From: Candidatus Poribacteria bacterium
Lineage (GTDB): Bacteria > Poribacteria > WGA-4E > WGA-3G
Length of the DNA stretch: 64,000 bases
Direction of reading: 5' to 3'
Assembly (NCBI GenBank): GCA_965215265.1
Contig: OZ244048.1
Location: forward strand, 4,480,001-4,544,000
Shown: in pieces, positions 1-64,000 of the stretch
Numbering within the stretch: the first letter of the stretch is position 1
Layout: each line of letters opens with the position of its first letter
The notes under the pieces: model-generated
What the model saw: the letters and a program-made list of their open reading frames with translations, nothing else
Told to the model about the DNA's origin: nothing
Database searches by the model: none
Made by a program: the position numbers and the translations under genes

Positions 1-2
1 TC

Positions 3-509
3 ACTATAGAACACAATCTGCCGTTCAAAATTCATACGGGTTACTACGCCGGAAACGACAGAATGCCGGTGCGACGTATCCCCGCCGGGAATATGTGTGC
101 CTTGTTCGCACGTTACTTAGATGCCAAGTTTGTCCTCATGCACATTGCATATCCGTACAACGATGAACTCGTCGCCCTCGCAAAACATTACCGCAACATC
201 TGGGTTGACTTCTGTTGGGCATGGAGCATAGATCCGTACAGCTCGCGCGATTTCCTGAGACGGTGTATCCATGCTGTTCCATCAAATAAACTTTTCGCTT
301 TCGGCGGTGACACCGGATGGCCCACCAGCGCGATGGCATACGCTATCCAAGCGAGAAACGAAATCCGACGCGCACTCGAAGCAGAAATCGCTGACGGATA
401 CCTAACAGAAAAACAGGCAATAGAATTGGCAACGCGAATTATGCACGATAATCAATACGCCTGCTTCGATCTTGAAAGCACGCGGAACAATATCAAAAAA
501 GCCGCGTGA
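3..509 (+). CDS. Amidohydrolase-family (TIM-barrel metallohydrolase) protein, 5'-truncated by window edge
   Basis: Frame is open from base 3 (…LPFKIHTGYY…); LMHIAYP and FGGD motifs typical of Amidohydro_2. Confidence 0.75.
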   Translation, partial: TIEHNLPFKIHTGYYAGNDRMPVRRIPAGNMCALFARYLDAKFVLMHIAYPYNDELVALAKHYRNIWVDFCWAWSIDPYSSRDFLRRCIHAVPSNKLFAFGGDTGWPTSAMAYAIQARNEIRRALEAEIADGYLTEKQAIELATRIMHDNQYACFDLESTRNNIKKAA

Positions 510-523
510 TAACATCGCCAGAT

Positions 524-566
524 AAAAGTTTGTAGCAGCAGTGCAAACTCGCTGCTACAAACTTTA
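524..566. terminator. Bidirectional hairpin terminator between convergent genes
   Basis: AAAGTTTGTAGCAGC…GCTGCTACAAACTTT inverted repeat between two stop codons. Confidence 0.7.
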
Positions 567-1598
567 TCGAAAGGCACTGAGACTGGTTGTATAGGGCGGA
601 CGGGCCACCCCTTTTTCAGTAATAATTGCTGTAACTAATGCCGCCGGGGTCACATCAAATGCAGGGCTATAAACCTTCACCCCTGCAGGGGCAGTGCTCT
701 TTCCAAAGCCCTCTGTCACTTCTTCAGCAGCGCGCTGTTCAATCGGAATCTCTTCCCCAGTCTGAAGTGAGAAGTCCAACGTTGAAGTTGGTGCAGCAAC
801 GTAAAAAGGGATATCGTGTGCCTCTGCAAGGATTGCCACATTGTAAGTCCCGATCTTGTTTGCAGTATCACCGTTCGCGGCGATGCGATCTGCACCGACG
901 ATAACGCATTGGATTTTGCCTTCTTTCATCACTTGTGCCGCCATGTTGTCACAGATTAACGTGACATCTATACCCGCTTGCATCAGTTCCCACGTTGTCA
1001 GGCGTGCACCTTGTAAAAGTGGACGCGTCTCATCTGCGTAAACCTGTATCTGCATGCCGGCTTCCTGTGCGCTGAACATAATTGCCAGTGCGGTACCATA
1101 ATCCGATGTTGCCAAGCCGCCGGCGTTACAATGCGTGAGAATCGTGTCGTTTTCATTCAACAATTCTATACCGTGCTGACCAATTGCCCGACACATCGCC
1201 CTATCTTCCTCAATAATTTCCAACGCTTCAGAGAGTAACACGTTTTTGAGCTCACGAATCTCCAGATGGCTGTTTTTCTCAGCAGCCCGCGTTATCCTAT
1301 CCAGAGCCCAAAAAAGATTAACAGCTGTTGGGCGCGACGTAGCCAAGTAATCTGTTGCCGATTTTAATTCCGCCGCGAATTCCTCGTACGTTGTCGCTGT
1401 GGAGTGCCAAATGCCGAGGACTGCTCCTAATGCGCCTGCAATACCAATCGCAGGTGCACCGCGCACCCGCAACGATTTAATCGCCTCCCATACTGACTGG
1501 AGCTCATCACAATAGATCTGCTTAAATTCAGCGGGCAGCAATGTCTGATCTATCATCCGAATTCTACCATCTGCCCATTCAATAGTTGAAATTGCCAT
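564..1598 (-). CDS. mtnA: S-methyl-5-thioribose-1-phosphate isomerase
   Basis: VRGAPAIG, SRPTAVNL, THCNAGGLAT, ETRPLLQGARLT and GDTANKIGT motifs. Confidence 0.95.
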   Translation of the reverse strand: MAISTIEWADGRIRMIDQTLLPAEFKQIYCDELQSVWEAIKSLRVRGAPAIGIAGALGAVLGIWHSTATTYEEFAAELKSATDYLATSRPTAVNLFWALDRITRAAEKNSHLEIRELKNVLLSEALEIIEEDRAMCRAIGQHGIELLNENDTILTHCNAGGLATSDYGTALAIMFSAQEAGMQIQVYADETRPLLQGARLTTWELMQAGIDVTLICDNMAAQVMKEGKIQCVIVGADRIAANGDTANKIGTYNVAILAEAHDIPFYVAAPTSTLDFSLQTGEEIPIEQRAAEEVTEGFGKSTAPAGVKVYSPAFDVTPAALVTAIITEKGVARPPYTTSLSAFR

Positions 1599-1779
1599 GA
1601 TGTCGTTCGTTTTCTTCCTTTAACTTGAACAGGATAGCTCACTCCCACGTTGACAAAATTACCTGCCCGAAGGTACTTCTACGATATATTATACCATTTT
1701 TGAAATCCCATTGCAACCTATTTTAAAGTTAAAAGAAGTTGCTACTTTATCCAAAAAGCCATCCCTGATAACCGCTTCG

Positions 1780-3417
1780 CTATATTGGGCATGTCAAATT
1801 TCCGAGTGTATCTGTCAGTCGCAGATTTTCGGCATAGCTAACAGGACAGTCAATCACAGAGGGGACCTTTTGGCTGAAAGCATCCTTGAGAATTGGGACG
1901 AGTTCGTCACTTGCCTTCACGCTATAGCCCTTCGCTCCGAAAGCCTCGGCGTACTTTACAAAATCCGGGTTTGTGAAATCAATATGTGCCGGTCTGCCGA
2001 AGACGTTCATCTGCTTCCATTCAATCAAGCCGTATGCCTCATCATTGAAAATGAGTGTGACAAATGGCACGCCGGTCCGAACCGCAGTTTCCAATTCCTG
2101 CGAATTCATAAGGAATCCACCATCGCCACACACTGCCAAGCAGTTACGTTCTGGATAAATCAGCTTCGCCACAAAAGCACCTGGTACTGCAATACCCATG
2201 GCGGCGAATCCGTTAGAGATAATGCACGTGTTCGGTTGATAACACGGATACATCCGCGCAATCCACATCTTATGTGCACCGACATCGGAGATTAGAATGT
2301 CATCTTCAGAGAGAACCGAACGAATATCACTTAAGATCTTCTGCGGTTTCATCGGAAACGCCTTATCATCACGGTGCTCCGTGAGCTGCTCCAATATAAT
2401 TTTCCGTAACGTATTTGAGGCGTAAGCCGGGTCTTTCGCCTCAATTTCCTCATTTAAGAGATGCATAAGACTCTGTTTAATGTTGCCTACCATTTCCACA
2501 TCGGTTACGTAAGCTGCATCCGTTTCGCTGGGTTCTGTATCGATATGGATTATTTTTTTATCATGAGTTGGATTCCAGTGGCGCGGATGGTATTCAACAA
2601 TATCATATCCGATCGCAATCACCAGATCTGCCCGGTCAAATCCGCAGGAGACAAAATCGCGCGCTTGTAGCCCTACAGTCAGTAGGGAAAGCGGGTGGGT
2701 CCACGGGATGCTCCCTTTGCCCATAAATGTGTGGGCGACTGGAATATTGGTCTTCTCCGCAAATTGGGTTAGGATTTTGGATGCACCTTGACGAACGGCA
2801 CCGTTTCCAGCAAGGATAATCGGCTGTTTCGCATCTCTAATCAATTGCACCGCACGTTTCAAACAGGCATCGACCGGTTCCGCCTCGCTCGGGAAATCGT
2901 GCGAAAGCGGTTCTGCATCGATTTGCATTTTGGCCACATCTTCCGGAAAATCGATGTGGGTTGCACCCGGTTTTTCACTCGTGGCAACCTTGAACGCTTT
3001 GCTAATTGATTCCGGGATAATCTCCGGCAAATGAATCAACGTGTTCCACTTCGTCATCGGTTTGAACACAGAGACCACATCCATATATTGGTGAGACTCT
3101 TTGTGCATTCGATCTAATCCTGCTTGTCCGGTGATTGCGACTAGAGGTGCCCTATCCATATTAGCATCTGCAACACCTGTGACGAGGTTCATTGCCCCTG
3201 GACCGAGTGTGGCGAGACATACCCCCGGCCTACCCATCAGCCGTCCATAAACATCCGCCATGAACGCTGCACCGCGTTCATCACGCGTCTGAATAAATTC
3301 AATATCCGATGCCAACAAGGCATCCATCAGATCCAGATTTTCCTCGCCCGGTATCCCAAAAATATACTGTACTTTCTCGTTTTCAAGGCATTTAATAGTC
3401 AATTCCGATGCTTTCAT
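1780..3417 (-). CDS. Acetolactate synthase large subunit-like TPP enzyme
   Basis: FGIPGEEN, TLGPGAMN, GDGGF…N TPP motif; likely start MKASEL at 3417 after a GGAG RBS. Confidence 0.88.
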   Translation of the reverse strand: MKASELTIKCLENEKVQYIFGIPGEENLDLMDALLASDIEFIQTRDERGAAFMADVYGRLMGRPGVCLATLGPGAMNLVTGVADANMDRAPLVAITGQAGLDRMHKESHQYMDVVSVFKPMTKWNTLIHLPEIIPESISKAFKVATSEKPGATHIDFPEDVAKMQIDAEPLSHDFPSEAEPVDACLKRAVQLIRDAKQPIILAGNGAVRQGASKILTQFAEKTNIPVAHTFMGKGSIPWTHPLSLLTVGLQARDFVSCGFDRADLVIAIGYDIVEYHPRHWNPTHDKKIIHIDTEPSETDAAYVTDVEMVGNIKQSLMHLLNEEIEAKDPAYASNTLRKIILEQLTEHRDDKAFPMKPQKILSDIRSVLSEDDILISDVGAHKMWIARMYPCYQPNTCIISNGFAAMGIAVPGAFVAKLIYPERNCLAVCGDGGFLMNSQELETAVRTGVPFVTLIFNDEAYGLIEWKQMNVFGRPAHIDFTNPDFVKYAEAFGAKGYSVKASDELVPILKDAFSQKVPSVIDCPVSYAENLRLTDTLGNLTCPI

Positions 3418-3593
3418 ATTAGTCAACGAGTCTCCTGTTAATGCTTTATTATTAATTGAAGTTTGCCTATTCAACTTTCATCTGATATAATATAATGTAA
3501 TAATTATAACATCTCAGTCTTTTTTTAGCAATTTTAAAATCTGCCAATGAGGCGTTTCTGAAGTACCAATTTTTCGTCTACAGAGCCCGAGGA

Positions 3594-6500
3594 ATGCTCC
3601 TTGGCGTGACACGTGGCTTATACCTTTACAATAATTACAATAACGTGAAAAAAACGCATGTGAATCTTTATCTGCTTTTGCTTTTATCCGCTGCCCTCTC
3701 CATTCTTGGGCAAAACCTACGAGCAGAACAAGTTGTCCAGAGTCCATCCGACACAACACTGTATCAGACCTCCCATGAATTAATTGTGCGGATCCGTGCA
3801 GATACAGACGAGGCGAAGCTACGCACCGTGAGTGCACAACTGGGGGCATCTGCTATCCATCCTGTTTTTTCGCCCCATACCCCTGCCGGTGTACACCCTC
3901 GCCTTCGACGTAATTATCTCATACAGTTTTCCAAACGTTCCATCATACAAAGTACACGCGAACTGCGCAAAAAATACGAAAACTACCAATGGGTGGAAGC
4001 CGTTCAGATGAACTCGCTAAACCAGTTTTTTGCAGAAACAGAATCTAAGGTTACGCCTACAGACCCGGATTACGCAAAGCAGTGGAACCTGAGAATGCTG
4101 AATCTCCCGAAAGCATGGGCAATTGAGCAGGGCGCTCCATCCGTCATCATTGCTGTTGTCGATAGTGGACTTGACATGCAGCATCCTGATCTTCGTTCCC
4201 AACTCTGGCAAAATCGGGGTGAAATACCGGACAACGGTATTGACGATGATGAAAACGGGTACGTTGACGATGTTAAGGGGTGGGATTTTAGCGATGCACC
4301 TACAATGCAAGGGCGCGGCGATTGGACAGAGCGCGACAATCGCCCCGATGACGAAACTGGGCACGGCACCCATGTCGCCGGCATCATCGCTGCCGAACCT
4401 AACAACGGCATTGGTATCGCCGGAGTCGCATGGAACTGCCGACTCATGACTCTCAGAGCAGGCTTTGTTGCAGGTGCTGGGGCGTTTTTACAGAGCGACG
4501 ATGTCGCTGCTGCGATCGTTTATGCCGCTGATAACGGCGCGCAAATCATCAATATGAGCTGGGGCGACCCGGTCAACGTCTTCATTGTGCAAGATGCCGT
4601 TGAATACGCTTATCAGCGCGGGTGTATATTGGTGGCAGCTGCCGGCAACAGCGGTGAAGCTAGCTCTTATTATCCTGCCGCACTGAAATCTGTTATCTCC
4701 GTTGCTGCCCTACAACAAAACGGTCAGCTATGGGGAAATTCTCACTTTGGTGCGACAGTCGATATTGCCGCCCCAGGCGATGAAATTTTCAGTACGGTGC
4801 CCGGTGGAAATTACCGGACCAGATCCGGCACCTCAATGGCTGCGCCGCACGTAGCTGGTGTAACGGCCCTAATACTTTCGACGAATTCGACCTGCCCGAA
4901 CAAGGAAATTCTTCAGTTACTCACTGCAGGTTCACTATATCCACTTGATAGCCTTGGCGGCACCGGTCTACTTGATGCCCATATTGTTCTCATCTCTTCA
5001 ACTGGACTCATCGCGCAACTTGATGTGAAACAAGGGGTTGCAATGCAGAATAACGGTGCAGAAACGCCACGCTCAGTCAATAAAATAGAAATCTTTGGCA
5101 GTGCCGGCGGCACTCGATTTGTCGAATACCACCTCGAGTTCGGAAAGGGCGAAACGCCCGACTTCTGGTATCCTCTCGGAACGTCACATAAGCAGCCGAG
5201 GTTTAATGCCCTCCTCTACGAGTGGGACGTTTCTTATTTGGCAGAAGGCAAGTACACCCTACGTCTCCGCGTTCAACCCGAAACGGGAATTACCGTCACT
5301 GACAAAGCAGTTGTTGAAGTCAGTCGTACTCCACCGGCTATTTCCAAACATGAATCAGAAGGATGGTTTGTGCAGCATCGGATTGAGAATGTTATTATCT
5401 GGCAAACAGATGTGTTGACTATCGGAGCAATAGAGATTGGAGCTGTTGATGTTCTTTCCGTGCTGCAACGCAATGATCTGAACACACGAATAGTACGCTC
5501 AGATTCAGTGAATACACGACACCTGATAGACGTATCCGATTTAGGGTTACCCCCAGGCGAATACTTGTACCGTCTTATCGCACAAAATCGTGCCGGAATT
5601 CAGACATTTGATGACAATAACGGAGAGCTCTATCAAATCACCATGCGTGATGATTACATTCAGCAATCTTACTTGACTCAGGTGGCTTCTCTTAATCGCA
5701 GTTTGCACGCCATTAAGGGAGCAGACATGAATGCAAACGGCAAAATAGAACTCATCACAACGAAGATAGAGGCAGTTGGCTGGACACCTCCGCACGTTTT
5801 TGAGATGGATACTAACGGAGAATACCAGAAACTCTTTACGCTACTGGAACCGATGTACCCGTGGGAAACTGCCGATACAGATATGGATGGGCTCTTTGAA
5901 ATATTGGGTAACGCGTCTGCCGGAACGTTTTTGTTAGAGCAAGCCGAGCCGGGTAAATTTCCGACAGAACGCATCTGGAACGTACCTGAATTATGGGGCG
6001 GAAAAATCGCTGAATTAGATGGAGACGGGACACCCGAAATCTTTTCACGGCACACGCCTACCGAGGCTATCGCCGTCTATGAAGCTGCTGGAAATAATAG
6101 GTATCACAACACCGCGATGCTGAAAAATCCGACACGAGGCAGCAATATCATCGGAACAAATTTTGCCACCGGTGATTTTGATGGCGATGGACGTACGGAA
6201 ATTTTAGCAGGGGACACCGATGCAGATATCTTTGTATACGAAGCAGTTGGAGATAACCAGTACCGACAGAAATGGTACGGCACGCTCACCGAGGGCATAC
6301 CGCAACTCTTTGCTGCAGGAGATATGGATGGCGATGGACGTGATGAGTTCGCTGTTGGCGCAAAGACATGGACAGCCGATTCTGATCCGGCGCGCCACCA
6401 TTGGCGCATCACTCTCTTTAGTGCAGATACACCACAAAAAAACGGTCATTATCGCCCTGCATGGACCCAAAGAATTCGAAATGCCAACAGTGGAGGGAAC

Positions 6501-7583
6501 GGTATTACAATCGCTGACGCTGACAACGACGGTAGAAACGAATTATGTATCGCTGTCCCGCCCAATTTCTATCTCATTCAACACGATGGAACGGACTACG
6601 TCCCTATCTGGCATCATTCCGCCAGCAGCACTTTAAATCCAATCGTCGCAGACCTGGACAGCGACGGCATGAATGAACTCCTATTTAGTGAAAATCAACG
6701 CTTGTCTGTTTTCAATCGAGAGCCCGCACAGCAATCATTCTTGTCTGCACCTTGGGGTATTACTGCAAAGCCTATTGACGAAACCTCCGTTCGTATTGAA
6801 TGGCACGCATCGCCCAATGCACAAACGCATACTATCTACCGTGGATGCACGGCAGAATCGCTTGTTCTGCACGCCATAACCAAAGAAGAATTAACGAAAC
6901 ATTTTATAGATACGGGGCTCAAGACCGGCGAAACCTATTGGTACGCGCTTGCGTCACAAAACTCATATGGACACCCCTCGCCGAAATCTAAACCGGTACC
7001 TGTCATGCCAACCGCGCAGCCGAGGCTGACTTCGGCAAGGTACTCGCCACCCAACCAACTCGCATTACGATTTGATAAATCGATGGAAAGCAGAGCAGCG
7101 CACCCTGGGCGGTACCTGTTGCGAAAACTTGACCCTGCAGATGTTATCAACAGCACTTTTACGCCGCAATCCGCCATTCTTGATAAGTCACGACAGCGAG
7201 TTATCCTAACATTTCCTGCGAGTACCTTTCAGTTATCCAATCGCTACCGAATTGAAACGCTACAACTGAGCGACATACACGGGGCACCCATCGCAGAAGA
7301 TGCAAAGATGCTAACGCTAACCCTCGGTACACAGACACTCACAGACGCAATTGTCTATCCAAATCCAACCCGGTGCAACCAGATTACGTTTGATAAATTA
7401 CCTGAGGGAACCCGCATCGGCATCTACGATTTAGAGGGCAACCGGATCTCCGTGCTTACCACAAAAGCCATTGATCAGGGCAGAAAGGTTTGGCATCCAA
7501 TCAATATCAGCAGTGGCATTTATATCTATGTCCTTGAAACGGATGCGGCGCGGCGCGTGGGTAAACTTGCTATAATCCGCTGA
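3594..7583 (+). CDS. Secreted S8 (subtilisin) peptidase with FG-GAP repeats, FN3-like domain and T9SS/FlgD-like C-terminal domain
   Basis: Catalytic triad motifs VVDSG, GHGTHVAG and GTSMAAP; several D-x-D-G-D-G repeats; C-terminus VYPNP…IYDLEG…SGIYIY…KLAIIR; start uncertain. Confidence 0.9.
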   Translation: MLLGVTRGLYLYNNYNNVKKTHVNLYLLLLLSAALSILGQNLRAEQVVQSPSDTTLYQTSHELIVRIRADTDEAKLRTVSAQLGASAIHPVFSPHTPAGVHPRLRRNYLIQFSKRSIIQSTRELRKKYENYQWVEAVQMNSLNQFFAETESKVTPTDPDYAKQWNLRMLNLPKAWAIEQGAPSVIIAVVDSGLDMQHPDLRSQLWQNRGEIPDNGIDDDENGYVDDVKGWDFSDAPTMQGRGDWTERDNRPDDETGHGTHVAGIIAAEPNNGIGIAGVAWNCRLMTLRAGFVAGAGAFLQSDDVAAAIVYAADNGAQIINMSWGDPVNVFIVQDAVEYAYQRGCILVAAAGNSGEASSYYPAALKSVISVAALQQNGQLWGNSHFGATVDIAAPGDEIFSTVPGGNYRTRSGTSMAAPHVAGVTALILSTNSTCPNKEILQLLTAGSLYPLDSLGGTGLLDAHIVLISSTGLIAQLDVKQGVAMQNNGAETPRSVNKIEIFGSAGGTRFVEYHLEFGKGETPDFWYPLGTSHKQPRFNALLYEWDVSYLAEGKYTLRLRVQPETGITVTDKAVVEVSRTPPAISKHESEGWFVQHRIENVIIWQTDVLTIGAIEIGAVDVLSVLQRNDLNTRIVRSDSVNTRHLIDVSDLGLPPGEYLYRLIAQNRAGIQTFDDNNGELYQITMRDDYIQQSYLTQVASLNRSLHAIKGADMNANGKIELITTKIEAVGWTPPHVFEMDTNGEYQKLFTLLEPMYPWETADTDMDGLFEILGNASAGTFLLEQAEPGKFPTERIWNVPELWGGKIAELDGDGTPEIFSRHTPTEAIAVYEAAGNNRYHNTAMLKNPTRGSNIIGTNFATGDFDGDGRTEILAGDTDADIFVYEAVGDNQYRQKWYGTLTEGIPQLFAAGDMDGDGRDEFAVGAKTWTADSDPARHHWRITLFSADTPQKNGHYRPAWTQRIRNANSGGNGITIADADNDGRNELCIAVPPNFYLIQHDGTDYVPIWHHSASSTLNPIVADLDSDGMNELLFSENQRLSVFNREPAQQSFLSAPWGITAKPIDETSVRIEWHASPNAQTHTIYRGCTAESLVLHAITKEELTKHFIDTGLKTGETYWYALASQNSYGHPSPKSKPVPVMPTAQPRLTSARYSPPNQLALRFDKSMESRAAHPGRYLLRKLDPADVINSTFTPQSAILDKSRQRVILTFPASTFQLSNRYRIETLQLSDIHGAPIAEDAKMLTLTLGTQTLTDAIVYPNPTRCNQITFDKLPEGTRIGIYDLEGNRISVLTTKAIDQGRKVWHPINISSGIYIYVLETDAARRVGKLAIIR

Positions 7584-7670
7584 AGCGTTTAGTGTAAGCC
7601 TATTTGCAGCAAGGCACAGCGAAACAATGCAAGGCACTAAACTGAAAATAGCGAAAAAAAGGCTCATCCG

Positions 7671-7830
7671 TCACTCCGATACAAATTGGTAATTATTCTG
7701 ATATAAAGCTTCCTGTCCGGACTCCAAGGCGGATTGTTGGATTTCTCGGAGCATCTCAATATGATCTTGGAGTGCTGCTATAGGTTCAGGGTAGTCGAAT
7801 TTGGAGAGGAGTCTTAGCTGTGCTTCCAAA
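7671..7830 (-). pseudogene. C-terminal fragment of a hypothetical (partner-type) gene
   Basis: Short open frame LEAQLRLLSKFDYPEPIAALQDHIEMLREIQQSALESG…* fused directly to a promoter remnant. Confidence 0.35.
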
Positions 7831-7940
7831 TCTCATCACGTGCGCCGTTGCTAATTCAATAATGTGCAATCTCTATGACAATTCACCGCACTATAAAGTA
7901 GACATCGAAAATGCGTGAGTGCCGCAAGGCAAAACCGATT
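7824..7940 (-). repeat. Truncated copy of the cassette promoter module (degenerate sigma54 site TGTCATAGAGATTGCA at 7865-7880)
   Basis: Near-identical to 14083-14200 (TTCCAAATCTCATCAC…CTATGACAATTCACCGCACTATAAAGTAGACATCGAAAA). Confidence 0.8.
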
Positions 7941-7959
7941 CCTCCAATCGGTTACTTCC

Positions 7960-8065
7960 AGATGTACCAGGCTTCTCCTGGATAATCCACGTCGACTTGA
8001 ATCCAAGCAGTAGTTTTCAACGTGCCAGCTTCATCTTCAGACTTCCGTCTCCCGAACACCCCATG
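7960..8065 (-). pseudogene. Fragment of the secreted protein encoded at 10799-11353
   Basis: Near-identical to ~11132-11236 (HGVFGRRKxEDEAGTLKTTAWxQVDVDYPGEAWY). Confidence 0.8.
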
Positions 8066-8821
8066 CTAAGGTAGGTCTAAAAATGTGTAGGGATGGATAC
8101 CCCCTTCTTCATAGGAAAGCGCTTTTATGTCTAATGGAATGTCCGCTTCGGTGAAACGGACTCCTCTCTCCTCTTCAATAGCTCGAATCCGATCGCAAGC
8201 ATCTGGATCGCCTGACATGTCGCTGATATATTTTCTACGGCCATTGTCTGCCCATTCTACATAGACGGTGTCTGAAATCATTGGGTATACCAAGCCGTTC
8301 TCCATTATAGACCCCATAACATCTACCCCTTGATGTGCCAGTTTTATCTCAACGCGTGCCATGAGTTCATGGTTTGCGGAGATGCATGGCCATGTCTCAT
8401 CGATGGGCCATCCTGCAGGCAATTCGGGATAGGGTCCAAAGCCATAGGGCGAGACCGGTACATCAACTGAGTCTTCATCACCTGTCGCGGTAGATTTAAA
8501 ACCATCCACCGAATCTGTGTGAGCCTCCGATTCCATCGGCGGCGTGTCTGTGCCAGCTACTCCCTCGGGCGTGTCATTAGTTTCAAGAGGCATAGTTTCC
8601 GCTTGTCTAGGGACCTCGGTATCTGTCGGAACACCAACATCTTATGCGGTGCGTGTTTCTTTTTTCGTTTCTAGCTGCTGTAGAAACTGCTGGTGTTTCG
8701 CGTCCGCGTCCTGAATGGCACGGTTTTCATGCCATCTATAGAAGAGGCTTCCGCCAACCATGAGAATGCAAAAAAAGAGACAGACGAGGACCCCTTTATT
8801 TGTGAGAATGTCGCGTAGCAT
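8066..8821 (-). pseudogene. GFGPYPE-motif membrane-anchored protein, paralog 1, premature stop
   Basis: ATG at 8821 (MLRDILTNKGVLVCLFFCILMVGGSLFY…) is in frame with ORF 8066-8593; TAA at 8642-8644. Confidence 0.8.
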
Positions 8822-9071
8822 AAGTCACTCCATAGGGTTATAATTCCCCAGAAGGGAATCGGTTAAAAATCGTAAAGAGACTTCCGTTTTCAAGTTAAGG
8901 CGCTGCATTGTCAAAAGGCATCAGAAGGTTTTTCGAGAACGTGAAAATGCGTTTGTGAATACTAGCTGAGCCGGTATCAGACTCTCCATAAAGGATTGAA
9001 ATGCACCTTCACTTCATTCTCTACGTCCTAGAAGTAGTCCCGTTCCATCAATCAGCGGATGTCTTAAAATA

Positions 9072-9458
9072 TCACTGCTTGAGTTTAGCAAACTTCTTTC
9101 GTAGTGAGCGAAGGTCTAATCTATCCTGTGCTAACCCCCAGATAATCCCGAGTGCTGGACCTACCCATAAGAAACCTATTATTCCCGTGCGAGCGACAAG
9201 CACAAATCTGTCTGCCAGATCTTTGTTGTTGCCTTCATAGCTTTCAAGTTCCTGTGCGATGCTGTAGAATTCAAGTAGATCGCCATCCATTCGTTCATTT
9301 ATATAGTAACCTTCGAGAGTGTTGAGATTGTCTGTTTTAGTATAAAAGATAAAAGCGAGCATGATAAGCCATAGGTACCCCGCTAAAATGCCCAACAAAA
9401 CCCTAATAAAAAAAATTAGGAAAAACAAAGAAATAGATTTGAGTCTCTGTATGAACAT
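9072..9458 (-). CDS. Small two-TM membrane protein, hypothetical
   Basis: 128-aa ORF with two hydrophobic segments and a basic C-terminus. Confidence 0.6.
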   Translation of the reverse strand: MFIQRLKSISLFFLIFFIRVLLGILAGYLWLIMLAFIFYTKTDNLNTLEGYYINERMDGDLLEFYSIAQELESYEGNNKDLADRFVLVARTGIIGFLWVGPALGIIWGLAQDRLDLRSLRKKFAKLKQ

Positions 9459-9538
9459 AATTTTTAGATTTCAAAGAGAATTGAGAGGCGAGTCTCGGAG
9501 AGTTTTCCAGATTCTAAGTAGCCGTCGCCTCTCAGAAA

Positions 9539-9664
9539 TTAGTTAACGTCTGCGGCAGATTTATATCCAGAGTTACTCCCAGAACCAGAGTTTCTGTTAT
9601 AGGCCTAAATAGATGTTCCGCCGAGGAGGCCAAGTAATAGAGCATAAGATAGTATGTGTTTCAG
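9539..9664 (-). pseudogene. Remnant of a secreted protein gene (signal peptide paralogous to the 11353 gene)
   Basis: (C)TG KHILSYALLLGLLGGTSI*AYN versus MKRILSYVLLLALFGGTSIWAYN; TGG>TAG at 9605-9607. Confidence 0.65.
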
Positions 9665-10413
9665 GGTTTATTTCCTAAATCTAAAAAAGTGTAGGGGTCA
9701 ATACCCCCTTCTTCGTAAGAAACAATTTGAATGTCTGCCGGAATGTTCGCCTCGTTAAAATTGTCGCCTCTCGCTTCTATGATGCTTTCCGGACGATTAC
9801 AAGCCACCGGATCGCCCGCCATTTCGGAGATATATCTTTCGTCTGTCTCTTCATCCCATCTGATGTAGACTGTGTTGTCAATCGTCGGATATACCAAGCC
9901 GTCTTCCATTATGGCACCGAATGCATTTATCCCTTGGGCGATGAGTTTTATCTGGACTCGGATCATTAATTCATGATCCGGAGATTTTCGAGGCCATATA
10001 TCAGCAGGCCATCCTGCAGGCAATTCGGGATAGGGTCCAAAGCCATAGGGCGAGATGAGCGTCTCCGCCGTATCTTCTTCCGCGTCATCCGGTAAGAACG
10101 GCTCCGCGATGTCAAGGGTCTCGGGCTCGTTGGAGACCGCCTCAGGCTCATCGGACATCGGTGTGTCGGTGTTTTCCTCGGGCATGTCTACAAAACCGGG
10201 TGTCTCATCCGCTGCTGGAACGCTAACCGCTTGTGCAGGGGGCGTCTTGTTTTTATTCTCGAGTGCTTGCACGGTGCGTTTTATCGGTGACAGGTTCGCT
10301 GCCGTGGTGCGCCGGATGTGCCAACTATAAAGTTGAACGCCTCCAACAACCAGCACGAAGAAAAAGAGTCCGGCTTGAATAGCACGGCTTGACAGTAAAT
10401 CCCTCAACATCAT
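9661..10413 (-). CDS. GFGPYPE-motif membrane-anchored protein, paralog 2
   Basis: N-terminal TM, acidic Pro-rich linker, SPYGFGPYPELPAGWP motif, C-terminal YEEGGIDPYTFLDL. Confidence 0.85.
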   Translation of the reverse strand: MMLRDLLSSRAIQAGLFFFVLVVGGVQLYSWHIRRTTAANLSPIKRTVQALENKNKTPPAQAVSVPAADETPGFVDMPEENTDTPMSDEPEAVSNEPETLDIAEPFLPDDAEEDTAETLISPYGFGPYPELPAGWPADIWPRKSPDHELMIRVQIKLIAQGINAFGAIMEDGLVYPTIDNTVYIRWDEETDERYISEMAGDPVACNRPESIIEARGDNFNEANIPADIQIVSYEEGGIDPYTFLDLGNKP

Positions 10414-10695
10414 ATCACCTCTCTCATATTAGCCCTCTGTTTGTGAGATTATAGAAATGTCATATTCGATTCAAATTAGGTTTCTCTACCTTTTCCCTCG
10501 CCATCTCCGACCCCGCCGATTAACCTTTACTGCTATGTTTTGAGTTTCCCCCAACGGGTCGCGAGTTGGTTTATCGGTTGAACAGAATAAATCTTGTTTG
10601 TCCATTCAAGTATTGGCACACCGTCCGGATACATTTCTAAAATTTCTGTTGTGTCAAACCCATCCAGAGACACGGCAAAATATTGACTTTGACAC

Positions 10696-10741
10696 CTACA
10701 TCAGATATGTTGGGGAGAAGCCCCCAATATATCTGATGTAG
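10696..10741. terminator. Strong hairpin downstream of secreted-protein gene
   Basis: CTACATCAGATATGTTGGGG…CCCCAATATATCTGATGTAG. Confidence 0.6.
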
Positions 10742-10798
10742 ATAGTCCCCTTGATGGGTCCCTAGAACAACGTAGATGGAGATGTCTGTGACAGAATT

Positions 10799-11353
10799 TT
10801 AATCCACTACAGCGACGGATTGATGTACATAGGACCCACCAGACGGGGAGCGGTATTGGTCAAGACTTGCAAGCCCGTCACATCCAGAATTGTCTAGTTT
10901 AGACTCGATGTCATCATAACTAAAGTTGAGCAGCTGGCTCTCATTGCCACCGCTGTACCTGACAACGTGTGTGTCTCTTATTTTACGATTCACGTACCGC
11001 CTCCATTCTCTGCCCTCATGGAGAGGATACCGATTATTCGCTGACGCAGAGATGGAGTAGTATCCTGATTTACTCCATCCCCAACCGGTATACACTTTAG
11101 CATAGCCTTCATATTCTATGCCGTACCTCCGGATGTACCAGGCTTCTCCTGGATAATCCACGTCGACTTGAGTCCAAGCAGTGGTTTTCAACGTGCCAGC
11201 TTCATCTTCAAACTTCCGTCTCCCGAACACCCCATGCTAAGGTTCTCCCACCATCTTTATGTTATCAACCTCATTCTTCACATTATTGTAAGCCCAGATA
11301 GATGTCCCACCGAACAAGGCTAACAGTAGGACATAAGACAGTATACGTTTCAT
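10799..11353 (-). pseudogene. Secreted hypothetical protein with in-frame amber stop
   Basis: GGAGGG RBS, ATG at 11353 and a signal peptide; TAG at 11237-11239 (codon 39), then continues as ORF 10799-11230. Confidence 0.75.
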
Positions 11354-11363
11354 AATTTCCCTC

Positions 11364-12110
11364 CTAAGGTAGGTCTAAAAATGTGTAGGGATCAATACCC
11401 CCTTCTTCATAGGAAAGCACTTTTATGTCTGATGGAATGTCCGCTTCGGTGAAACGGACTCCTCTCTCCTCTTCAATAGCTCGAATCCGATCGCAAGCAT
11501 CTGGACCGCCTGACATGTCGCTGATATATTTTCTACGGCCATTGTCAGCCCATTTGACATAGACAGTGCCTAAAATCATTGGGTATACCAAACCGTTCTC
11601 CATTATGGAGCCTATAACATCTACCCCTTGATGTGCCAGTTTTATCTCAACGCGTGCCATGAGTTCATGGTCTGCGGAGATGCATGGCCATGTCTCATCG
11701 ATGGGCCATCCTGCAGGTAATTCGGGATAGGGTCCAAAGCCATAGGGCGAGATGAGCGTCTCCGCCGTATCTTCTTGCACGTCATCCGGTAAGAACGGCT
11801 CCGCGATGTCAAGGGTCTCGGGCTCGTTGGAGACCGCCGCAGGCTCATCGGACATCGGTGTGTCGGTGTTTTCCTCGGGCGTGTCTACAAAACCGGGTGT
11901 CTCATTCGCTGCTGGAACGCTAACCGCTTGTGCAGGGGGCGTCTTGTTTTCATTCTCAAGCGTTTGCACGAGGCGTTTTATCGGTGCCAGTTTCGCTGCC
12001 GTGGTGCGTCTGACGTGCCAACTATAAAGTTGAACGCCTCCAACAACCAGCACGAAGAAAAAGAGTCCGGCTTGAATAGCACGGCTTGAAAACAAATCCC
12101 TCAACATCAT
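11364..12110 (-). CDS. GFGPYPE-motif membrane-anchored protein, paralog 3 (chimeric)
   Basis: N-half nearly identical to 9661-10413, C-half nearly identical to 8066-8593. Confidence 0.85.
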   Translation of the reverse strand: MMLRDLFSSRAIQAGLFFFVLVVGGVQLYSWHVRRTTAAKLAPIKRLVQTLENENKTPPAQAVSVPAANETPGFVDTPEENTDTPMSDEPAAVSNEPETLDIAEPFLPDDVQEDTAETLISPYGFGPYPELPAGWPIDETWPCISADHELMARVEIKLAHQGVDVIGSIMENGLVYPMILGTVYVKWADNGRRKYISDMSGGPDACDRIRAIEEERGVRFTEADIPSDIKVLSYEEGGIDPYTFLDLP

Positions 12111-12390
12111 ATCACCTCTCTCATATTAGCCCTCTGTTTGTGAGATTATAGAAATGTCATATTTGACTTCAAATCTCTATGGATGAAACAGAAAAATCAA
12201 TCCATACCATCCAGCCGGAAACCGCCTGTCCTTTCTCGCGTAGGCAAGAAAGAGCGGACATTTCGTACAAGGGAGTAATCTCCCCATCCCGATACGAGCG
12301 GTGAACCCACTGGTGCAAAATTGAAGTTTCTCTCTTCTCAATTCGCAGGAGATGTAAGAAGTATAACCGCTCTCCTACATTAAATTCAAC

Positions 12391-12731
12391 TAAAAACAAC
12401 AATTCTCGTCTATCTTCTTGTTTTGCGTTCAAAACAGAAGAATATCCGAGGCAACTTAGGGCGCGTAAGGAGTTCTCGTTATCTTGTATTGTATTAGCGA
12501 GATGTCGTTGTTTCCAAATCTCATCACACGCGCCGTTGCTGATTCAATAATATGCAAGCTCTATGCCAATTCGCCTTACGATTCTGGGGACATCGCGAAC
12601 GCACCTCAATTCGGTGCGTTGGGACATCTTAAAAACCTTAGGGCCACGCAGGTTTAGACGAGATGGAGGCATCGCTAGCTGCCGTTGAAGGTTTAGAAGT
12701 GAAATCGGGCCGTTGGACGGATAAAAATGGA
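12391..12731 (-). repeat. Cassette promoter/leader module, copy
   Basis: Near-identical to ~19230-19569 and partly to 13962-14145. Confidence 0.9.
12553..12568 (-). promoter_or_regulatory. Sigma54 -24/-12 promoter
   Basis: TGGCATAGAGCTTGCA matches TGGCAC-N5-TTGCW with correct spacing. Confidence 0.75.
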
Positions 12732-12791
12732 TGCAAAGATAAGCATCATTAGAGGGAAACTGGCCATCACGGATGGGGGTTTCTACACGCG

Positions 12792-13394
12792 TTATTGGAT
12801 TGGCGGAGACTTCTTGATTGCTTTTATCTCTTCTAATCCTTTGCGGTTCGCTTCACTCGGATAGAAAAAGTATAACAATTCATGCAGAACGATCGCTTCA
12901 TCTAGAAGGATACCTTCCTCTTCTTGAGATCTATGATATAAATCAATGAATTGCTCAATTTCTGGAATCTCACCATGTTTTTCTATTAGTCCCTTTCTTA
13001 TAGCCTCTTTATTGGAGGCAGTTGTCGGAGGAAGCTCCCAGGCAGGGACGGCTGGAACCGTGTTTATCTCTTCATCCTTTGTCCACACAGGCTCCTTATC
13101 CGCTGTTAAGGCGGAGGACAATGGGGTGTCGTTGTCTGTCTCTATAGACGGTGTGTCTGTTTCCGCGGTTGATGTCCTATTCGGAGGAGGGTGTGGGGGT
13201 TCACTGATATCTTCATCATCTTCTATAAAGGCAGCATCGGGTTTTTCTGTTGTCCGCTCCTTTACAAGCGGGGTTTGCTCCTTTACAGGGACTATGGGTA
13301 AACTCTTCTCAAAATGTTTATTATCAATATGAATATAGATAGCAAAGGCACTACATAAGAGAATAATAAAAACACAAAGTAAAATGACTCGCAT
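12792..13394 (-). CDS. Membrane-anchored acidic hypothetical protein (partner-type)
   Basis: N-terminal TM, acidic/Pro/Thr linker, helical C-terminal domain. Confidence 0.75.
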   Translation of the reverse strand: MRVILLCVFIILLCSAFAIYIHIDNKHFEKSLPIVPVKEQTPLVKERTTEKPDAAFIEDDEDISEPPHPPPNRTSTAETDTPSIETDNDTPLSSALTADKEPVWTKDEEINTVPAVPAWELPPTTASNKEAIRKGLIEKHGEIPEIEQFIDLYHRSQEEEGILLDEAIVLHELLYFFYPSEANRKGLEEIKAIKKSPPIQ

Positions 13395-13568
13395 AGGATG
13401 TTTTCCTTGTAAAGCATTAATGCTCGAGGGTCAGGTAAGACACCTTGCAGAGTATCTTACCTGATCTGTTGAGGGTGATAAAATACCATCCTTGTAAAAA
13501 AACAGAGGTTGGTTGTCTGAATCGTCATCCATAGATTGTTACCAGTTCTTTTCACGCGCCTTGGGGTA

Positions 13569-13868
13569 TTAGCCCCACTGGCCCCCGCCATTACACATGG
13601 CACTATTAAATTCGTGGTAGACTACTGTCGTGTATTTAATGTCTGTACTACCATTCGCATGCCACCAATGGGTCGTCGTTGAGTTGTGAGAACCCAGATA
13701 TTGTATGTAACAGACATTGCTACTCTCATTATTACCTACATGATGCTCTTTATAATAGGTTCTAATCCGAATATGATACGTCTCCGCTTCCGCCTCCTTG
13801 ATGTTTACGATAGATGCGAATGGGATTGCGAATAAAACGATTATTAAAATGACAAAAATGCGTTTCAT
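13569..13868 (-). CDS. Small secreted His/Tyr-rich protein with two Cys
   Basis: AGGAG RBS, signal peptide ending AEA; three N-X-S/T sequons. Confidence 0.75.
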   Translation of the reverse strand: MKRIFVILIIVLFAIPFASIVNIKEAEAETYHIRIRTYYKEHHVGNNESSNVCYIQYLGSHNSTTTHWWHANGSTDIKYTTVVYHEFNSAMCNGGGQWG

Positions 13869-13915
13869 CCTTAAATTCTCCTTTTTATTCCTTGGTTTTC
13901 TCTAATATCAATTTG

Positions 13916-14200
13916 TAGGAGATGCAAATGATATTATCATATCCCCTACATGAAAGTCAATTAAAAACAACAATTCTCGTCTATCTTCTTGTTTTGCGTT
14001 CAAAACAGAAAAATATCCGAGCCAACCTAGCGCGCGTCAGGAGTTCTCGTTATCTTATATTGTACTAGCGAGATGTCGTTGTTTCCAAATCTCATCACAC
14101 GCGCCGTTGCTAATTGAATAATGTGCAATATCTATGACAATTCACCGCACTATAAAGTAGACATCGAAAACGCGTGGGCACCGCAGGGCAAACCAAATTC
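13916..14200 (-). repeat. Cassette promoter/leader module, copy (sigma54 site degenerate, TGTCATAGATATTGCA at 14124-14139)
   Basis: Matches 19187-19410 and 12391-12575. Confidence 0.85.
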
Positions 14201-14353
14201 CCAATGGCTTAGTTCTCTTGATTATACAGCCTTGAAGCCTCGGCGGTGCCACGTGGATTTAGCAGGAATGGGTAGGCGTGTCTTTTACGGGTTTGGCGAT
14301 GACCTCAAATGTGAAAAGTGTGCGAGTGAAGGTGAGAGGGTTTGCGAGCATGT

Positions 14354-16498
14354 TTATTGCCGTTGTAACTCCTTGTCTATTTCAGGGAAGCCTGTTTTGA
14401 GGTATTTTGGATGGCTTTCGATGTCCGGCGGGTAGTGTATCTCCCATATCTTCACGTCCGATTCCGCAAAATTACGGGACGGGTAAACTGGGACAAACGC
14501 ATCGCTCAATTGCTGCCGCAGAACCGAGTCCCTTGAATCCTTTTTTGTTAGCAGCACGTGTGTTGCACCGTGTGTTTTTAGGAATTCAAGCACTTCTCGC
14601 TCTTCCTGTGCATTGTGGACATGCTGGTTATAGAGATATATCCAATGCTGGAGGTAGGTGTCCTGGTCTATGATGGTTTTGACACCTGCGATGACGTTGA
14701 GTTGGCTACCATACGCCCAATGTGCGGCGACAATAGGGAGGTCTTTCTCCATCACTTTCCGCACGAGAAACGTCTTCATCCAGAGGAACGCCGCGTTGAC
14801 TCGTGTGTATCCGGGTATCGGTTTACGCATCTGTTTTGCTGCATAGAGTGAACGATAGGTGTGTGCATGTTGCAGTGGCAGGAACATCAGCAGGATGGAG
14901 AGTATCGTGGCGGTTCCTGTTTTTAGAACAATCGGTTTGAAGGTTTCCCGAAACTTATCTGTGACATACACAGAATGCCAGAGCCGTTCACTGAGCGTCT
15001 CTCCGATGCAATGAATCAACGCCGCGGCCCCAAACGCAAGGGCAACACCGATAAAGAAGTCATAGCGTTTCGCGTCACGGGAGAGTGACACCCAAACAAG
15101 AAACCAGACAGTGAAAGCAATGAAAATGATTTCTGATGAGTTGAGCTTGTTTTTACATTGCCATGCGACAAACAGGAGTGCGATGACACATCCACCCATC
15201 GCAACGCAAAAAAGGGCGTTGCCAAAAGGTTCGCCCCAGAGTTTATCTAACGGTTGCCGAAAAAAGGAAAAGGCTGTAAAGAGTGCCATCGGTATAGAGA
15301 AGATAAGCCCCAGTTTTTTCCACAGAAGCAGGGGGATAATGACGAATCCGAGACTTCCGAAAATAAAGACGGTGCCGTAGCGGGCGACCCAATACCTGAA
15401 ATGTGGTGCCCTGAGCTCTGTCATCTTTTGCATAAGTGCGTTTTGGCTCAAGGAGACGGTGGTATCGGCGAAGGTGCTGTGTTGTATGTAAATATAACTG
15501 AGTGCGAGGCTGATGCTTCCAAGTGTTAATCCAAGTGCGAGGGTGCGGGCGTGTGGGAGAAAGAAGTCTACTTTTGACAGGATCAGGTGCCGGAGTGCAC
15601 GCATCCCTAATAAAATAAGTGGGGATACAAGCACAAAAACAGCGAGGTGCTCGGAAAAGCCATATCCGCTCCGATAGGCAGGGGAAGCGAAGTAGAGCGT
15701 TGGGACAAAGCTCAACACCCAAAGCAGGTAGTGCCCTAAGCCCGCCTCTGTTTCGGAAGCGAGAAACCGCCAGAGTTCAACACAAAGCATGATGCTGAGG
15801 AATACGCCAAAACCTTCCCAAGAGATACCACCGAGGAAGACAGTAAAACCACTGGCGAGTGTCCACAATAGCTTGTGGTGAGGACGCTCAGTGCATACAG
15901 ACATCAGATAAATTATGAGAGCGAGAATGCCAATCATCAGACAAAATGCGTCTCTATCTCCGAATCCGGCGGTACTGCGTTCAATGCTGCCAGGGAGCGT
16001 TGCCAAAAGCACCCCTGCGACGCTGGAAAAGAGAAATCCGTAGGCGTAGTAAAGAAACAGGCAGAGTGCACCGAGGCCGACGCAAAAGCAGACAACAGGC
16101 ATGTAGAGGGCAACGTGATAAAGTGTGACGTTGGGAAACCCCGGGGCAATGGCTTTATGGGTGTAAGCGAGGACGTAACCGTAGAGGTTTAGCGTCTGGC
16201 CTAAATCTCTACCGAGGGGTAGCCATCGGTGCATATCCCGTTCGGGGAGCCGCCCGTGTTCGGAGACAAGTTGTGCCTGCCAATAGTAGAAATAGGCATC
16301 GGTTTCGGTGAATTGCCCGGGAGGGAATTGTTCTACGCCTTGGATGCGTATCCAGAACGCGAGCAGCACAACGCAGAGGAAAAACGCAGCCAAGCTTATG
16401 TTAAGGAGTGACGGAGTGTTTTTGGATGAAACTTTCAAGTTGTGTGGCAATCTCCAGGTCTGATTGTTTGATCCGGCGGAGTCCCTCTTCGAGTCCAT
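14354..16498 (-). CDS. STT3/PglB/AglB-like oligosaccharyltransferase (GT-C fold)
   Basis: Many TM segments; ETDAYFYY, GFGDRD (DxD), KMTE (TIxE-like), HWAYG (WWDYG-like) in the canonical order; true start may be TTG at 16438. Confidence 0.8.
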   Translation of the reverse strand: MDSKRDSAGSNNQTWRLPHNLKVSSKNTPSLLNISLAAFFLCVVLLAFWIRIQGVEQFPPGQFTETDAYFYYWQAQLVSEHGRLPERDMHRWLPLGRDLGQTLNLYGYVLAYTHKAIAPGFPNVTLYHVALYMPVVCFCVGLGALCLFLYYAYGFLFSSVAGVLLATLPGSIERSTAGFGDRDAFCLMIGILALIIYLMSVCTERPHHKLLWTLASGFTVFLGGISWEGFGVFLSIMLCVELWRFLASETEAGLGHYLLWVLSFVPTLYFASPAYRSGYGFSEHLAVFVLVSPLILLGMRALRHLILSKVDFFLPHARTLALGLTLGSISLALSYIYIQHSTFADTTVSLSQNALMQKMTELRAPHFRYWVARYGTVFIFGSLGFVIIPLLLWKKLGLIFSIPMALFTAFSFFRQPLDKLWGEPFGNALFCVAMGGCVIALLFVAWQCKNKLNSSEIIFIAFTVWFLVWVSLSRDAKRYDFFIGVALAFGAAALIHCIGETLSERLWHSVYVTDKFRETFKPIVLKTGTATILSILLMFLPLQHAHTYRSLYAAKQMRKPIPGYTRVNAAFLWMKTFLVRKVMEKDLPIVAAHWAYGSQLNVIAGVKTIIDQDTYLQHWIYLYNQHVHNAQEEREVLEFLKTHGATHVLLTKKDSRDSVLRQQLSDAFVPVYPSRNFAESDVKIWEIHYPPDIESHPKYLKTGFPEIDKELQRQ

Positions 16499-16809
16499 AT
16501 TGCTTTATCAGTTCAGCGGGTTTTCGGTACGCAGTCGCCTGTTTTTGCAGTTTTTCGTGACGTTGTCGAAATGCCGCCAACTCTTGGGGGGATCTCTCGG
16601 CGCAGTACCCGCAGTTTTTCGAGGCTGTCTTTGCGGGGGAGTGTCTGTCTGCACGAAGTCCGAACACAGCCGGTGCCGGTGCGATGACAGCCGTTGACGT
16701 GCGGTGTGTGCATTGGAAGTGTACCGGTGGCATAACTGACAAAGATTGCGATGATGCTGCCGAGTGCAGCGTGGCGATACTGTATAAAAAATGCGTGTCT
16801 TTCATTCAA
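16401..16809 (-). pseudogene. Probably frameshifted small protein (N-terminal TM; CxxC; helical C-terminus)
   Basis: A TM-like N-terminus (16513-16809 frame) and CGYC…YGLEEGLRRIKQ C-terminus (16401-16805 frame) lie in different frames. Confidence 0.45.
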
Positions 16810-16818
16810 AATTCCTTC

Positions 16819-17433
16819 TTAATCGGGCGGTGTATAGCCGTATTCGGCAAGTCGATCTAAAAAGGTTTTCCAGGCCTGGTCTAGAAGTTCAGGATTTTCG
16901 GTGACGATGGTTTGAAGTTCAGGAGGGAAGGAACTCTCCAAATTTCTATAAACTTGGTTTAGAAAAACCTTTCGTTTGGCCTCCTCAGCAAGTTTGCGGG
17001 TTGCCTCCGCATCAGATTCTTGCTCAGAAGATGTCGGAGAATCTGATGTACTTTGAGTTGTTGATGTGGAGGTTTCATTTTTTTGGGTGGAGTTGCTAAC
17101 CTCCTCAATGAAAGATCCCCTTGTCGATATCGGGGTTGTAGGAGTTTCAGAACCTGAATCTGCATTCGTAATTACCACGGTGCTTCCGGCGGTAAACCTC
17201 TTTTCTTCCACCGTGCCAGCTAGCGGCAGCGATACAGTTCCCTTATATACCTTTATCGGTTCTGTGGATTTCAGCTGAATGAGTCTAGGATAACGGCTTA
17301 AAATCACAGAGAAAGAAAGGGGAAGAAGAGAGATGTCTAACAAAATGCAAAAGTGTAGAGGTATCCGTTTTATCCGTATCCTGAACGGCGCGAGTTCGGA
17401 CTCTGGGCGATCCCGTAATTTACGTAAATCTAT
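16819..17433 (-). CDS. Partner protein B (TM + Ser/Thr-rich linker + conserved helical C-terminal domain); start codon apparently ATA
   Basis: C-terminus PPELQ…NPELLDQAWKTFL…GYTPP is paralogous to 17938-18654; AAGGAG RBS precedes ATA at 17433, in frame with ORF 16819-17343. Confidence 0.65.
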   Translation of the reverse strand: MDLRKLRDRPESELAPFRIRIKRIPLHFCILLDISLLPLSFSVILSRYPRLIQLKSTEPIKVYKGTVSLPLAGTVEEKRFTAGSTVVITNADSGSETPTTPISTRGSFIEEVSNSTQKNETSTSTTQSTSDSPTSSEQESDAEATRKLAEEAKRKVFLNQVYRNLESSFPPELQTIVTENPELLDQAWKTFLDRLAEYGYTPPD

Positions 17434-17508
17434 TTTTCTCCTTTGTAGAAGGGCAGCGAGACGTATCAGTCTGTCTCACCGCCCTCACAAAAAAACTAAA
17501 GAAAGTCA

Positions 17509-17893
17509 TTAACTACAACCACCGCTGTCGGCCCCATCGTCAAGGTGTTCCTCTAAACAGTCATTATAAGTGCACAATTTGTTCAAATATGTGGTTCCGG
17601 CAATGGCTAAATTGATTGTGGCGGCGGTAAAAGCTGCGGCTGCTATGGCTATAGCTTTTGGATTAAACGATTTTTATCGCCGCCGCGAGTATGGCTTCTG
17701 CCGTTATATAGGCTATTATTGCTGTGGCGTAACTTCCAGAAGCCTCTACCATCGCCTCATATTCGGATAGACAAATCTGCCCGTCCTCGTTTTCACAATC
17801 CGCTTCAATTAGAGTCGTGGCGGCGGTAAAAAACATGATACATAACACGAAAAAACTTATCGTGCTGAGTAGGTTTGAATTCACCTTTGGCAA
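17509..17893 (-). pseudogene. Secreted Ala-rich Cys-bracketed peptide B, frameshifted
   Basis: Removing one base in the run at 17671-17675 gives …AAAIKSFNPKAIAIAAAAFTAATINLAIAG…YNDCLEEHLDDGADSGGCS*. Confidence 0.75.
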
Positions 17894-17937
17894 TTGTATG
17901 GGCCTAAAGCCACAAGTTAATGGACCTTTCTCGGAAT

Positions 17938-18654
17938 TTACCGTGGAGGTTTATATCCTTGCTCAACGAGTAACTGTAAAAAGATTTTCCACCCTTGTTC
18001 GACAAGTTCAGGATTTTGGTTAACGTGCTCTTGAAGTCCGGGCGGTGCTTGACTAACCATTCTGTCTTTTGTCTCTCTCAAGAACGCACGTTGTTCTTGC
18101 GGAGAAAGCGTGTTTAAATGCTCCAAAATGTAAGGAACGACTTCAGCTATTGCAGCTTTAGCCTCTTCTTGTATCTCAACACTTTCTGCTAAAGCCTCGT
18201 CAATTTCCGCATTCCACGCTTCCAAAGCTGCCCGTTCAGCACCCCTTCTTTCGTTTGCAACTTCATCATCCGTGTTTGCAGCTTCATCGTCCGCGTTTAC
18301 AGATTCGTTTGGAATTGTTGGTGTCCTTTCACTATCCGTTTCTCGCGATTCCTGATTTAAAGGCATTTCTACGTCTTCTGTTTCTCGCGATTCCTGATTT
18401 AAAGGCATTTCTACGTCTTCTGTTTCGATGAGAACCTCTTCACTTGAATTTACCGATGTTTCCTCATCCACATTCGGCGGGGATTTTTGAATTATCTTAT
18501 ACACCTTTCTCGGAGCCCTTGTTTGGTTTCTCTTTTCGAGATGACCTTGAATGAAAATCCAACTCATTGTGATTAACATAACGGGAGTTAGAATTATGAA
18601 TACAGGTCTCCATTTTTTTTTAATTCTTTTTTCGTATTCCTGACTAGTCTCCAT
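17938..18654 (-). CDS. Partner protein A (TM + acidic linker + helical C-terminal domain)
   Basis: Intact 238-aa ORF with RBS; paralog of the 16819 gene. Confidence 0.8.
   Translation of the reverse strand: METSQEYEKRIKKKWRPVFIILTPVMLITMSWIFIQGHLEKRNQTRAPRKVYKIIQKSPPNVDEETSVNSSEEVLIETEDVEMPLNQESRETEDVEMPLNQESRETDSERTPTIPNESVNADDEAANTDDEVANERRGAERAALEAWNAEIDEALAESVEIQEEAKAAIAEVVPYILEHLNTLSPQEQRAFLRETKDRMVSQAPPGLQEHVNQNPELVEQGWKIFLQLLVEQGYKPPR
18338..18426. repeat. 42-bp perfect tandem duplication within partner A
   Basis: Encodes ETEDVEMPLNQESR twice. Confidence 0.9.
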
Positions 18655-18746
18655 GCTTATGATTCCTTTCTAAATTTTAGGTTGAACGTATTCTCTCTAC
18701 CTAGAGTAGAGAGAATACTCTAGATGGTTTTCTAGCGTGAGGGTTG

Positions 18747-19166
18747 TTAAAATGTGACTCTAAGTATTAGAATCACAGCCCCAGAATCATCTACCTCGGG
18801 CGGATCGTGTTCGTTTTCGCAGTCATAAAGAGCTCGGCGTGCAGTTTCAAGTTTCGCAGACTCATTAGCAAGATGTGCCACGGCGAGTGCTTTGGCTGCA
18901 GCAAGCCCGGCTACTGCCCACCACTGCCCAGATGCTATAGCCGCCATGAGTGCTACATGCGCAGCTAGCACGTACCCTCCCGCGATATATACAGCGTTTT
19001 CTGCATCCTTTACTGCTTGTCTTTCAGTTTCGCAATGCTCCGCAATCACAGAGCCTATGAGAAACGCCATCGTAAATAGAACAATCAGGCTAATTACCGC
19101 AAGCAGGTTTGAGTTCACCTTTGGCAATTGTATGGGTCTAAGTACCCAAGTTAATGTGTTTGTCAT
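18747..19166 (-). CDS. Secreted Ala-rich Cys-bracketed peptide A (C-terminus probably frameshifted)
   Basis: AGGAG RBS; signal peptide shared with peptide B; one extra G in the run at 18779-18782 would give DDSGGCDSNT* ending at 18760. Confidence 0.75.
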   Translation of the reverse strand: MTNTLTWVLRPIQLPKVNSNLLAVISLIVLFTMAFLIGSVIAEHCETERQAVKDAENAVYIAGGYVLAAHVALMAAIASGQWWAVAGLAAAKALAVAHLANESAKLETARRALYDCENEHDPPEVDDSGAVILILRVTF

Positions 19167-19186
19167 GAGATTCTCCTATTATTTTC

Positions 19187-19569
19187 TAGGAGATACGAAT
19201 GATATTATCATATCCCCTACATGAAAGTCAACAAAAGACTACAATTCTTATCTTCTTGTTTTGCGTTCAAAACAGAAGAATATCCGAGGCAACCTAGCAC
19301 GCGTAAGGAGTTCTCGTTATCTTATATTGTACTAGCGAGATGTCGTTGTTTCCAAATCTCATCACACGCGCCGTTGCTGATTCAATAATAAGCAATCTCT
19401 ATGCCAATTTGCCTTACGATTCTGGGGACATCGCGAACGCACCTCAATTCGGTGCGTTGGGACATCTTAAAAACCTTAGGGCCACGCAGGTTTATACGAG
19501 ATGGAGGCATCGTTAGCTGCCGTTGAAAGTTTAGAAGTGAAATCGGTCCGTTGGACGGATAAAAATGGA
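19187..19569 (-). repeat. Cassette promoter/leader module, most complete copy
   Basis: Matches 12391-12731 and 13916-14145. Confidence 0.9.
19391..19406 (-). promoter_or_regulatory. Sigma54 -24/-12 promoter
   Basis: TGGCATAGAGATTGCT. Confidence 0.75.
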
Positions 19570-19571
19570 AA

Positions 19572-19673
19572 CCCGCAAAAATTGTAGGGTGTCCGGTAAG
19601 AATAGGTGTCCATTCTGCAAAAATTGTAGGTTATTTTGCGAGAAGGGGATGTGTGGCCCGCAAAAATTGCTGG
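19572..19673. promoter_or_regulatory. Three phased direct repeats GCAAAAATTG(TAGG), candidate enhancer (UAS)
   Basis: Copies start at 19575, 19617 and 19660 (42-43 bp spacing) between divergent sigma54 promoters. Confidence 0.5.
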
Positions 19674-19964
19674 TTTATGCGAGACTTTTGGGCGGTTCAC
19701 TGTTTTTTCCAAGGTAAAATCACTTCTGAAGGTCTCATCTGTTGTGTTGGGTTACAGGATCGGGCAAGGCGGCTTGGTCGTGCAGACAGAAGTTGAGTTT
19801 CCTATTCAATCAGAAGCCACCGTGGAAAAGACTTTCCGCAGCGTTTGTGAGACATGAGATGCTCTGCTCCCTTAGGAAATTAACGCTCAGTGTAATACTA
19901 ATATCAGATATGCTTCTCTCGGCGTTAGAGAGAGAAGTTCTCTATTAAACTCGGCGACAAGATA

Positions 19965-19980
19965 TGGCACAAAATTTGCT
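19965..19980 (+). promoter_or_regulatory. Sigma54 -24/-12 promoter of the activator gene
   Basis: TGGCACAAAATTTGCT, a full consensus match ~100 bp upstream of the ATG. Confidence 0.8.
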
Positions 19981-20078
19981 AATTAACAATGAAGAGCCCT
20001 ATGAATGGAGCTCGGGAGCTTGTTGCCACTGTAGAAAAACGACACAAATCCGAGTAATCTGAATATGGGAGGAGGATT

Positions 20079-21209
20079 ATGAATGAATCTACCGTTACCC
20101 TTAAATCTCCACAGATGCGAGCGGTTTACCGCGCCATCCAGCGGGTTGCACAGACGAACGTCTCGGTTCTCATTACAGGTGAAACCGGGGTCGGTAAAGA
20201 GATAATTGCACAAGCGATTCATAACCAGAGTTTGAGAAGGGACAAACCGTTTAAAGTGGTGAATTGCGGTGCGTTTCACCGGGAGCTTCTGTCTAGTGAG
20301 CTCTTTGGGCACGAGAAGGGTGCGTTTACCGGGGCGACTGCCCAAAGACGTGGCATGTTGGAACAGGCAGACGGCGGCACGTTGTTTCTGGATGAGGTAG
20401 GCGAAATGTTTCCTGAACTGCAGCCCATGTTCCTCCGCACCTTAGAAACACAGACGTTTACGCGGCTCGGTGGAAATAGAGAGATTAGAGTGGATGTCCG
20501 TGTTATCGCGGCGACAAATAGTGATATGGAGACAGCGATTTATAACAAGCAGTTCCGGGAAGATCTTTACTTTCGGCTCAATGGATTTCAGATTCATATC
20601 CCGCCGTTGTGGGAACGTCCTGAGGATATTCCGCCACTGGTTTCTACTTTCATTTCTCAATTAAGTATGAAATATGGGAAGAAAGTGGTGAGGATGACCC
20701 CGGAAGCCCTCTATTTCCTGAAACAGGCGGCATGGCCGGGCAATATCCGTGAACTCAAAAATGTGATTGGCAGAGCTATCCTTGAAACCGACGCATCCGT
20801 TGTCGGAATCTCGGAGGTCTCTTTGGCACTATTTGGAAAGCCAGCGACAGGCATACTCCTATCTCAGGTAGGTTCTTCTGTTAAGGAAGCGTTCTACCCT
20901 CTTCTGACGCATATCTCCTTGACAGAGTTTATCCAGATTTTTGCGGGGATTTCGCCCGATATATGGAAGTTAGTTCCTAAGCAGGTGCAACGCGGCGTTA
21001 TCCGTGAAGCATCTTTCTATTTATCGCGACTTTTGGATGGCCATCAAGGCCCTATCCGTCTTGATAGCATGACGAAAGACGAGATTTTATCTGTGGTTGC
21101 TGGGCAGCGCCTAGAAGCATGTGGCTCCTTAGCGCGAGCAGCAGCGTCGCTGGATGTAGATGTTCGGACACTCAAGGAATATCTAGCAGTAGGCGAAGCA
21201 GAGGCATAA
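20079..21209 (+). CDS. Sigma54-dependent enhancer-binding protein lacking an N-terminal sensor domain
   Basis: GETGVGKE Walker A, GAFTGA loop, LFLDEVGE, FREDLYFRLN, WPGNIREL, C-terminal HTH-like segment. Confidence 0.92.
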   Translation: MNESTVTLKSPQMRAVYRAIQRVAQTNVSVLITGETGVGKEIIAQAIHNQSLRRDKPFKVVNCGAFHRELLSSELFGHEKGAFTGATAQRRGMLEQADGGTLFLDEVGEMFPELQPMFLRTLETQTFTRLGGNREIRVDVRVIAATNSDMETAIYNKQFREDLYFRLNGFQIHIPPLWERPEDIPPLVSTFISQLSMKYGKKVVRMTPEALYFLKQAAWPGNIRELKNVIGRAILETDASVVGISEVSLALFGKPATGILLSQVGSSVKEAFYPLLTHISLTEFIQIFAGISPDIWKLVPKQVQRGVIREASFYLSRLLDGHQGPIRLDSMTKDEILSVVAGQRLEACGSLARAAASLDVDVRTLKEYLAVGEAEA

Positions 21210-21373
21210 GACCTAATTATCGTAATTTCTCGGTGCTAAGACACGTTCTAGAGGGACTTGACACTAATTTGAATGCTATTATTTTCATCAGGCAGTTTTT
21301 CCTCGCCTGCCTCGCGTCCAATTTCATCAACATGCGGCAACAGTGGAGTGGAGACGAAACCCCGAAGCTGCAG

Positions 21374-21826
21374 TCAGGAATCGTCTCTACCAGAGGAACA
21401 TTTTTTTAAATTGTCTGCGAGCCGAGTGATGATTTCCGACTCTAATTGCCCGATTGCTCCGGAATTTTCGTTGTCCGCTATTGTATTTAGGAGCATCTCG
21501 ATATCTTGTTGCTCCATTAACGTGAATGGCTTATGCTGTTGCATAATTCGGATTAATCGCGGTAACACATAAGTTCTGAAAAGAGGTTCTTCCCAGCAGA
21601 GCTCGTCGGTAATTCTGCAGAGCTCCTCGGTGCACATTTTCACTTGCCTCTCCAAGTTTTCCAGGTCACGATGTTTCTCGGTGTCCAGATTTTTGGAAAT
21701 GTCGGCACGTTGGTGCCCTATCTCTCGTGCCGTGAGGATTTTGTCTTCCATGACCATTAAGGCTTCTACCTTTTCTATAAAAGTATCGGCACGATTTTTG
21801 GCCTTGATAATGTTGCTTTCACTCAC
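21374..21826 (-). CDS. Hypothetical helical protein
   Basis: 150-aa ORF with GAGGT RBS and GTG start. Confidence 0.55.
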   Translation of the reverse strand: MSESNIIKAKNRADTFIEKVEALMVMEDKILTAREIGHQRADISKNLDTEKHRDLENLERQVKMCTEELCRITDELCWEEPLFRTYVLPRLIRIMQQHKPFTLMEQQDIEMLLNTIADNENSGAIGQLESEIITRLADNLKKCSSGRDDS

Positions 21827-22368
21827 CTATTTACCTCATTTTTATCATAGATTTTAGAATACGGATACGTTTGAAAAACTTGCTCAACGGTTAAGCTCCG
21901 GAAAATGATATAGGGCAATGCTTTTTGTCAGCAATTGCACCTCTAACCAGCCAGAAATGCACAAATCACGTTTTTGCTGAAAGAAAATACGTGCATTTTG
22001 AGATACTATTGCTAGCTGCCTGTACACACTTTACGATATTTTACGAATAAAATCCTGTCAATTTTGTGTCAATAATATTCTTAATAGTTATATCAAAAAA
22101 AACAGAAAAGTCAAATTTATTTTTTGGCGTACTGCCTGATAGATCGATTTAGGATATAATCTCACTAACAGAAAAAAGGGCAGCAAATTCGATCCGTTGT
22201 GATGGGGGTAGATAGCCTTCACGTTCGTGTGACATGCGGTAGAAAATTCTTTACAATTGTGCGTGCTAGATTAGATTTGAGAATATGAATAAACTTGCTG
22301 CGCCATCAAGGAGTGAGGGGACTGTTGTTCCAAAAAACTGTAGTTGAAATGACGCAAAGGCGGATTTT

Positions 22369-24264
22369 CTACGATTGAAAATTGAGATGCACGAAGGCCG
22401 GATCGAGTTTCAGCACCGTTTGAATCGCTTTTATCGCCTTTTTCCGTTTGTTGGCTTTCATCGCAACTAACGCCAAGTGGTAGTGTGCCTCAATATAATC
22501 GCTCTGAAGGCGGATTACGCGCTCTAACGTGTTGATGGCTCTGTTCGTCTGTCCCCGCTGAGACTGGATCCAGCCCAACGTGTCATGATATGCTGCAACG
22601 TCTGGGTTGAGCAGAACCGCTTTATATGCTAACGCTTCAGCCAATAACAATTTCTGTCGGTACCCATTCACATATAAACGGGCTAAGTTATTGTAGGCCT
22701 GTCCATCTTCAGGTGTCATCGCGAGTGCTTTTTCATAAACGCGTTGCGCATCCGAGAGGCGACCGAGTTTCATATACGCTGTACCGAGGGCATTATACGT
22801 TTTGTAATCTGGATACCTAGATGTTCGCATCGAGGCTTGTGCTTCAAACGGATCGTGAGTCTCATTTGCATGGGCCGCTAAAAAGAATTCATACGCCTTA
22901 ACTGCAAGCGCGTACTGATTTTCCATCAAGTACGCAAAACCTAATTTCTTATAGTAGTGAATCGGAATTGGACCGAGATGCCGGCTCAATTCGTACGAAT
23001 CAATCGCTTGCCTATAATAGCCTTCTTGGATGTAGAAGTCCCCTGCGGCAAGGGAGCGTTTTACTTCCGCAGACGGATCGCCAACAATAAACCCGAGCTG
23101 ACTCATACCTCTTGTATCTGATCCATCATGACCTTGATAAAGGATTGCGCCAATTGTTATTCCTACGAGAACGCACCATAATACAATGTAGGTTCGGGTT
23201 CGGGATACCCAACGTTTAGAGAAATAGGTATCCGGGCGTAGCAATAGTGCAAAAAGGTTGGGCCGTGGTTGTTCAGCAATCGGGCTATAGGCACCCATCG
23301 GGCTGTACCACACTGCAGGCGAGCTCGGTGCTAATACAGGAAGATTTGTAGTCTGTCCGGCTAATCGGGGCGATTGGGAGATCGATGCCGATGATTTCTC
23401 TAGCTCGGCATCCTCGGCTGTTGGGACATCATCTAATGTTTCTGTCTCTGTGAGGATATCCTCACTCAGTTCTTCATCTGTCTGTTCTGCTGAGACATCT
23501 ATTGGCGTGTCGATGTCCAACGGCTCTGTTTCTGTGAATTCAACTTCATTTCCTTCTTCACTGTTTTCAGGGCTCTCTTGCAAATGTCCCTCGCCAGAAA
23601 CTGTTGAGTCCGTTTCTGACGGACTTGACACAGATAGAACATCATCTACCGATGTGGTTGTGGGTTCTTTTGTGGCTGTGGATTCTTTAACGTCCTGTGT
23701 ATCTTCCGGAACGTTCGTCTTCACTTGCGTAGGCAAATTCGCTGGTTCCGGAGATTCTTCTGCGAAAGTCTCTTGTCCGGTTGTTGTTTCTGAACGGTGA
23801 GCTGATAAGTCATCGGTGATGTTCGTACCGGGCGTTACCTCGGGAAAACGTTCCTCAATCCGGGCAACGCACTTATTCGCTTCCAGTCGCGTTAACAGTG
23901 AATCTACATTTTGGAATAATTGCAGTGTTGGTAGCACACTGCGAGTACCAAGTTCTGCGACCGCTTCCATCATTGCCCAGGCGGTTAGATCATTTGACTC
24001 GGTTTTCAAGGCATGCAGAAGTGGTTCCAGGGATGCTGTCGCGTTCAGTTGCTGGAGTGCCTTTGCTGCTTCCCGCCGCACCGTTGAATCCGCATCTGCG
24101 AGTGCATCCGTTAAAAACGGCACTGCTTCCGTCTCAGCCTGCTCGGCGAGGTTTGCAACAGCCGCCCTCCGGAGCCCACTCGGCAGCGTTAGATCTTTTA
24201 ATGTTTGTATAGATTGCTCAAAAGATAACATAACAGTCTTCATGTTTTGCCGGTAATGTAACAT
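22369..24264 (-). CDS. HEAT-repeat + acidic linker + TM + TPR-repeat protein
   Basis: VRREAAKAL HEAT repeats, central TM helix, C-terminal TPRs (YNALGTAY, AYNNLA, YHDTLGW). Confidence 0.85.
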   Translation of the reverse strand: MLHYRQNMKTVMLSFEQSIQTLKDLTLPSGLRRAAVANLAEQAETEAVPFLTDALADADSTVRREAAKALQQLNATASLEPLLHALKTESNDLTAWAMMEAVAELGTRSVLPTLQLFQNVDSLLTRLEANKCVARIEERFPEVTPGTNITDDLSAHRSETTTGQETFAEESPEPANLPTQVKTNVPEDTQDVKESTATKEPTTTSVDDVLSVSSPSETDSTVSGEGHLQESPENSEEGNEVEFTETEPLDIDTPIDVSAEQTDEELSEDILTETETLDDVPTAEDAELEKSSASISQSPRLAGQTTNLPVLAPSSPAVWYSPMGAYSPIAEQPRPNLFALLLRPDTYFSKRWVSRTRTYIVLWCVLVGITIGAILYQGHDGSDTRGMSQLGFIVGDPSAEVKRSLAAGDFYIQEGYYRQAIDSYELSRHLGPIPIHYYKKLGFAYLMENQYALAVKAYEFFLAAHANETHDPFEAQASMRTSRYPDYKTYNALGTAYMKLGRLSDAQRVYEKALAMTPEDGQAYNNLARLYVNGYRQKLLLAEALAYKAVLLNPDVAAYHDTLGWIQSQRGQTNRAINTLERVIRLQSDYIEAHYHLALVAMKANKRKKAIKAIQTVLKLDPAFVHLNFQS

Positions 24265-24476
24265 CCACTGTCAGTTTACGCGCGCCGTGAAAACATAAGA
24301 CGCCAATTAACAAAACGAATTATCCTTTAAAAAGATTCACGTTTTTATTTTGCTTGACGGATTAGAGAAATAAGTGTATCATGCTATAAAGTCTGATAGG
24401 AATTATAAATCAGTTTTTTCAATTTCAATAGAGACTTTCAAACTGCATCATCCTTAACAGAGGAGATTTAAAGATA

Positions 24477-26135
24477 ATGGCAAAAAAGACTTGTATGAAA
24501 TGTACACAACGAATTTCGCCGCTAATTATCCAGAACACTAAGATTGGCATAAGCAAGATATGGGGTGCTTCTTATGTCATAACAATTCTTGTGATTTTAG
24601 GGGTGTTGGTTATGCACGGCAGTGCGGACTCCCTCCATCGCGGCGGCACCCTAATCTTCGGCCGCGGAGGAGATTCCATCGGGCTTGATCCGGGACATGA
24701 AATGGACGGTGAATCCTTTAAAGTCTGCGACAATATCTATGATACACTCGTTCAATATAGCGACGAAGGGACGGAGCTGACCCCCGGACTCGCCGCATCC
24801 TGGGACAGCTCAGCAGATGGATTAACATGGACGTTCCATCTGCGACAAGGCGTGAAATTTCATGACGGTACACCTTTTAACGCTGAGGCTGTGCTGTTTT
24901 CACTCAACCGCCAGCATGAACCAACACACCCATTTCATAGAGTCGGGGGTCCGTATGGATATTGGATAGATGCAGGATTAGCCGGTATCGTTGATAAGAT
25001 TACCGCTTCTGATGATTGGACCGTTCAAATTCACCTAAAACAACCTTACGCACCCTTTATCTATACCATGGCAATGACAGCATTTGCGATTGTCAGTCCG
25101 ACAGCCGCCAAAAAGTGGGGTGCTGAGTTTACCAATCATCCTGTCGGAACAGGTCCCTTCAAATTTATCCGATGGGATAGAAATGATAAAATCGTCTTGG
25201 AAGCAAACGAGGACTATTGGAACGGGCCGCCGAACTTGGATAGAATTATTTTTCGTTCCATTCCGGACAATGCCGTCCGATTTATCAAACTTCAAGAAGG
25301 AAGTCTTCACGTCATCCAATTTCCAAACCCCGACGACCTGCCTCTCATTCAAGAGGATGCCAACCTGCAACTCATCGCGCAGCCCGGCCTGAGTATCGGC
25401 TACCTCGCGATGAATATGGATAAGCAACCCTTCGACAACAAAAAGGTACGGCTCGCTATTAACCATGCTGTTAATAAAACCGCAATCGTTGAACATTTGT
25501 ACCAAGGCACCGGAATTGCTGCCAAAAATCCGATCCCGCCGACGCTCTGGAGTTATGATGATACCCTCGAAGATTATGACTACAATCCAGAGAAGGCAAA
25601 GCAGCTTCTCGCTGAGGCAGGTTATCCCAACGGTTTTGAAACCACACTCTGGGCACTACCTGTACCGCGCCCATACATACCTGATGGACGCATGCTCGCT
25701 GAAGTCGTACAATCCAACCTCCGGGACATTAACATTGAGACGAAGATTGTTACTTTTGACTGGGGAACGTATCTTGAAAAAACGAAGAACGGTGAGCACG
25801 ATATGGCATTCTTAGGCTGGTTCGCTGACTTCGGAGACCCGGATAACTTCTTGTACTATCTTTTAAGCAAGACCGCAGCGGAAAAGCCTGCAGGCAATAT
25901 CGCCTTTTACCGTAGTGATGAGATGCAGGATGTACTGGAACGTGCCAGAGTTACCAACGACCGCGACGAACGCATTGCTCTCTATAAACAGGCACAGGCG
26001 ATATTTCATCGGGATGTCCCCTGGGTCCCCATAGCGCACGCACAAAATATTTTAGTTATTAACAAAAAGGTACAAAATCTCAAACTCCATCCGTTAACGT
26101 GGAAATATCTCCGTCATATTTCACTTGCTGAATAG
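24477..26135 (+). CDS. ABC transporter peptide-binding protein, family 5 (DppA-like)
   Basis: PGLAASWD, LRQGVKFHDG, PVGTGPF and GDPDNF motifs. Confidence 0.9.
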   Translation: MAKKTCMKCTQRISPLIIQNTKIGISKIWGASYVITILVILGVLVMHGSADSLHRGGTLIFGRGGDSIGLDPGHEMDGESFKVCDNIYDTLVQYSDEGTELTPGLAASWDSSADGLTWTFHLRQGVKFHDGTPFNAEAVLFSLNRQHEPTHPFHRVGGPYGYWIDAGLAGIVDKITASDDWTVQIHLKQPYAPFIYTMAMTAFAIVSPTAAKKWGAEFTNHPVGTGPFKFIRWDRNDKIVLEANEDYWNGPPNLDRIIFRSIPDNAVRFIKLQEGSLHVIQFPNPDDLPLIQEDANLQLIAQPGLSIGYLAMNMDKQPFDNKKVRLAINHAVNKTAIVEHLYQGTGIAAKNPIPPTLWSYDDTLEDYDYNPEKAKQLLAEAGYPNGFETTLWALPVPRPYIPDGRMLAEVVQSNLRDINIETKIVTFDWGTYLEKTKNGEHDMAFLGWFADFGDPDNFLYYLLSKTAAEKPAGNIAFYRSDEMQDVLERARVTNDRDERIALYKQAQAIFHRDVPWVPIAHAQNILVINKKVQNLKLHPLTWKYLRHISLAE

Positions 26136-26136
26136 G

Positions 26137-26312
26137 ACAACATCAGCCGTTGACGTGCTGCAATATACGAAGAAAACCTCTGGTGAGAAAGGATTCACCC
26201 CGCTGGCGGGGGAAGGGAAGTTCTCCCCGCGGAGGGGATGAATTCCGATCCTTCTTTTTTGAAAAAGTATCATCACAACATCAGCCGTTGACGTGCTGCA
26301 GTATACGAAAAG
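26137..26312. repeat. Modular palindromic repeat cluster
   Basis: CAACATCAGCCGTTGACGTGCTGCA(A/G)TATACGAA twice around a GGGAAGTTCTCCCCGC hairpin. Confidence 0.8.
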
Positions 26313-26353
26313 CGGAATTGTTCTTCCGGCACTCACATTATGCGGGAAAAAAT

Positions 26354-27388
26354 ATGAACCAAAAATTTCGTATCGGGGTCACGCGTGACTTCCTAAAACC
26401 CGACGGTACCTCTGATTTTGAAAACATCGGTGCACCATACTTCGACGAGGCAGGATTGCATTGGGAATACCTCGCAGAATTAGCCCCTACCTTGACCAAG
26501 CAGCAAGTACACGATTATGACGCGCTCTTAGTACTCGGTGGCGGCATTACTGCTGAGACACTCACGGATGTAACTCGCTTAACAATCATCGCCAGATTTG
26601 GAGTCGGTTATGATAAAGTTGACGTGCAAGCATGCACCGAAAACGGGGTGATTTTGACAATCGCACCTGATGGCGTTCGCCGTCCGGTTGCCACCTCCGT
26701 TATAACTTTTATACTATCTTTGAGTCATCTGTTACTAATAAAAGACAAACTCACCCGCACGGGCGGATGGGCTAAAGCGATGGGGCACATGGGGATGGGA
26801 CTTGTCGGACGCACTCTCGGACTTGTCGGAGTGGGCAACATCGGCGCAGAGGTTTTCAAATTGGCACAACCGTTTGGAATGCGGCATATCGCCTTCGATC
26901 CTTACGTCAGTCCTGCGGAAGCAAAAGAAGTTGGCGTAGAATTAGTAGATCTGGATAGTTTGATGCGAACCGCTGACTTTGTCTGTATCTGCTGCCCCTT
27001 GAATGAAGAGACGCGAGGACTCATTGATGAAAGACGCATCGGACTTATGAAGTCTACTGCTTACTTGATTAACACCGCGCGCGGTCCCATCGTTAAACAA
27101 CAGGCACTTACAAAAGCACTGCGCGACCGGTCCATCCAAGGTGCGGGTCTGGATGTCTTCGAGGAAGAACCCATTCATCAGGAAGACCCGCTGTTGGAAT
27201 TAGACAACGTCATCCTTACACCTCACAGCCTCTGCTGGACTGATGAGTGTTTCCAACGCATTAGCCAGAGTGCATGTCAAAATATTGCACGGGTCGCTCG
27301 GGGACAGATACCTTCTTGGATTGTCAATGCTGACGTTGTGGACAGTCCAAAACTGCACCAAAAATTAGAACAGTGGCGAACAACTTAA
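26354..27388 (+). CDS. D-isomer 2-hydroxyacid dehydrogenase (SerA-like)
   Basis: GVGYD, GVGNIG, INTARG, LDVFEEEP and TPH motifs; upstream part of the ORF is repeat-derived, so start set at MNQKF. Confidence 0.9.
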   Translation: MNQKFRIGVTRDFLKPDGTSDFENIGAPYFDEAGLHWEYLAELAPTLTKQQVHDYDALLVLGGGITAETLTDVTRLTIIARFGVGYDKVDVQACTENGVILTIAPDGVRRPVATSVITFILSLSHLLLIKDKLTRTGGWAKAMGHMGMGLVGRTLGLVGVGNIGAEVFKLAQPFGMRHIAFDPYVSPAEAKEVGVELVDLDSLMRTADFVCICCPLNEETRGLIDERRIGLMKSTAYLINTARGPIVKQQALTKALRDRSIQGAGLDVFEEEPIHQEDPLLELDNVILTPHSLCWTDECFQRISQSACQNIARVARGQIPSWIVNADVVDSPKLHQKLEQWRTT

Positions 27389-27399
27389 CTATAAGATGA

Positions 27400-27491
27400 G
27401 CAGTATACGAAAAAAAACAGTGGCGAGATAGGTTTTCTTTATCTCTCCTTTCAGGAGAGATAAGAATACTTTTTACTCGCCACCCACAGGG
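27400..27491. repeat. Hairpin repeat (GTGGCGAGATAGG…CTCGCCACCCAC)
   Basis: Same family as 41520-41705 and 53449-53515. Confidence 0.8.
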
Positions 27492-27507
27492 AAAGGAGAA
27501 AGAAGAA

Positions 27508-28647
27508 CTGGCACACGCATATACACCCGGACTTAAAGTGACAGAACAGATGACGATTCGGAAAGAGAGATGTCTCCCCTTACAAGGCGAAGTTCTCGTA
27601 CAAGTCGGAGACATCGTAACAGCCGAAGATGTCATCGCAAAAACCGATTTGCCCGGTAACGTTCAACTGCTAAATATTGCGAATCTGCTCAGTATTCCGC
27701 CTGCTGACATCGCAGAATACATGGTAAAACCTGTCGGCGAAACCGTCGCGAAAGATGAGATTATCGCCATGACAAAAGGGCTCTTCGGACTTTTCAAATC
27801 GCAGGCACGTTCACCAATTGATGGTACCATTGAAGCAGTATCCGATGTCACTGGACAGGCGATCTTGCGTGAACCGCCCATTCCAGTTGAGGTGATGGCA
27901 CATATAGATGGCACCATCATTGAAACGGACGCACAGGAGGGTGCTACTGTGGAAACTTACGGTACCTATATTCAAGGTATCTTCGGAGTCGGTGGCGAAA
28001 CGATAGGGCAACTTATTAGTGCGGTTGGTTCACCAGACGATACTTTGACAGATGCGCAAATACAATCCGCGCATCGGCACGCTATTTTAGTCGGTGGTTC
28101 CCTAGTCACCACATCTGCAATTCACGCTGCAATTCAGCACGGTGTTAAAGGCATCATCGCCGGCGGTATTGATGATGCCGACCTGCGGGAACTCCTCGGA
28201 TATGAGCTCGGTGTCGCTATTACAGGTTCTGAAAATATCGGGCTCACGCTGGTTATCACTGAAGGGTTCGGTGACATCGCAATGGCGGAGCAGACCTTCG
28301 CGCTCCTAAAGGCGCGAGAAGGCATGAAAACTTCTATCAACGGAGCAACACAGATTCGAGCCGGCGTTGTCAGACCAGAGATTCTCATTCCATTGCCACC
28401 GGATACTCGTGAAGGAACCTCAGAACCAACCCGCATTGCATCTACCGAAGGCATTTTGGAAATTGGGACACCTGTGCGGATTATTCGCGAACCCTACTTC
28501 GGAAGATTAGGCAATGTCACGGAACTACCGGTAGCACTTCAAAAATTGGAAACAGAAGCAGACGTTCGGGTGTTGCAAGTTAAGCTCGCAGAAGGACAAA
28601 CGATTACCTTGCCGCGTGCGAATGTTGAAACAATTTTTCGTATATAG
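27508..28647 (+). CDS. Conserved hypothetical protein (barrel-sandwich hybrid and KOW-like segments)
   Basis: Frame extends to CTG-AHAYTPGLKV after an AAAGGAG RBS; RSPIDGTI and IRAGVVRPE motifs. Confidence 0.75.
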   Translation: MAHAYTPGLKVTEQMTIRKERCLPLQGEVLVQVGDIVTAEDVIAKTDLPGNVQLLNIANLLSIPPADIAEYMVKPVGETVAKDEIIAMTKGLFGLFKSQARSPIDGTIEAVSDVTGQAILREPPIPVEVMAHIDGTIIETDAQEGATVETYGTYIQGIFGVGGETIGQLISAVGSPDDTLTDAQIQSAHRHAILVGGSLVTTSAIHAAIQHGVKGIIAGGIDDADLRELLGYELGVAITGSENIGLTLVITEGFGDIAMAEQTFALLKAREGMKTSINGATQIRAGVVRPEILIPLPPDTREGTSEPTRIASTEGILEIGTPVRIIREPYFGRLGNVTELPVALQKLETEADVRVLQVKLAEGQTITLPRANVETIFRI

Positions 28648-28980
28648 GAGCCCAATACGGATTGATGTGGCAGGATAGGTTTTCTTTTTCTGTCCATGAG
28701 AAAAGATTACCTTTTACCTGCCATCTATAGATATTGATAACCTTAGCATAAATCTCGTTCTTCTGTATACAGAAGCCCAATAAAGGCTGCTGCTATGTTC
28801 TTGTATATCTCCGTACCATTAACGTCTATGTAATGATAGCTCGTGTGTAAATCTCGTCGGAGCCTTCCGATGTTTAGATTTAAAAGACTATACCGAGTTA
28901 ACCTCCGCCGAGATGTACATCGGATTTAACAATACATAACCCTTGATGGGGCTGAAAGATACAAAAAACGGAGATATACA
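28634..28980. repeat. Modular palindromic repeat cluster
   Basis: TTTTCGTATA…, AAATCTCGTCGGAG and GGCAGGATAGG hairpin modules. Confidence 0.85.
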
Positions 28981-29953
28981 GATAGTGCTACATTCGACAT
29001 CGAAAGTCACAGTCGTTGGAAGTTTGAACGCCGACCTGGTTATTCAAGCCGACCGTCACCCATTCAAAGGGGAAACCCTCATCGGCGATGGATTTGACAT
29101 CTTCACCGGAGGAAAAGGGTTTAATCAAGCAACTGCAGCGGCGAGACTTGGAGCCGACATCACCCTTATCGGTAGCGTTGGTACAGATCTTTTCGGAGAT
29201 ATGCTCCTCGCAGCGACTGCTGCTGAGCAGATGAATACCCGAATCCGACGGGTGGAAGAAGGCACCGGTGTGGCAAGTATCGTCATTGAGCCAGATGGGG
29301 ACAATAGCATCATCGTTGTACCACGCGCCAACATGGCACTAACAATAGCAGATATAAACGCAGCGACAGACACTATTGCTGAATCAGATGTCCTGCTTTT
29401 ACAATTAGAGACACCGATTACGGCTTCTGAATCCGCTGCACAAATTGCAAAGGCGAACGGCACAACCGTGCTACTCAATCCAGCACCCGCACAACCTTTG
29501 CCGGACAGCCTACTCACAAACGTTGATATTATCATTCCAAACCAATCTGAAACAGAACTGTTAACAGGGATGCAGGCGAACACACTTAAAGAGGCGTGCC
29601 GCGCTGCACAAGCACTCATCACCCGATTAGATGATGCTGCACCCGCCGCTATTGTGTTGACGCTTGGAGCGCATGGTGCCTTACTGATGACACCCACAAT
29701 GTCCGAAACCATTGATGCCCTCGCAGTTGATGCAGTCGATACCACAGGTGCGGGCGATGCTTTCTGCGGTGCATTGGCCACGGCACTCGCACGGGGGGAA
29801 CAGATACGCGAAGCTGTCGCTTACGCGAATGCAGCTGGCGCAGCAGCTGTTACCGTACTTGGAGCAACTCCCTCAATGCCGACATCCGAAAAAATTCAAC
29901 AGCTATTGGCTGATTCCAAGAAACGTAGCATAGAAACAGGAGAAAAACCATGA
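28943..29953 (+). CDS. rbsK: Ribokinase
   Basis: VVGSLNAD, GGKGFNQA, LLQLE, NPAPA, DTTGAGDAF; start uncertain because the 5' end is repeat-derived. Confidence 0.9.
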   Translation: MMGLKDTKNGDIQIVLHSTSKVTVVGSLNADLVIQADRHPFKGETLIGDGFDIFTGGKGFNQATAAARLGADITLIGSVGTDLFGDMLLAATAAEQMNTRIRRVEEGTGVASIVIEPDGDNSIIVVPRANMALTIADINAATDTIAESDVLLLQLETPITASESAAQIAKANGTTVLLNPAPAQPLPDSLLTNVDIIIPNQSETELLTGMQANTLKEACRAAQALITRLDDAAPAAIVLTLGAHGALLMTPTMSETIDALAVDAVDTTGAGDAFCGALATALARGEQIREAVAYANAAGAAAVTVLGATPSMPTSEKIQQLLADSKKRSIETGEKP

Positions 29954-32841
29954 ACAGAAAAGCAGTCTGGCTTATCCTCTCAATATTGCTTTTGGCAATT
30001 GCTCTTGCAACCGCGGAAGAGAAATGGCAAGCGAATCTCAAAAAAGATTTCGCAAAGGTGTTAAGAGAAAAGAAAAAGCCGATAGAAAAACATCGCGAGC
30101 TCATCCGAAAGTATGAGAAAAAGGGGCAGCTTCACTACCTGATAACGCTGTACGAGGCAGAAAAACCGAATCATTCAAACGATGCGCCCTTCTATTACGG
30201 GATGGGTTACACCTATGCACTACAGACGGACAATCCCATCGAAAACCGCGATACCGCCATTACCTACTTTCAACACGCAATCCTAATTGACCCGGCACTA
30301 TTTTGGCCACACTTTAATCTCGGTGCTATCTATCAGCAGCGCAGCCAAGACGAATTAGCACTTGCTGAATTTGAGACCTGCACCCGATTAAACCCTAGCT
30401 ACTATCCTGTTTACTATCGAATGGGTGAGATTCAACTCAAACAGCACAACTACGCCGAGGCACTCCGTGCCTTTGAAACGGCGAATAACTTGAATCGGAA
30501 GTGGGAATATCCACGCTACGGCATCGGCTTGGTTCACTTCGCACAAGGTGATATCAACCTTGCGCGTGAAACGTTTGAGCAACTCACAAAAAAGAAGGAA
30601 AAATTTGCACCTGCCTATTTCAAACTCGGGCAGGTGCTGGCTACAGAAGGGTTCTTTGATGCCGCATTGGCAGAATACGCCAAGGGCGCGAAATATCAAG
30701 CATACTCTGCTCAAGAGGTCTACGAACTCGCCTCTATCTTTGATGAAGGTGGAAATTCGAAAGGGGCTATTAAATTGTATCAACGAACGCTTGAGCTCGA
30801 ATCCGATGAACGGCACGCCCAGGTGAATTGGAAGGCTAAAGCACATTTCGCACTTGGAGATAAACTCTATGCAAGCGGCGATACATTAACTGCCATCCAA
30901 CATTACCAACTAGCCATCGCTGATGTGCCATCGCTCAAGAATGTGCTCTTTGAACCGCTAGCAGCTTACTTTGATCGAACGATGTCTACGGGTGAAGCAA
31001 GAACGCTCCTAGATAAAACGATGGGTGTGTTACCTAACGATGCCCGTTCCTATTTTTACGCCGGTGTCATCGAAACAGATGCAGGCAACCTGGAACTCGC
31101 GATTGAGCATTACCAAAAAATAGTTGAAATCATAGAGGCGGATCCGAGTTATCTACAGATGGAACTCCTATCACAGACCGCTGCAAATTTGAATGAGGTT
31201 TACTTCAAACTCGGTGAGCTCTATCACCAGCAAGGCGATGCTGAATTGGCGCGCACCTACTTTAAGCGGGCAATAGAAATAAACCCTGAATTGGCAAACA
31301 TGTTTTTTGACGACGGACAGCGTGCTTTTGACGGCGGCAATTACGAGAAGGGGATTGAACCCTTAAACATCCATCTCCTCTTGTTTCCAGATGATATGGA
31401 TGCCCTCTATCTACTAGGGCAGAGTTACGAGGAGACCGGCGATGCAGAACGCGCCATACTGTTTTACGAACGGACACTCGCTTTAAATCCAGCGCGGCCG
31501 GACGTGCTTTTCAAGATGGTTCACATCTATCGGAAACAGCATGCGCACCAAAACGCCGTGGACGTTTTACTCAAAATCATTGCAATTGAATCTGACAATG
31601 CAGAGGCACACTATCTCTCTGCCCAGTCTTACCTTGAACTTAAGCAGCACGATGCGGCCCTCGCAGCGTTTATGGAAACGATACGCGTCGCACCTGAGAA
31701 TGTGGACGCGCACTATCAAGCAGGTCTATTATTTCAACACAAGGGTGATATTGACAACGCTATTGTGCAATATGAGCACACGATTCTGCTTGAGCCTACC
31801 GTAGCCGAACCATTTTTCCGACTCGGTGCTATCTATCGTGAACGTAACGACGAGGATAACATCATTCGCATTTATCAACCTGCATTGGAACTTGAACCGA
31901 ACCATCCTAAGCTTCAGTATCTGCTCGCAGGCATCTTTGACAAACGCGACGAGCGCGAAAAAGCGATTCACTACTACGGTTTGGCAAACCACTATGCCAC
32001 AGAAAATTTAGAGTGGCACTACAAATACGCCCGTCTTCTCGATCGGCACGCCGAGACGCTCGGAGATGACTACCATACGCACGCCGAAATGGCTGTCAAT
32101 GAGTACACTGCTACACTCGCGCTCAATGGGGCTTACGCCGATGCATACTTCTACCGCGGGATGCTGACGTTACGCTACAAACAGATCGGGAACACAGTCT
32201 ATCGCTACAGCCAAATCCTTGAAGATTTCAAACAGGTAGCAGAATTGCAGCCCAGAAATGCAGACGCGCACTACCATGTCGGCGTAATTAACCTTGAAAT
32301 AGACAGACACAGACAGGCACAAACCGCTTTTCAAAAAGTGCTTGCCCTTAAACCGAAATATAGAGGCGTGCACTTACACTTGGGCGAAATTGCGGAATGG
32401 GAGCAGGCGTGGAAAAAGGCAATACAGCATTATGAGACTGAAGTCGCACTCATTCAAAAAGGCGAAACCGATAAGATTGCGACTGCTACTTATCAAAATC
32501 TCGGGGAACTCTACTATGCGCACGCATTGGATTACAATGCTGCAAAAGAGACCTTGGAAAAGGCACTCGCTTTAGATGATACACACGTTCCTACGCTCAT
32601 CAATTACGGCAACAACCTCTTTAGTATGGATTTACTCGGGGCAGCAGCGGAACAGTTTAGACGCGTTATTCAATTGGCTCCTGAAGACTTAACAGCAAAC
32701 TATAACCTCGCACTCATGTATGAATACACAGAGAAGACTGAACAAGCGAGGGCACAATGGAAAAGGTTCCTCGCGCTCAACCCGCCACAACAGTGGAAAA
32801 ATGAGGCAGAGGAACACCTCCGCCAGCTCGGACTCGAGTAG
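29950..32841 (+). CDS. Large secreted TPR-repeat protein
   Basis: Signal peptide followed by many TPR repeats. Confidence 0.9.
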   Translation: MNRKAVWLILSILLLAIALATAEEKWQANLKKDFAKVLREKKKPIEKHRELIRKYEKKGQLHYLITLYEAEKPNHSNDAPFYYGMGYTYALQTDNPIENRDTAITYFQHAILIDPALFWPHFNLGAIYQQRSQDELALAEFETCTRLNPSYYPVYYRMGEIQLKQHNYAEALRAFETANNLNRKWEYPRYGIGLVHFAQGDINLARETFEQLTKKKEKFAPAYFKLGQVLATEGFFDAALAEYAKGAKYQAYSAQEVYELASIFDEGGNSKGAIKLYQRTLELESDERHAQVNWKAKAHFALGDKLYASGDTLTAIQHYQLAIADVPSLKNVLFEPLAAYFDRTMSTGEARTLLDKTMGVLPNDARSYFYAGVIETDAGNLELAIEHYQKIVEIIEADPSYLQMELLSQTAANLNEVYFKLGELYHQQGDAELARTYFKRAIEINPELANMFFDDGQRAFDGGNYEKGIEPLNIHLLLFPDDMDALYLLGQSYEETGDAERAILFYERTLALNPARPDVLFKMVHIYRKQHAHQNAVDVLLKIIAIESDNAEAHYLSAQSYLELKQHDAALAAFMETIRVAPENVDAHYQAGLLFQHKGDIDNAIVQYEHTILLEPTVAEPFFRLGAIYRERNDEDNIIRIYQPALELEPNHPKLQYLLAGIFDKRDEREKAIHYYGLANHYATENLEWHYKYARLLDRHAETLGDDYHTHAEMAVNEYTATLALNGAYADAYFYRGMLTLRYKQIGNTVYRYSQILEDFKQVAELQPRNADAHYHVGVINLEIDRHRQAQTAFQKVLALKPKYRGVHLHLGEIAEWEQAWKKAIQHYETEVALIQKGETDKIATATYQNLGELYYAHALDYNAAKETLEKALALDDTHVPTLINYGNNLFSMDLLGAAAEQFRRVIQLAPEDLTANYNLALMYEYTEKTEQARAQWKRFLALNPPQQWKNEAEEHLRQLGLE

Positions 32842-32847
32842 ACTCAT

Positions 32848-33270
32848 CTTTTTGTATATCTTGGTACCATCACCGCTTATGTATTGTTTAATCGTGTGTA
32901 AATCTCGTCGGAGGTTAACTAGGTAATGTCTTTAAAATCTAATTTTTGTATATCTCCGTACCATCAAAGGTTATGATTTTACGCTCTTGTGTTGGCAGGT
33001 TCGGTTTTCCTAGTGGGTGGCAGGGTAAAAGGTAGTGATAGCGTGTCCTTCAGGACACGCTATCACTACCTATCCTGCCACTTTATCTCTCCTTTAGGAA
33101 AGATAAGAATACCTTATCCTGCCAATCTATAGATAAATCTCGTCGGAGATTCCTTAGGCATAGCATAAAGCGGCTCTGGCGAGATTTGTAAAGTTATTAA
33201 CATAGCAGCAGCCTTTATTGGGCTCCTGTAGACAAAAGATCTTTATCGTGCTAAAATATACTAAAAATTG
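32848..33270. repeat. Modular palindromic repeat cluster
   Basis: Includes GGTAGTGATAGCGTGTCCTTCAGGACACGCTATCACTACC hairpin and arm modules. Confidence 0.85.
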
Positions 33271-33281
33271 AGGACACCCGT

Positions 33282-33917
33282 TTGAACGAGCTGACCTATT
33301 ATCTTGGATGCCACGTTGAGCACTATGCACAAGTGGCATCCACCAATGATATCGCACTTGAGCGCGGAAAAGCAGGGGCGGAAGAAGGCACCCTCATCGT
33401 TGCTGAACACCAAACCGCTGGCAGAGGCAGATACGGTAGGAAATGGGAGACACCCCCCGGCAAATGCCTGCTTGTCTCTGTTATTCTCAGGCATCGACTT
33501 AGGCATGACGAGGTTCCACTCCCTAACCTCATCGGTGCTATCGGCATTGCGAAGGCAATTCATACCACTACCGGACTGGAGGCCCGGATAAAAGCCCCTA
33601 ATGATGTGAAAATTAAAAGAAAAAAGGTAGCGGGTGTTTTAACCGAACTCGCATACGACCGGCGGAACCAGCCGTTTTTCGTACTAGGTTTTGGTGTCAA
33701 TGTGAATAACTTTTTAGAGGATTTTCCACCGGAACTACAGAGTACGGCTACCTCTCTGCGCATAGCACTAAATACTAACGTCGACATCTGCAGAAACAGA
33801 CTATTAAAAGTGATACTCCATCAAATTGAGAATACCTATCGGCATCTTAAGACAGGCAAGCCGAATTTAATCATGGCACAGTTTAACGAATTTTCGTCTA
33901 CAGGAGCACAACAATGA
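33282..33917 (+). CDS. birA: Biotin--protein ligase (catalytic domain only)
   Basis: STND, QTAGRGRYGRKW, KAPND, KVAGVL and GFGVNV motifs; C-terminus repeat-derived. Confidence 0.88.
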   Translation: MNELTYYLGCHVEHYAQVASTNDIALERGKAGAEEGTLIVAEHQTAGRGRYGRKWETPPGKCLLVSVILRHRLRHDEVPLPNLIGAIGIAKAIHTTTGLEARIKAPNDVKIKRKKVAGVLTELAYDRRNQPFFVLGFGVNVNNFLEDFPPELQSTATSLRIALNTNVDICRNRLLKVILHQIENTYRHLKTGKPNLIMAQFNEFSSTGAQQ

Positions 33918-34100
33918 TTTTTTGTATATCTCCGTTTTTTGTATATCTCCGTGCCATCAAAGGTTATGATTTTGCGCTCCTGTGTAAATCTCGTCGGAGG
34001 TTAACTAGGTATAGTCTTTAAAATGATAACATCAAACGGCAGCCTTGTTACGGGCTCCTGTAGACAAAAGACCTTTATAGGGCTGAAATATACGAAAAAA
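33891..34100. repeat. Modular palindromic repeat cluster
   Basis: TTTTGTATATCTCCGT twice, AAATCTCGTCGGAG, GCTGAAATATACGAAAA. Confidence 0.85.
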
Positions 34101-34102
34101 CG

Positions 34103-34543
34103 ATGAAAGTTCTCATTAGCGCTTGTCTTATCGGCGTTCACTGCCGTTACGACGGCGGCCACAGCCTAAACGAAAATGTCATAAAACGGAGTCAACTCGA
34201 TGAGTTAATTCCGGTCTGTCCAGAGGAGCTGGGCGGCCTACCGACACCGCGTCCGCCGGCTGAAATTGTTGGTGGAGACGGGAACGACGTACTAAACGGT
34301 AAAGCAAAAGTCATGACAGCTGATGGAACGGACCTAACGGAAATGTTTGTACAAGGTGCGTACCGGGCCCTACGCACAGCACAATCGTACGGAGCAACGC
34401 ATGTTATCCTGAAGGCGAGGAGCCCGTCTTGTGGGTGTGGGCAGGTTTACGACGGCTCATTCTCCGGTACAGTCACCACGGGCGACGGCGTAACCGCGGC
34501 ACTCCTGAAACAGCATGGGTTTGAGGTTTTTTGTATACGGTAG
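34103..34543 (+). CDS. DUF523 / 2-thiouracil desulfurase family protein
   Basis: SACLIG-CRYDG, CPEELGGLPTPR and SPSCG motifs. Confidence 0.88.
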   Translation: MKVLISACLIGVHCRYDGGHSLNENVIKRSQLDELIPVCPEELGGLPTPRPPAEIVGGDGNDVLNGKAKVMTADGTDLTEMFVQGAYRALRTAQSYGATHVILKARSPSCGCGQVYDGSFSGTVTTGDGVTAALLKQHGFEVFCIR

Positions 34544-34758
34544 CACAAATTTTTGTATATTTCAGCCCCATCAAGGGTTATGTATTGTTAAATCCGATGT
34601 ACATCTCGTCGGAGACTCCTTAGGTTTTGACTTTAAAGACGATACCTAGAGCGGCTCTGGCGAGATTTGTAAGGGTTTTTACATTGCAGCAGCCTTTATG
34701 GGGCTGCAGTAGACGAAAAAGCAGCAGCCTTGTATCGGGCACCTGTATACGAAAAAAT
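34526..34758. repeat. Full-length ~170-bp MITE-like imperfect palindrome plus fragments
   Basis: TTTTGTATATTTCAGCCCCATCAAGGG…CTCGTCGGAG…CTCTGGCGAGATTT…CCTTTATGGGGCTGCAGTAGACGAAAA (34551-34720). Confidence 0.85.
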
Positions 34759-35532
34759 CTACAAAAGCAATTGCTGCATCTGTTTGCCAATATCCTTACT
34801 CCGCATCAACGACTCACCAACTAACATCGCATGCACGCCTGCTGCCCGTAAACTCGCAACGTCCGTGCTTGTATAGATACCGCTTTCACTGACAACAATC
34901 CGGTCCTCCGGTATCTCCTCACGTAAACGGAACGTTGTCTCAATATCTGTATGAAAAGTGCGTAAATCTCTATTGTTGATGCCGATAATCTCGGCATTTA
35001 CATCCAAAGCCACTGCTAATTCTTCGCGTGTATGCACCTCCACTAAACATGCTAATGACAGCGACTCCGCCACCTCCATCAACCGGTGCAGCTCAACCGG
35101 TGTCAATGCTGCCACGATAAGTAAAATTGCATCCGCGCCTGCTACGCGCGCTTGATAGATGTGATACAGGTCAAGTGTGAAATCTTTACGTAACAGCGGT
35201 ACCGTAACGGCCTGGCGAATTTTGGAGAGGTATTCCAATTCACCGGCAAAGAATTTCTTGTCCGTTAGTACGGAGATAGCAGATGCACCGTTATCAGCTA
35301 ATGTCTTGGCAATCGCTACCGGATGGAAATCTGCACGGATAACCCCCTTGCTTGGAGATTTTTTTTTCACCTCTGCGATGAGATTCACAGAACCAGCTGC
35401 CGAAATGGCATTCCGGAAATCCCGGGGTGTCGGTAGGTTTGCTATTTGCGAGCTTAATGCCGCCAGAGGCACCTGTTCTTGTTCTTCCTTGAGCTCCGCC
35501 CGTTTATGGCGAATGATAGTTTCTAATATCAA
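34759..35532 (-). CDS. trpC: Indole-3-glycerol phosphate synthase
   Basis: IAEVKKKSPSKG, LRKDF, LVEVH, GINNRDL and VSESGI motifs. Confidence 0.95.
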   Translation of the reverse strand: MILETIIRHKRAELKEEQEQVPLAALSSQIANLPTPRDFRNAISAAGSVNLIAEVKKKSPSKGVIRADFHPVAIAKTLADNGASAISVLTDKKFFAGELEYLSKIRQAVTVPLLRKDFTLDLYHIYQARVAGADAILLIVAALTPVELHRLMEVAESLSLACLVEVHTREELAVALDVNAEIIGINNRDLRTFHTDIETTFRLREEIPEDRIVVSESGIYTSTDVASLRAAGVHAMLVGESLMRSKDIGKQMQQLLL

Positions 35533-35544
35533 AGTCTTTCCTCT

Positions 35545-35812
35545 ATTTTAGCCCAATACCAATCGATGTTTTTAGCAACCTTGCATAAAGTGATTGAAGA
35601 ATCATAACCTAGAATGGCTCCCAGTGGGTGGCAGGTAAAAGGTATTCTTTTTCTATCCATGAGAAAAGATTACCTATCCTGCCACTGGCGAGATTTACAT
35701 ACGAGTATTTATTACATAGACGTTGATGGTACGGAGATATACGAAAAAAACGAGATTTACATCGGAATTGTAGTACATCACTTTTGATGGTACTACAGTA
35801 TACGAAAAGAAG
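35545..35812. repeat. Modular palindromic repeat cluster
   Basis: CCCAGTGGGTGGCAGG hairpin and reverse arms (…GGAGATATACGAAAA). Confidence 0.8.
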
Positions 35813-36818
35813 AATTGGAAATTGCTTTCAACTGTTCCAATTTTGCTGCAGCGTTTCCTGAGTCTATAGATTCTTTGGCGAGTTCTAAGCCAGTTTCAAG
35901 ACCATCCGCTTTTCCGCCTGCAACAATCGCAGCAGCAGCGTTTAGCACGACAATATCACGCTTCGGGCCCTTGCCGCCACTTAAGATATTTTGTGTTATC
36001 TCGGCGTTTTCCTCAGGTGTACCGCCTGTCAGCGAATTCAAATCCGTCCTCGGAATCCCCAATTCAGTAGCATCGAGAATGTAGCTCGTCACCTTGCCGT
36101 TGGCGAGTTCAGATACCTGCGTGGTCGTAGTCGTTGTGATTTCATCAAGTCCGTCGTTACCATGCACCACAAAGGCATGGCGGCTTCCAAAATGTTTGAG
36201 TGCATTCGCGTGCATCTCTGTCAGTTTTGATGAGTAAATACCAAGCACCTGCGCTTTAGCTCCTGCAGGGTTTGTGAGTGGTGCCACCGTATTGAAAATG
36301 GTGCGAATACCGATTTCGCGTCGAGGTCCGATCGCATATTTCATTGCACCGTGCAACATCGGCGCAAAAAGGAAACCGATGCCTGCCTCATCAATACACC
36401 GCCCGATATGTTCTGGACTTATCTCAATATTCACACCGAGTGCCATCAGCACATTTGCACTGCCACTTTGCCGCGTCACACCGCGGTTCCCATGTTTTGC
36501 TACAGGCACACCGGCACCTGCAACCACAAAAGCAGAGGTTGTGGAGATATTAAACGAACTCAATCCTGAACCGCCCGTGCTGCACGTATCAACAACCAAT
36601 GCATGTTTTGTCTTGACCGGAGTCGCTTTAGCACGCATCACATGCGCCGCGCCAGCAATCTCCTCGACTGTCTCCCCTTTAATCCGTAGCGCAGTCAGTA
36701 GACACGCAATCTGCGCATCTGTCGCCTCACCCTCCATGATTGTCGTCATGGTATTAATCATCTCAGCCTCGCTTAAAGAATTGCCTGCAATCACTTTCTC
36801 AATCGCTTCACGAATCAC
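35793..36818 (-). CDS. trpD: Anthranilate phosphoribosyltransferase
   Basis: DTCSTGG, NISTT, KHGNR and DGLDE motifs. Confidence 0.95.
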   Translation of the reverse strand: MIREAIEKVIAGNSLSEAEMINTMTTIMEGEATDAQIACLLTALRIKGETVEEIAGAAHVMRAKATPVKTKHALVVDTCSTGGSGLSSFNISTTSAFVVAGAGVPVAKHGNRGVTRQSGSANVLMALGVNIEISPEHIGRCIDEAGIGFLFAPMLHGAMKYAIGPRREIGIRTIFNTVAPLTNPAGAKAQVLGIYSSKLTEMHANALKHFGSRHAFVVHGNDGLDEITTTTTTQVSELANGKVTSYILDATELGIPRTDLNSLTGGTPEENAEITQNILSGGKGPKRDIVVLNAAAAIVAGGKADGLETGLELAKESIDSGNAAAKLEQLKAISNSSFRIL

Positions 36819-36833
36819 GCAATCTTCCTCCTA

Positions 36834-37200
36834 ATTTTTGTATGGTGCAGCCCCTCAACGGCTGATGTTGTGTCAATGACTGTGTTGGCAGGATAGGTAG
36901 TCTATCCGTGTCCTTCAGGTGGGGAAGTTCTCCCCGCAAGCGGGGATGAATCCCCAACGCTAGTGCTACCTTTTACCTGCCAATCTATAGATAAATCTCG
37001 TCGCCCGCCCACCCAAATCCTTTGATGTTTAGATTCATTACATCGAACGGCTCAGACGAGATTTGTAAAGGTTTTATTTAGCATAGCAGCCGCCTTTATT
37101 GGGCTCTTGTATACAGAAGAACGAGATTTGTGCAAGGTTGCTAAAAACATCGATTGGTATTGGGCTGAAATATACAAGAAAACGGAGATATACAAAAAAT
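36834..37200. repeat. Modular palindromic repeat cluster
   Basis: Nested hairpins and arm modules of the same family. Confidence 0.85.
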
Positions 37201-37204
37201 CTGT

Positions 37205-37633
37205 TTACATTTTCAGGGTCATCTGTTGTTCGATAAAGTGCCGTTCTGATTTCTTTGTCGGCTGAATTCTCCACTCAGTCGGCAAGCGGACGAGAGTGTT
37301 GATACTATCCGGGTTCTCAAAATACGCATCGTCTATCTGCCAGAATTGGAGACGTGCGTAACTTTGCCGGTTATGCTCAAAACGTCCCATCGTTTCCGCT
37401 TGCTGTCGCATACCCGCACTAACAGGCTCAACGGTAATAAAGATGCCGATCTCTGCACCGTTTTCGGACATGACTTGGCAGAAGGCACGCACCTGCGTCA
37501 TCGAAGGCCTGCCAGTCTTAACTTCGGCGAGAATACGTGCATTCGTTTCTTTCATGAGCTGTGGATTCCATAAAGTTGCATGTCCGACACCGTCATACCC
37601 ACCATCGCCCTTTCGTCTACTGCAGCACGTCAC
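37205..37633 (-). CDS. Mrr-like PD-(D/E)xK restriction endonuclease domain, detached C-terminal part of the MTase gene
   Basis: GDGGYDG…AEVK motif; same frame as the upstream MTase; its GTG start lies inside a repeat. Confidence 0.65.
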   Translation of the reverse strand: MTCCSRRKGDGGYDGVGHATLWNPQLMKETNARILAEVKTGRPSMTQVRAFCQVMSENGAEIGIFITVEPVSAGMRQQAETMGRFEHNRQSYARLQFWQIDDAYFENPDSINTLVRLPTEWRIQPTKKSERHFIEQQMTLKM

Positions 37634-37709
37634 AAGTTGCTGTTTTGCTAAAACATTTACAAAACTCGTCTGAGGTTCCCTATGTTATGATTCAAAACAC
37701 CCTTTCGTC
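37608..37709. repeat. Repeat element inserted in the MTase-nuclease gene
   Basis: TTTCGTCTACTGCAGCACGTC…AAAACTCGTCTGAG; CCCTTTCGTC at both ends. Confidence 0.85.
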
Positions 37710-39013
37710 GGGTTCAGCCCTAACCGTGTTACCGCCCAATTCGAGAAGTCGTGATATTTGCGTTTGTCCCCCTCTTTCAACAACTTGCGCACCTCCTGCA
37801 TGTTCGTCGGATAGCCTTCGATTTGGTAATCTATTGAGGGTTCCAATCCATGCCTGTCCTTCAACCGTTGACGCATCGGATCCAGGGCAAGGATTGTTAT
37901 GTCTATGCCCATCCAACGCCGTGAATGGGTGTGCGCAGCATCAATCGTCGTACCGCATCCTGAGAACGGATCCAGAACAAGGTCCCCTTCATTGCTGGCG
38001 GCTTTTATCAGGCGTTCATAAAGTGCGAGTGGCTTTTGTGTCGGGTAACCGAGACGTTCCTTGGACTTACTGGCAATCGGATTAATGTCTGTGATGACAT
38101 CCTGGACCCGATTCCCTTTTGATGTCGATAAATACCGCTTGAACCCTGGTTTTTTACCGGTGCGGGGCCAGTAAATTAACCCATGTGTGTCTAACACGTC
38201 CAACTTCTGATGGACTGAAAGCGACTCATAATTGTCTGGCGGTTCAACACCCGCCGGCCACGTATTTCTACGCGGTGCACTCCAGTGTCTACCGATCTCG
38301 CTCGGATTTATACCTCGCCAAGGCTGACCGGATTCACCTTCTTGCGTGATACCCGGTGCGTCCAACGTGTGGACTCCATATAGTCCCCTTTCATCTTGAT
38401 ACCGATAAGTGCGTTTGACGTACTCCGGGTTGTGTTCTGTATAGACAGGGTTCCAGACAGGTTGCCGACTTTTGCAATAAAATAGAATTGTGTCGTGGAC
38501 GCGTCCGTATTGATTGCCATCATTATGTGCCCTGGTGCGCTGCCAGATAATCTCATTCCTAAAGTTCTCAGTTCCAAAGATAGCGTCCATCATGCATTTC
38601 AGATAGTGTGATGCCGTCGCGTCGCAGTGGAGGTAGATGCTGCCTTTCGTGTGAAGCACGCGGTGCATCTCGGCGAGGCGAGGTCCCATGAAAGCGAGAT
38701 AGGCACGCATCGCACCGTTTTTCCCGGATACGGCGTGGCGGAGTACCATGTCGTATCCCTTGAGACACTCATCAAGTGCCTTGTAGGTATCGCTGGTATA
38801 TGCACGCGATTCGATATCGGCGCGAGTATCTTGTGCAGCAGTGTCCCAGTTCCAAATATCGGTAAACGCCTTCTTTTGTGCAAGCGAGTCGCCCAGAAAG
38901 GCATTGTAGTCGTGCCCGCTGTTAAAAGGCGGATCGGTGCATATCAGTTGTACACGTTCGTCAGCCATCTCGCGTAGGATTTCAAGGTTATCGCCGAAAT
39001 AGAGTTTGTTCAC
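37685..39013 (-). CDS. N6/N4 DNA methyltransferase (beta class)
   Basis: DPPFN motif IV, YPTQKP, VLDPFSGCGTT motif I. Confidence 0.9.
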   Translation of the reverse strand: MNKLYFGDNLEILREMADERVQLICTDPPFNSGHDYNAFLGDSLAQKKAFTDIWNWDTAAQDTRADIESRAYTSDTYKALDECLKGYDMVLRHAVSGKNGAMRAYLAFMGPRLAEMHRVLHTKGSIYLHCDATASHYLKCMMDAIFGTENFRNEIIWQRTRAHNDGNQYGRVHDTILFYCKSRQPVWNPVYTEHNPEYVKRTYRYQDERGLYGVHTLDAPGITQEGESGQPWRGINPSEIGRHWSAPRRNTWPAGVEPPDNYESLSVHQKLDVLDTHGLIYWPRTGKKPGFKRYLSTSKGNRVQDVITDINPIASKSKERLGYPTQKPLALYERLIKAASNEGDLVLDPFSGCGTTIDAAHTHSRRWMGIDITILALDPMRQRLKDRHGLEPSIDYQIEGYPTNMQEVRKLLKEGDKRKYHDFSNWAVTRLGLNPTKGCFES

Positions 39014-39333
39014 TTGTATTCTCCTAGTAATTCATCACTTACTATATGCCGCGGAAGTGCAAGGCGCTTCGAATTTTCAATATCGCCACTCCAGCGGGGC
39101 CATCTGTTTATAGAAGCCTTAAACTCCAGATTGGTTTGCATACCACTTAATATTACCCGTACTGAGCCCACTCGCCACAATATCGGGCCGCCCATCTGCA
39201 TTCATGTCTACTATCTGCATCTGCCCAACCCCCAAGCCGCCATCGTCAATTTTTCGTATATCTCCGTACCATCAACGCTTAGGTAATAATAACTCGTGTG
39301 TAAATCTCGTCGGAGATGACTTAGGTTTAGTCT

Positions 39334-40130
39334 TTAAAAATCTAACGTCTCTTTACCCCACCGGTTCTGCGCCAGATTCTCTGGACGGTAGAGATGCAAG
39401 CTGGTGCCTTCCCCATTATAGCCACAGATGACCTCTAACACACCGTCCGCATCAACGTCAACTGCCGCAATAGAATGTCCACGGTTGAGTGTATCATCAA
39501 TAGGGTAGCGCGTCCAAGCGGATGAACGCAAATCGCCAGTGACTTTATACCAGACGAGGTTGTTCCCGTGCCATGGCTCAATTGCCAGAATTTCGTTGAC
39601 ACCGTCGCCATCAATATCCGCAGCGTAGGTATCGCTACACGCCTTATCGCTAATCACCCACTTGCGCCAGGGTTGTGTCATCGGTTCGGTAGGGGCTCAT
39701 ACCAGACAAGCCCTTCGGTGCAGCTAATTAGGACATCGTCCCGCCCATCCATATCCACATCGTTGATGCTCAGTCCGTGGTTGATATGCAGTCTATCGTC
39801 AAGCAGATGGGCGTGCCATGTTCCGTCTCGCGGTTCATCCGGAAGTTAGTAACACCAAAGGGAACCGGGACTGTGCCATTCACCCGGTTTTCCATCTTCC
39901 CCACGGATCGATGCGACGATGAGGCCTGGTTTGTGCGACGCGTCTTTGGTGAAATTACCGAGCGCAATACGGTGAATGAACGGCACATGAGCGATGTGAT
40001 GGCTAGTCCAATTCTCACCTGATTGAGCCGGTGCTTCCAGCCAATGTAGGTAACCCCCTGCAGCGTTAACACCGCGGTTGAAACCGCTCCCGACGATGAG
40101 CTCGGGTATCCCATTATCGGTGAGGTCGCC
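39334..40130 (-). pseudogene. FG-GAP/VCBS repeat protein pseudogene
   Basis: GDLTDNG, DVDMDGRDD, DIDGDGVNE repeats; internal TAA near 39850, frameshift near 39692; both ends abut repeats. Confidence 0.75.
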
Positions 40131-40465
40131 CGCCCACCCAAATCCTTTTTCTGTATATAGGAGTCCAATGCTAGTTGCTGCTATTTACAACCCTGTACAA
40201 ATCTCGTTTTTTTTGTATACAGGAGCCCAATAAAGGTCTTTCGTCTACAAGAGCACAACACAACAGATGTAATGAACACCTTAGCACAAATCTCGTTCTT
40301 TCGTCTACAGGAGCACAACACAATAGATGTAATGAACACCTTAGCACAAATCTCGTCTGTGCCGTTTGATGTTTTGATTTTAAAGACTATACCTAGTTAA
40401 CCTCTGGCGAGATTTAGACACGAACCATCAATACCTAAGCGTTGATGGTACGGAGATATATAAGA
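40125..40465. repeat. Repeat cluster including a 60-bp tandem duplication
   Basis: Unit CTTTCGTCTACARGAGCACAACACAAYAGATGTAATGAACACCTTAGCACAAATCTCGT at 40238 and 40298. Confidence 0.85.
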
Positions 40466-40467
40466 AA

Positions 40468-41460
40468 TCATTCGTCAAGCCAGCTCATCATACTGCGTAA
40501 ATTTTTGCCAACCTGTTCAATTTGGTGTTCAGCTTCCTGTCGGCGGAGTGCTCCCAAAACTGCTTGATTTGCCTGATTTTCTAACACCCACTCGCGCGCG
40601 AACACACCGCCCTGCACGTCTTTCAAAATCTGACGCATCCTCTCCCGGACGCTGTCGTCAATGAGTTGGGGACCGCGGGTTAAGTCGCCGTACTCTGCAG
40701 TGTTGCTAACATCGTTGCGCATTTTGCTTAAACCGCCAGTGTAAATCAGATCTACAATGAGTTTGAGTTCATGTAGGCATTCAAAGTAAGCCATCTCGGG
40801 CTGATATCCGGCTTCAACGAGCGTATCAAACGCGGCCTTGATCAGTGCGGCTGTCCCTCCACATAGCACTGCTTGCTCGCCAAAAAGGTCTGTTTCTGTC
40901 TCTTCCCGGAACGTTGTTTCAATGACCCCGGCACGTGTACCGCCGATGCCCCTTGCATACGCTAGTGCGATGTCGCGTGCCGAACGTGTTGTATCTTGAT
41001 GAACAGCGATGAGGCATGGGACACCGCCTCCGCCTTCAAATACCTCACGGACGAGGGAGCCCGGTCCCTTCGGTGCAATCATCGTCACGTCAATGTCCGC
41101 AGCTGGAACGATTTGACCGAAATGCACGCTGAATCCGTGAGACACCATCAGCATATTCCCGGACTGCATCCTGGGTGCGATCTGCGCCCGGTAGACAGCA
41201 GAATGCCTTTCATCCGGTATGAGAATCTGGACGATGTCTGCCATCTCAGCCGCTTCTTCGACGTTTTTGACGGTGAGTCCCTCTGCTTCAGCTCGTGCCT
41301 TTGAACGGCTGCCTTCGTACAAGCCGACAACGACGTTTGCACCACTATCTTTGAGGTTGAGCGATTGCGCACGTCCTTGTGCTCCATAGCCGATAATAGC
41401 AACAGTCCGTTGTTTCAATAAATCAAAATTGGCATCACTATCGTAGTAAATTGTCGCCAT
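40468..41460 (-). CDS. ilvC: Ketol-acid reductoisomerase
   Basis: [29 protein letters not shown] and SNTAEYG motifs. Confidence 0.97.
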
Positions 41461-41464
41461 AATC

Positions 41465-41705
41465 CTTTTTGTATCCTAGCCCAATAACGCGTTTTTTGGC
41501 GTGTTGGTACTGGATACGAAACTCCCCAGTGGGTGGCAGGCAAAAGGTATTCCCAATGGGTGGCGAGTAAAAGGGAAGGGAAGTTCTCCCCGCAAGCGGG
41601 GAGGAATCCCCTTTCTTCTCTGTCCTGAAGGACAGAGAAAGATACCTATCTCGCCACTTATCTCTCCTGAAAGGAGAGATAAAGAAAACCTATCCTGCCA
41701 CTTTC
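41465..41705. repeat. Hairpin repeat cluster
   Basis: CCCAGTGGGTGGCAGG, GGGAAGTTCTCCCCGCAAGCGGG and CTCTGTCCTGAAGGACAGAG modules. Confidence 0.85.
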
Positions 41706-41765
41706 TTTTTTTTGTTTATGCCTACCGTCCCTAAAGTTTCGCTGGACTGAGCACGTCCATCGGTA

Positions 41766-42269
41766 TTATTTCTCTTTACCGCGCAGCATAGCGATTTTGC
41801 CAGTGCGTGCTAATTCAAGAATACCGTAGGCATCAAATATCTCAATTGCCGCCTTCAATTTCCCTTCATCCCCGGTGATTTCAAGCGTTAGCGAGTGAGT
41901 TGTTACATCAATAACCCGGGCACGGAAGATTTCTGCTACTTGTAGAATCTCCGGACGTTGATGAGGTTGTGCCCCTATCTTAATAAGCACCAATTCTCGT
42001 TCGACGTGCGTACCTACAGAGAGGTCTGTTACTTCAATAACGTCGATTAATCTGTTTAGATGCTGATAAATCTGCTCAATTATTTGCGCGTCCCCGTGCG
42101 TCACCAACGTTATATGCGAAATGCTTTTGTCATGCGTTTCTGCAACGTTGAGGCTGTCAATATTAAAGCCGCGCCCACTGAAAAGGCTGACGACTCGCGC
42201 GAGAACACCGAACCGGTTTTCTACTAAAACCGAAAAAATGTGTCGTTCTTCTGGATTCATGTTTTTCAT
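41766..42269 (-). CDS. ilvN: Acetolactate synthase small subunit
   Basis: SVLVENRFGVLARV, RGFNIDSL and ELARTG motifs. Confidence 0.95.
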   Translation of the reverse strand: MKNMNPEERHIFSVLVENRFGVLARVVSLFSGRGFNIDSLNVAETHDKSISHITLVTHGDAQIIEQIYQHLNRLIDVIEVTDLSVGTHVERELVLIKIGAQPHQRPEILQVAEIFRARVIDVTTHSLTLEITGDEGKLKAAIEIFDAYGILELARTGKIAMLRGKEK

Positions 42270-42815
42270 ATTTTCGTATACTGCAGCACGTCAAACATTG
42301 CTGCTATGCGCGCCCTAGCACAAATCTCGTCTTTTCGTATATCTCCGTTAAGAATTGTCCCCGCACGCGGGGTGAATTCTTAACCATCAACGCTTATGCT
42401 TTGATGACTTGTTTGTAAATCTCGTCGGAGCCTCCTGATGTTTAGATTCATAACATCTTTTCGTATCTTTCAGCCCCATCAAGGGCTATGTTTTTGATAA
42501 TCCTTTTTTCGTATATAGGAGCCCTACAACGCATCAAGCGTTGTCAACCACTGGGCACATCTCGTCGGAGGTTTTTTCTGTATACAGGAGCCCGTTAAAG
42601 GCTGTCTATAGATTGGCAAGATAAGGTTGAGAGATAGGTAGTTCACGAGAAGGGATTCCTCCGCGCAAGCGGGGATGAATTCCCATCCTTCCCTTCTCTT
42701 CAAGGTTTCGTAAACTTACCTTTTACTCTCAACTTCGTAATCCGCCTGGGCGGTGATGGAAGAAAGAAACCCCTTGAAAAGGGCGTTCTTGTCGCGAGAA
42801 TACGAAATCTCGTCT
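42270..42815. repeat. Modular palindromic repeat cluster
   Basis: Several arm and hairpin modules between ilvB and ilvN. Confidence 0.8.
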
Positions 42816-44506
42816 TAGGACAAGCCGCGGATAACATCGCCGAGTCCTGCGCCTGCGGGTACCATCGGAAACACGTTTTCTTCTTCATCAACAATGAAAT
42901 CAATGACGACAGGCCCATCAGTAATCCCTTTTGCCTTTTGCAAAGCCGGTTCGACATCTTCCACATGCTCGACGCGGAGCCCGGTGGCGCCGAAGGCTTG
43001 TGCTAGCAAAGCGAAATCTGGATTGTCGTGATAATCAACTGCGGAGTACCTTTTTCCGTGGAACAATTCCTGCCATTGGCGCACCATCCCTAAATACATA
43101 TTATTGATGATGAAAACCTTAAGCGGCAGTTTTAATGTAATTGCAGGAACCAGTTCTTGCATCGTCATAATGTAGGAACCGTCACCGTTGATATTGACAA
43201 CAGTTTTTTCGGGACATCCTAATTGTGCCCCGATCGCGGCTGGCAAACTAAAGCCCATCGTCCCGAGCCCGCCTGAATTCAGCCACTGCCGAGGCTCAGT
43301 AAATTTGAAATACTGCGCCGCCCACATCTGATGCTGCCCAACATCAGCTACCACAATCGCATCCTGATAATGTTCGTAAATCTTCTCAATCACGTATTGC
43401 GGCATGACCTTGTTCCCTTTCTGTTGATACTCAAACGGATACTTCTCCTTCCATTCCTGAATTTGAGCGCGCCACGGATCTATGTCAGCTGTTGATACTT
43501 GTTGATTCAACTCAGTGAGAACATGTTTCGCGTCCCCCACTATGGGGACATCTACCGGAACGTTCTTTCCGATACAGGATGCGTCAATATCGATATGAAT
43601 CTTCTTCGCATTTGGGGCGAATTTGCTTAGGTCTCCTGTAACCCGGTCATCAAAGCGCGCACCGACGGCAATAACCAGGTCGGCATCCGTAAAAGCATAA
43701 TTCGCACAACAGGAGCCGTGCATGCCGGGCATCTCCATTGCAAGCGCATGTGTCTCTGGGAACGCGCCCAATCCCATCAATGTAACGGTAATCGGAATCT
43801 GCGTTTTGAGCGTAAACTCCCGCAGCTCCTCTGTAGCGTTTGCGAGAACAACACCGCCCCCCGCATAAAGCATAGGACGTTTCGCGTCCCGAATGAGTTC
43901 CACAGCCTTAGCAATTTGATGTGGCTCGCCCTCAACCTGTGGTTTGTAACTACGGATATCAACTGTTTCCGGATAGCGGTAGGGTGTTTCCTGCATCTGT
44001 GCATCTTTTGCAATGTCAATAACTACCGGTCCTGGTTTCCCTGTGCTGGCGATGTGAAATGCCTCTGCAACCACTTCTGCCACTTCGGCACTATCTTTAA
44101 TTAGGTAACTGTGCTTGCAAACCGGGCGTGTCACGCCGATAACATCACACTCTTGGAACGCATCACTCCCGATATAGTGTGTAAACACCTGTCCTGTAAT
44201 CGCGACCATGGGTATAGAATCCATATAGGCAGTGGCGATACCGGTAACCAGATTCGTTGCACCCGGACCAGAAGTTGCCAGAGCGACACCGACCTTACCG
44301 GTCGCGCGGGCATACCCATCCGCTGCATGAGAACATCCTTGTTCATGCCGCATCGGAATCAGTTTCAACACTGTTTCATCATAGAGCGCGTCGAAAATCG
44401 GCATCGCTGCGCCTCCGTTAACGCCAAAGATGTACTCAACGCCCTCACGTTTCAGACTTTCAACTAAACTTCTCGCACCTGATAGTTCCATCCCAATTTC
44501 CCTCAC
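42815..44506 (-). CDS. ilvB: Acetolactate synthase large subunit (biosynthetic)
   Basis: TSGPGATN, GARFDDRVTG, DVGQHQMW, SGGLGTMGF, LGMVRQWQ; in an operon with ilvN and ilvC. Confidence 0.95.
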   Translation of the reverse strand: MREIGMELSGARSLVESLKREGVEYIFGVNGGAAMPIFDALYDETVLKLIPMRHEQGCSHAADGYARATGKVGVALATSGPGATNLVTGIATAYMDSIPMVAITGQVFTHYIGSDAFQECDVIGVTRPVCKHSYLIKDSAEVAEVVAEAFHIASTGKPGPVVIDIAKDAQMQETPYRYPETVDIRSYKPQVEGEPHQIAKAVELIRDAKRPMLYAGGGVVLANATEELREFTLKTQIPITVTLMGLGAFPETHALAMEMPGMHGSCCANYAFTDADLVIAVGARFDDRVTGDLSKFAPNAKKIHIDIDASCIGKNVPVDVPIVGDAKHVLTELNQQVSTADIDPWRAQIQEWKEKYPFEYQQKGNKVMPQYVIEKIYEHYQDAIVVADVGQHQMWAAQYFKFTEPRQWLNSGGLGTMGFSLPAAIGAQLGCPEKTVVNINGDGSYIMTMQELVPAITLKLPLKVFIINNMYLGMVRQWQELFHGKRYSAVDYHDNPDFALLAQAFGATGLRVEHVEDVEPALQKAKGITDGPVVIDFIVDEEENVFPMVPAGAGLGDVIRGLS

Positions 44507-44609
44507 ATGTTTTGCATCCCTCAGTGCATAAGAGACTCTTTGATAAATCTCAGTTTTTACAATCTATCTTCACGCATCCGATATTCATGCCAACACACTC
44601 CAATTCGAG

Positions 44610-44815
44610 AATTTAGTATATTTCAGCACAACCCAGACGGATGTTATATACACACTAGCACAAACCTCGCCACTTCTCTCTCCTGAAAGGAGAGAGAAAG
44701 AATACCTATCCTGCCACTCGAGGACAGACAAAGAAAACCGAACCCCGCCACGAGATTTACACAGTCATTAACAAAACATAAAGCGTGATGGTACGGAGAT
44801 ATACCAAAAAAAGAA
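44610..44815. repeat. Repeat cluster between the T-box and ilvB
   Basis: Arm and hairpin modules of the same family. Confidence 0.8.
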
Positions 44816-44823
44816 TAAACATT

Positions 44824-45110
44824 AAAAAAGCCCTACTCATTCCAAACTTGGAGACGAGAAGGACTCAACTAACCTTTCCGTGGTACCACTCCAATTCTCT
44901 TTACCGAGGCAAAATTTCTCAGTTAAGAGCACTCTAACGGATGCAATAACGGGCATCACACCGGCCAACCCTACTGCTTTCGCGAGACGAAAATTCAGAT
45001 TAGCAGCTCCAGGGCGACCTTCAGTCATGGTAACTTGAGGAGACCTCTCAGCCTATGAGTCTCCCGCTCTGGCAAGCCCGGCCGACCTACTCCTCCCCTT
45101 CAACGCTTTT
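44824..45110 (-). promoter_or_regulatory. T-box riboswitch with terminator upstream of ilvBNC
   Basis: Stem I hallmarks (GCGTTGAAGGGGAGGAGTA…AGAG…GCTGAGA…CCCTGGAGC), T-box GGAGTGGTACCACGG pairing with TCGTCTCC, then hairpin + T6. Confidence 0.88.
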
Positions 45111-45568
45111 ATCGTGATAACGCTATTTAATTGTTAGTTATTGATTTATTATCTATGGTATGCATAAATGTGTCTACGATAGACAATAAATCTATTTATT
45201 TAGGAGGTTAATGGTTCACGTTGTTTTGTAAACGCCAAGTTGCGCAAAAATGTGTTGATTGACGTTCGTGAAAAATATATACATCATATTTTAAGTATAC
45301 TACATTTCAAGAGAAATGTCAAAAAAAAACAGTATCGGGTCTTTACACGCGTTTATGAAAACAGATCAAGCCACATTTTTTTTGCGTGAGGTTGACGATA
45401 TTGGAGCCGTCAACATCCATGCAATCACTATCTTGGTCCGAAGCGAATACGAGTTGCGTCCCTGCCGGGTTGCTTTCACGAGCCGTGCTTGAGAAAGCAG
45501 CTCTAACGGCTTGATGTCTCTTTTTTAAGTTTGAATTATCTATTTTAGGAGTGAACCGGTTCTAAAGT

Positions 45569-45863
45569 TTACCAACCAAACCAGATAGTGAAACCAAGTG
45601 CAATAATGAAGAGGACACCCATAGCTATAGTGCATACCGTTATTCCTTTTGATATCCATGCCGGACGTTCAGGCCATAGGCGTGTCATGGCTTCAGGCCT
45701 AATCGAGATTGCCATTAATCCTATTGCACATGTCACTAAAAACAGACCAATCAAGTGGCCATATACAAGGCTACTTTCTCTTATCGCGCTTCCAGTCAAC
45801 AGCAAAAAAAATTGCAATGCCGAATAACCAATTTACTTGTCGCATGCTGCTTATTTTTATCAT
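45569..45863 (-). pseudogene. Small membrane protein frameshifted in a T8 run
   Basis: ATG at 45863 (MIKISSMRQVNWLFGIAI) joins ORF 45569-45817 if the run at 45804-45811 is one base shorter. Confidence 0.5.
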
Positions 45864-46072
45864 AAGTTTGCCTCGTTTTTTGAAGGTTGTAATCCTGAGA
45901 CTGTCAGGTTAACTCCTCTTTTCATATTAATGATAACATTCTGCTAACTTTCTATCAAGTAAAAATGAGGGTGCATAAATCAAGTTTATTGAAAAGCGGT
46001 TATGATGTGCGTTACATTTCGCATAGAGAGTTCTTATTAGACATTCATCCGCTTATCCGCGATAGCAGGAAA

Positions 46073-46105
46073 TGGGGCAGATTTAAAACCTGCCCCAATA
46101 AAAAA
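46073..46105. terminator. Hairpin terminator downstream of sodA
   Basis: TGGGGCAG…CTGCCCCA inverted repeat. Confidence 0.55.
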
Positions 46106-46113
46106 CTGCCTAT

Positions 46114-46719
46114 TTAAGTATTGGCGAGATACAATTCATTGACGCGCGTCCAATTGATAACGTTTATCCATGCTTCGACGTAATCCGGACGGCGATTCTG
46201 GTAGTTCAGGTAGTAGGCATGTTCCCAGACATCAATTCCGAGAATAGGTGTATGTCCTTGCATCAAAGGGCTGTCCTGATTCGCCGTCGAATAGATTTCC
46301 AAACCGTTGTCACCAATCACTAGCCATGCCCATCCAGAGCCGAACCGCGTTGTCGCTGCTGTGACAAACTGTTCCTTGGCGGCATCAAGCGAGCCGAACG
46401 CGGAGGTTATTGCCTCAGCAACTTCACCACCGGGCTCCCCACCGTTCGGACTCATGAGCGACCAGAAGAGTGAGTGATTCGCATGGCCCCCACCGTTGTT
46501 AATCACAGCTTGGCGTTTTCCTTCAGGCACCCGATCTAGATTTTGCAGTAAATCCGCGATATCCAAATTCTCTATATCCCCAAGCCCTTCCAGAGCAGCG
46601 TTCAGATTGGTGACGTACCCCTGATGGTGCTTCCCATGATGGATTTCCATCGTCTGTGCGTCAATATAAGGTTCTAAAGCGTCGTGTGCATAAGGCAGTG
46701 CAGGTAATGTATGAGCCAT
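46114..46719 (-). CDS. sodA: Mn/Fe superoxide dismutase (Mn-type signature)
   Basis: [25 protein letters not shown] and DVWEHAYY motifs. Confidence 0.93.
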
Positions 46720-47263
46720 TTAAGATAGCCTCCTAAAAAAATCGTTATAAGCGATTTGTATAATTTGTATAGATAGATTCGCCCTTCTCGCTAGCCCAAT
46801 AGCCAGTTACACCAAGGTAACGGCGTTTGAAAACAGAGCAAGAAACGCCACCCCAATTTATCATTTTTGTACGAGCGATCTCCCGCCCGCAACAACCTGT
46901 TTATAAAGTATAACATAATTGCCATTTACGTGCAACAGAATTTTATTTCTCCATAACCGGAATCTTCATAATCTATCTATGTTATAGTGATTTATCAATT
47001 TTCACGGTTCCGCTTCAGTCGGCAGTGATGTATATAACACTGCCGCCGCAAATTGTCTAAACCTCTCTACTTGGAAAAATATTCCAATTGACAGAAATTT
47101 AGAAACATGCTACAATTTCTGACATAGAGTGCAATCTTCCAAGTGGTGTAACTGATTTCTCATGCAGAACTCTCTGTTTTTAGGCAAAAAAGCCGCCAGA
47201 GAGGGCAACATTCCGCAATTCATACCGAGGCAGAAAAGATACAAGAATGGAGATAGTCAAATT

Positions 47264-48301
47264 ATGGCAACCACTTATAAAACCGCAATCGTTGGAGGTA
47301 GGCGCGGTGTCCACCACGCGCGATGCTATGCTGGCATTGAAAACATGCGAGTCACAGCCTTGTGCGAAATTGACGAAGAACGACTCAAGACCGCTGTCGC
47401 AGAACTGAACGTTAACGGGTACACGGACTACGTCGAGATGTTGAAAACTGAACAGCCTGATATTGTACATGCTGTAACAGAGCCAACCGTCGCTCGGCAT
47501 ATCTGGGTGGAACCGGCAGCAGCTGCAGGTGTCAAAGCATTGGTGATTGAAAAACCGCTTGCGCTCAGACCGCGGGAAGCAGAAGCACTTGCTGCAGCAC
47601 ACGAGAAAACGGGCCTGAAGATTATCGTCAACCATCAACGACGTTATCTGCCTTTCGCCGAAAAGTTACTTGAATTTTTCGACGAGGATGCCCTCGGCGA
47701 AATACACTTTATTCGGGCATCTACCGAAGGCGACATCACTGATATGGATACCCATTTGATGGACGTTGTGCTTTTTGCCCTGAAGGACATTCCTATCAGT
47801 TACGTGTGGGGGAACGTTGAGGGAGCAGAAACCTATCACATACCGAATCGGAATTGCCCAGAAAATTTGGTGGCCACCTATACCTTTGAAAACGGTACTC
47901 GTGTCTTTTTTGAATCTGCGCGCACCGCATTTGGTACCGTCGATTTCCCCGGCAGCAATCCGAGATGCAATCTCGATTTTTGGGGAACAAAAGGCAGGAT
48001 GTGGTGGCGCGAAAACGGGTCATGGGGGTATCAGCTCGACGGAATGGCGCGTCCGTTCGTTGAAAAAACCTATTTTGGCGAAGATGATAAATTCGGACAA
48101 CGCGTTTTTACACAAGCTATCGCCACCTGGCTGGATGATGAAAATCAGCCACACCGAAATAGATTGGAATTCGCACTGCTCGGTTTCGATCTTATTATGG
48201 CGGCGTATCGTTCCGCGCTCTTCGGCGAACGGATCGGCTGGCCCCCAAAACTTACCGATGACGAATGGGTGACACTCAGGAATCGGGTAGTCGGTGAATA
48301 A
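47264..48301 (+). CDS. Gfo/Idh/MocA oxidoreductase
   Basis: EKPLA and NHQRRY motifs; start at MATT after a GGAG RBS. Confidence 0.85.
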   Translation: MATTYKTAIVGGRRGVHHARCYAGIENMRVTALCEIDEERLKTAVAELNVNGYTDYVEMLKTEQPDIVHAVTEPTVARHIWVEPAAAAGVKALVIEKPLALRPREAEALAAAHEKTGLKIIVNHQRRYLPFAEKLLEFFDEDALGEIHFIRASTEGDITDMDTHLMDVVLFALKDIPISYVWGNVEGAETYHIPNRNCPENLVATYTFENGTRVFFESARTAFGTVDFPGSNPRCNLDFWGTKGRMWWRENGSWGYQLDGMARPFVEKTYFGEDDKFGQRVFTQAIATWLDDENQPHRNRLEFALLGFDLIMAAYRSALFGERIGWPPKLTDDEWVTLRNRVVGE

Positions 48302-48348
48302 GGCAAGCTTAATTACGGTATACAAATATAATAGATTAGGAGGAGAAC

Positions 48349-49158
48349 ATGCTAAACCAAGCACAGGTCGAGGCATTTCATGAGAAAGGGTTTTTGCTCG
48401 GGGACCGCGTGCTCAATGACGAACAAGTCGATGAATTACGAACAGAATTAGCGCGCGTTATTGATGATTACGAGAACACCGACAAACCGCAGCCAGTACG
48501 CATCGCAAACCTCGGTGGACGAGAAGAGAGCCCGGTTTGGCAAATTGTCAATATCTGGGAAGCTAGTCCTGCCTACCATCAACTGGTTCACAACCCCAGC
48601 ATTGTTGAAGAGATTGCGCAATTGACTCAGGCAACGGAACTCCGCGTATGGCACGACCAGATCCAGTACAAACCGCCTCAGGTCGGTGGTGTTAACATGT
48701 GGCACCAGGATTCACCGTACTGGCCAATTCTAACCCCCAAAACCAGTCAAGTAACCGCTTGGGTTGCGCTTGACGATGTGGATGAAAGCAACGGGTGTAT
48801 GCGTATGGTTCCCGGCTCCTATCACTGGGGCAATCAGATCCCGTTTTTGCACACAATCAAAAACATTGATTCAATGCCGGACGCTTTTCAAGAACATCAA
48901 CTTGAAGTAGAACTCTGCCCTGTCCCGAAGGGGCATGTGCACTACCATCATGCTTTGACCTGGCACGGCTCACACGACAATACAAGCGGAAGCCCCCGGC
49001 GCGCTATCGCCGTGCATTATATGACCTGCGAAACGCTCTACGATGCCAGCGGCAATCACGTTATGAAGCCTTTTGTCACCGTTGACGACGGGGATAAATT
49101 GTCCGGAGATCATTTTCCACTTGTTATGGAGACAGGTACCCCAATTCCACTACGCTGA
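48349..49158 (+). CDS. Phytanoyl-CoA dioxygenase (PhyH) family Fe/2OG oxygenase
   Basis: WHQD, WVALDD, NGCM-PGS, HGS…R motifs. Confidence 0.9.
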   Translation: MLNQAQVEAFHEKGFLLGDRVLNDEQVDELRTELARVIDDYENTDKPQPVRIANLGGREESPVWQIVNIWEASPAYHQLVHNPSIVEEIAQLTQATELRVWHDQIQYKPPQVGGVNMWHQDSPYWPILTPKTSQVTAWVALDDVDESNGCMRMVPGSYHWGNQIPFLHTIKNIDSMPDAFQEHQLEVELCPVPKGHVHYHHALTWHGSHDNTSGSPRRAIAVHYMTCETLYDASGNHVMKPFVTVDDGDKLSGDHFPLVMETGTPIPLR

Positions 49159-49209
49159 TAACGGATCCTTGTTGCCCATCAGTTTAATAGACAAAAAAGG
49201 ACGAAAAAT

Positions 49210-50844
49210 ATGAAAGTTGTTGACGCAGTCGCGAAAGTCTTGAAAGTTGAAGGTGTAGAGTATCTATTTGCTTATCCTGTTAACCCGATAATTGAGGCGG
49301 CGGCGAAACTGGATATCCGCCCCATCATTGTTCGGCAGGAGCGCATTGGACTACATATGGCAGATGCAATCAGCCGGATGACCTCAGGGCAAAAAATCGG
49401 GGTTTTTTGTATGCAAAGCGGCCCCGGGTCTGAAAATGCCTTCGGCGGTGTCGCACAAGCTTATGGGGATTCCGCGCCAATCGTTGTACTACCTATGGGC
49501 TATTCGCGCGGCTTGACACAGATTCAACCGAACTTCAATTCTGCCTTGAACTATCGGCATGTTACAAAATCTTGTGAACAGGTCTCCCTCCCGGAAGCCG
49601 TCCCTGAAGCACTGCGGCGCGCTTTCACACAAGCGCGGAACGGAAGACCGCGGCCCGCACTCGTCGAATTCCCTTCAGATCTGTTTGGCGAAGAAATCCC
49701 TGAACCGTTTGAGCCGACTCCGGTGCCCACCACACGCTACGCACCAGACAGCGAATCTATTGCCGCAGCTGCAGAAGCACTCATAAATGCAGAGCGCCCG
49801 GTTATTTACGCAGGACAAGGAGTCCATTATGCACAAGCCTGGGATTCGCTCAAAGAATTGTCAGAACTCCTCGCTGCACCTGTTACCACCAGCCTCGGCG
49901 GAAAAAGTGCTTTTCCAGAAAATCATCCATTAGCCTTAGGTTCTGGTGGACGTGCCATTCCTAAACCCGTACATCACTTTCTCCAAAAAACCGATCTCCT
50001 TCTCGGAATCGGATGCAGTTTCACCCGAACCGGTTTTGGTGTCAGGATTCCGGCAGGAAAACGTGTTATTCATGCTACTTTAGATCCGGCCGATATCAAT
50101 AAGGATGTCCCTGTTGAAATCGCCCTTGTGGGAGATGCTGGGCTCACTTTAAAGGCATTGGTTGGAGCCGTTCGCGCGCTTTCCCAGGGCAGACCAGAAA
50201 GTCGTACCGCGGCGGTAACCACAGAAATTCAGGCAGTCAAATCCGAGTGGCTTGAAGAGTGGATGCCCAAACTGACCTCCGATGCCGTGCCCATGACACC
50301 TTATCGTGTTATATGGGACATGTTGCATACCGTCGATGTCGCAAATACAATTATCACCCACGATGCCGGAAGCCCACGAGACCAACTCTCGCCTTTCTGG
50401 CAATCTACTACGCCCCTCTCATACATCGGCTGGGGCAAAACGACGCAACTCGGTTACGGACTCGGTCTTGCGATGGGCGCGAAACTCGCAAAACCCGATA
50501 AACTCTGTATCAATGTCTGGGGCGACGCGGCAATCGGTTTTACCGGGATGGATTTCGAAACCGCAGTACGTGAAAGAATCCCGATACTCTCTGTCCTTTT
50601 TAACAACTTCTCTATGGCTATCGAAATCCCGATTATGCCGGTCTCCACCGAGAAATACGGTTCTACCGACATCTCCGGCAACTACGCAGACATGGCAAAG
50701 GCGTTCGGAGGATACGGGGAGCGCGTTGAAACACCAGACCAAATCGTACCGGCACTCCAACGCGGTATCCAGAAGACACAAGAAGGCGTGCCAGCACTAT
50801 TGGAATTCATCACCGCAAAGGAAACTCGGGTTTCTACATTCTAA
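49210..50844 (+). CDS. Thiamine pyrophosphate-requiring enzyme
   Basis: RQER, GPGSEN, WGDAA…FNN TPP motif. Confidence 0.88.
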   Translation: MKVVDAVAKVLKVEGVEYLFAYPVNPIIEAAAKLDIRPIIVRQERIGLHMADAISRMTSGQKIGVFCMQSGPGSENAFGGVAQAYGDSAPIVVLPMGYSRGLTQIQPNFNSALNYRHVTKSCEQVSLPEAVPEALRRAFTQARNGRPRPALVEFPSDLFGEEIPEPFEPTPVPTTRYAPDSESIAAAAEALINAERPVIYAGQGVHYAQAWDSLKELSELLAAPVTTSLGGKSAFPENHPLALGSGGRAIPKPVHHFLQKTDLLLGIGCSFTRTGFGVRIPAGKRVIHATLDPADINKDVPVEIALVGDAGLTLKALVGAVRALSQGRPESRTAAVTTEIQAVKSEWLEEWMPKLTSDAVPMTPYRVIWDMLHTVDVANTIITHDAGSPRDQLSPFWQSTTPLSYIGWGKTTQLGYGLGLAMGAKLAKPDKLCINVWGDAAIGFTGMDFETAVRERIPILSVLFNNFSMAIEIPIMPVSTEKYGSTDISGNYADMAKAFGGYGERVETPDQIVPALQRGIQKTQEGVPALLEFITAKETRVSTF

Positions 50845-50925
50845 GGCTTTTTTTTGTAACAGTGACTTCCTTGGAAGAGTTATTTTCCAAAAATGGCTCT
50901 TACCAACCTTGAAGGAGGAAAAATT

Positions 50926-51696
50926 ATGAAATCCCTCGTTACCGTTTCACTCATTGTACTTAGTCTGATGACTAATGCCTGGGCACTCAACGATGACAAG
51001 GCACTAATGCTCTATTTCACTTTTGAAGAGGGCAACGGTGCCACAACCACAGATGTTAGTGGGAATAATATCAAAGGTAACCTAGAAGGTGCAACATGGT
51101 CGAAAGATGGAAAAATTGGAGGCGCTATCTACCTGGAAGACTTTGAACAGTTTGTAGAAGTCGAACCTGTTCCCGAACTCGACATCACTGATGAACTGAC
51201 GATTCAGGCATGGTTTTTTCCTGAAGAGTCCCAAGGGGACTCTAATTTGATGGGACGCAGAAGTTCTGCAAACGTTGGAGGCTATTGTCTTCAGTGGAGT
51301 GCACAGTTTACCGGGGCACCACAAATTGAGACATGGATTAACATCGGAGGATGGCAAGGTTCCCGCAATAAACAGACCATTAAGCCGGCGCTAGAGGAGT
51401 GGCATCACGTTGCGTCTACCTACGACGGTGAGATGATTCGCCAATACATTGATGGCAAACTTGATGTTGAATTTAAGCCACCCAACGGTAAAATTAACAG
51501 CATTGAAGTCGTCTTTCGCATTGGCAAAGCCCAGACTGGACTCGATGGTATGATTGGCTATGTTGACGAAGTTGCCATTTACAATCGTGCACTCACTGCA
51601 GACGAAATTAATCAAGATATGGAGAACGGTGTCTATTTCGCCGTTTCTCCTAACGGTAAACTGGCCTCAACCTGGGGCAATTTGAAAAGAAGGTAA
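50926..51696 (+). CDS. Secreted LamG/concanavalin-like domain protein
   Basis: Signal peptide; WHHVASTYDG, YIDG, IDEV-like, YNRAL; C-terminal AVSPNGKLASTWGNLK. Confidence 0.88.
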   Translation: MKSLVTVSLIVLSLMTNAWALNDDKALMLYFTFEEGNGATTTDVSGNNIKGNLEGATWSKDGKIGGAIYLEDFEQFVEVEPVPELDITDELTIQAWFFPEESQGDSNLMGRRSSANVGGYCLQWSAQFTGAPQIETWINIGGWQGSRNKQTIKPALEEWHHVASTYDGEMIRQYIDGKLDVEFKPPNGKINSIEVVFRIGKAQTGLDGMIGYVDEVAIYNRALTADEINQDMENGVYFAVSPNGKLASTWGNLKRR

Positions 51697-52589
51697 CATG
51701 GTAACATGGTAACATGCTCCTCTCGGGGCTCTGTATCCGTCTTCTTTAGCGATATGATGTTCAGTGTCTGAACTTCATATCTTTTTAGGCATAGGCGAAA
51801 ATGTGTGCAAACCCCGTGCTGTCTTACTTATGGACGTATAATCTGTGCGAGTTCAAGTTGAATGAATCGGCGTATCACCGGATTCTATACGGGCGTGCGG
51901 CTATCTGGTGGAGTGGATAACCGTGTGCCGGCTGCAGAGGTAACCTTAACGATTGTGTTGTCGGGGCTGCTCTCCCGTTCGCTTTTTGGGAAGTCGTGGG
52001 CGCAGTTGGAGGGGGCATTATCAGTTCATGGATGGCGTTCCAGTGCATCTGATGTCTAAGTTCCTTCATCGCCATGAAGGAACAAATGCCACGGCACGCC
52101 ATTTTTAGACGTGTTGCGGTATGCTATTCAAGAACCTGCTGGCTGCGCGCCTGATTCAGGCACCCAATACCGCACATCCTCCACAGAAGTTGCCATCAAT
52201 CGCAAAGGATTGTAGTCGGACAATTTATCGCCCTTCCAACTTGATGAAAACTGACATGTCTAGTCGATATTTTTTTTTGTAAAATTCCAAAAAACAAAAA
52301 ACTTGACATATTTCGCAAATAGTGGTATTATAAAAAATAAAAAGCACTATAGGAAAAGAAGGCAAGTAACGCAAGCATGTCAAATAATATACCGATTCCA
52401 GAACCTGCTGCAAAAACAGTCTCCTTTTTTCGCCGAATTGGTAGATTTTAACAAGAACCAGATTGAGAAATTCGACCCCTAATCATCAAGCTCGGCATTA
52501 ACGCCTCTGAGTAGTGCCAAGAAACTTTAGTATACCTAAGGAGGGCAACGCAGCGTGGCGTTTTACGCTGCTTGCAAGGACATATAGCG

Positions 52590-53009
52590 ATGACTGACAA
52601 GCACAAGGTACTCTTGACGATACCTATGTACCCAGACATGGAACTCACCGCCGCAAAAACAGGCTCCGTAATTGCCGAATTGATGAGCTTTAACGAAGGA
52701 CAGATTGAAGAGATCCAGCTCGCCATCATCGAAACCTGCATTAACGCCTTTGAACATAGCCAAAGTCAAGATAATCAGGTTGTTATAGAGTTCATTATGA
52801 AGGATGACGAATTAGAATTCATCATCACAGACCAAGGGATCGGATTTGAATCCACTTACGAAAATGCCACTACGAAACAAAATGGTTATTCGGACTTGCG
52901 TAAGCGCGGCTGGGGGCTAGAAATCATTAGAACTCTCATGGACAAGGTCGATATTAAAAGCGATATAAACGGGACCACTGTTAGTATTGTTAAAAGGAAA
53001 ACAGTATAA
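52590..53009 (+). CDS. Anti-sigma factor Ser/Thr kinase (RsbW-like)
   Basis: ETCINAFEH, DQGIGF, RGWGL…LMD HATPase motifs. Confidence 0.88.
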   Translation: MTDKHKVLLTIPMYPDMELTAAKTGSVIAELMSFNEGQIEEIQLAIIETCINAFEHSQSQDNQVVIEFIMKDDELEFIITDQGIGFESTYENATTKQNGYSDLRKRGWGLEIIRTLMDKVDIKSDINGTTVSIVKRKTV

Positions 53010-53019
53010 CGACTGGAAC

Positions 53020-53379
53020 ATGGAGGAGCCACTTTTGGAAAACACATTAAATATACATATCCGCGAAGCATCGAATTATGCTGTCATTGAAACGGAGGGA
53101 TACCTCAATGACTCACTTGGTGAACAACTCTCATCAAAAGCACACACTCTCATTGAAAAAGGCTGTACGAAACTCGTCATTAATCTTGAGAAAACGTCAC
53201 TGATTAACAGCATCGGCATTTCAATTTTGATAGAAATTATAGAATCCCTTGATGAGCGAGAAGGTACCCTGAATTTTTGTGGACTTACGCCGACGCAAGA
53301 ACGGACGTTCCGCATGATGGCAATCGCGAAATACGCCGGTATTTTCCCCGATGAAGATACCGCCATCTCCAACCTATAA
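53020..53379 (+). CDS. STAS anti-anti-sigma factor (RsbV-like)
   Basis: INSIGI phospho-Ser motif, STAS-sized ORF. Confidence 0.85.
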   Translation: MEEPLLENTLNIHIREASNYAVIETEGYLNDSLGEQLSSKAHTLIEKGCTKLVINLEKTSLINSIGISILIEIIESLDEREGTLNFCGLTPTQERTFRMMAIAKYAGIFPDEDTAISNL

Positions 53380-53448
53380 TCTCGCGAAAATAGGTTAACC
53401 TGAGTACTTACAAGATAAAAAAAATAATCGGAAGGCACGTAAAACGCA

Positions 53449-53515
53449 GCCCAGTGGGTGGCAGGAAAAGGTAATCTTCTCTCATGGACAGAGAAAGAAT
53501 ACCGAACCTGCCGCT
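53449..53515. repeat. Hairpin repeat
   Basis: CCCAGTGGGTGGCAGGAAAAGGTAATCTTCTC…GAATACCGAACCTGCCGC. Confidence 0.9.
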
Positions 53516-53554
53516 CAGACAAAAAATTTAGCACTACACAAACAGAGGCACAAG

Positions 53555-55600
53555 ATGAAGATAAACTCAACAGAAGAGACAATACACCGGCTCATATTTA
53601 GTTTATCCGAGCTAGAACAGTTGGGCCAGACGCTTATCTCTGGACACAGTAATTTTAATGTCTCAAGTAAAACCTATCTCCGTATTGCTCTCGGAACACT
53701 CCAAGTTCCACGCGGTGCTATATTGCTATACCATCCGTCGGATAATCAACTCATCCTTGCTGCTGCCCAGTGGGTGGCAGGAAAAGGTAATCTTCTCTGT
53801 CCTGAAGGACAGAGAAAGAATACCGAACCTGCCGCATCAGGTGCATTAAACGCAACCTCAGTTCCGCCTATTGGTATTGAACCGGACGAGGTGCACGCGT
53901 TGTTAAAATATCCTGTTATTGGACTCGGCGCGCCCCCTGAAGAACTTGCTGACTTCTTCGCGCGGCATACAGAACTTTGTCTCACCCTCGGTGCTCAACA
54001 TTGGGTACCGCTAAAAATACACGAGGAATTCCTCGGTATTCTTAGCTTAGGAAAGTTTCTCCAGCCAGAAGTGACTATAGGACTTAGACAGAACACTTCA
54101 ATGCACGAAGGCATTCACTCAGAACATATAACCGATGCAACTCTATTAGGAACATACGAAAAACTCATTACGATTCTTGCGCATCAAATCTCCATCGCTA
54201 TTGCCTATTCTCATATGGTAGAAGGCATCCAAGGCGAAAAATTCCGACTGTTCATGCTTGCAGAAAGTGCACCCCAGATCTGCCAACTCTTACAACCGGA
54301 AGAGGCCGCTGAACAGGTAGTACATCAAGCTGTCGCCTTATTAGATGCAAACGCCGGCGGACTCTTGCTCCTGGACGCAGATAAACGGAATCTCTCTTGG
54401 AAGTATACGTTTCCAGATAACAGTTCCGCTCACTCTGAGGCAGAAATACCGATAATCGGAGAACGAATGGAAGCCACCTCCAAAGCGAATCAAAGCACAG
54501 TATCTTCTGCCGAAATGCTCGCCCGGGTTGTCAAAGAAGGTAAAACGTTGCATTGGCAAACTGACATAGATGGATGCCTCGGAACTAAGAATTTGATGGC
54601 TGTCCCGATACTCGGACGCGATGAAGACGGTCTTGGCGTGCTAGTCGTCGGAGATAAGGAAGAACGCGGTGGCAGGGTCACGGCTTTCAACGATGAAGAC
54701 GCAATCCTACTGGATTCCTTCGCAAAGCAGGGAGGCGTTGCCATAGAAAATGCGCGCCTTCACCAAGAAGCACTTGAAGCCCGTCAATTGCAGGCAGAAA
54801 TGGAGGAAGCTCAAAAAATACAAGAAAACCTCATCCCGGATACACTTCCCGAAATACCCGGATACGAAGTTGCAGGGCATTATGAACCGCGTGGGCCTGT
54901 AGGTGGAGACTACTTCGATTGTCTCAAACTTCCTGCTGGTGGATGGGGGCTTGCCATCGCGGATGTCTCAGGAAAAGGCATGCAAGCAGCGTTGCTTATG
55001 GCAACGCTGCGGGCCGGACTCCTCTCTGAATTGTTCAGAGACACTCCGCTGACAACACAAGAAAAAACGACACAACATCACCGGATACATACAAGAATCC
55101 CCACATACGAAATAATTGAAATGGCATATACACTCAATGCCTTACTTTATGCTAGCGGCACCCCGGAAAAGTACGCAACCTTCTTCTATAGCTACCTTAA
55201 CCCAGAAACAGATGTTCTAACCACACTCAATGCCGGACACAATCCGCCCCTCATAGTCAGAGGCGACGGAACCTGCGCATGGCTCAGCGAGGACGAAGGC
55301 GGCGTTCCACTCGGTATGTTCCCCAACGATATGGTGACAGAGATTGCTGAGTATGAAGCTGGACAAGTCCAGCTGGAAAAAGGCGATACCGTCATTTTTT
55401 ATACCGACGGCGTCACCGAAACCGTCAACATTGAAGATGAATTCTACGACGAAAAACGTCTACAACAGGTTGTCAAAGACTGTAATCCTGCAACAGCCAC
55501 CGATATATGCCAGAGGATTTACGAAGCCGTTACCGCGTTTCAGGGTGAAGCAGACCAGTTTGATGATTTGACACTACTTGTTTTAAGGAAAAAACCGTGA
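53555..55600 (+). CDS. GAF-domain PP2C/SpoIIE phosphatase (RsbU-like)
   Basis: VGGDYFD, ADVSGKG, NAGHNPP, YTDGVTE and DDLT motifs; two GAF-like regions. Confidence 0.92.
   Translation: MKINSTEETIHRLIFSLSELEQLGQTLISGHSNFNVSSKTYLRIALGTLQVPRGAILLYHPSDNQLILAAAQWVAGKGNLLCPEGQRKNTEPAASGALNATSVPPIGIEPDEVHALLKYPVIGLGAPPEELADFFARHTELCLTLGAQHWVPLKIHEEFLGILSLGKFLQPEVTIGLRQNTSMHEGIHSEHITDATLLGTYEKLITILAHQISIAIAYSHMVEGIQGEKFRLFMLAESAPQICQLLQPEEAAEQVVHQAVALLDANAGGLLLLDADKRNLSWKYTFPDNSSAHSEAEIPIIGERMEATSKANQSTVSSAEMLARVVKEGKTLHWQTDIDGCLGTKNLMAVPILGRDEDGLGVLVVGDKEERGGRVTAFNDEDAILLDSFAKQGGVAIENARLHQEALEARQLQAEMEEAQKIQENLIPDTLPEIPGYEVAGHYEPRGPVGGDYFDCLKLPAGGWGLAIADVSGKGMQAALLMATLRAGLLSELFRDTPLTTQEKTTQHHRIHTRIPTYEIIEMAYTLNALLYASGTPEKYATFFYSYLNPETDVLTTLNAGHNPPLIVRGDGTCAWLSEDEGGVPLGMFPNDMVTEIAEYEAGQVQLEKGDTVIFYTDGVTETVNIEDEFYDEKRLQQVVKDCNPATATDICQRIYEAVTAFQGEADQFDDLTLLVLRKKP
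53768..53833 (+). repeat. 66-bp hairpin repeat inserted in frame in the phosphatase
   Basis: Near-identical to 53449-53515; encodes QWVAGKGNLLCPEGQRKNTEPA. Confidence 0.9.
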
Positions 55601-56547
55601 GAGATAAACCCAGATTCTTAAATCCAGCAATCCTAGCCAGAATCGGAAATCTTGAATTCATTGCAAAATTGGTAGTAGAAGGCTTTATCTCAGGCCTTCA
55701 TAAAAGCCCCTATCACGGATTTAGCGTTGAATTCTCACAATACCGGCAATACATGCCCGGCGACGATACCAAACATATTGATTGGAAAGCTTACGGCCGG
55801 ACGGATAGATACTACATTAAACAGTTTGAAGAAGAAACCAATCTCAACTGCTACCTACTCTTAGATACGAGCCGCTCCATGATGTACCCAATACCCGAAG
55901 ACAAGACTACCGAAAACGATACATCAACACAAGCGAACGATGCTATACGAAAAATAACAAAGTTACAATATGCCAACTTTCTGATAGCCTCCTTGGCGTA
56001 CTTCATGGCAAAACAACGAGATGCCATCGGGTTCGCTTATTTCGATGACATACTTCACGAGTATCTGCCCGCACGAAGCACTGCAACACACTTGCACGCC
56101 ATCTTATTAAAACTGGAGACACTCGAAACCACAAAAAGCACCCGCCTAGGTACACCGCTCCATCAGGTTGCCGAACGACTCACAAAACGCGGATTAGTCA
56201 TCTTTATCTCCGACCTCTACGATGAAAACCGAGACGAACTCCTCGCAGGACTAGAACACCTTCGCTATGATGGGCATGAAGTTATCGTTTTCCATATCCT
56301 TGCACAGGAAGAACTGAACTTTGATTATAAACGGCCCATCAGATTTGTTGACTCAGAAACCGATGCGGAAATAATCACAACCCCGCAAGCCATTCAAGCG
56401 AATTATCTGCAACATTTCAATGCATTTATTGAAACCTACGGAGTTGCCATGCGCCAAGCCGATATAGATTATAATCTGATAAACACCTCAACGCCAATCG
56501 ATTTCGCGCTCTCATCCTACTTAGCCAAACGGCAAGGTTTTTTATAA
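55597..56547 (+). CDS. DUF58 protein (MoxR/vWA-associated)
   Basis: GLHKSP-GFSVEF, YMPGDD, IDWK and LLDTSRSM motifs. Confidence 0.9.
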   Translation: MRDKPRFLNPAILARIGNLEFIAKLVVEGFISGLHKSPYHGFSVEFSQYRQYMPGDDTKHIDWKAYGRTDRYYIKQFEEETNLNCYLLLDTSRSMMYPIPEDKTTENDTSTQANDAIRKITKLQYANFLIASLAYFMAKQRDAIGFAYFDDILHEYLPARSTATHLHAILLKLETLETTKSTRLGTPLHQVAERLTKRGLVIFISDLYDENRDELLAGLEHLRYDGHEVIVFHILAQEELNFDYKRPIRFVDSETDAEIITTPQAIQANYLQHFNAFIETYGVAMRQADIDYNLINTSTPIDFALSSYLAKRQGFL

Positions 56548-56548
56548 T

Positions 56549-56778
56549 CTTTCGTCTACTGCAGCACGTCACCGATGGATTTTATGAACACCCACGCACA
56601 AATCTCGTGGCAGATTAGGTATTCTTTGTTTGTCCATGAGACAAGACAACCTTATACCTGCCATCTATAGATCGGAGTTTTCCGATGTTATGAATCAAAA
56701 CAGAGAGCGGCTCAGACGAGTTTTGTAAATGTTTTATCAAAACATCGATGGTAACGTGCTAAAATATACAAAAAAAGG
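56549..56778. repeat. Modular palindromic repeat cluster
   Basis: TTTCGTCTACTGCAGCAC…GTGCTAAAATATACAAAA. Confidence 0.85.
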
Positions 56779-56781
56779 AAA

Positions 56782-58917
56782 ATGATGCCAGCTTTTTTAT
56801 TTCCACTCTTCGCAATCGCCGGTCTCATCGGGGCATCGATACCTGTCATCATACACTTGCTGAATCGTGAACGGGCACAACAGCTTATCTTCAGCACGCT
56901 GCGTTTCATCCAGATGTCGCATCAGACTAACGTGCAGCGGCACCAACTCAAACGTATGCTCTTGCTGCTGCTGCGTATCCTGATATTGGTTCTACTAGGG
57001 CTCGCTTTCGCACGCCCGTTCTTCGCCGCAGTGCCTGATAACGCACAGCAAACTGGCGGGAAACGAAATGTCGTTATCATTTTGGATACCTCCTATAGCA
57101 TGCAGTACCAGAACAACTTCGCTACAGCCAAAAAGGAAGCACTAGAAATTCTGGACAATCTTGATGCTACAGATGCCGCTGGACTCATCCTTGCCTCAAA
57201 TAGAGCCAGAATCGTCACACCGCTCGGCTCAGAATTTACACACATCCGAACCGCTATAAACAGTGCAACAGTGACAAATGAGACAACCGATTATCTAGAT
57301 GCGATTCAAACTGCCGATGAGATACTCCAACCTATCCTAATTGGCCAGAAATCCATCTATCTCGTGGCAGATATGCAAAAAAATGGGTGGAATAACTTCA
57401 TAGAAACCGATAAACTCAGCCCTGATGTTAACATAGTGTTGGTCAATGTTCGTACCGAACAACCGCATAACGTGACTATCACGGCTATCAACGTACCGCC
57501 TATTATCTTAAACGAACAAAAGCATACCCAACTTGTAGCGCGACTTTTTAATTTCGGAAACCAACCCGTTGAAGAGATGCCGGTACACCTCATAATTGAT
57601 GGAAAATTGATTAGCACGACAAAATTAGATATTGAACCCAACGATATCAAAGATGCAGTCTTCAAGATTGATTCATTATTCAATAGCGAAAACGCGGCGA
57701 TACATAGGGGATGGGTTGAAATTCCTAGCGACGCGTTGGTAATTGACAATAGACGTTATTTCATGTTGAAGAGTCTCACCTCTATTAAAGTTCTCTGTAT
57801 CAACGGAGAATACCAAACGCCGGTCGACCTAAGTGAAACATTCTTTCTAAAGAGGGCAATTGGGGCAGGAAGTGAAGCCGTCCCAATAGAGTTGACTGAA
57901 CTGCGAAGGCTGCCGGATGCAGCCACACTCTCGCAGTACGACGTTCTTCTTCTCGCCAACGTTTCTCAGCTCACTTCAACGGAAGCAAACGCATTGAAGG
58001 CTTACGTGAGCAGCGGCGGCGGGTTGATGTGTACAGTAGGCGATAAGGTTCAAGGCGATACTTACCAGCAGCAACTGAGTTCACTCATGCCGTGCACCTT
58101 TGTCCAATCCGTCGGAGATGCGTTTGAACGAGAAGAGTTCCGGCTCATCGCTACAGTCAACTATGAACACCCGATTTTCGCGCCGTTCAAAGAACCGAAC
58201 CACGGTGATTTCGGCAAAGCGCGGGTTTATAAGTACTTAGAAGCTGTACCTACCGGCGGTGACGCTGTCGTCATCGCTACCTATGACGATGGCAATCCTG
58301 CACTCTTTGAAAGAACCTACGGGACGGGACGTGTTCTCTGCTTTACCTCCACACTTGACAGGGAATGGACAGACTTACCAATTCGTGCTGTCTATCTCCC
58401 CTTCCTGCATGAATCTATAAAATATCTTGCTCTTAAACAGGTAGACGAAGCACCCGATTACCTTATCGGTGACAGTGTTGAACTCAGCGGTTTTGAAGGT
58501 TCAACTGCAAAGGAACTGGCTGTTTTCAATCCACACAACGAAGAGACACGCCTAAGCTTGATAACGGATACCAATGAAGGAGAGCTGTCTACTCCCGGGC
58601 GGAGCGTCACATACCAAAAAACCGAACTGCCCGGCATCTATTCCGTCCACGCCTCGGGGGCAACCTCACGCTACTTTGTTGTCAACCTGGATGCTACTGA
58701 ATCCAATCTCGACGCGCGTGATGTTGAAGAATTAGAGAGTATGTTAATGGGCGCGGCCGAGGCTAACAGCACTCAGGAAATAACCGGGCTCAACGCGAAA
58801 CAACTCATTGCAAAGTACCATGAGGATGTTGAAAAGAATCAGAACGTATGGGTGTATTTCATGCTTGCTGTCTTTGTCCTCGCTATAACCGAGATGTTTT
58901 TTTCAAACCGGATTTAG
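56782..58917 (+). CDS. BatA-domain / vWA membrane protein
   Basis: IPVIIHLL…FSTLRF BatA motif, DTSYSM MIDAS, C-terminal TM. Confidence 0.88.
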   Translation: MMPAFLFPLFAIAGLIGASIPVIIHLLNRERAQQLIFSTLRFIQMSHQTNVQRHQLKRMLLLLLRILILVLLGLAFARPFFAAVPDNAQQTGGKRNVVIILDTSYSMQYQNNFATAKKEALEILDNLDATDAAGLILASNRARIVTPLGSEFTHIRTAINSATVTNETTDYLDAIQTADEILQPILIGQKSIYLVADMQKNGWNNFIETDKLSPDVNIVLVNVRTEQPHNVTITAINVPPIILNEQKHTQLVARLFNFGNQPVEEMPVHLIIDGKLISTTKLDIEPNDIKDAVFKIDSLFNSENAAIHRGWVEIPSDALVIDNRRYFMLKSLTSIKVLCINGEYQTPVDLSETFFLKRAIGAGSEAVPIELTELRRLPDAATLSQYDVLLLANVSQLTSTEANALKAYVSSGGGLMCTVGDKVQGDTYQQQLSSLMPCTFVQSVGDAFEREEFRLIATVNYEHPIFAPFKEPNHGDFGKARVYKYLEAVPTGGDAVVIATYDDGNPALFERTYGTGRVLCFTSTLDREWTDLPIRAVYLPFLHESIKYLALKQVDEAPDYLIGDSVELSGFEGSTAKELAVFNPHNEETRLSLITDTNEGELSTPGRSVTYQKTELPGIYSVHASGATSRYFVVNLDATESNLDARDVEELESMLMGAAEANSTQEITGLNAKQLIAKYHEDVEKNQNVWVYFMLAVFVLAITEMFFSNRI

Positions 58918-58921
58918 TAGA

Positions 58922-59010
58922 TTTCGTCTACTGCAGCACGTTTTGTAAATGTTTTATCAAAACATCGATGGTAATGTGCTAAAATATACAAAAAAACGGA
59001 GATATACGAA
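58922..59010. repeat. Short repeat cluster
   Basis: TTTCGTCTACTGCAGCACG…GTGCTAAAATATACAAAAAAACGGAGATATACG. Confidence 0.8.
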
Positions 59011-59077
59011 ATTGGTTCCCATATTAGATAGAACGAGCGCGAAAGCGCCACCAACATTAGTGCAAGGGCGACCTTAC

Positions 59078-59983
59078 TTGAGTCATACACAACAAGTCCC
59101 TAAAATTGCATCTGATAAGCAAGTACAGTTCTTTGTTAAGAACGGGTATCTCGTTGTTCCAGGTCTGCTCTCCGATGAAGAAATTGCGGAATTAAGGCAA
59201 GATACAACTACACTCGCCAGGGGTGGGCATCCCTGCGACACCCTCAAACCGGTGCCAGATGAAATAAGTGACGAAGAAGCAATTAGCCGCATTCTCTGTA
59301 TACATCAACCACACTTCGTCAGTCCTATCATTGAGAAATACATCAAACACCCCAAAATCTGTGGTATTTTAAGCCAGATAACCGCTGCGCACCTCCCACA
59401 CTGGGATGGCAGTGTCAAGTGTATGCAGTCAATGCTTTTCGTCAAACCACCCGAATTTCAAGGGCAAGCATGGCATCAGGATGAAATCTATATACCGACG
59501 CGCGACCGTTCGCTAATCGGCGCGTGGATTGCCATGGATAACGCGACCGTTGAAAACGGCTGCTTGTGGGTCCTCCCCGGTTCCCACCGGCCCGGGTACC
59601 TCTACCCACAAAAACCGCACGAAAATCCAGACGAATTCGATTTTGCAGAAGAGAGCTTCGGATTCGATGAAAAGGATGAAGTACCTGTAGAGGTGACAAC
59701 CGGAACACTTGTTTTTTTCAATGGATACTTGCTCCATCGCTCTCGTAAGAATCGTGGGCACACCTATCGACGGGTTCTGGTAAACCATTACTGTAACGCC
59801 TGGTCGTTATTACCCTGGTCGATACGCGAGGATGAACGGCCCGCCAGCGCAGACAGGCGATGCATCATTCCAGTTTCTGGTGTCGACCCCTATGCTTGGA
59901 AGGGATACGATGCAGCACCCAAAAACGTCTCATTGCGAACCTGCAAAACCGTTCAGCAACTGGAGGCATCAAATGACAGTTGA
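59078..59983 (+). CDS. PhyH family Fe/2OG oxygenase
   Basis: WHQDE, NGCLWVLPGSH, LHRS; start uncertain because the upstream ORF part is repeat-derived. Confidence 0.88.
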   Translation: MSHTQQVPKIASDKQVQFFVKNGYLVVPGLLSDEEIAELRQDTTTLARGGHPCDTLKPVPDEISDEEAISRILCIHQPHFVSPIIEKYIKHPKICGILSQITAAHLPHWDGSVKCMQSMLFVKPPEFQGQAWHQDEIYIPTRDRSLIGAWIAMDNATVENGCLWVLPGSHRPGYLYPQKPHENPDEFDFAEESFGFDEKDEVPVEVTTGTLVFFNGYLLHRSRKNRGHTYRRVLVNHYCNAWSLLPWSIREDERPASADRRCIIPVSGVDPYAWKGYDAAPKNVSLRTCKTVQQLEASNDS

Positions 59984-60176
59984 ACACCGAGAGGAATTGA
60001 AACAAACGTTGGCACTGATGTTTGAACGGATTCAATCCGGCGCGGATATCACAGAACAGCTCCTCCGCATCAACACACTGCATTGCCTCATCTCACCAAC
60101 AGCTCCTCGCATGCTCGACCACTATCTTGAGCGCAAGAGCTATACAAAAGCGTTAGAACTCTTGATGCAGATGTAA
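59973..60176 (+). CDS. Small hypothetical protein
   Basis: GGAGG RBS + ATG overlapping the PhyH stop; LDHYLERKSYTKAL. Confidence 0.65.
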   Translation: MTVEHREELKQTLALMFERIQSGADITEQLLRINTLHCLISPTAPRMLDHYLERKSYTKALELLMQM

Positions 60177-60346
60177 TTTTGTCTACTGCAGCACGTTAAC
60201 GATGATGTAATGTTTACCCTTGTACAAAATTCGTCGGAGCCGTTATATATTTTGACTCAAAAGACTATACCTAAGAAGCCTCCGACGAGATTTACATCAG
60301 ATGTAACACAACATAACCGTTGATGGTACGGAGATATACGAAAAAC
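60177..60346. repeat. Full-length palindromic element
   Basis: TTTTGTCTAC…TTCGTCGGAG…CTCCGACGAG…GATATACGAAAA. Confidence 0.85.
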
Positions 60347-60352
60347 GAAAGA

Positions 60353-61111
60353 ATGAAAAGAATTGATGGACGCCAGCCAGATGAGTTGCGCCCGGTTAAA
60401 ATCAAGCGCAACTATATTAAGCACGCCGAAGGATCTGTTTTTATCGCAATTGGAGATACCCAAATAATATGCACCGCTTCTGTTGAAGACCAGCAGCCCA
60501 GTTTCATGCGTCAACAACGTATCCGCAAAAGAGGTTGGGTAACCGCAGAATACTCCATGCTGCCACGCTCCACCGCAGAACGGATGCAACGCGAGATATC
60601 TCGTGGACACCTCGCAGGCAGAACCCAGGAAATTCAACGGCTCATCGGACGTGCATTGCGCACCGCCGTCGATCTTTACGCTTTAGAAGAAAAAACAATT
60701 TGGATCGACTGTGATGTCATTCAGGCGGACGGTGGTACGCGCACTGCTGCTATTACAGGGGCCTTCATCGCACTTTGGGATGCCGGACAATACCTGCTTC
60801 AACGTCAGAAAATCAAAAACTTCCCCATCCGGGAGAATATAGCCGCAACGAGCGTCGGAATTATCAAAGGGCAATCCCTATTAGATCTCTGTTACGCCGA
60901 AGACTCTACTGCCGATGTCGATATGAATGTTGTTATGACAGGGACAGGCAAATTTATAGAGATACAAGGGACTGCTGAAGTGCAGCCTTTTTCGCGTGAA
61001 GAATCCGACAAACTTTTGGAACTCGCTACCGGGGGCATCCAGCAACTTATCCGATTGCAAAACAAAATGATGCTCGAAAACTTGGAGACGCTTGTATGGC
61101 CAGAGAAGTAA
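60353..61111 (+). CDS. rph: Ribonuclease PH
   Basis: [31 protein letters not shown] and EIQGTAE motifs. Confidence 0.97.
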
Positions 61112-61483
61112 TTCGTCTACTGCAGCACATCGCAAGTTGCTGTAATGTTATACCCCTTACAAATCTCGTTCTTTGTATACTGCAGCACAGCAACACCGGA
61201 CGGGGTGATAACGCTTGCACAAATCTCGTTCTTTCGTCTACAGGAGCACAACACAACAGATGTAATGAACACCCACGCACAAATCTCGTCTGAGCCATTT
61301 TAGGTTTAGATTCAAACAAAAACATCAAGAGGCTCCGACGAGATTTACACAGTCATTGACAATACATCAGGCGTTATCGGGCTGAAATATACAAAAAATT
61401 GTGTTCATAAAATCCATCGGTGACGTGCTGCAGTAGACGAAAACGTGCTAAAGGATACAAAACGTGCTAAAAGATACGAAAAG
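61112..61483. repeat. Repeat cluster with three tandem ~60-bp arms
   Basis: TT(C/T)GT(C/A)TAC(T/A)G(C/G)AGCAC-N31/32-AAATCTCGT three times, then inverted arms. Confidence 0.85.
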
Positions 61484-62096
61484 ACTTGTATTGGCGACAC
61501 GGAACCACGGGAAAGTTAGAGAATTGATAGCTCTTGTCAAAAACGCTCTATATGAGGAAACAGCCTCGGCGCACTGTTCAATTCAAATTCTAACGCTGCA
61601 GGACTTCCTTGATGCCCCGGATGTTATAGAGGATGGCGAGACCTACGTGGAAAACGCAATCAAGAAAGCGAAAGTCATCGCTGACTATACCGGACACCTT
61701 ACTCTTGCCGATGATGCAGGGTTAGAGGTAGACGCACTCAACGGTGCCCCAGGTGTCAGATCCAAACGCTGGGCATCCGAAGAGACACGACTGACAAAAC
61801 TACTAAAAGCGTTAGAATCGAAGACTCAGAGGAGTGCCCGATTTGTCACGGCTATTGCACTCGTTGCCCCGAATTCAGAACCAGAAGTGGTAATTGGCGT
61901 TTGTGAAGGCAGTATTGCACATGCACCGGCCGGCAAGGGCGGTTTTGGATACGATCCGGTATTTGTCCCTGAAGGACATGACAAGACTTTTGCTGAATTG
62001 GGAGATGACATCAAAAATCAGATCAGCCATAGGGCTAAAGCACTGCAGCTTGCACTCCCATTATTGTTAAAAAAAGTGGTTTTTAGTATACAGTAG
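61464..62096 (+). CDS. rdgB: Non-canonical purine NTP pyrophosphatase (HAM1)
   Basis: ATRNHGK, ENAIKKA, GFGYDPVF and ISHR motifs; follows rph. Confidence 0.93.
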   Translation: MLKDTKRLVLATRNHGKVRELIALVKNALYEETASAHCSIQILTLQDFLDAPDVIEDGETYVENAIKKAKVIADYTGHLTLADDAGLEVDALNGAPGVRSKRWASEETRLTKLLKALESKTQRSARFVTAIALVAPNSEPEVVIGVCEGSIAHAPAGKGGFGYDPVFVPEGHDKTFAELGDDIKNQISHRAKALQLALPLLLKKVVFSIQ

Positions 62097-62446
62097 CACA
62101 ACAAAGGCGTGTGTTGTGATAAATCCTTTACAAATCTCGTTCTTTCGTCTACAGGAGCCCAATGACGCTCTATGTTTTGTAAAAATCTGTGAAAATCTCG
62201 TCTGAGCCGTCTGGTGTTTTGACTTTAAAGACATTACCTAGAGCGTCTCCGACGAGTTTTATCTATAGATTGGCAGGTAAAAGGTAGCACTAGCGTGTCC
62301 TGAAGGACACGCATAGACTACCTATCCTCCCAACACAGTCATTGACAATGCATAATGCGTTATCGGGCTGAAATATACAAAAAAAACGAGATTTACATCA
62401 GAACCATCAAAACATAGACCGTAATGGTACGGAGATATACAAAAAA
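62080..62446. repeat. Modular palindromic repeat cluster
   Basis: Arms and hairpins, ending GGTACGGAGATATACAAAAAA directly at the efp ATG. Confidence 0.85.
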
Positions 62447-63004
62447 ATGGCAGCTCTTAATGATTTAAAGAATGGATTAGTTATCCGACTCAACGATACA
62501 ATCTACACGATTGTAGATTGTCAACATGTCAAACCGGGTAAAGGCGGTGCGTTCGCCCGGACGAAAATTAAGCGCGTAAGCGATGGTGCTGTGCTAGACC
62601 GGACCTTCCGAACAAACGAGACTGTTGAAACCGTCCGACTTCTTGACCACGAAATGCAATATCTATACAGTGACGGCGACGCATTCTACTTTATGGACAA
62701 CGAAACTTTTGAACAGTATATCCTCAGCGCCGACCTCATCGGCGACGGATTGAAATTCTTAAAAGAAGGCGAGAGCGTTACCGTCAAAATGGAAGGAACC
62801 ATGCCAATAGCACTTGAATTGCCGACGTTCGTCGTACTTAAAATCGTCGAGACTGATCCCGGATTACGTGGGGATACAGTAAGCGGCGGCTCCAAACGCG
62901 CTACACTTGAAACCGGCGCCGTCGTTAACGTACCGCTCTTCGTTCAAAACGAAACTGACATCAAAGTTGACACACGCACTGGAAAATATGTCGAAAGGGT
63001 TTAG
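62447..63004 (+). CDS. efp: Elongation factor P
   Basis: HVKPGKGGAF, PGLRGDT and KVDTRTGKYVER motifs. Confidence 0.97.
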   Translation: MAALNDLKNGLVIRLNDTIYTIVDCQHVKPGKGGAFARTKIKRVSDGAVLDRTFRTNETVETVRLLDHEMQYLYSDGDAFYFMDNETFEQYILSADLIGDGLKFLKEGESVTVKMEGTMPIALELPTFVVLKIVETDPGLRGDTVSGGSKRATLETGAVVNVPLFVQNETDIKVDTRTGKYVERV

Positions 63005-63070
63005 AAATGAACAGAAAGAGAAAAAGTCTGGCAGAGGCGGCACCCCCTACGCAAGCACGCGATAAACCTT

Positions 63071-63204
63071 ATTTCGTCTACTGCAGCACGTTTTCGCCTA
63101 CAGTAGCACATCAACGCCCGATGTTCTGTTAGAGAAACATAAGGCGTTGACGTGCTGAAATATACAAAAAAACATCAGCCGTTGGAGGGCTGAAATATAC
63201 AAAA
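63071..63204. repeat. Repeat cluster upstream of accB
   Basis: TTTCGTCTACTGCAGCACG…GCTGAAATATACAAAA twice. Confidence 0.8.
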
Positions 63205-63660
63205 ATGGACGAGCTCCTCAAACTTGTTGTACAACTCGCGAACATTGCTGAAGAAAAAGAACTCACGGAAGTTCGCATCCGAGATGGAGAAATCGAAGTA
63301 CAAGTATCCAGGCAGAAATCGCAAGGTCCCGGAACCGGCACTGGGCATTTCCTGCCAGCGTCTCCCACAGAAGTGACACCAACTCCTATGGACTCCAGCG
63401 ATGCGAATCAATTTCCTGACTCTGAATTGATTAACGCGCCTATGCCGTCACGATTCTATCGCTCCCCAGCACCTGAAGAACCAGCGTTTGTTCAAGTAGG
63501 CGATACGGTAAATGCCGGAGATACTATAGCAATCCTCGAAGTCATGAAAACTTACAACCCGGTTGAAACGTCTTTCAACTGTGAGATACTCGACATACTT
63601 GCTGAGGATGGTGACGCTGTTGAATACGGGCAACCGTTGTTCCGCGTCCGTAGATGCTAG
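63205..63660 (+). CDS. accB: Biotin carboxyl carrier protein
   Basis: FYRSPAP, EVMK biotinylation motif, VEYGQPLF. Confidence 0.93.
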   Translation: MDELLKLVVQLANIAEEKELTEVRIRDGEIEVQVSRQKSQGPGTGTGHFLPASPTEVTPTPMDSSDANQFPDSELINAPMPSRFYRSPAPEEPAFVQVGDTVNAGDTIAILEVMKTYNPVETSFNCEILDILAEDGDAVEYGQPLFRVRRC

Positions 63661-63681
63661 GTAATTCTTCGTGAGGAAAAT

Positions 63682-64000
63682 ATGTTCCAAAAAATACTCA
63701 TAGCCAATAGAGGCGAAATAGCTGTCCGCATTATCCGTGCATGTAAGGACATGGGAATTAAAACGGTAGCAATCTTTTCTACTGCTGATGCAGATGCACT
63801 GCACGTTGAGAATGCTGACGAAGCCTACTGTATCGGACCGCCGCCGTCAACAGAGAGCTATCTTAAATATGCCAATATTATTGCTGTGGCAGATTTCGCG
63901 AATGTGGATGCCATCCATCCGGGGGCAGGATTCCTCTCCGAGGACGCGCAATTCGCCGAAATTTGTGAAGCACATGAGATCCGGTTTATCGGTCCCTCTG
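63682..64000 (+). CDS. accC: Biotin carboxylase, 3'-truncated by window edge
   Basis: [21 protein letters not shown]…DAIHPG. Confidence 0.95.

Follow-up and report, generated by a model that had tools for sequence, protein, structure and literature searches.

A decaying copy of a Poribacteria cassette with small exported proteins, membrane-anchored partners and an altered STT3-like enzyme

What kind of system is encoded at 7671..21826 of the window (the whole stretch of 64,000 nucleotides that was analysed), where small exported proteins, anchored proteins and an STT3-like enzyme lie side by side? Poribacteria, which are sponge symbionts, carry many cassettes in which an altered STT3-like enzyme is encoded together with a membrane-anchored partner and the small exported protein that this partner is predicted to grip, and 7671..21826 is one copy of this cassette, decaying in the window. 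It comprises four sigma54 promoter modules, a divergently oriented sigma54 activator, an STT3-like gene that is intact, six anchored partners belonging to three families, and six genes or remnants for cargos, the majority of them broken. Upstream of STT3 in 64 held-out loci with at least 3 kb of upstream sequence, a known partner was found in 44/64 and a small exported ORF in 56/64, the latter a raw count without random-gene control that includes some spurious ORFs. We give about even chances to the reading that this is a modular export-and-modify cassette, whose partner-held mini-proteins are glycosylated on a tail at Cys, Asn or Ser.

We found no published description of the Poribacteria STT3/cargo/partner cassette, though the 2019 Poribacteria pangenome paper could still mention it. 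The available portions of PMC8546597, PMC5087111 and 10.1101/2023.06.09.544420 contain no mention of the cassette; the last also has expressed Poribacteria clusters that are unexplained. At the edge of the locus, ORF 21374-21826 had no homologue among the fetched loci, and its membership of the cassette is unsupported.

Control of the locus

The regulatory features are as follows.

20079..21209, plus strand: sigma54 activator (bEBP), divergent; Pfam PF00158 Sigma54_activat, E 7e-69
19965..19979, plus strand: sigma54 -24/-12 site 5' of the activator (motif)
19167..19406, minus strand: promoter module M1, intact site at 19392-19406, hairpin-rich leader of ~220 nt (motif)
13869..14139, minus strand: promoter module M3 with leader, site at 14125-14139, -24 GG changed to GT (motif)
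12330..12722, minus strand: promoter module M2 with leader, intact site at 12554-12568, no cargo gene downstream (motif)
7821..7958, minus strand: promoter module M4, partial, site at 7866-7880, -24 GG changed to GT, no gene downstream (motif)

The original prediction of at least four minus-strand cassettes with a common promoter module was confirmed insofar as four modules were located, the -24 GG being retained only in M1 and M2. The locus shows the marks of a sigma54-dependent operon, namely -24 GG/-12 GC sites (two intact, two with GT) and a bEBP whose AAA+ core is intact. The AAA domain of the activator starts at residue 8 and a sensor domain is absent; every match to NifA/NtrC-like families fell under the cut-off. 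Possibly the site at 19965-19979 allows the bEBP gene to activate itself, as its position suggests. The M1 leader folds with a z of -4.68. No Rfam match was obtained for the leader RNA, and no copy of the leader DNA turned up in the 111 relatives searched. Two further copies of the module lie elsewhere in the genome.

Site and activator are linked, since all 11 loci with a sigma54 site have the activator, as against 0/24 without a site. Sigma54 control had been taken as a defining trait, but the site occurs in only 11/35 loci and an ECF-sigma cluster in 22/42; across relatives sigma54 control appears exchangeable with ECF control. From this linkage we infer that a dedicated activator, the sigma54 bEBP here and an ECF sigma in many relatives, would transcribe a small hypervariable signal-peptide protein.

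Cargo proteins and their anchored partners

The cargos and partners are listed in the order of transcription.

18747..19166, minus strand: hairpin cargo 1, with signal peptide and Cys-clamped Ala-rich helical hairpin (co-folds with its partner)
17938..18654, minus strand: NPEL partner, with TM anchor, acidic linker and helical domain (co-fold)
17509..17920, minus strand: hairpin cargo 2, broken, with no start and a frameshift near 17673; S-G-G-C tail at its end
16819..17433, minus strand: second NPEL partner, ATA in the start-codon position; the L098 homologue starts with Met
13569..13868, minus strand: His-rich cargo, intact, with three N-X-S/T and no S-G-x-C tail (ORF)
12792..13394, minus strand: HGxIPE partner, with TM anchor, acidic linker and helical domain (family match)
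11364..12110, minus strand: GFGPYPE partner, intact; sigma70-like site at 12145-12172
10799..11353, minus strand: beta-rich cargo with in-frame stop at 11237; its homologue follows the GFGPYPE gene in L189
9661..10413, minus strand: GFGPYPE partner, intact (family match)
9605-9664, minus strand: cargo signal-peptide remnant, 3' of the preceding GFGPYPE gene
8066..8821, minus strand: GFGPYPE partner, interrupted at 8642 by a stop in frame (family match)
7952-8065, minus strand: cargo remnant, 3' of the split GFGPYPE gene

The six predicted TM-anchored partners in three families were all recovered (three GFGPYPE, two NPEL, one HGxIPE), and six cargo genes or remnants were counted where five had been named. 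None of the cargos in the window is intact with an in-frame tail; in hairpin cargo 1 the S-G-G-C tail sits in a different frame. The His-rich cargo had no clear homologue among the fetched loci.

Pairing by family is kept across genera and families. For the hairpins, an NPEL partner comes next, at most 1.2 kb away, in 30/35 cases, and the hairpin/NPEL pair of the window co-folds at 0.90 against 0.01 for the best control, with pLDDT 91/89 and at least 97% of contacts agreeing between runs. This co-fold mark was reached by 116/157 solved complexes and by 2/215 mismatches; it was applied, with self-built alignments, to the hairpin/NPEL pair alone of the three cargo-partner types, and helical hairpins packing promiscuously may be an alternative source of the modelled score. 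Pairing is conserved and binding predicted. The proposal of a polymorphic exported system diversified by cassette shuffling gained support. We propose that after export a family-matched partner binds the cargo, tethered to the inner membrane via its long acidic linker. The NPEL partner, whose pairing is observed, would in the model wrap the hydrophobic Ala-rich arm of the hairpin cargo.

The GFGPYPE domain is predicted at an AF2 pLDDT of 93.7. Foldseek returned no match to it at E<=0.001, the Atlas search was blank, and VIA-align gave a best Z of 2.8 among 48,161 chains; neither novelty nor absence of a fold follows from these results. An Atlas structure search with the hairpin cargo yielded a single match at 0.75 plus generic helical pairs. 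When profiles of the partners and cargos were run against PDB sequences, only designed helical repeats or matches at E>0.005 came up, and no toxin domain was matched in the cargos in Pfam, NCBIfam, natural PDB entries or the Atlas.

It had also been expected that the partners would be linked to STT3 as a rule. However, a piece of STT3 lies within 5 kb downstream of only 8/23 NPEL, 6/150 GFGPYPE and 6/93 HGxIPE matches. The linkage runs one way, in that the enzyme implies a cassette and partners mostly occur without the enzyme.

The STT3-like enzyme and the S-G-x-C tail

The enzyme and two small membrane genes complete the locus.

16401..16805, minus strand: 'MKDTH', a small membrane protein that belongs to the CxCC family and reads C-G-Y-C at its motif (homology); part of its interior lies out of frame
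14354..16498, minus strand: STT3/AglB-like GT-C enzyme (AF2, Foldseek and HMM)
9072..9458, minus strand: small membrane protein; its homologue follows the GFGPYPE gene in L189

The earlier reading had overlooked two of these member genes, the 'MKDTH' gene and the small membrane gene.

Both the predicted STT3-like enzyme and the divergent activator are present. The start of the STT3-like gene is uncertain, the public call being 671 aa. Its AF2 model (pLDDT 82) matches STT3/AglB in Foldseek at E 5e-12 to 5e-11 with TM 0.5-0.6, its profile matches STT3B at E 1e-6, and both the GT-C membrane part and the STT3-type C-terminal domain are present. The TIGR04154 score is 42.7 against a cut-off of 450, and Pfam STT3 matches 16/33 family members. 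Residues D67, R174, D181, D183 and E361 are invariant in 33/33 members at 45-68% identity, and correspond, by motif and HMM alignment rather than superposition, to D56, R147, D154, D156 and E319 of PglB, to which PMC7226087 assigns metal-binding or acceptor-activating roles. The WWD motif, which in N-OSTs recognises the Ser/Thr at +2, is missing: the window reads HWAYG, and a W-initial motif occurs in 0/102 cassette enzymes and 0/18 of the window's clade. WWD was lost repeatedly in the longer subfamily too, which may reflect relaxed selection. Among named relatives from outside, STT3 proteins of DPANN archaea come closest.

Under one alternative, the enzyme would be an N-OST, either ordinary or relaxed, acting on N-X-S/T of cargos and partner linkers, and the Cys tail would be unrelated. 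All nine triplets named earlier (NES, NST, NGS, NQT, NET, NRT, NKT, NDT, NFS) are present, sequons number 15 against 7.7 expected (p=0.002 by block shuffle, counting a single GFGPYPE copy), GFGPYPE partners have 14 against 7.9 (related copies), some tails (P0136, L031, L037) are perfect N-X-S arrays, and the enzyme still has its second Trp and the acids that activate Asn. However, the control motif N-x-x-S/T is also high in the window (12 occurrences). No enrichment was seen in cargos of relatives (11 vs 14.4 expected; held-out cargos 47 vs 41.5), in HGxIPE partners (14 vs 20.8) or in exported proteins of the whole genome (ratio 0.94). With WWD absent from the family as well, the N-X-S/T glycosylation originally predicted was not supported, and we regard an N-OST of this kind as improbable. 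A general Cys sequon was likewise rejected, as C-X-S/T occurs 39 times against 43.9 expected in held-out cargos and its Ser/Thr at +2 largely results from the repeat itself.

A different motif stood out at the ends of cargos. S-G-[S/G]-C was found in 6/18 discovery cargo families against 0.06 expected (post hoc), and 10 times against 0.6 expected in a set of 59 held-out cargos. STT3 lies downstream of 17/20 tailed hairpins but only 2/14 untailed ones, both of the latter with degenerate tails. This link is confounded by kinship, since only two genera supply the untailed hairpins, and the enzyme itself led to some of the tailed loci. For the three tailed hairpins without downstream STT3, the enzyme is elsewhere in their genomes. 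Within the subclade to which the window's enzyme belongs, 14/21 loci have the tail on unrelated cargo families, compared with 4/75 outside it; this count missed tailed hairpins beside enzymes outside the subclade (L169, L174). Tail arrays are found at 16/95 enzyme loci and tails in 3/31 held-out cargo families. Because most cargos behind the enzyme are untailed, the tail cannot be the sole substrate of the enzyme family.

The two Cys of the doubled tail are five residues apart, and these two places in 40 doubled tails are occupied by C 73, N 6 and D 1. The codons of Cys and Asn are two changes apart. One hairpin (P0136) has an all-Asn tail, and in the homologous cargos L051 and L217 C-S-S-E-S repeats are exchanged for N-S-T-E-S. 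A Ser/Thr at +2 is not conserved, being present in 9/40 cases after the last tail unit and at 4/18 sites in other cargo families.

The tail could instead be a tag with a disulfide, metal-binding or redox function that the CxCC protein or some component of secretion recognises, with the enzyme acting elsewhere or transferring a non-glycan head group. The spacing of the two Cys would suit such a tag, as would the CxCC gene in 26/64 held-out loci and in three tailed hairpin cassettes without an enzyme in cis. A CDP-alcohol phosphatidyltransferase (14/42 loci) and a GspC-like gene (7) near the enzyme, and the many untailed enzyme loci, point the same way. But the CxCC gene is found in 5/16 array loci only and the tail is concentrated in one enzyme subclade. 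Because Cys is exchanged for Asn, up to an all-Asn tail, a thiol role is excluded for the tail, and we consider a tag of this type unlikely.

We return to glycosylation of the held cargo. The STT3-like enzyme would move a lipid-linked sugar onto the S-G-x-[C/N] tail without reading a +2 Ser/Thr. If the tail is modified, the Cys/Asn at the unit end is the somewhat favoured acceptor, and Ser a reasonable second candidate. The narrower version, in which an STT3/AglB-derived enzyme, probably archaeal, lacks the +2 Ser/Thr pocket and glycosylates the Cys (Asn in some alleles) of the tag, is possible but doubtful. No gene for a lipid-linked sugar donor lies within the window; a GT2 occurs near the enzyme in 6/42 relatives, on the downstream side, and no donor pathway was identified for the cassette enzyme.

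A WWD-less STT3-type enzyme gains a candidate substrate, a 5-residue tag on a partner-held cargo, and synthetic peptides can now serve to test directly what such enzymes modify. With Cys as the acceptor, this would be a new oligosaccharyltransferase chemistry with a short portable tag for glycoengineering. S-glycosylation by an oligosaccharyltransferase would then define a new class of periplasmically modified exported mini-proteins, each with its cognate anchored partner, in sponge symbionts.

Decay, described systems and possible roles

In one study, contigs from runs X2 and X3 matched 14558-18367 and 18397-19227 with 0 differences, and in another, contigs from run X5 did so at 14131-18115 and 10684-11546; these identical contigs rule out assembly error as the cause of the breaks. 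The damage invites a mostly neutral explanation, in which repeats of a symbiont genome cause duplication and decay and linkage is hitch-hiking. It would account for the broken cargos, promoter copies that lead into no gene, 13 STT3-like matches in this genome (mostly fragments) and many orphan partners. Catalytic residues nevertheless remain invariant in divergent enzymes, the gene is present in 92/112 family genomes, pairing extends across genera and families, and cargos that otherwise diverge have a conserved short motif in common; neutral amplification is thus the least credible of the alternatives. We suggest that cassettes diversify via duplication and recombination, exchange leaders, regulators and partners, and then decay, as the window copy is doing.

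That no named system was recognised at first has been borne out, as none was found to match. The cassette as a whole fits none of the described systems compared; its enzyme, taken by itself, belongs as a variant to a family already known. With STT3/AglB/PglB (GT66, PF02516, TIGR04154) it shares the fold, 13 hydrophobic segments and the catalytic acids. Unlike them, it lacks the WWD pocket, is multicopy, patchy and often fragmented rather than housekeeping, and is encoded behind small cargo genes.

Glycocins are modified by soluble nucleotide-sugar transferases and leave the cell through a dedicated leader-cleaving transporter. Sublancin, glycocin F and thurandacin resemble the cassette as small Cys-rich exported peptides with a dedicated glycosyltransferase, whereas the cassette has a membrane GT-C enzyme, signal peptides, anchored partners and mature cargos of 55-150 residues with several folds. 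No glycocin-type soluble glycosyltransferase or dedicated exporter was found in the window, with no NCBIfam or Pfam match. S-linked sugar on Cys is known from glycocins, according to PMC9877059.

The partners resemble Lif in having an anchor, a linker and a helical domain, and GspC-like genes occur in some cassettes. Lif foldases place a helical domain, on a membrane anchor and flexible linker, around a cognate secreted protein encoded adjacent, and the pilin OSTs TfpO/PglS, a separate enzyme family, are encoded next to their own substrate. The cassette differs from both, as its cargos are not lipases and cannot be recognised as pilins; at sequence level no match links it to either system, which for Lif covers Pfam and the PDB.

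Polymorphic toxin-immunity loci hold cognate pairs and orphan immunity arrays. The cassette is similar in its cognate pairs of fixed order, surplus partners, tandem orphans and variable parts exchanged behind a common leader (L293), but it has no known toxin or immunity domain and no delivery machine, and it includes a modifying enzyme. Among possible roles, membrane-active antagonism, in which the partner would provide a sheath or immunity, is our first choice, though short of probable; chaperoned secretion of host-facing proteins comes second as a real possibility, and ligand-receptor signalling is a rather remote third. Hundreds of diverse exported mini-proteins, annotated as hypothetical, are revealed in an abundant uncultured sponge symbiont, and they may mediate competition or host contact.

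Trp C-mannosylation was rejected, as W-x-x-W/C occurs 4 times against 2.0 expected in cargos (p=0.15). The C-mannosyltransferase DPY19, an STT3-like fold on a non-Asn acceptor, matches the enzyme in Foldseek at E 3e-6, weaker than STT3/AglB.

The window array and its promoters

The layout put forward in the original prediction for the 7.8-21.2 kb region, with promoter modules, partners, cargos, an STT3-like gene and a divergent activator, was borne out. On the minus strand of the window, six membrane-anchored partners of three families (NPEL, GFGPYPE and HGxIPE, named by sequence motifs) sit behind promoter modules, together with six cargo genes or remnants, the small 'MKDTH' membrane gene (a member of the CxCC family) and an intact STT3-like gene. 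The sole fully intact cargo lies at 13569-13868. Most of the broken stretches showed 0 differences from contigs of other runs, one run being from another study, and these identical contigs ruled out assembly error as the source of the gene breaks. The window copy of the cassette is decaying. The promoter module occurs in four copies, with the following sigma54 sites:

19392-19406, minus strand, sigma54 site, intact
12554-12568, minus strand, sigma54 site, intact
14125-14139, minus strand, sigma54 site in which -24 reads GT
7866-7880, minus strand, sigma54 site in which -24 reads GT

GT at -24 should disable a sigma54 site. The sensor-less sigma54 activator stands in the opposite orientation to the array and has a sigma54 site of its own. 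The leader between sigma54 site and start codon (19164-19382, minus strand) gave a folding z of -4.68 against shuffles. Copies of it stand behind each promoter, and the last stem varies between them with pairing still kept, as judged by eye. Six leader copies were found in the window's genome and 0 in 111 relatives, with no match in Rfam.

The regulator of the cassette is exchangeable between loci. A strict sigma54 site was present in 11 of 35 loci, an activator being nearby in all 11 of these vs 0 of the other 24, and an ECF-sigma cluster was found in 22 of 42 loci.

Several further features were observed. Two more promoter-module copies, both with intact sites, lie at G000:C1:3925000-3933600 (G000 being the window's own genome). 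Under the control of one of them is a Cys-rich exported peptide whose last residues are S-G-S-C-G; after it come a WD40 protein and, in place of the STT3-like gene, an ArnT/PMT-like GT-C gene (family assigned by eye). An 18-base element at 22155-22172, containing TATAAT, shares 17/18 bases with the upstream regions of two GFGPYPE genes. A 42-base tandem duplication (18335-18418) lies inside the linker of an NPEL partner, and a 20-base near-perfect inverted repeat, absent from the terminator-scan list, follows the beta-rich cargo at 10696-10741. The 150-aa ORF at 21374-21826 (minus strand) had no homologue in Pfam, NCBIfam, the genome or the cassette loci compared. At 3594-7583 (plus strand), this Poribacterium encodes an S8 peptidase that contains FG-GAP repeats and ends in a sorting domain of the T9SS type (Pfam score 29.8 vs a cut-off of 27).

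Recurrence of the cassette in Poribacteria

The gene order recurs: a regulator is followed by the small exported cargo, one or more anchored partners and, often, a CxCC membrane protein, after which come the enzyme and accessory genes. The latter included CDP-alcohol phosphatidyltransferase (14 of 42 loci), methyltransferase (7), GspC-like (7) and GT2 (6) genes. In the 64 held-out loci that had 3 kb or more of upstream sequence, a small exported ORF was found in 56 (a figure with no random-gene control behind it), a known partner in 44 and a CxCC gene in 26. All 42 enzyme loci in named genomes are titled Poribacteria, as are all named GFGPYPE matches. The enzyme profile matched 937 protein clusters; within the window's family it matched 92 of 112 genomes, and copy numbers rose to at least 10. 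The cassette is real and widespread in one lineage.

The partner families are commoner still than the enzyme; GFGPYPE occurred in 23/31 genomes, HGxIPE in 17/31 and NPEL in 32/112. Of 176 genomes from the phylum, 32 had the hairpin cargo (a signal peptide plus a Cys-clamped Ala-rich helical hairpin), spread over two families. The reverse link from partner to enzyme was weak, with an enzyme piece within 5 kb downstream of 8/23 NPEL matches, 6 of the 150 GFGPYPE matches listed (180 in all) and 6 of 93 HGxIPE matches (of 128, after repeat matches within one gene were removed by eye).

In its proposed working, the cassette resembles a glycocin or bacteriocin cluster with immunity, or a foldase-assisted secretion unit, but the membership tests assigned it to none of these. 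No description of the system was found in the literature covered, which excludes one key Poribacteria pangenome paper, and the cassette is apparently undescribed so far. It is directly testable, its proposed chemistry and role being predictions.

Cargo-partner pairing

Pairing of cargo and partner follows family. The hairpin cargo was paired with an NPEL partner in 30 of 35 cases; by inspection, without counts, His-rich cargos mostly had HGxIPE as partner and a beta-rich protein often came after GFGPYPE. The co-fold score of the window hairpin and the NPEL domain was 0.90, compared with 0.01 for the best control, with pLDDT of 91/89 and at least 97% of contacts shared between runs. Of 157 solved complexes, 116 reached this mark, as did 2 of 215 mismatches; these counts are a rough guide here as our own alignments were used. 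The predicted interface spans the hydrophobic arm at residues 43-60, and sequence search gave no natural solved relative. Partners are more numerous than cargos and arranged in tandem; orphan immunity genes are likewise surplus and in tandem. Fusions of the GFGPYPE domain also occur (P0318, P0319, P0325): two proteins join it to an M56 peptidase sensor of the BlaR1 type and several to TPR lipoproteins, which fits a binding module.

A separate cargo family of about 85 aa (loci L055-L080 and L224-L240), which we take to be glycocin-like, has a partner set of its own. Its six Cys in symmetric 6-10-loop-10-6 spacing suggest a helical hairpin with nested disulfides, the loop being of Ser/Gly/Asn. 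Two loci (L293:4758-5126 and L046:8508-8912) combine the hairpin-family leader with a different mature region, a sign of leader swapping among cargos.

The STT3-like enzyme and the cargo tail

The AF2 model of the enzyme (pLDDT 82, pTM 0.85) best matched STT3 and AglB (E about 1e-11), followed by PglB (8e-8) and DPY19 (3e-6), and the PglB catalytic residues, matched by motif, were invariant in 33/33 enzymes. This predicted fold and these residues place the enzyme in the STT3 lineage. According to PMC7226087, the WWD motif binds the +2 Ser/Thr hydroxyl of the sequon. As its first place was Trp in 0 of 102 readable cassette enzymes and its third Asp in 2, the enzyme was not classed as an N-OST.

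A tree was built from 83 full-length representatives, with an archaeal protein chosen by us as the root. In it, WWD is absent from the clade that unites the window's enzyme with 17 representatives (support 0.999), and the motif was also lost on further branches. Deeper branches keep WWDYG, including proteins named from Woesearchaeota and Nanoarchaeia and a 911-residue copy in the window's genome; a possible archaeal origin is suggested. The 911-residue copy (G000:C1:2425229-2430799) lies behind an exported protein in which no N-X-S/T was seen by eye.

The N-X-S/T sequons listed in the original prediction were enriched in the window (15 vs 7.7 expected, p=0.002; control motif 12), but the enrichment did not extend to 18 discovery cargo families (11 vs 14.4 expected), 59 held-out cargos (47 vs 41.5 expected) or the exported proteins of the window's genome. 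The tail motif S-G-[S/G]-C, noticed post hoc, was present in 6 of 18 discovery families vs 0.06 expected; in held-out data there were 10 vs 0.6 expected, in 3 of 31 families. A doubled tail unit ends 40 of 64 distinct hairpin proteins. Among loci with enough sequence, the enzyme lay downstream of 17/20 tailed vs 2/14 untailed hairpins, and, in the set selected by the hairpin alone, of 12/12 tailed (one tail degenerate) vs 0/5 whole untailed genes. The three tailed hairpins without a downstream enzyme have one elsewhere in their genomes, and G002, a genome with untailed hairpins, gave no enzyme match. Within the subclade of the window's enzyme (support 0.994), 14/21 loci have the motif on unrelated cargo families vs 4/75 outside, a count whose filter overlooked two loci outside and one inside. 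All of these comparison sets are kin-structured. As most cargos carry no tail, enzymes of the other subclades must recognise a different signal or work in another place.

The two Cys places of the doubled tails read C in 73, N in 6 and D in 1 cases, and the tail with the single D adjoins a broken enzyme. One hairpin bears three N-G-S units in place of the Cys tail, and in one cargo family Cys units are exchanged for Asn units in register. Asn is the normal OST acceptor and lies two base changes from Cys, so the exchange suggests that Cys may be the acceptor in the tail. The +2 Ser/Thr is not kept (9/40 after the last unit; 4/18 sites in other cargo families), which fits the loss of WWD. Recognition would then have moved from the +2 Ser/Thr to the upstream S-G, in line with this loss. 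A Ser acceptor would fit the loss of WWD equally well.

Follow-up and report, generated by a model that had tools for sequence, protein, structure and literature searches.

The intergenic repeats of this Candidatus Poribacteria genome belong to three mutually inserting families, an arm (family A) and two hairpins (families B and C), all of which have likely spread as enzyme-less selfish DNA through footprint-free copying. Family A comprises about 900 copies of 60 to 90 bases, one-directional mosaics lying in the gaps between genes. Our tentative reading, given slightly less than an even chance, is that these elements are non-autonomous: copying would start at a fixed end and rely on HUH-type single-strand chemistry supplied in trans. 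The gene linked to the repeats is, judging from its sequence, TerS-like (terminase small subunit, of phage-type DNA packaging) and not a transposase gene. For many families of bacterial intergenic repeats neither the origin nor the enzyme is known, CGTC REPs being cited as an example (PMC3733652). Here the parent can be traced through nested gene ends from many donors, empty and filled sites and strain polymorphism, and both origin and chemistry become testable with the Y1 transposases of relatives and the TerS-like protein.

Architecture of the repeats

The window is the whole 64,000-nucleotide stretch that was analysed. An arm profile trained on its copies (cut-off E<1e-3) gave 777 matches in the 4.83-Mb genome under study (G000; G001, G004 and similar handles denote relatives) versus 0 in the reversed genome used as control. 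Half-unit profile matches number 899 genome-wide and 48 in the window, all within 26135-63205, and merge with family B into 23 loci. The original prediction of a pervasive family with named modules at particular places is borne out in placement and abundance, but its single family is in fact three that insert into each other. The features are as follows, with strand given where assigned.

26135-26311, minus strand: family-C hairpins flanked by two truncated family-A arms (modules and profile)
27420-27490: solo family-B hairpin (modules and profile)
28635-28967: A arm into which a subtype-B2 hairpin (28667-28725) is inserted, followed by a short arm and a full 170-bp unit (about 28799-28968)
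32849-33237: A half-units with nested B hairpins (33009-33132)
33936-34098: A half-unit and short heads, the final head adjoining a start codon at 34103
34551-34720: full 170-bp unit whose half-units, unlike each other, meet at their tails (profile and ssDNA fold)
35587-35608, plus strand: 3' end of a TerS-like gene (its final six codons plus the stop), joined to an A half-unit tail
35620-35808: subtype-B1 hairpin (35620-35685) within an A core, then two A arms
36835-37177: A arm with a nested B2 (36886-36990) itself holding a C hairpin (36931), and more arms
37611-37697, plus strand: solo A half-unit (profile)
39251-39338, plus strand: solo type-A half-unit (profile)
40149-40460: tandem arms and a full unit (profile)
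41525-41702: nested B hairpin stack and a C hairpin (at 41587)
42271-42583, plus strand: A arms in tandem, of which one contains a C hairpin (at 42358)
44612-44809: A arms with nested B (44673-44719) (profile)
53450-53512, plus strand: solo subtype-B1 hairpin (modules and profile)
56550-56774: A unit with its core interrupted by B2 (56607-56665)
58942-58994, minus strand: truncated arm and short heads (modules and profile)
60177-60346: full unit upstream of rph (short-read contigs and ssDNA fold)
61112-61482: rph-rdgB gap occupied by arms in tandem together with a full unit and short heads
62081-62445: rdgB-efp gap with arms and nested B2 (62263-62332), the final head adjoining the efp start codon (62447)
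63091-63205: truncated arms, the final head adjoining the accB frame at 63205

Each family-A half-unit runs from a fixed head with a T-run (mostly 4-6 long, n=687 heads) through a 47-column variable body and a conserved core to a variable tail. The head is retained in 818 of the 899 half-unit matches, while the tails differ; of 523 anchored arms, 420 are exactly 47 columns long. At 160 of 400 loci the arm stands alone. Several head alleles occur, CGTC being the head start in G001, G004 and some G000 arms. The imperfect palindromes of ~170 bp that had been predicted do exist as full units, each composed of two unlike half-units tail to tail, but the basic unit is the polar half-unit. As single-stranded DNA, the unit at 34551-34720 folds end to end (z -4.9; 0 of 200 shuffles equal it), and that at 60177-60346 folds weakly (z -2.0; 11 of 200 shuffles equal it), so the 170-bp palindromes are very imperfect. 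An assembly artefact is rejected for the unit at 60177-60346 only: contigs assembled from the short reads of X5 and X8 span it with 0 and 2 differences, and these runs stem from two studies that are not the top-ranked holder's.

Columns 22 and 42 are paired in 90% of 370 arms with all six pair types, a signal that mostly separates type A from other arms, and the neighbouring columns form no helix; a covarying RNA or ssDNA helix was therefore rejected in favour of one isolated covarying pair. A known RNA family was likewise rejected (the only Rfam match in the window is a T-box), as was a coding origin, the openness of even the best frame not clearly surpassing that in column-shuffled arms (0.35 versus 0.29).

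Family-A arms are recombinant mosaics. Linkage among 370 distinct 47-column arms drops with distance (r -0.127, permutation p 0.01), and for the 107 arms whose nearest neighbour has at least 6 differing positions, a two-parent fit leaves 4.5 mismatches versus 5.6 ± 0.1 after column-order shuffling, in agreement with the mosaic blocks seen by the original prediction. The two arms of a full unit (40 pairs) differ at 21.9 positions versus 19.1 ± 0.9 for random pairs. As they resemble each other less than random arms do, they are not terminal repeats kept alike by homogenisation. Tandem neighbours are also unlike (distances 0-27).

Insertion junctions and enzyme searches

Comparison of empty and filled sites, which had been proposed as a check, yielded clean cases from three species. 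Family A shows no target-site duplication, its 91 full units matching shuffled pairs, and its insertions removed 0-30 flanking bases. Paralogue pairs within G000 record losses of 2, about 6 and about 13 bases; a full unit entered an IS982-like remnant cleanly (judged by reading frame), as did a 92-bp half-unit in a G001 IS605 tnpB (versus two empty copies). C hairpins in G004 IS607 copies, set against empty copies, cost 2 or 0 bases.

Both B and C are small, fixed-ended hairpins, nested inside family-A copies and inserted precisely at a short target without duplication. Family B opens with a GTAG-related tag and forms a long hairpin. Subtype B1 is flanked by C and T at one clean empty/filled pair and at most copies listed, and subtype B2 has A before 21 of 22 complete copies and C after 18 of 22. 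Family B differs between conspecific strains and has therefore moved recently: junction 60294/60295 is empty in the window and in runs X5 and X8, and the locus contig of run X7 enters a B2 end. Across 1.39 Mb of other loci, IS605 ends among them, the family-B profile found no match, and no complete element bounded by B or C ends was found; one B-like copy sits within a G001 tnpB, and the inner loops of both families resemble hairpins at G001 IS605 ends. PATEs, the gene-less derivatives of IS200/IS605, are similarly small, fixed-ended and free of duplication. Unlike them, B and C have no whole element with the same ends and no TnpA in G000. Family C resembles type I-E CRISPR repeats, but a CRISPR origin was rejected, the two arrays of the genome having other repeats; among 229 CRISPR spacers, no match outside the arrays falls at the TerS-like gene.

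As predicted, no transposase family matched among the window ORFs (43 and 22 scanned). A broader search for a transposase or HUH nuclease, also proposed earlier, found none with the same ends. Outside the window there is a parent-linked gene, which is TerS-like. No cognate IS with family-A ends was found among the IS families searched, a subset of those known. G000 contains no Y1 transposase (by Pfam or by a profile from 10 relatives' proteins), no TnpB and no IS110; IS91-type Y2 gave no match there, with an equally silent control. Present are one DUF559 domain within a 1571-aa frame, a single reverse transcriptase (intact, of DGR type, with an Avd-like neighbour), one intact resolvase frame not enclosed by arms, one broken IS607 whose tnpA is 70-72% identical to G004 copies, and a single tyrosine recombinase match, which is broken (G001 and G004 have none). 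DDE_Tnp_1 matches are scraps plus one spurious match on a host gene, and the DDE remnants are broken IS982/IS4-like scraps only. Multi-copy Rpn-like and methylase families show no specific adjacency to the repeats.

Of 158 relatives, just 2 (G001 and G004) carry family-A homologues, whose alleles differ from those in G000; these two have 34 and 3 IS605 Y1 transposase matches. None of 20 inspected Y1 loci has family-A ends; A and B lie inside IS605 copies, not at their boundaries, and in G002, G004 and G007 the repeats flanking the RAYT-like loci are different ones.

The TerS-like gene and family-A tails

In about 47 family-A copies, the tail runs into nested, 5'-truncated ends of diverged TerS-like genes, of scattered length (3-39 codons); one full gene remains in the genome. 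The pieces differ mainly at silent positions (0 of 66 pairs identical; pS 0.53, pN 0.10), and the adjoining non-coding arm appears by eye to be far less diverged than adjacent silent sites. The assignment draws on a PHROG match (E 1e-11) and viral fold matches, on a predicted HTH and oligomerisation fold with a second HTH, and on homologues just before large terminases in L258 and L259. PDB matches are TerS, yet all have E > 0.09, and a single-sequence fold prediction was uninformative (pLDDT 39). No large terminase was found in G000, nor a large terminase or prophage beside the gene, which stands alone; G001 and G004 have no TerS-like gene. Viral scans including IMG/VR gave no match, a separate viral scan gave 41 single pattern matches (candidates only), and a metagenome scan gave 4 matches, none an arm. 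Phage satellites (SaPI/PICI) carry an orphan TerS, unaccompanied by a large terminase subunit. The gene described here shares that missing partner, but differs in having no adjacent integrase or replication genes and in leaving dozens of truncated ends with the repeat.

Candidate origins and effects on genes

Under the reading that we tentatively prefer, a one-ended HUH/Y1-type cut-and-join enzyme acting on single strands would copy family A over a variable distance from the fixed end. Donors of at least the type-A arms would be many diverged TerS-bearing elements (phages or satellites) with the half-unit directly behind the TerS gene, and recombination among donors and copies would produce the block mosaics. 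B and C were probably moved by the same kind of chemistry. The enzyme, absent from the assembly, may be lost, strain-specific or carried on visiting elements. G001 and G004 have arms without a TerS-like gene, so the donor story holds for G000 only.

The B1 site is the dinucleotide, CT, that TnpA-REP of E. coli and Stenotrophomonas cuts (PMC3333891, PMC8266576), and the relatives with family A hold Y1 transposases; both points favour HUH chemistry. The same papers report in vitro recombination and stacking of BIME units by the enzyme of E. coli. REP/BIME/REPIN systems with RAYT also resemble family A in their hundreds of intergenic mosaic clusters, tandem amplification and strain variation, whereas the units of family A exceed theirs in length and are polar, keep a fixed spacing inside and carry TerS tails, and no RAYT occurs in G000 or is flanked by A or B in relatives. 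The predicted likeness of a pervasive, mosaic and enzyme-less system to MITE/REPIN/BIME elements, under no named family, holds, with the corrections that there are three families and that, unlike in a classical MITE, the target is not duplicated. The nested TerS tails recall IS801 one-ended fragments, all of which retain the right end, behind the gene (PMC3189936). Unlike IS801/IS91, the gene is TerS-like instead of Y2, the donors are many and diverged, and truncations are spread out; for IS801, only 3 of 18 candidate sites, few tetranucleotides, served as fragment ends. Also counting against HUH chemistry are the lack of Y1 and TnpB in G000 despite strain polymorphism of B, the lack of a constant head stem (the most frequent predicted pair is found in 74 of 370 arms), the Y1 loci without family-A ends, no clear strand bias (400-kb bins) and no recurring captured chromosomal flank other than TerS among 229 long tails. 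CGTC-tagged REPs (PMC3733652) are similar in having no dedicated transposase, lying inside DNA-repair genes and sharing their tag with heads of G001, G004 and some G000 arms; in family A this tag is one of several head alleles, with no short constant stem behind it. Within the partial coverage of the literature, nothing was found on such Poribacteria repeats or on TerS-tailed repeats.

A less probable reading is that the repeats are eroded whole elements: a TerS phage or satellite with unlike ends and its own recombinase, inserting at many AT-rich sites, would by internal deletion leave solo ends, TerS-tailed right ends and 170-bp joins of left and right. Full units do join a type-A with a non-A arm in 30 of 40 cases (two type-A arms in 1 of 40), TerS-tailed arms are type A in 36 of 51 versus 155 of 492 overall, and the TerS pieces are all different. 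Against this, left-end cargo never recurs among the long tails, no inward-facing arm pair surrounds a transposase-like gene (3 candidates), the lone tyrosine recombinase is broken, and tandem stacks, short heads, B and C are left unexplained.

It is unlikely that phage packaging seeded family A, with the double-HTH TerS-like protein binding the arm, a helper TerL cutting the head, and freed ends of diverse elements captured at variable length. The sole repeat-linked gene, standing alone with its second HTH, and the apparent conservation of the arm would fit; the missing large terminase in G000, the missing TerS-like gene in G001 and G004 and the silence of IMG/VR do not, and B and C again go unexplained. 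Packaging cuts are also not known to yield 60-250-bp insertions. If the reading is true, such fragments would recombine to mosaics, take over gene starts and host still-active hairpins.

Retroposition, as 3'-anchored, 5'-truncated cDNA with an A-run and template jumps by the resident DGR reverse transcriptase, is quite improbable. It would account for the fixed A-run end, the scattered 5' truncation and the unlike tandem neighbours, but the A-run is just 4-6 long, A and T columns are both strongly conserved, which speaks against adenine-specific mutagenesis, and precise two-ended B insertions do not fit. A classical MITE from a lost DDE transposon, similarly improbable, is largely refuted by the junction tests. 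Correia/ERIC/RUP MITEs and Neisseria REP2 (PMC3184786) match in size (~170-bp units with inverted ends), gene adjacency, a ribosome-binding-like stretch and in-frame fusions, whereas family A has no duplication, mobile half-units, many single-arm loci and mosaic, unlike arms, and the DDE genes are scraps. An IS607 derivative moved by a serine transposase is the most improbable: although IS607 makes no target duplication (PMC6188088), its broken tnpA is present and its end repeats resemble arm head and tail motifs, those ends score only 3-6 bits against the arm profile, A junctions have no GG crossover, the core shared across species is absent from IS607 ends, and G001 has family A without a resolvase-family match.

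Whatever their source, the repeats reshape gene starts. The start codon of a long frame lies within 2-15 bases of 93 of 513 outer heads, versus 5% of random intergenic positions, perhaps because only insertions with tail-side loss into the gap were tolerated, and in some cases the head may by now provide a ribosome-binding-like stretch. The rdgB frame (from 61464) has its first codons inside a repeat head, and the reading frame of a UvrA-like gene runs through repeats, which there form loops of the protein.

Polar, stacked and mosaic arms of family A

The genome studied (G000, 4.83 Mb in one contig, C1) holds 777 matches to the family-A arm profile at E<1e-3, against 0 in the reversed genome. 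At E<0.05 there are 873 arms at 400 loci, usually with forward arms first and reverse arms after them. The window (C1:4480001-4544000) contains 48 half-unit matches, and the genes scanned within it serve ordinary metabolism and housekeeping; its efp gene finds its best matches exclusively in Poribacteria. The recurring modules described in the original prediction were recovered at the positions it named, and its concern that the clusters might be assembly artefacts was addressed at the unit at 60177-60346, upstream of rph, which is spanned by contigs of the short-read runs X5 (0 differences) and X8 (2 differences). Of the two ~170-bp units it named, both fold-tested, 34551-34720 folds well and 60177-60346 weakly. 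Family A and its nested hairpins are a real repeat system, and an unusually easy one to trace.

The family-A unit is polar, since 818 of 899 matches to an 89-column half-unit model begin at the head; 152 of the 899 stop directly past the tail motif and 484 reach the model end. Anchors at both ends were available for 523 of the 831 family-A matches examined. In 420 of these arms, exactly 47 columns separate the head from the tail motif, and the 523 comprise 463 distinct arms. Blocks of 3-7 bases each occur as a few common alleles. When variable columns are taken two at a time, all four combinations are present at least five times each for 496 of the 630 pairs, and recombination among the arms is confirmed both by the decay of linkage and by a two-parent test. 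Columns 22 and 42 are a lone strongly covarying pair, without a helix. Paired arms in 40 full units are more dissimilar than chance, and 30 of these units join a young type A arm to another arm type.

The head of the outer arm points at the gene in 310 of the 363 cases in which the neighbouring gene begins at the locus and in 238 of the 385 in which it ends there. Start codons lie 2-15 bases from the outer head in 93 of 513 cases (29 of the 93 share one offset), and stop codons near outer heads are scarcely enriched (49 of 513, versus 6.6%). In a UvrA-like gene, repeat inserts take the place of variable loops, some of which carry other repeats in relatives.

Insertion junctions and gene tails

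The 91 full units checked yielded no target duplication, and comparison with empty paralogues in G000 reveals that insertion cost between 2 and about 30 bases. Family A is cleanly inserted within an IS982-like remnant in G000 and, in the relative G001, within tnpB, where the comparison of empty and filled sites in relatives proposed by the original prediction yielded four filled copies and two empty ones; the four filled copies are probably one event. A further repeated non-coding element in G000 also acts as a target for family A.

Many solo family-A tails run on into 3' gene ends that belong to a single family, whose sole full copy in G000 (C1:3557480-3558202, 240 aa) has a half-unit directly behind it. 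The encoded protein contains two HTH domains, has terminase small subunits (TerS) as its best matches and resembles them in fold; in two other genomes, its homologues lie ahead of a large terminase. Among 55 listed matches to TerS-like ends, 7 were excluded as arm-internal or low-complexity; apart from the full gene, the rest are 47 truncated ends. All of these adjoin an arm, or a family-B hairpin inserted there, and one lies in the window:

35587, truncated TerS-like end

One TerS subtype is represented by 31 pieces, 3-39 codons long (reference length 39). Twelve distinct pieces of at least 8 codons show pS 0.53 versus pN 0.10, the latter lowered by defining piece length through the amino-acid match, and include no identical pairs; plain two-step synonymous arginine changes occur despite this length rule. 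On this evidence the pieces derive from many functional alleles and did not originate in the resident copy. Beyond TerS, the search for recurrent tail extensions returned only local tandems, degenerate arms and larger duplications. Rival explanations are that the arms are eroded ends of whole elements, or that a terminase drives the capture; a large terminase was searched for in G000 and is absent, and the viral contigs searched gave no match to the TerS-like gene.

Nested hairpins and recent change in family B

Pattern search detected 61 family-B matches in G000, divided by their short end palindrome into B1 (28), B2 (17) and neither (16). Many B1 copies are located outside family A, and one has a clean empty paralogue. 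At the 60177-60346 locus, the runs X6 and X7, from the same study, show 5 differences in 1275 bases, and their contigs break off the match at window position 60294, leaving 14 loose letters. In X7 this loose end reads as a B2 end (two contigs in full agreement), whereas X5 and X8 are empty there, as is the window. Conspecific strains thus differ by a gain, or a precise loss, of family B, as read from the near junction. A family-B profile match at window 53766-53833, within a 681-aa GAF/SpoIIE frame, is possibly an in-frame insertion.

Family C occupies 27 places, 6 of them near family A. The relative G004 carries a related hairpin, with 222 copies in 800 kb, present in some of its IS607 copies and absent from others.

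Relatives and the mode of transfer

The core motif occurs 363 times in G000, 421 times in G004 and 44 times in G001, whereas none of the order's remaining 156 genomes has more than 10 copies; tail-to-tail cores were found in 2 of 176 genomes. Arms in G001 and G004 keep the design, with different alleles and lengths. The TerS-like gene was found in neither relative, and 0 of 173 family-A tails in G004 (800 of 5500 kb covered) carry a TerS-like end. In other Poribacteria (L008-L033), the same gaps of the efp region hold unrelated sequences, namely heptamer runs as well as their own REP-like repeats.

The observed steps comprise polarity, insertion with small losses and without duplication, stacking, mosaicism, the nesting of the families, the recent change in family B and gene tails derived from donors. 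By analogy with TnpA-REP and IS801 fragments, the favoured reading is that an HUH enzyme acting in trans may have spread family A by one-ended single-strand transfer. TnpA-REP cuts at a dinucleotide and makes tandem and varied BIMEs in vitro (PMC3333891, PMC8266576); IS801 fragments provide a second model for one-ended transfer (PMC3189936). The main weakness of the HUH reading is that no HUH enzyme was found in the G000 assembly, and none bounded by A, B or C repeats. At one G004 locus (L191), a short Y1 gene lies between tandem hairpin repeats of its own, unlike A, B and C.

Retroposition and a DDE-type MITE were considered as further rivals. The MITE/REPIN/BIME resemblance originally proposed survives in part: family A works like REP/BIME clusters, and also like one-ended IS91-type fragments, but it lacks the target duplication of a MITE and the RAYT of a RAYT-REP system. 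Nor does family A qualify as an IS607 derivative, the last rival. IS605/IS607 elements are abundant in G001 and G004, and G000 is without them except for one broken tnpA (TnpB matches: 108, 66 and 0, respectively). A literature search of partial coverage found no description of Poribacteria repeats of this kind or of TerS-tailed repeats.

No intact tyrosine recombinase (PF00589) was detected in the near-complete G000, G001 and G004, all 14 controls being positive; XerC/D may be absent or diverged in these three. Elsewhere in G000, C1:1416737-1420944 is a DGR-like cassette (an Avd-like gene with a reverse transcriptase, plus two related genes upstream). CRISPR arrays lie at C1:524245-535484 (169 repeats) and 1463324-1468035 (64 repeats), with two spacers matching the chromosome near 623045-623081 and 3910679. 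Rpn-like and methylase families are multi-copy genome-wide. In the window, 7800-19550 comprises blocks of 120-300 nt that recur, together with four paralogous ORFs that match no Pfam or NCBIfam family, and a T-box leader lies upstream of ilv genes at 44847-45112 (-).
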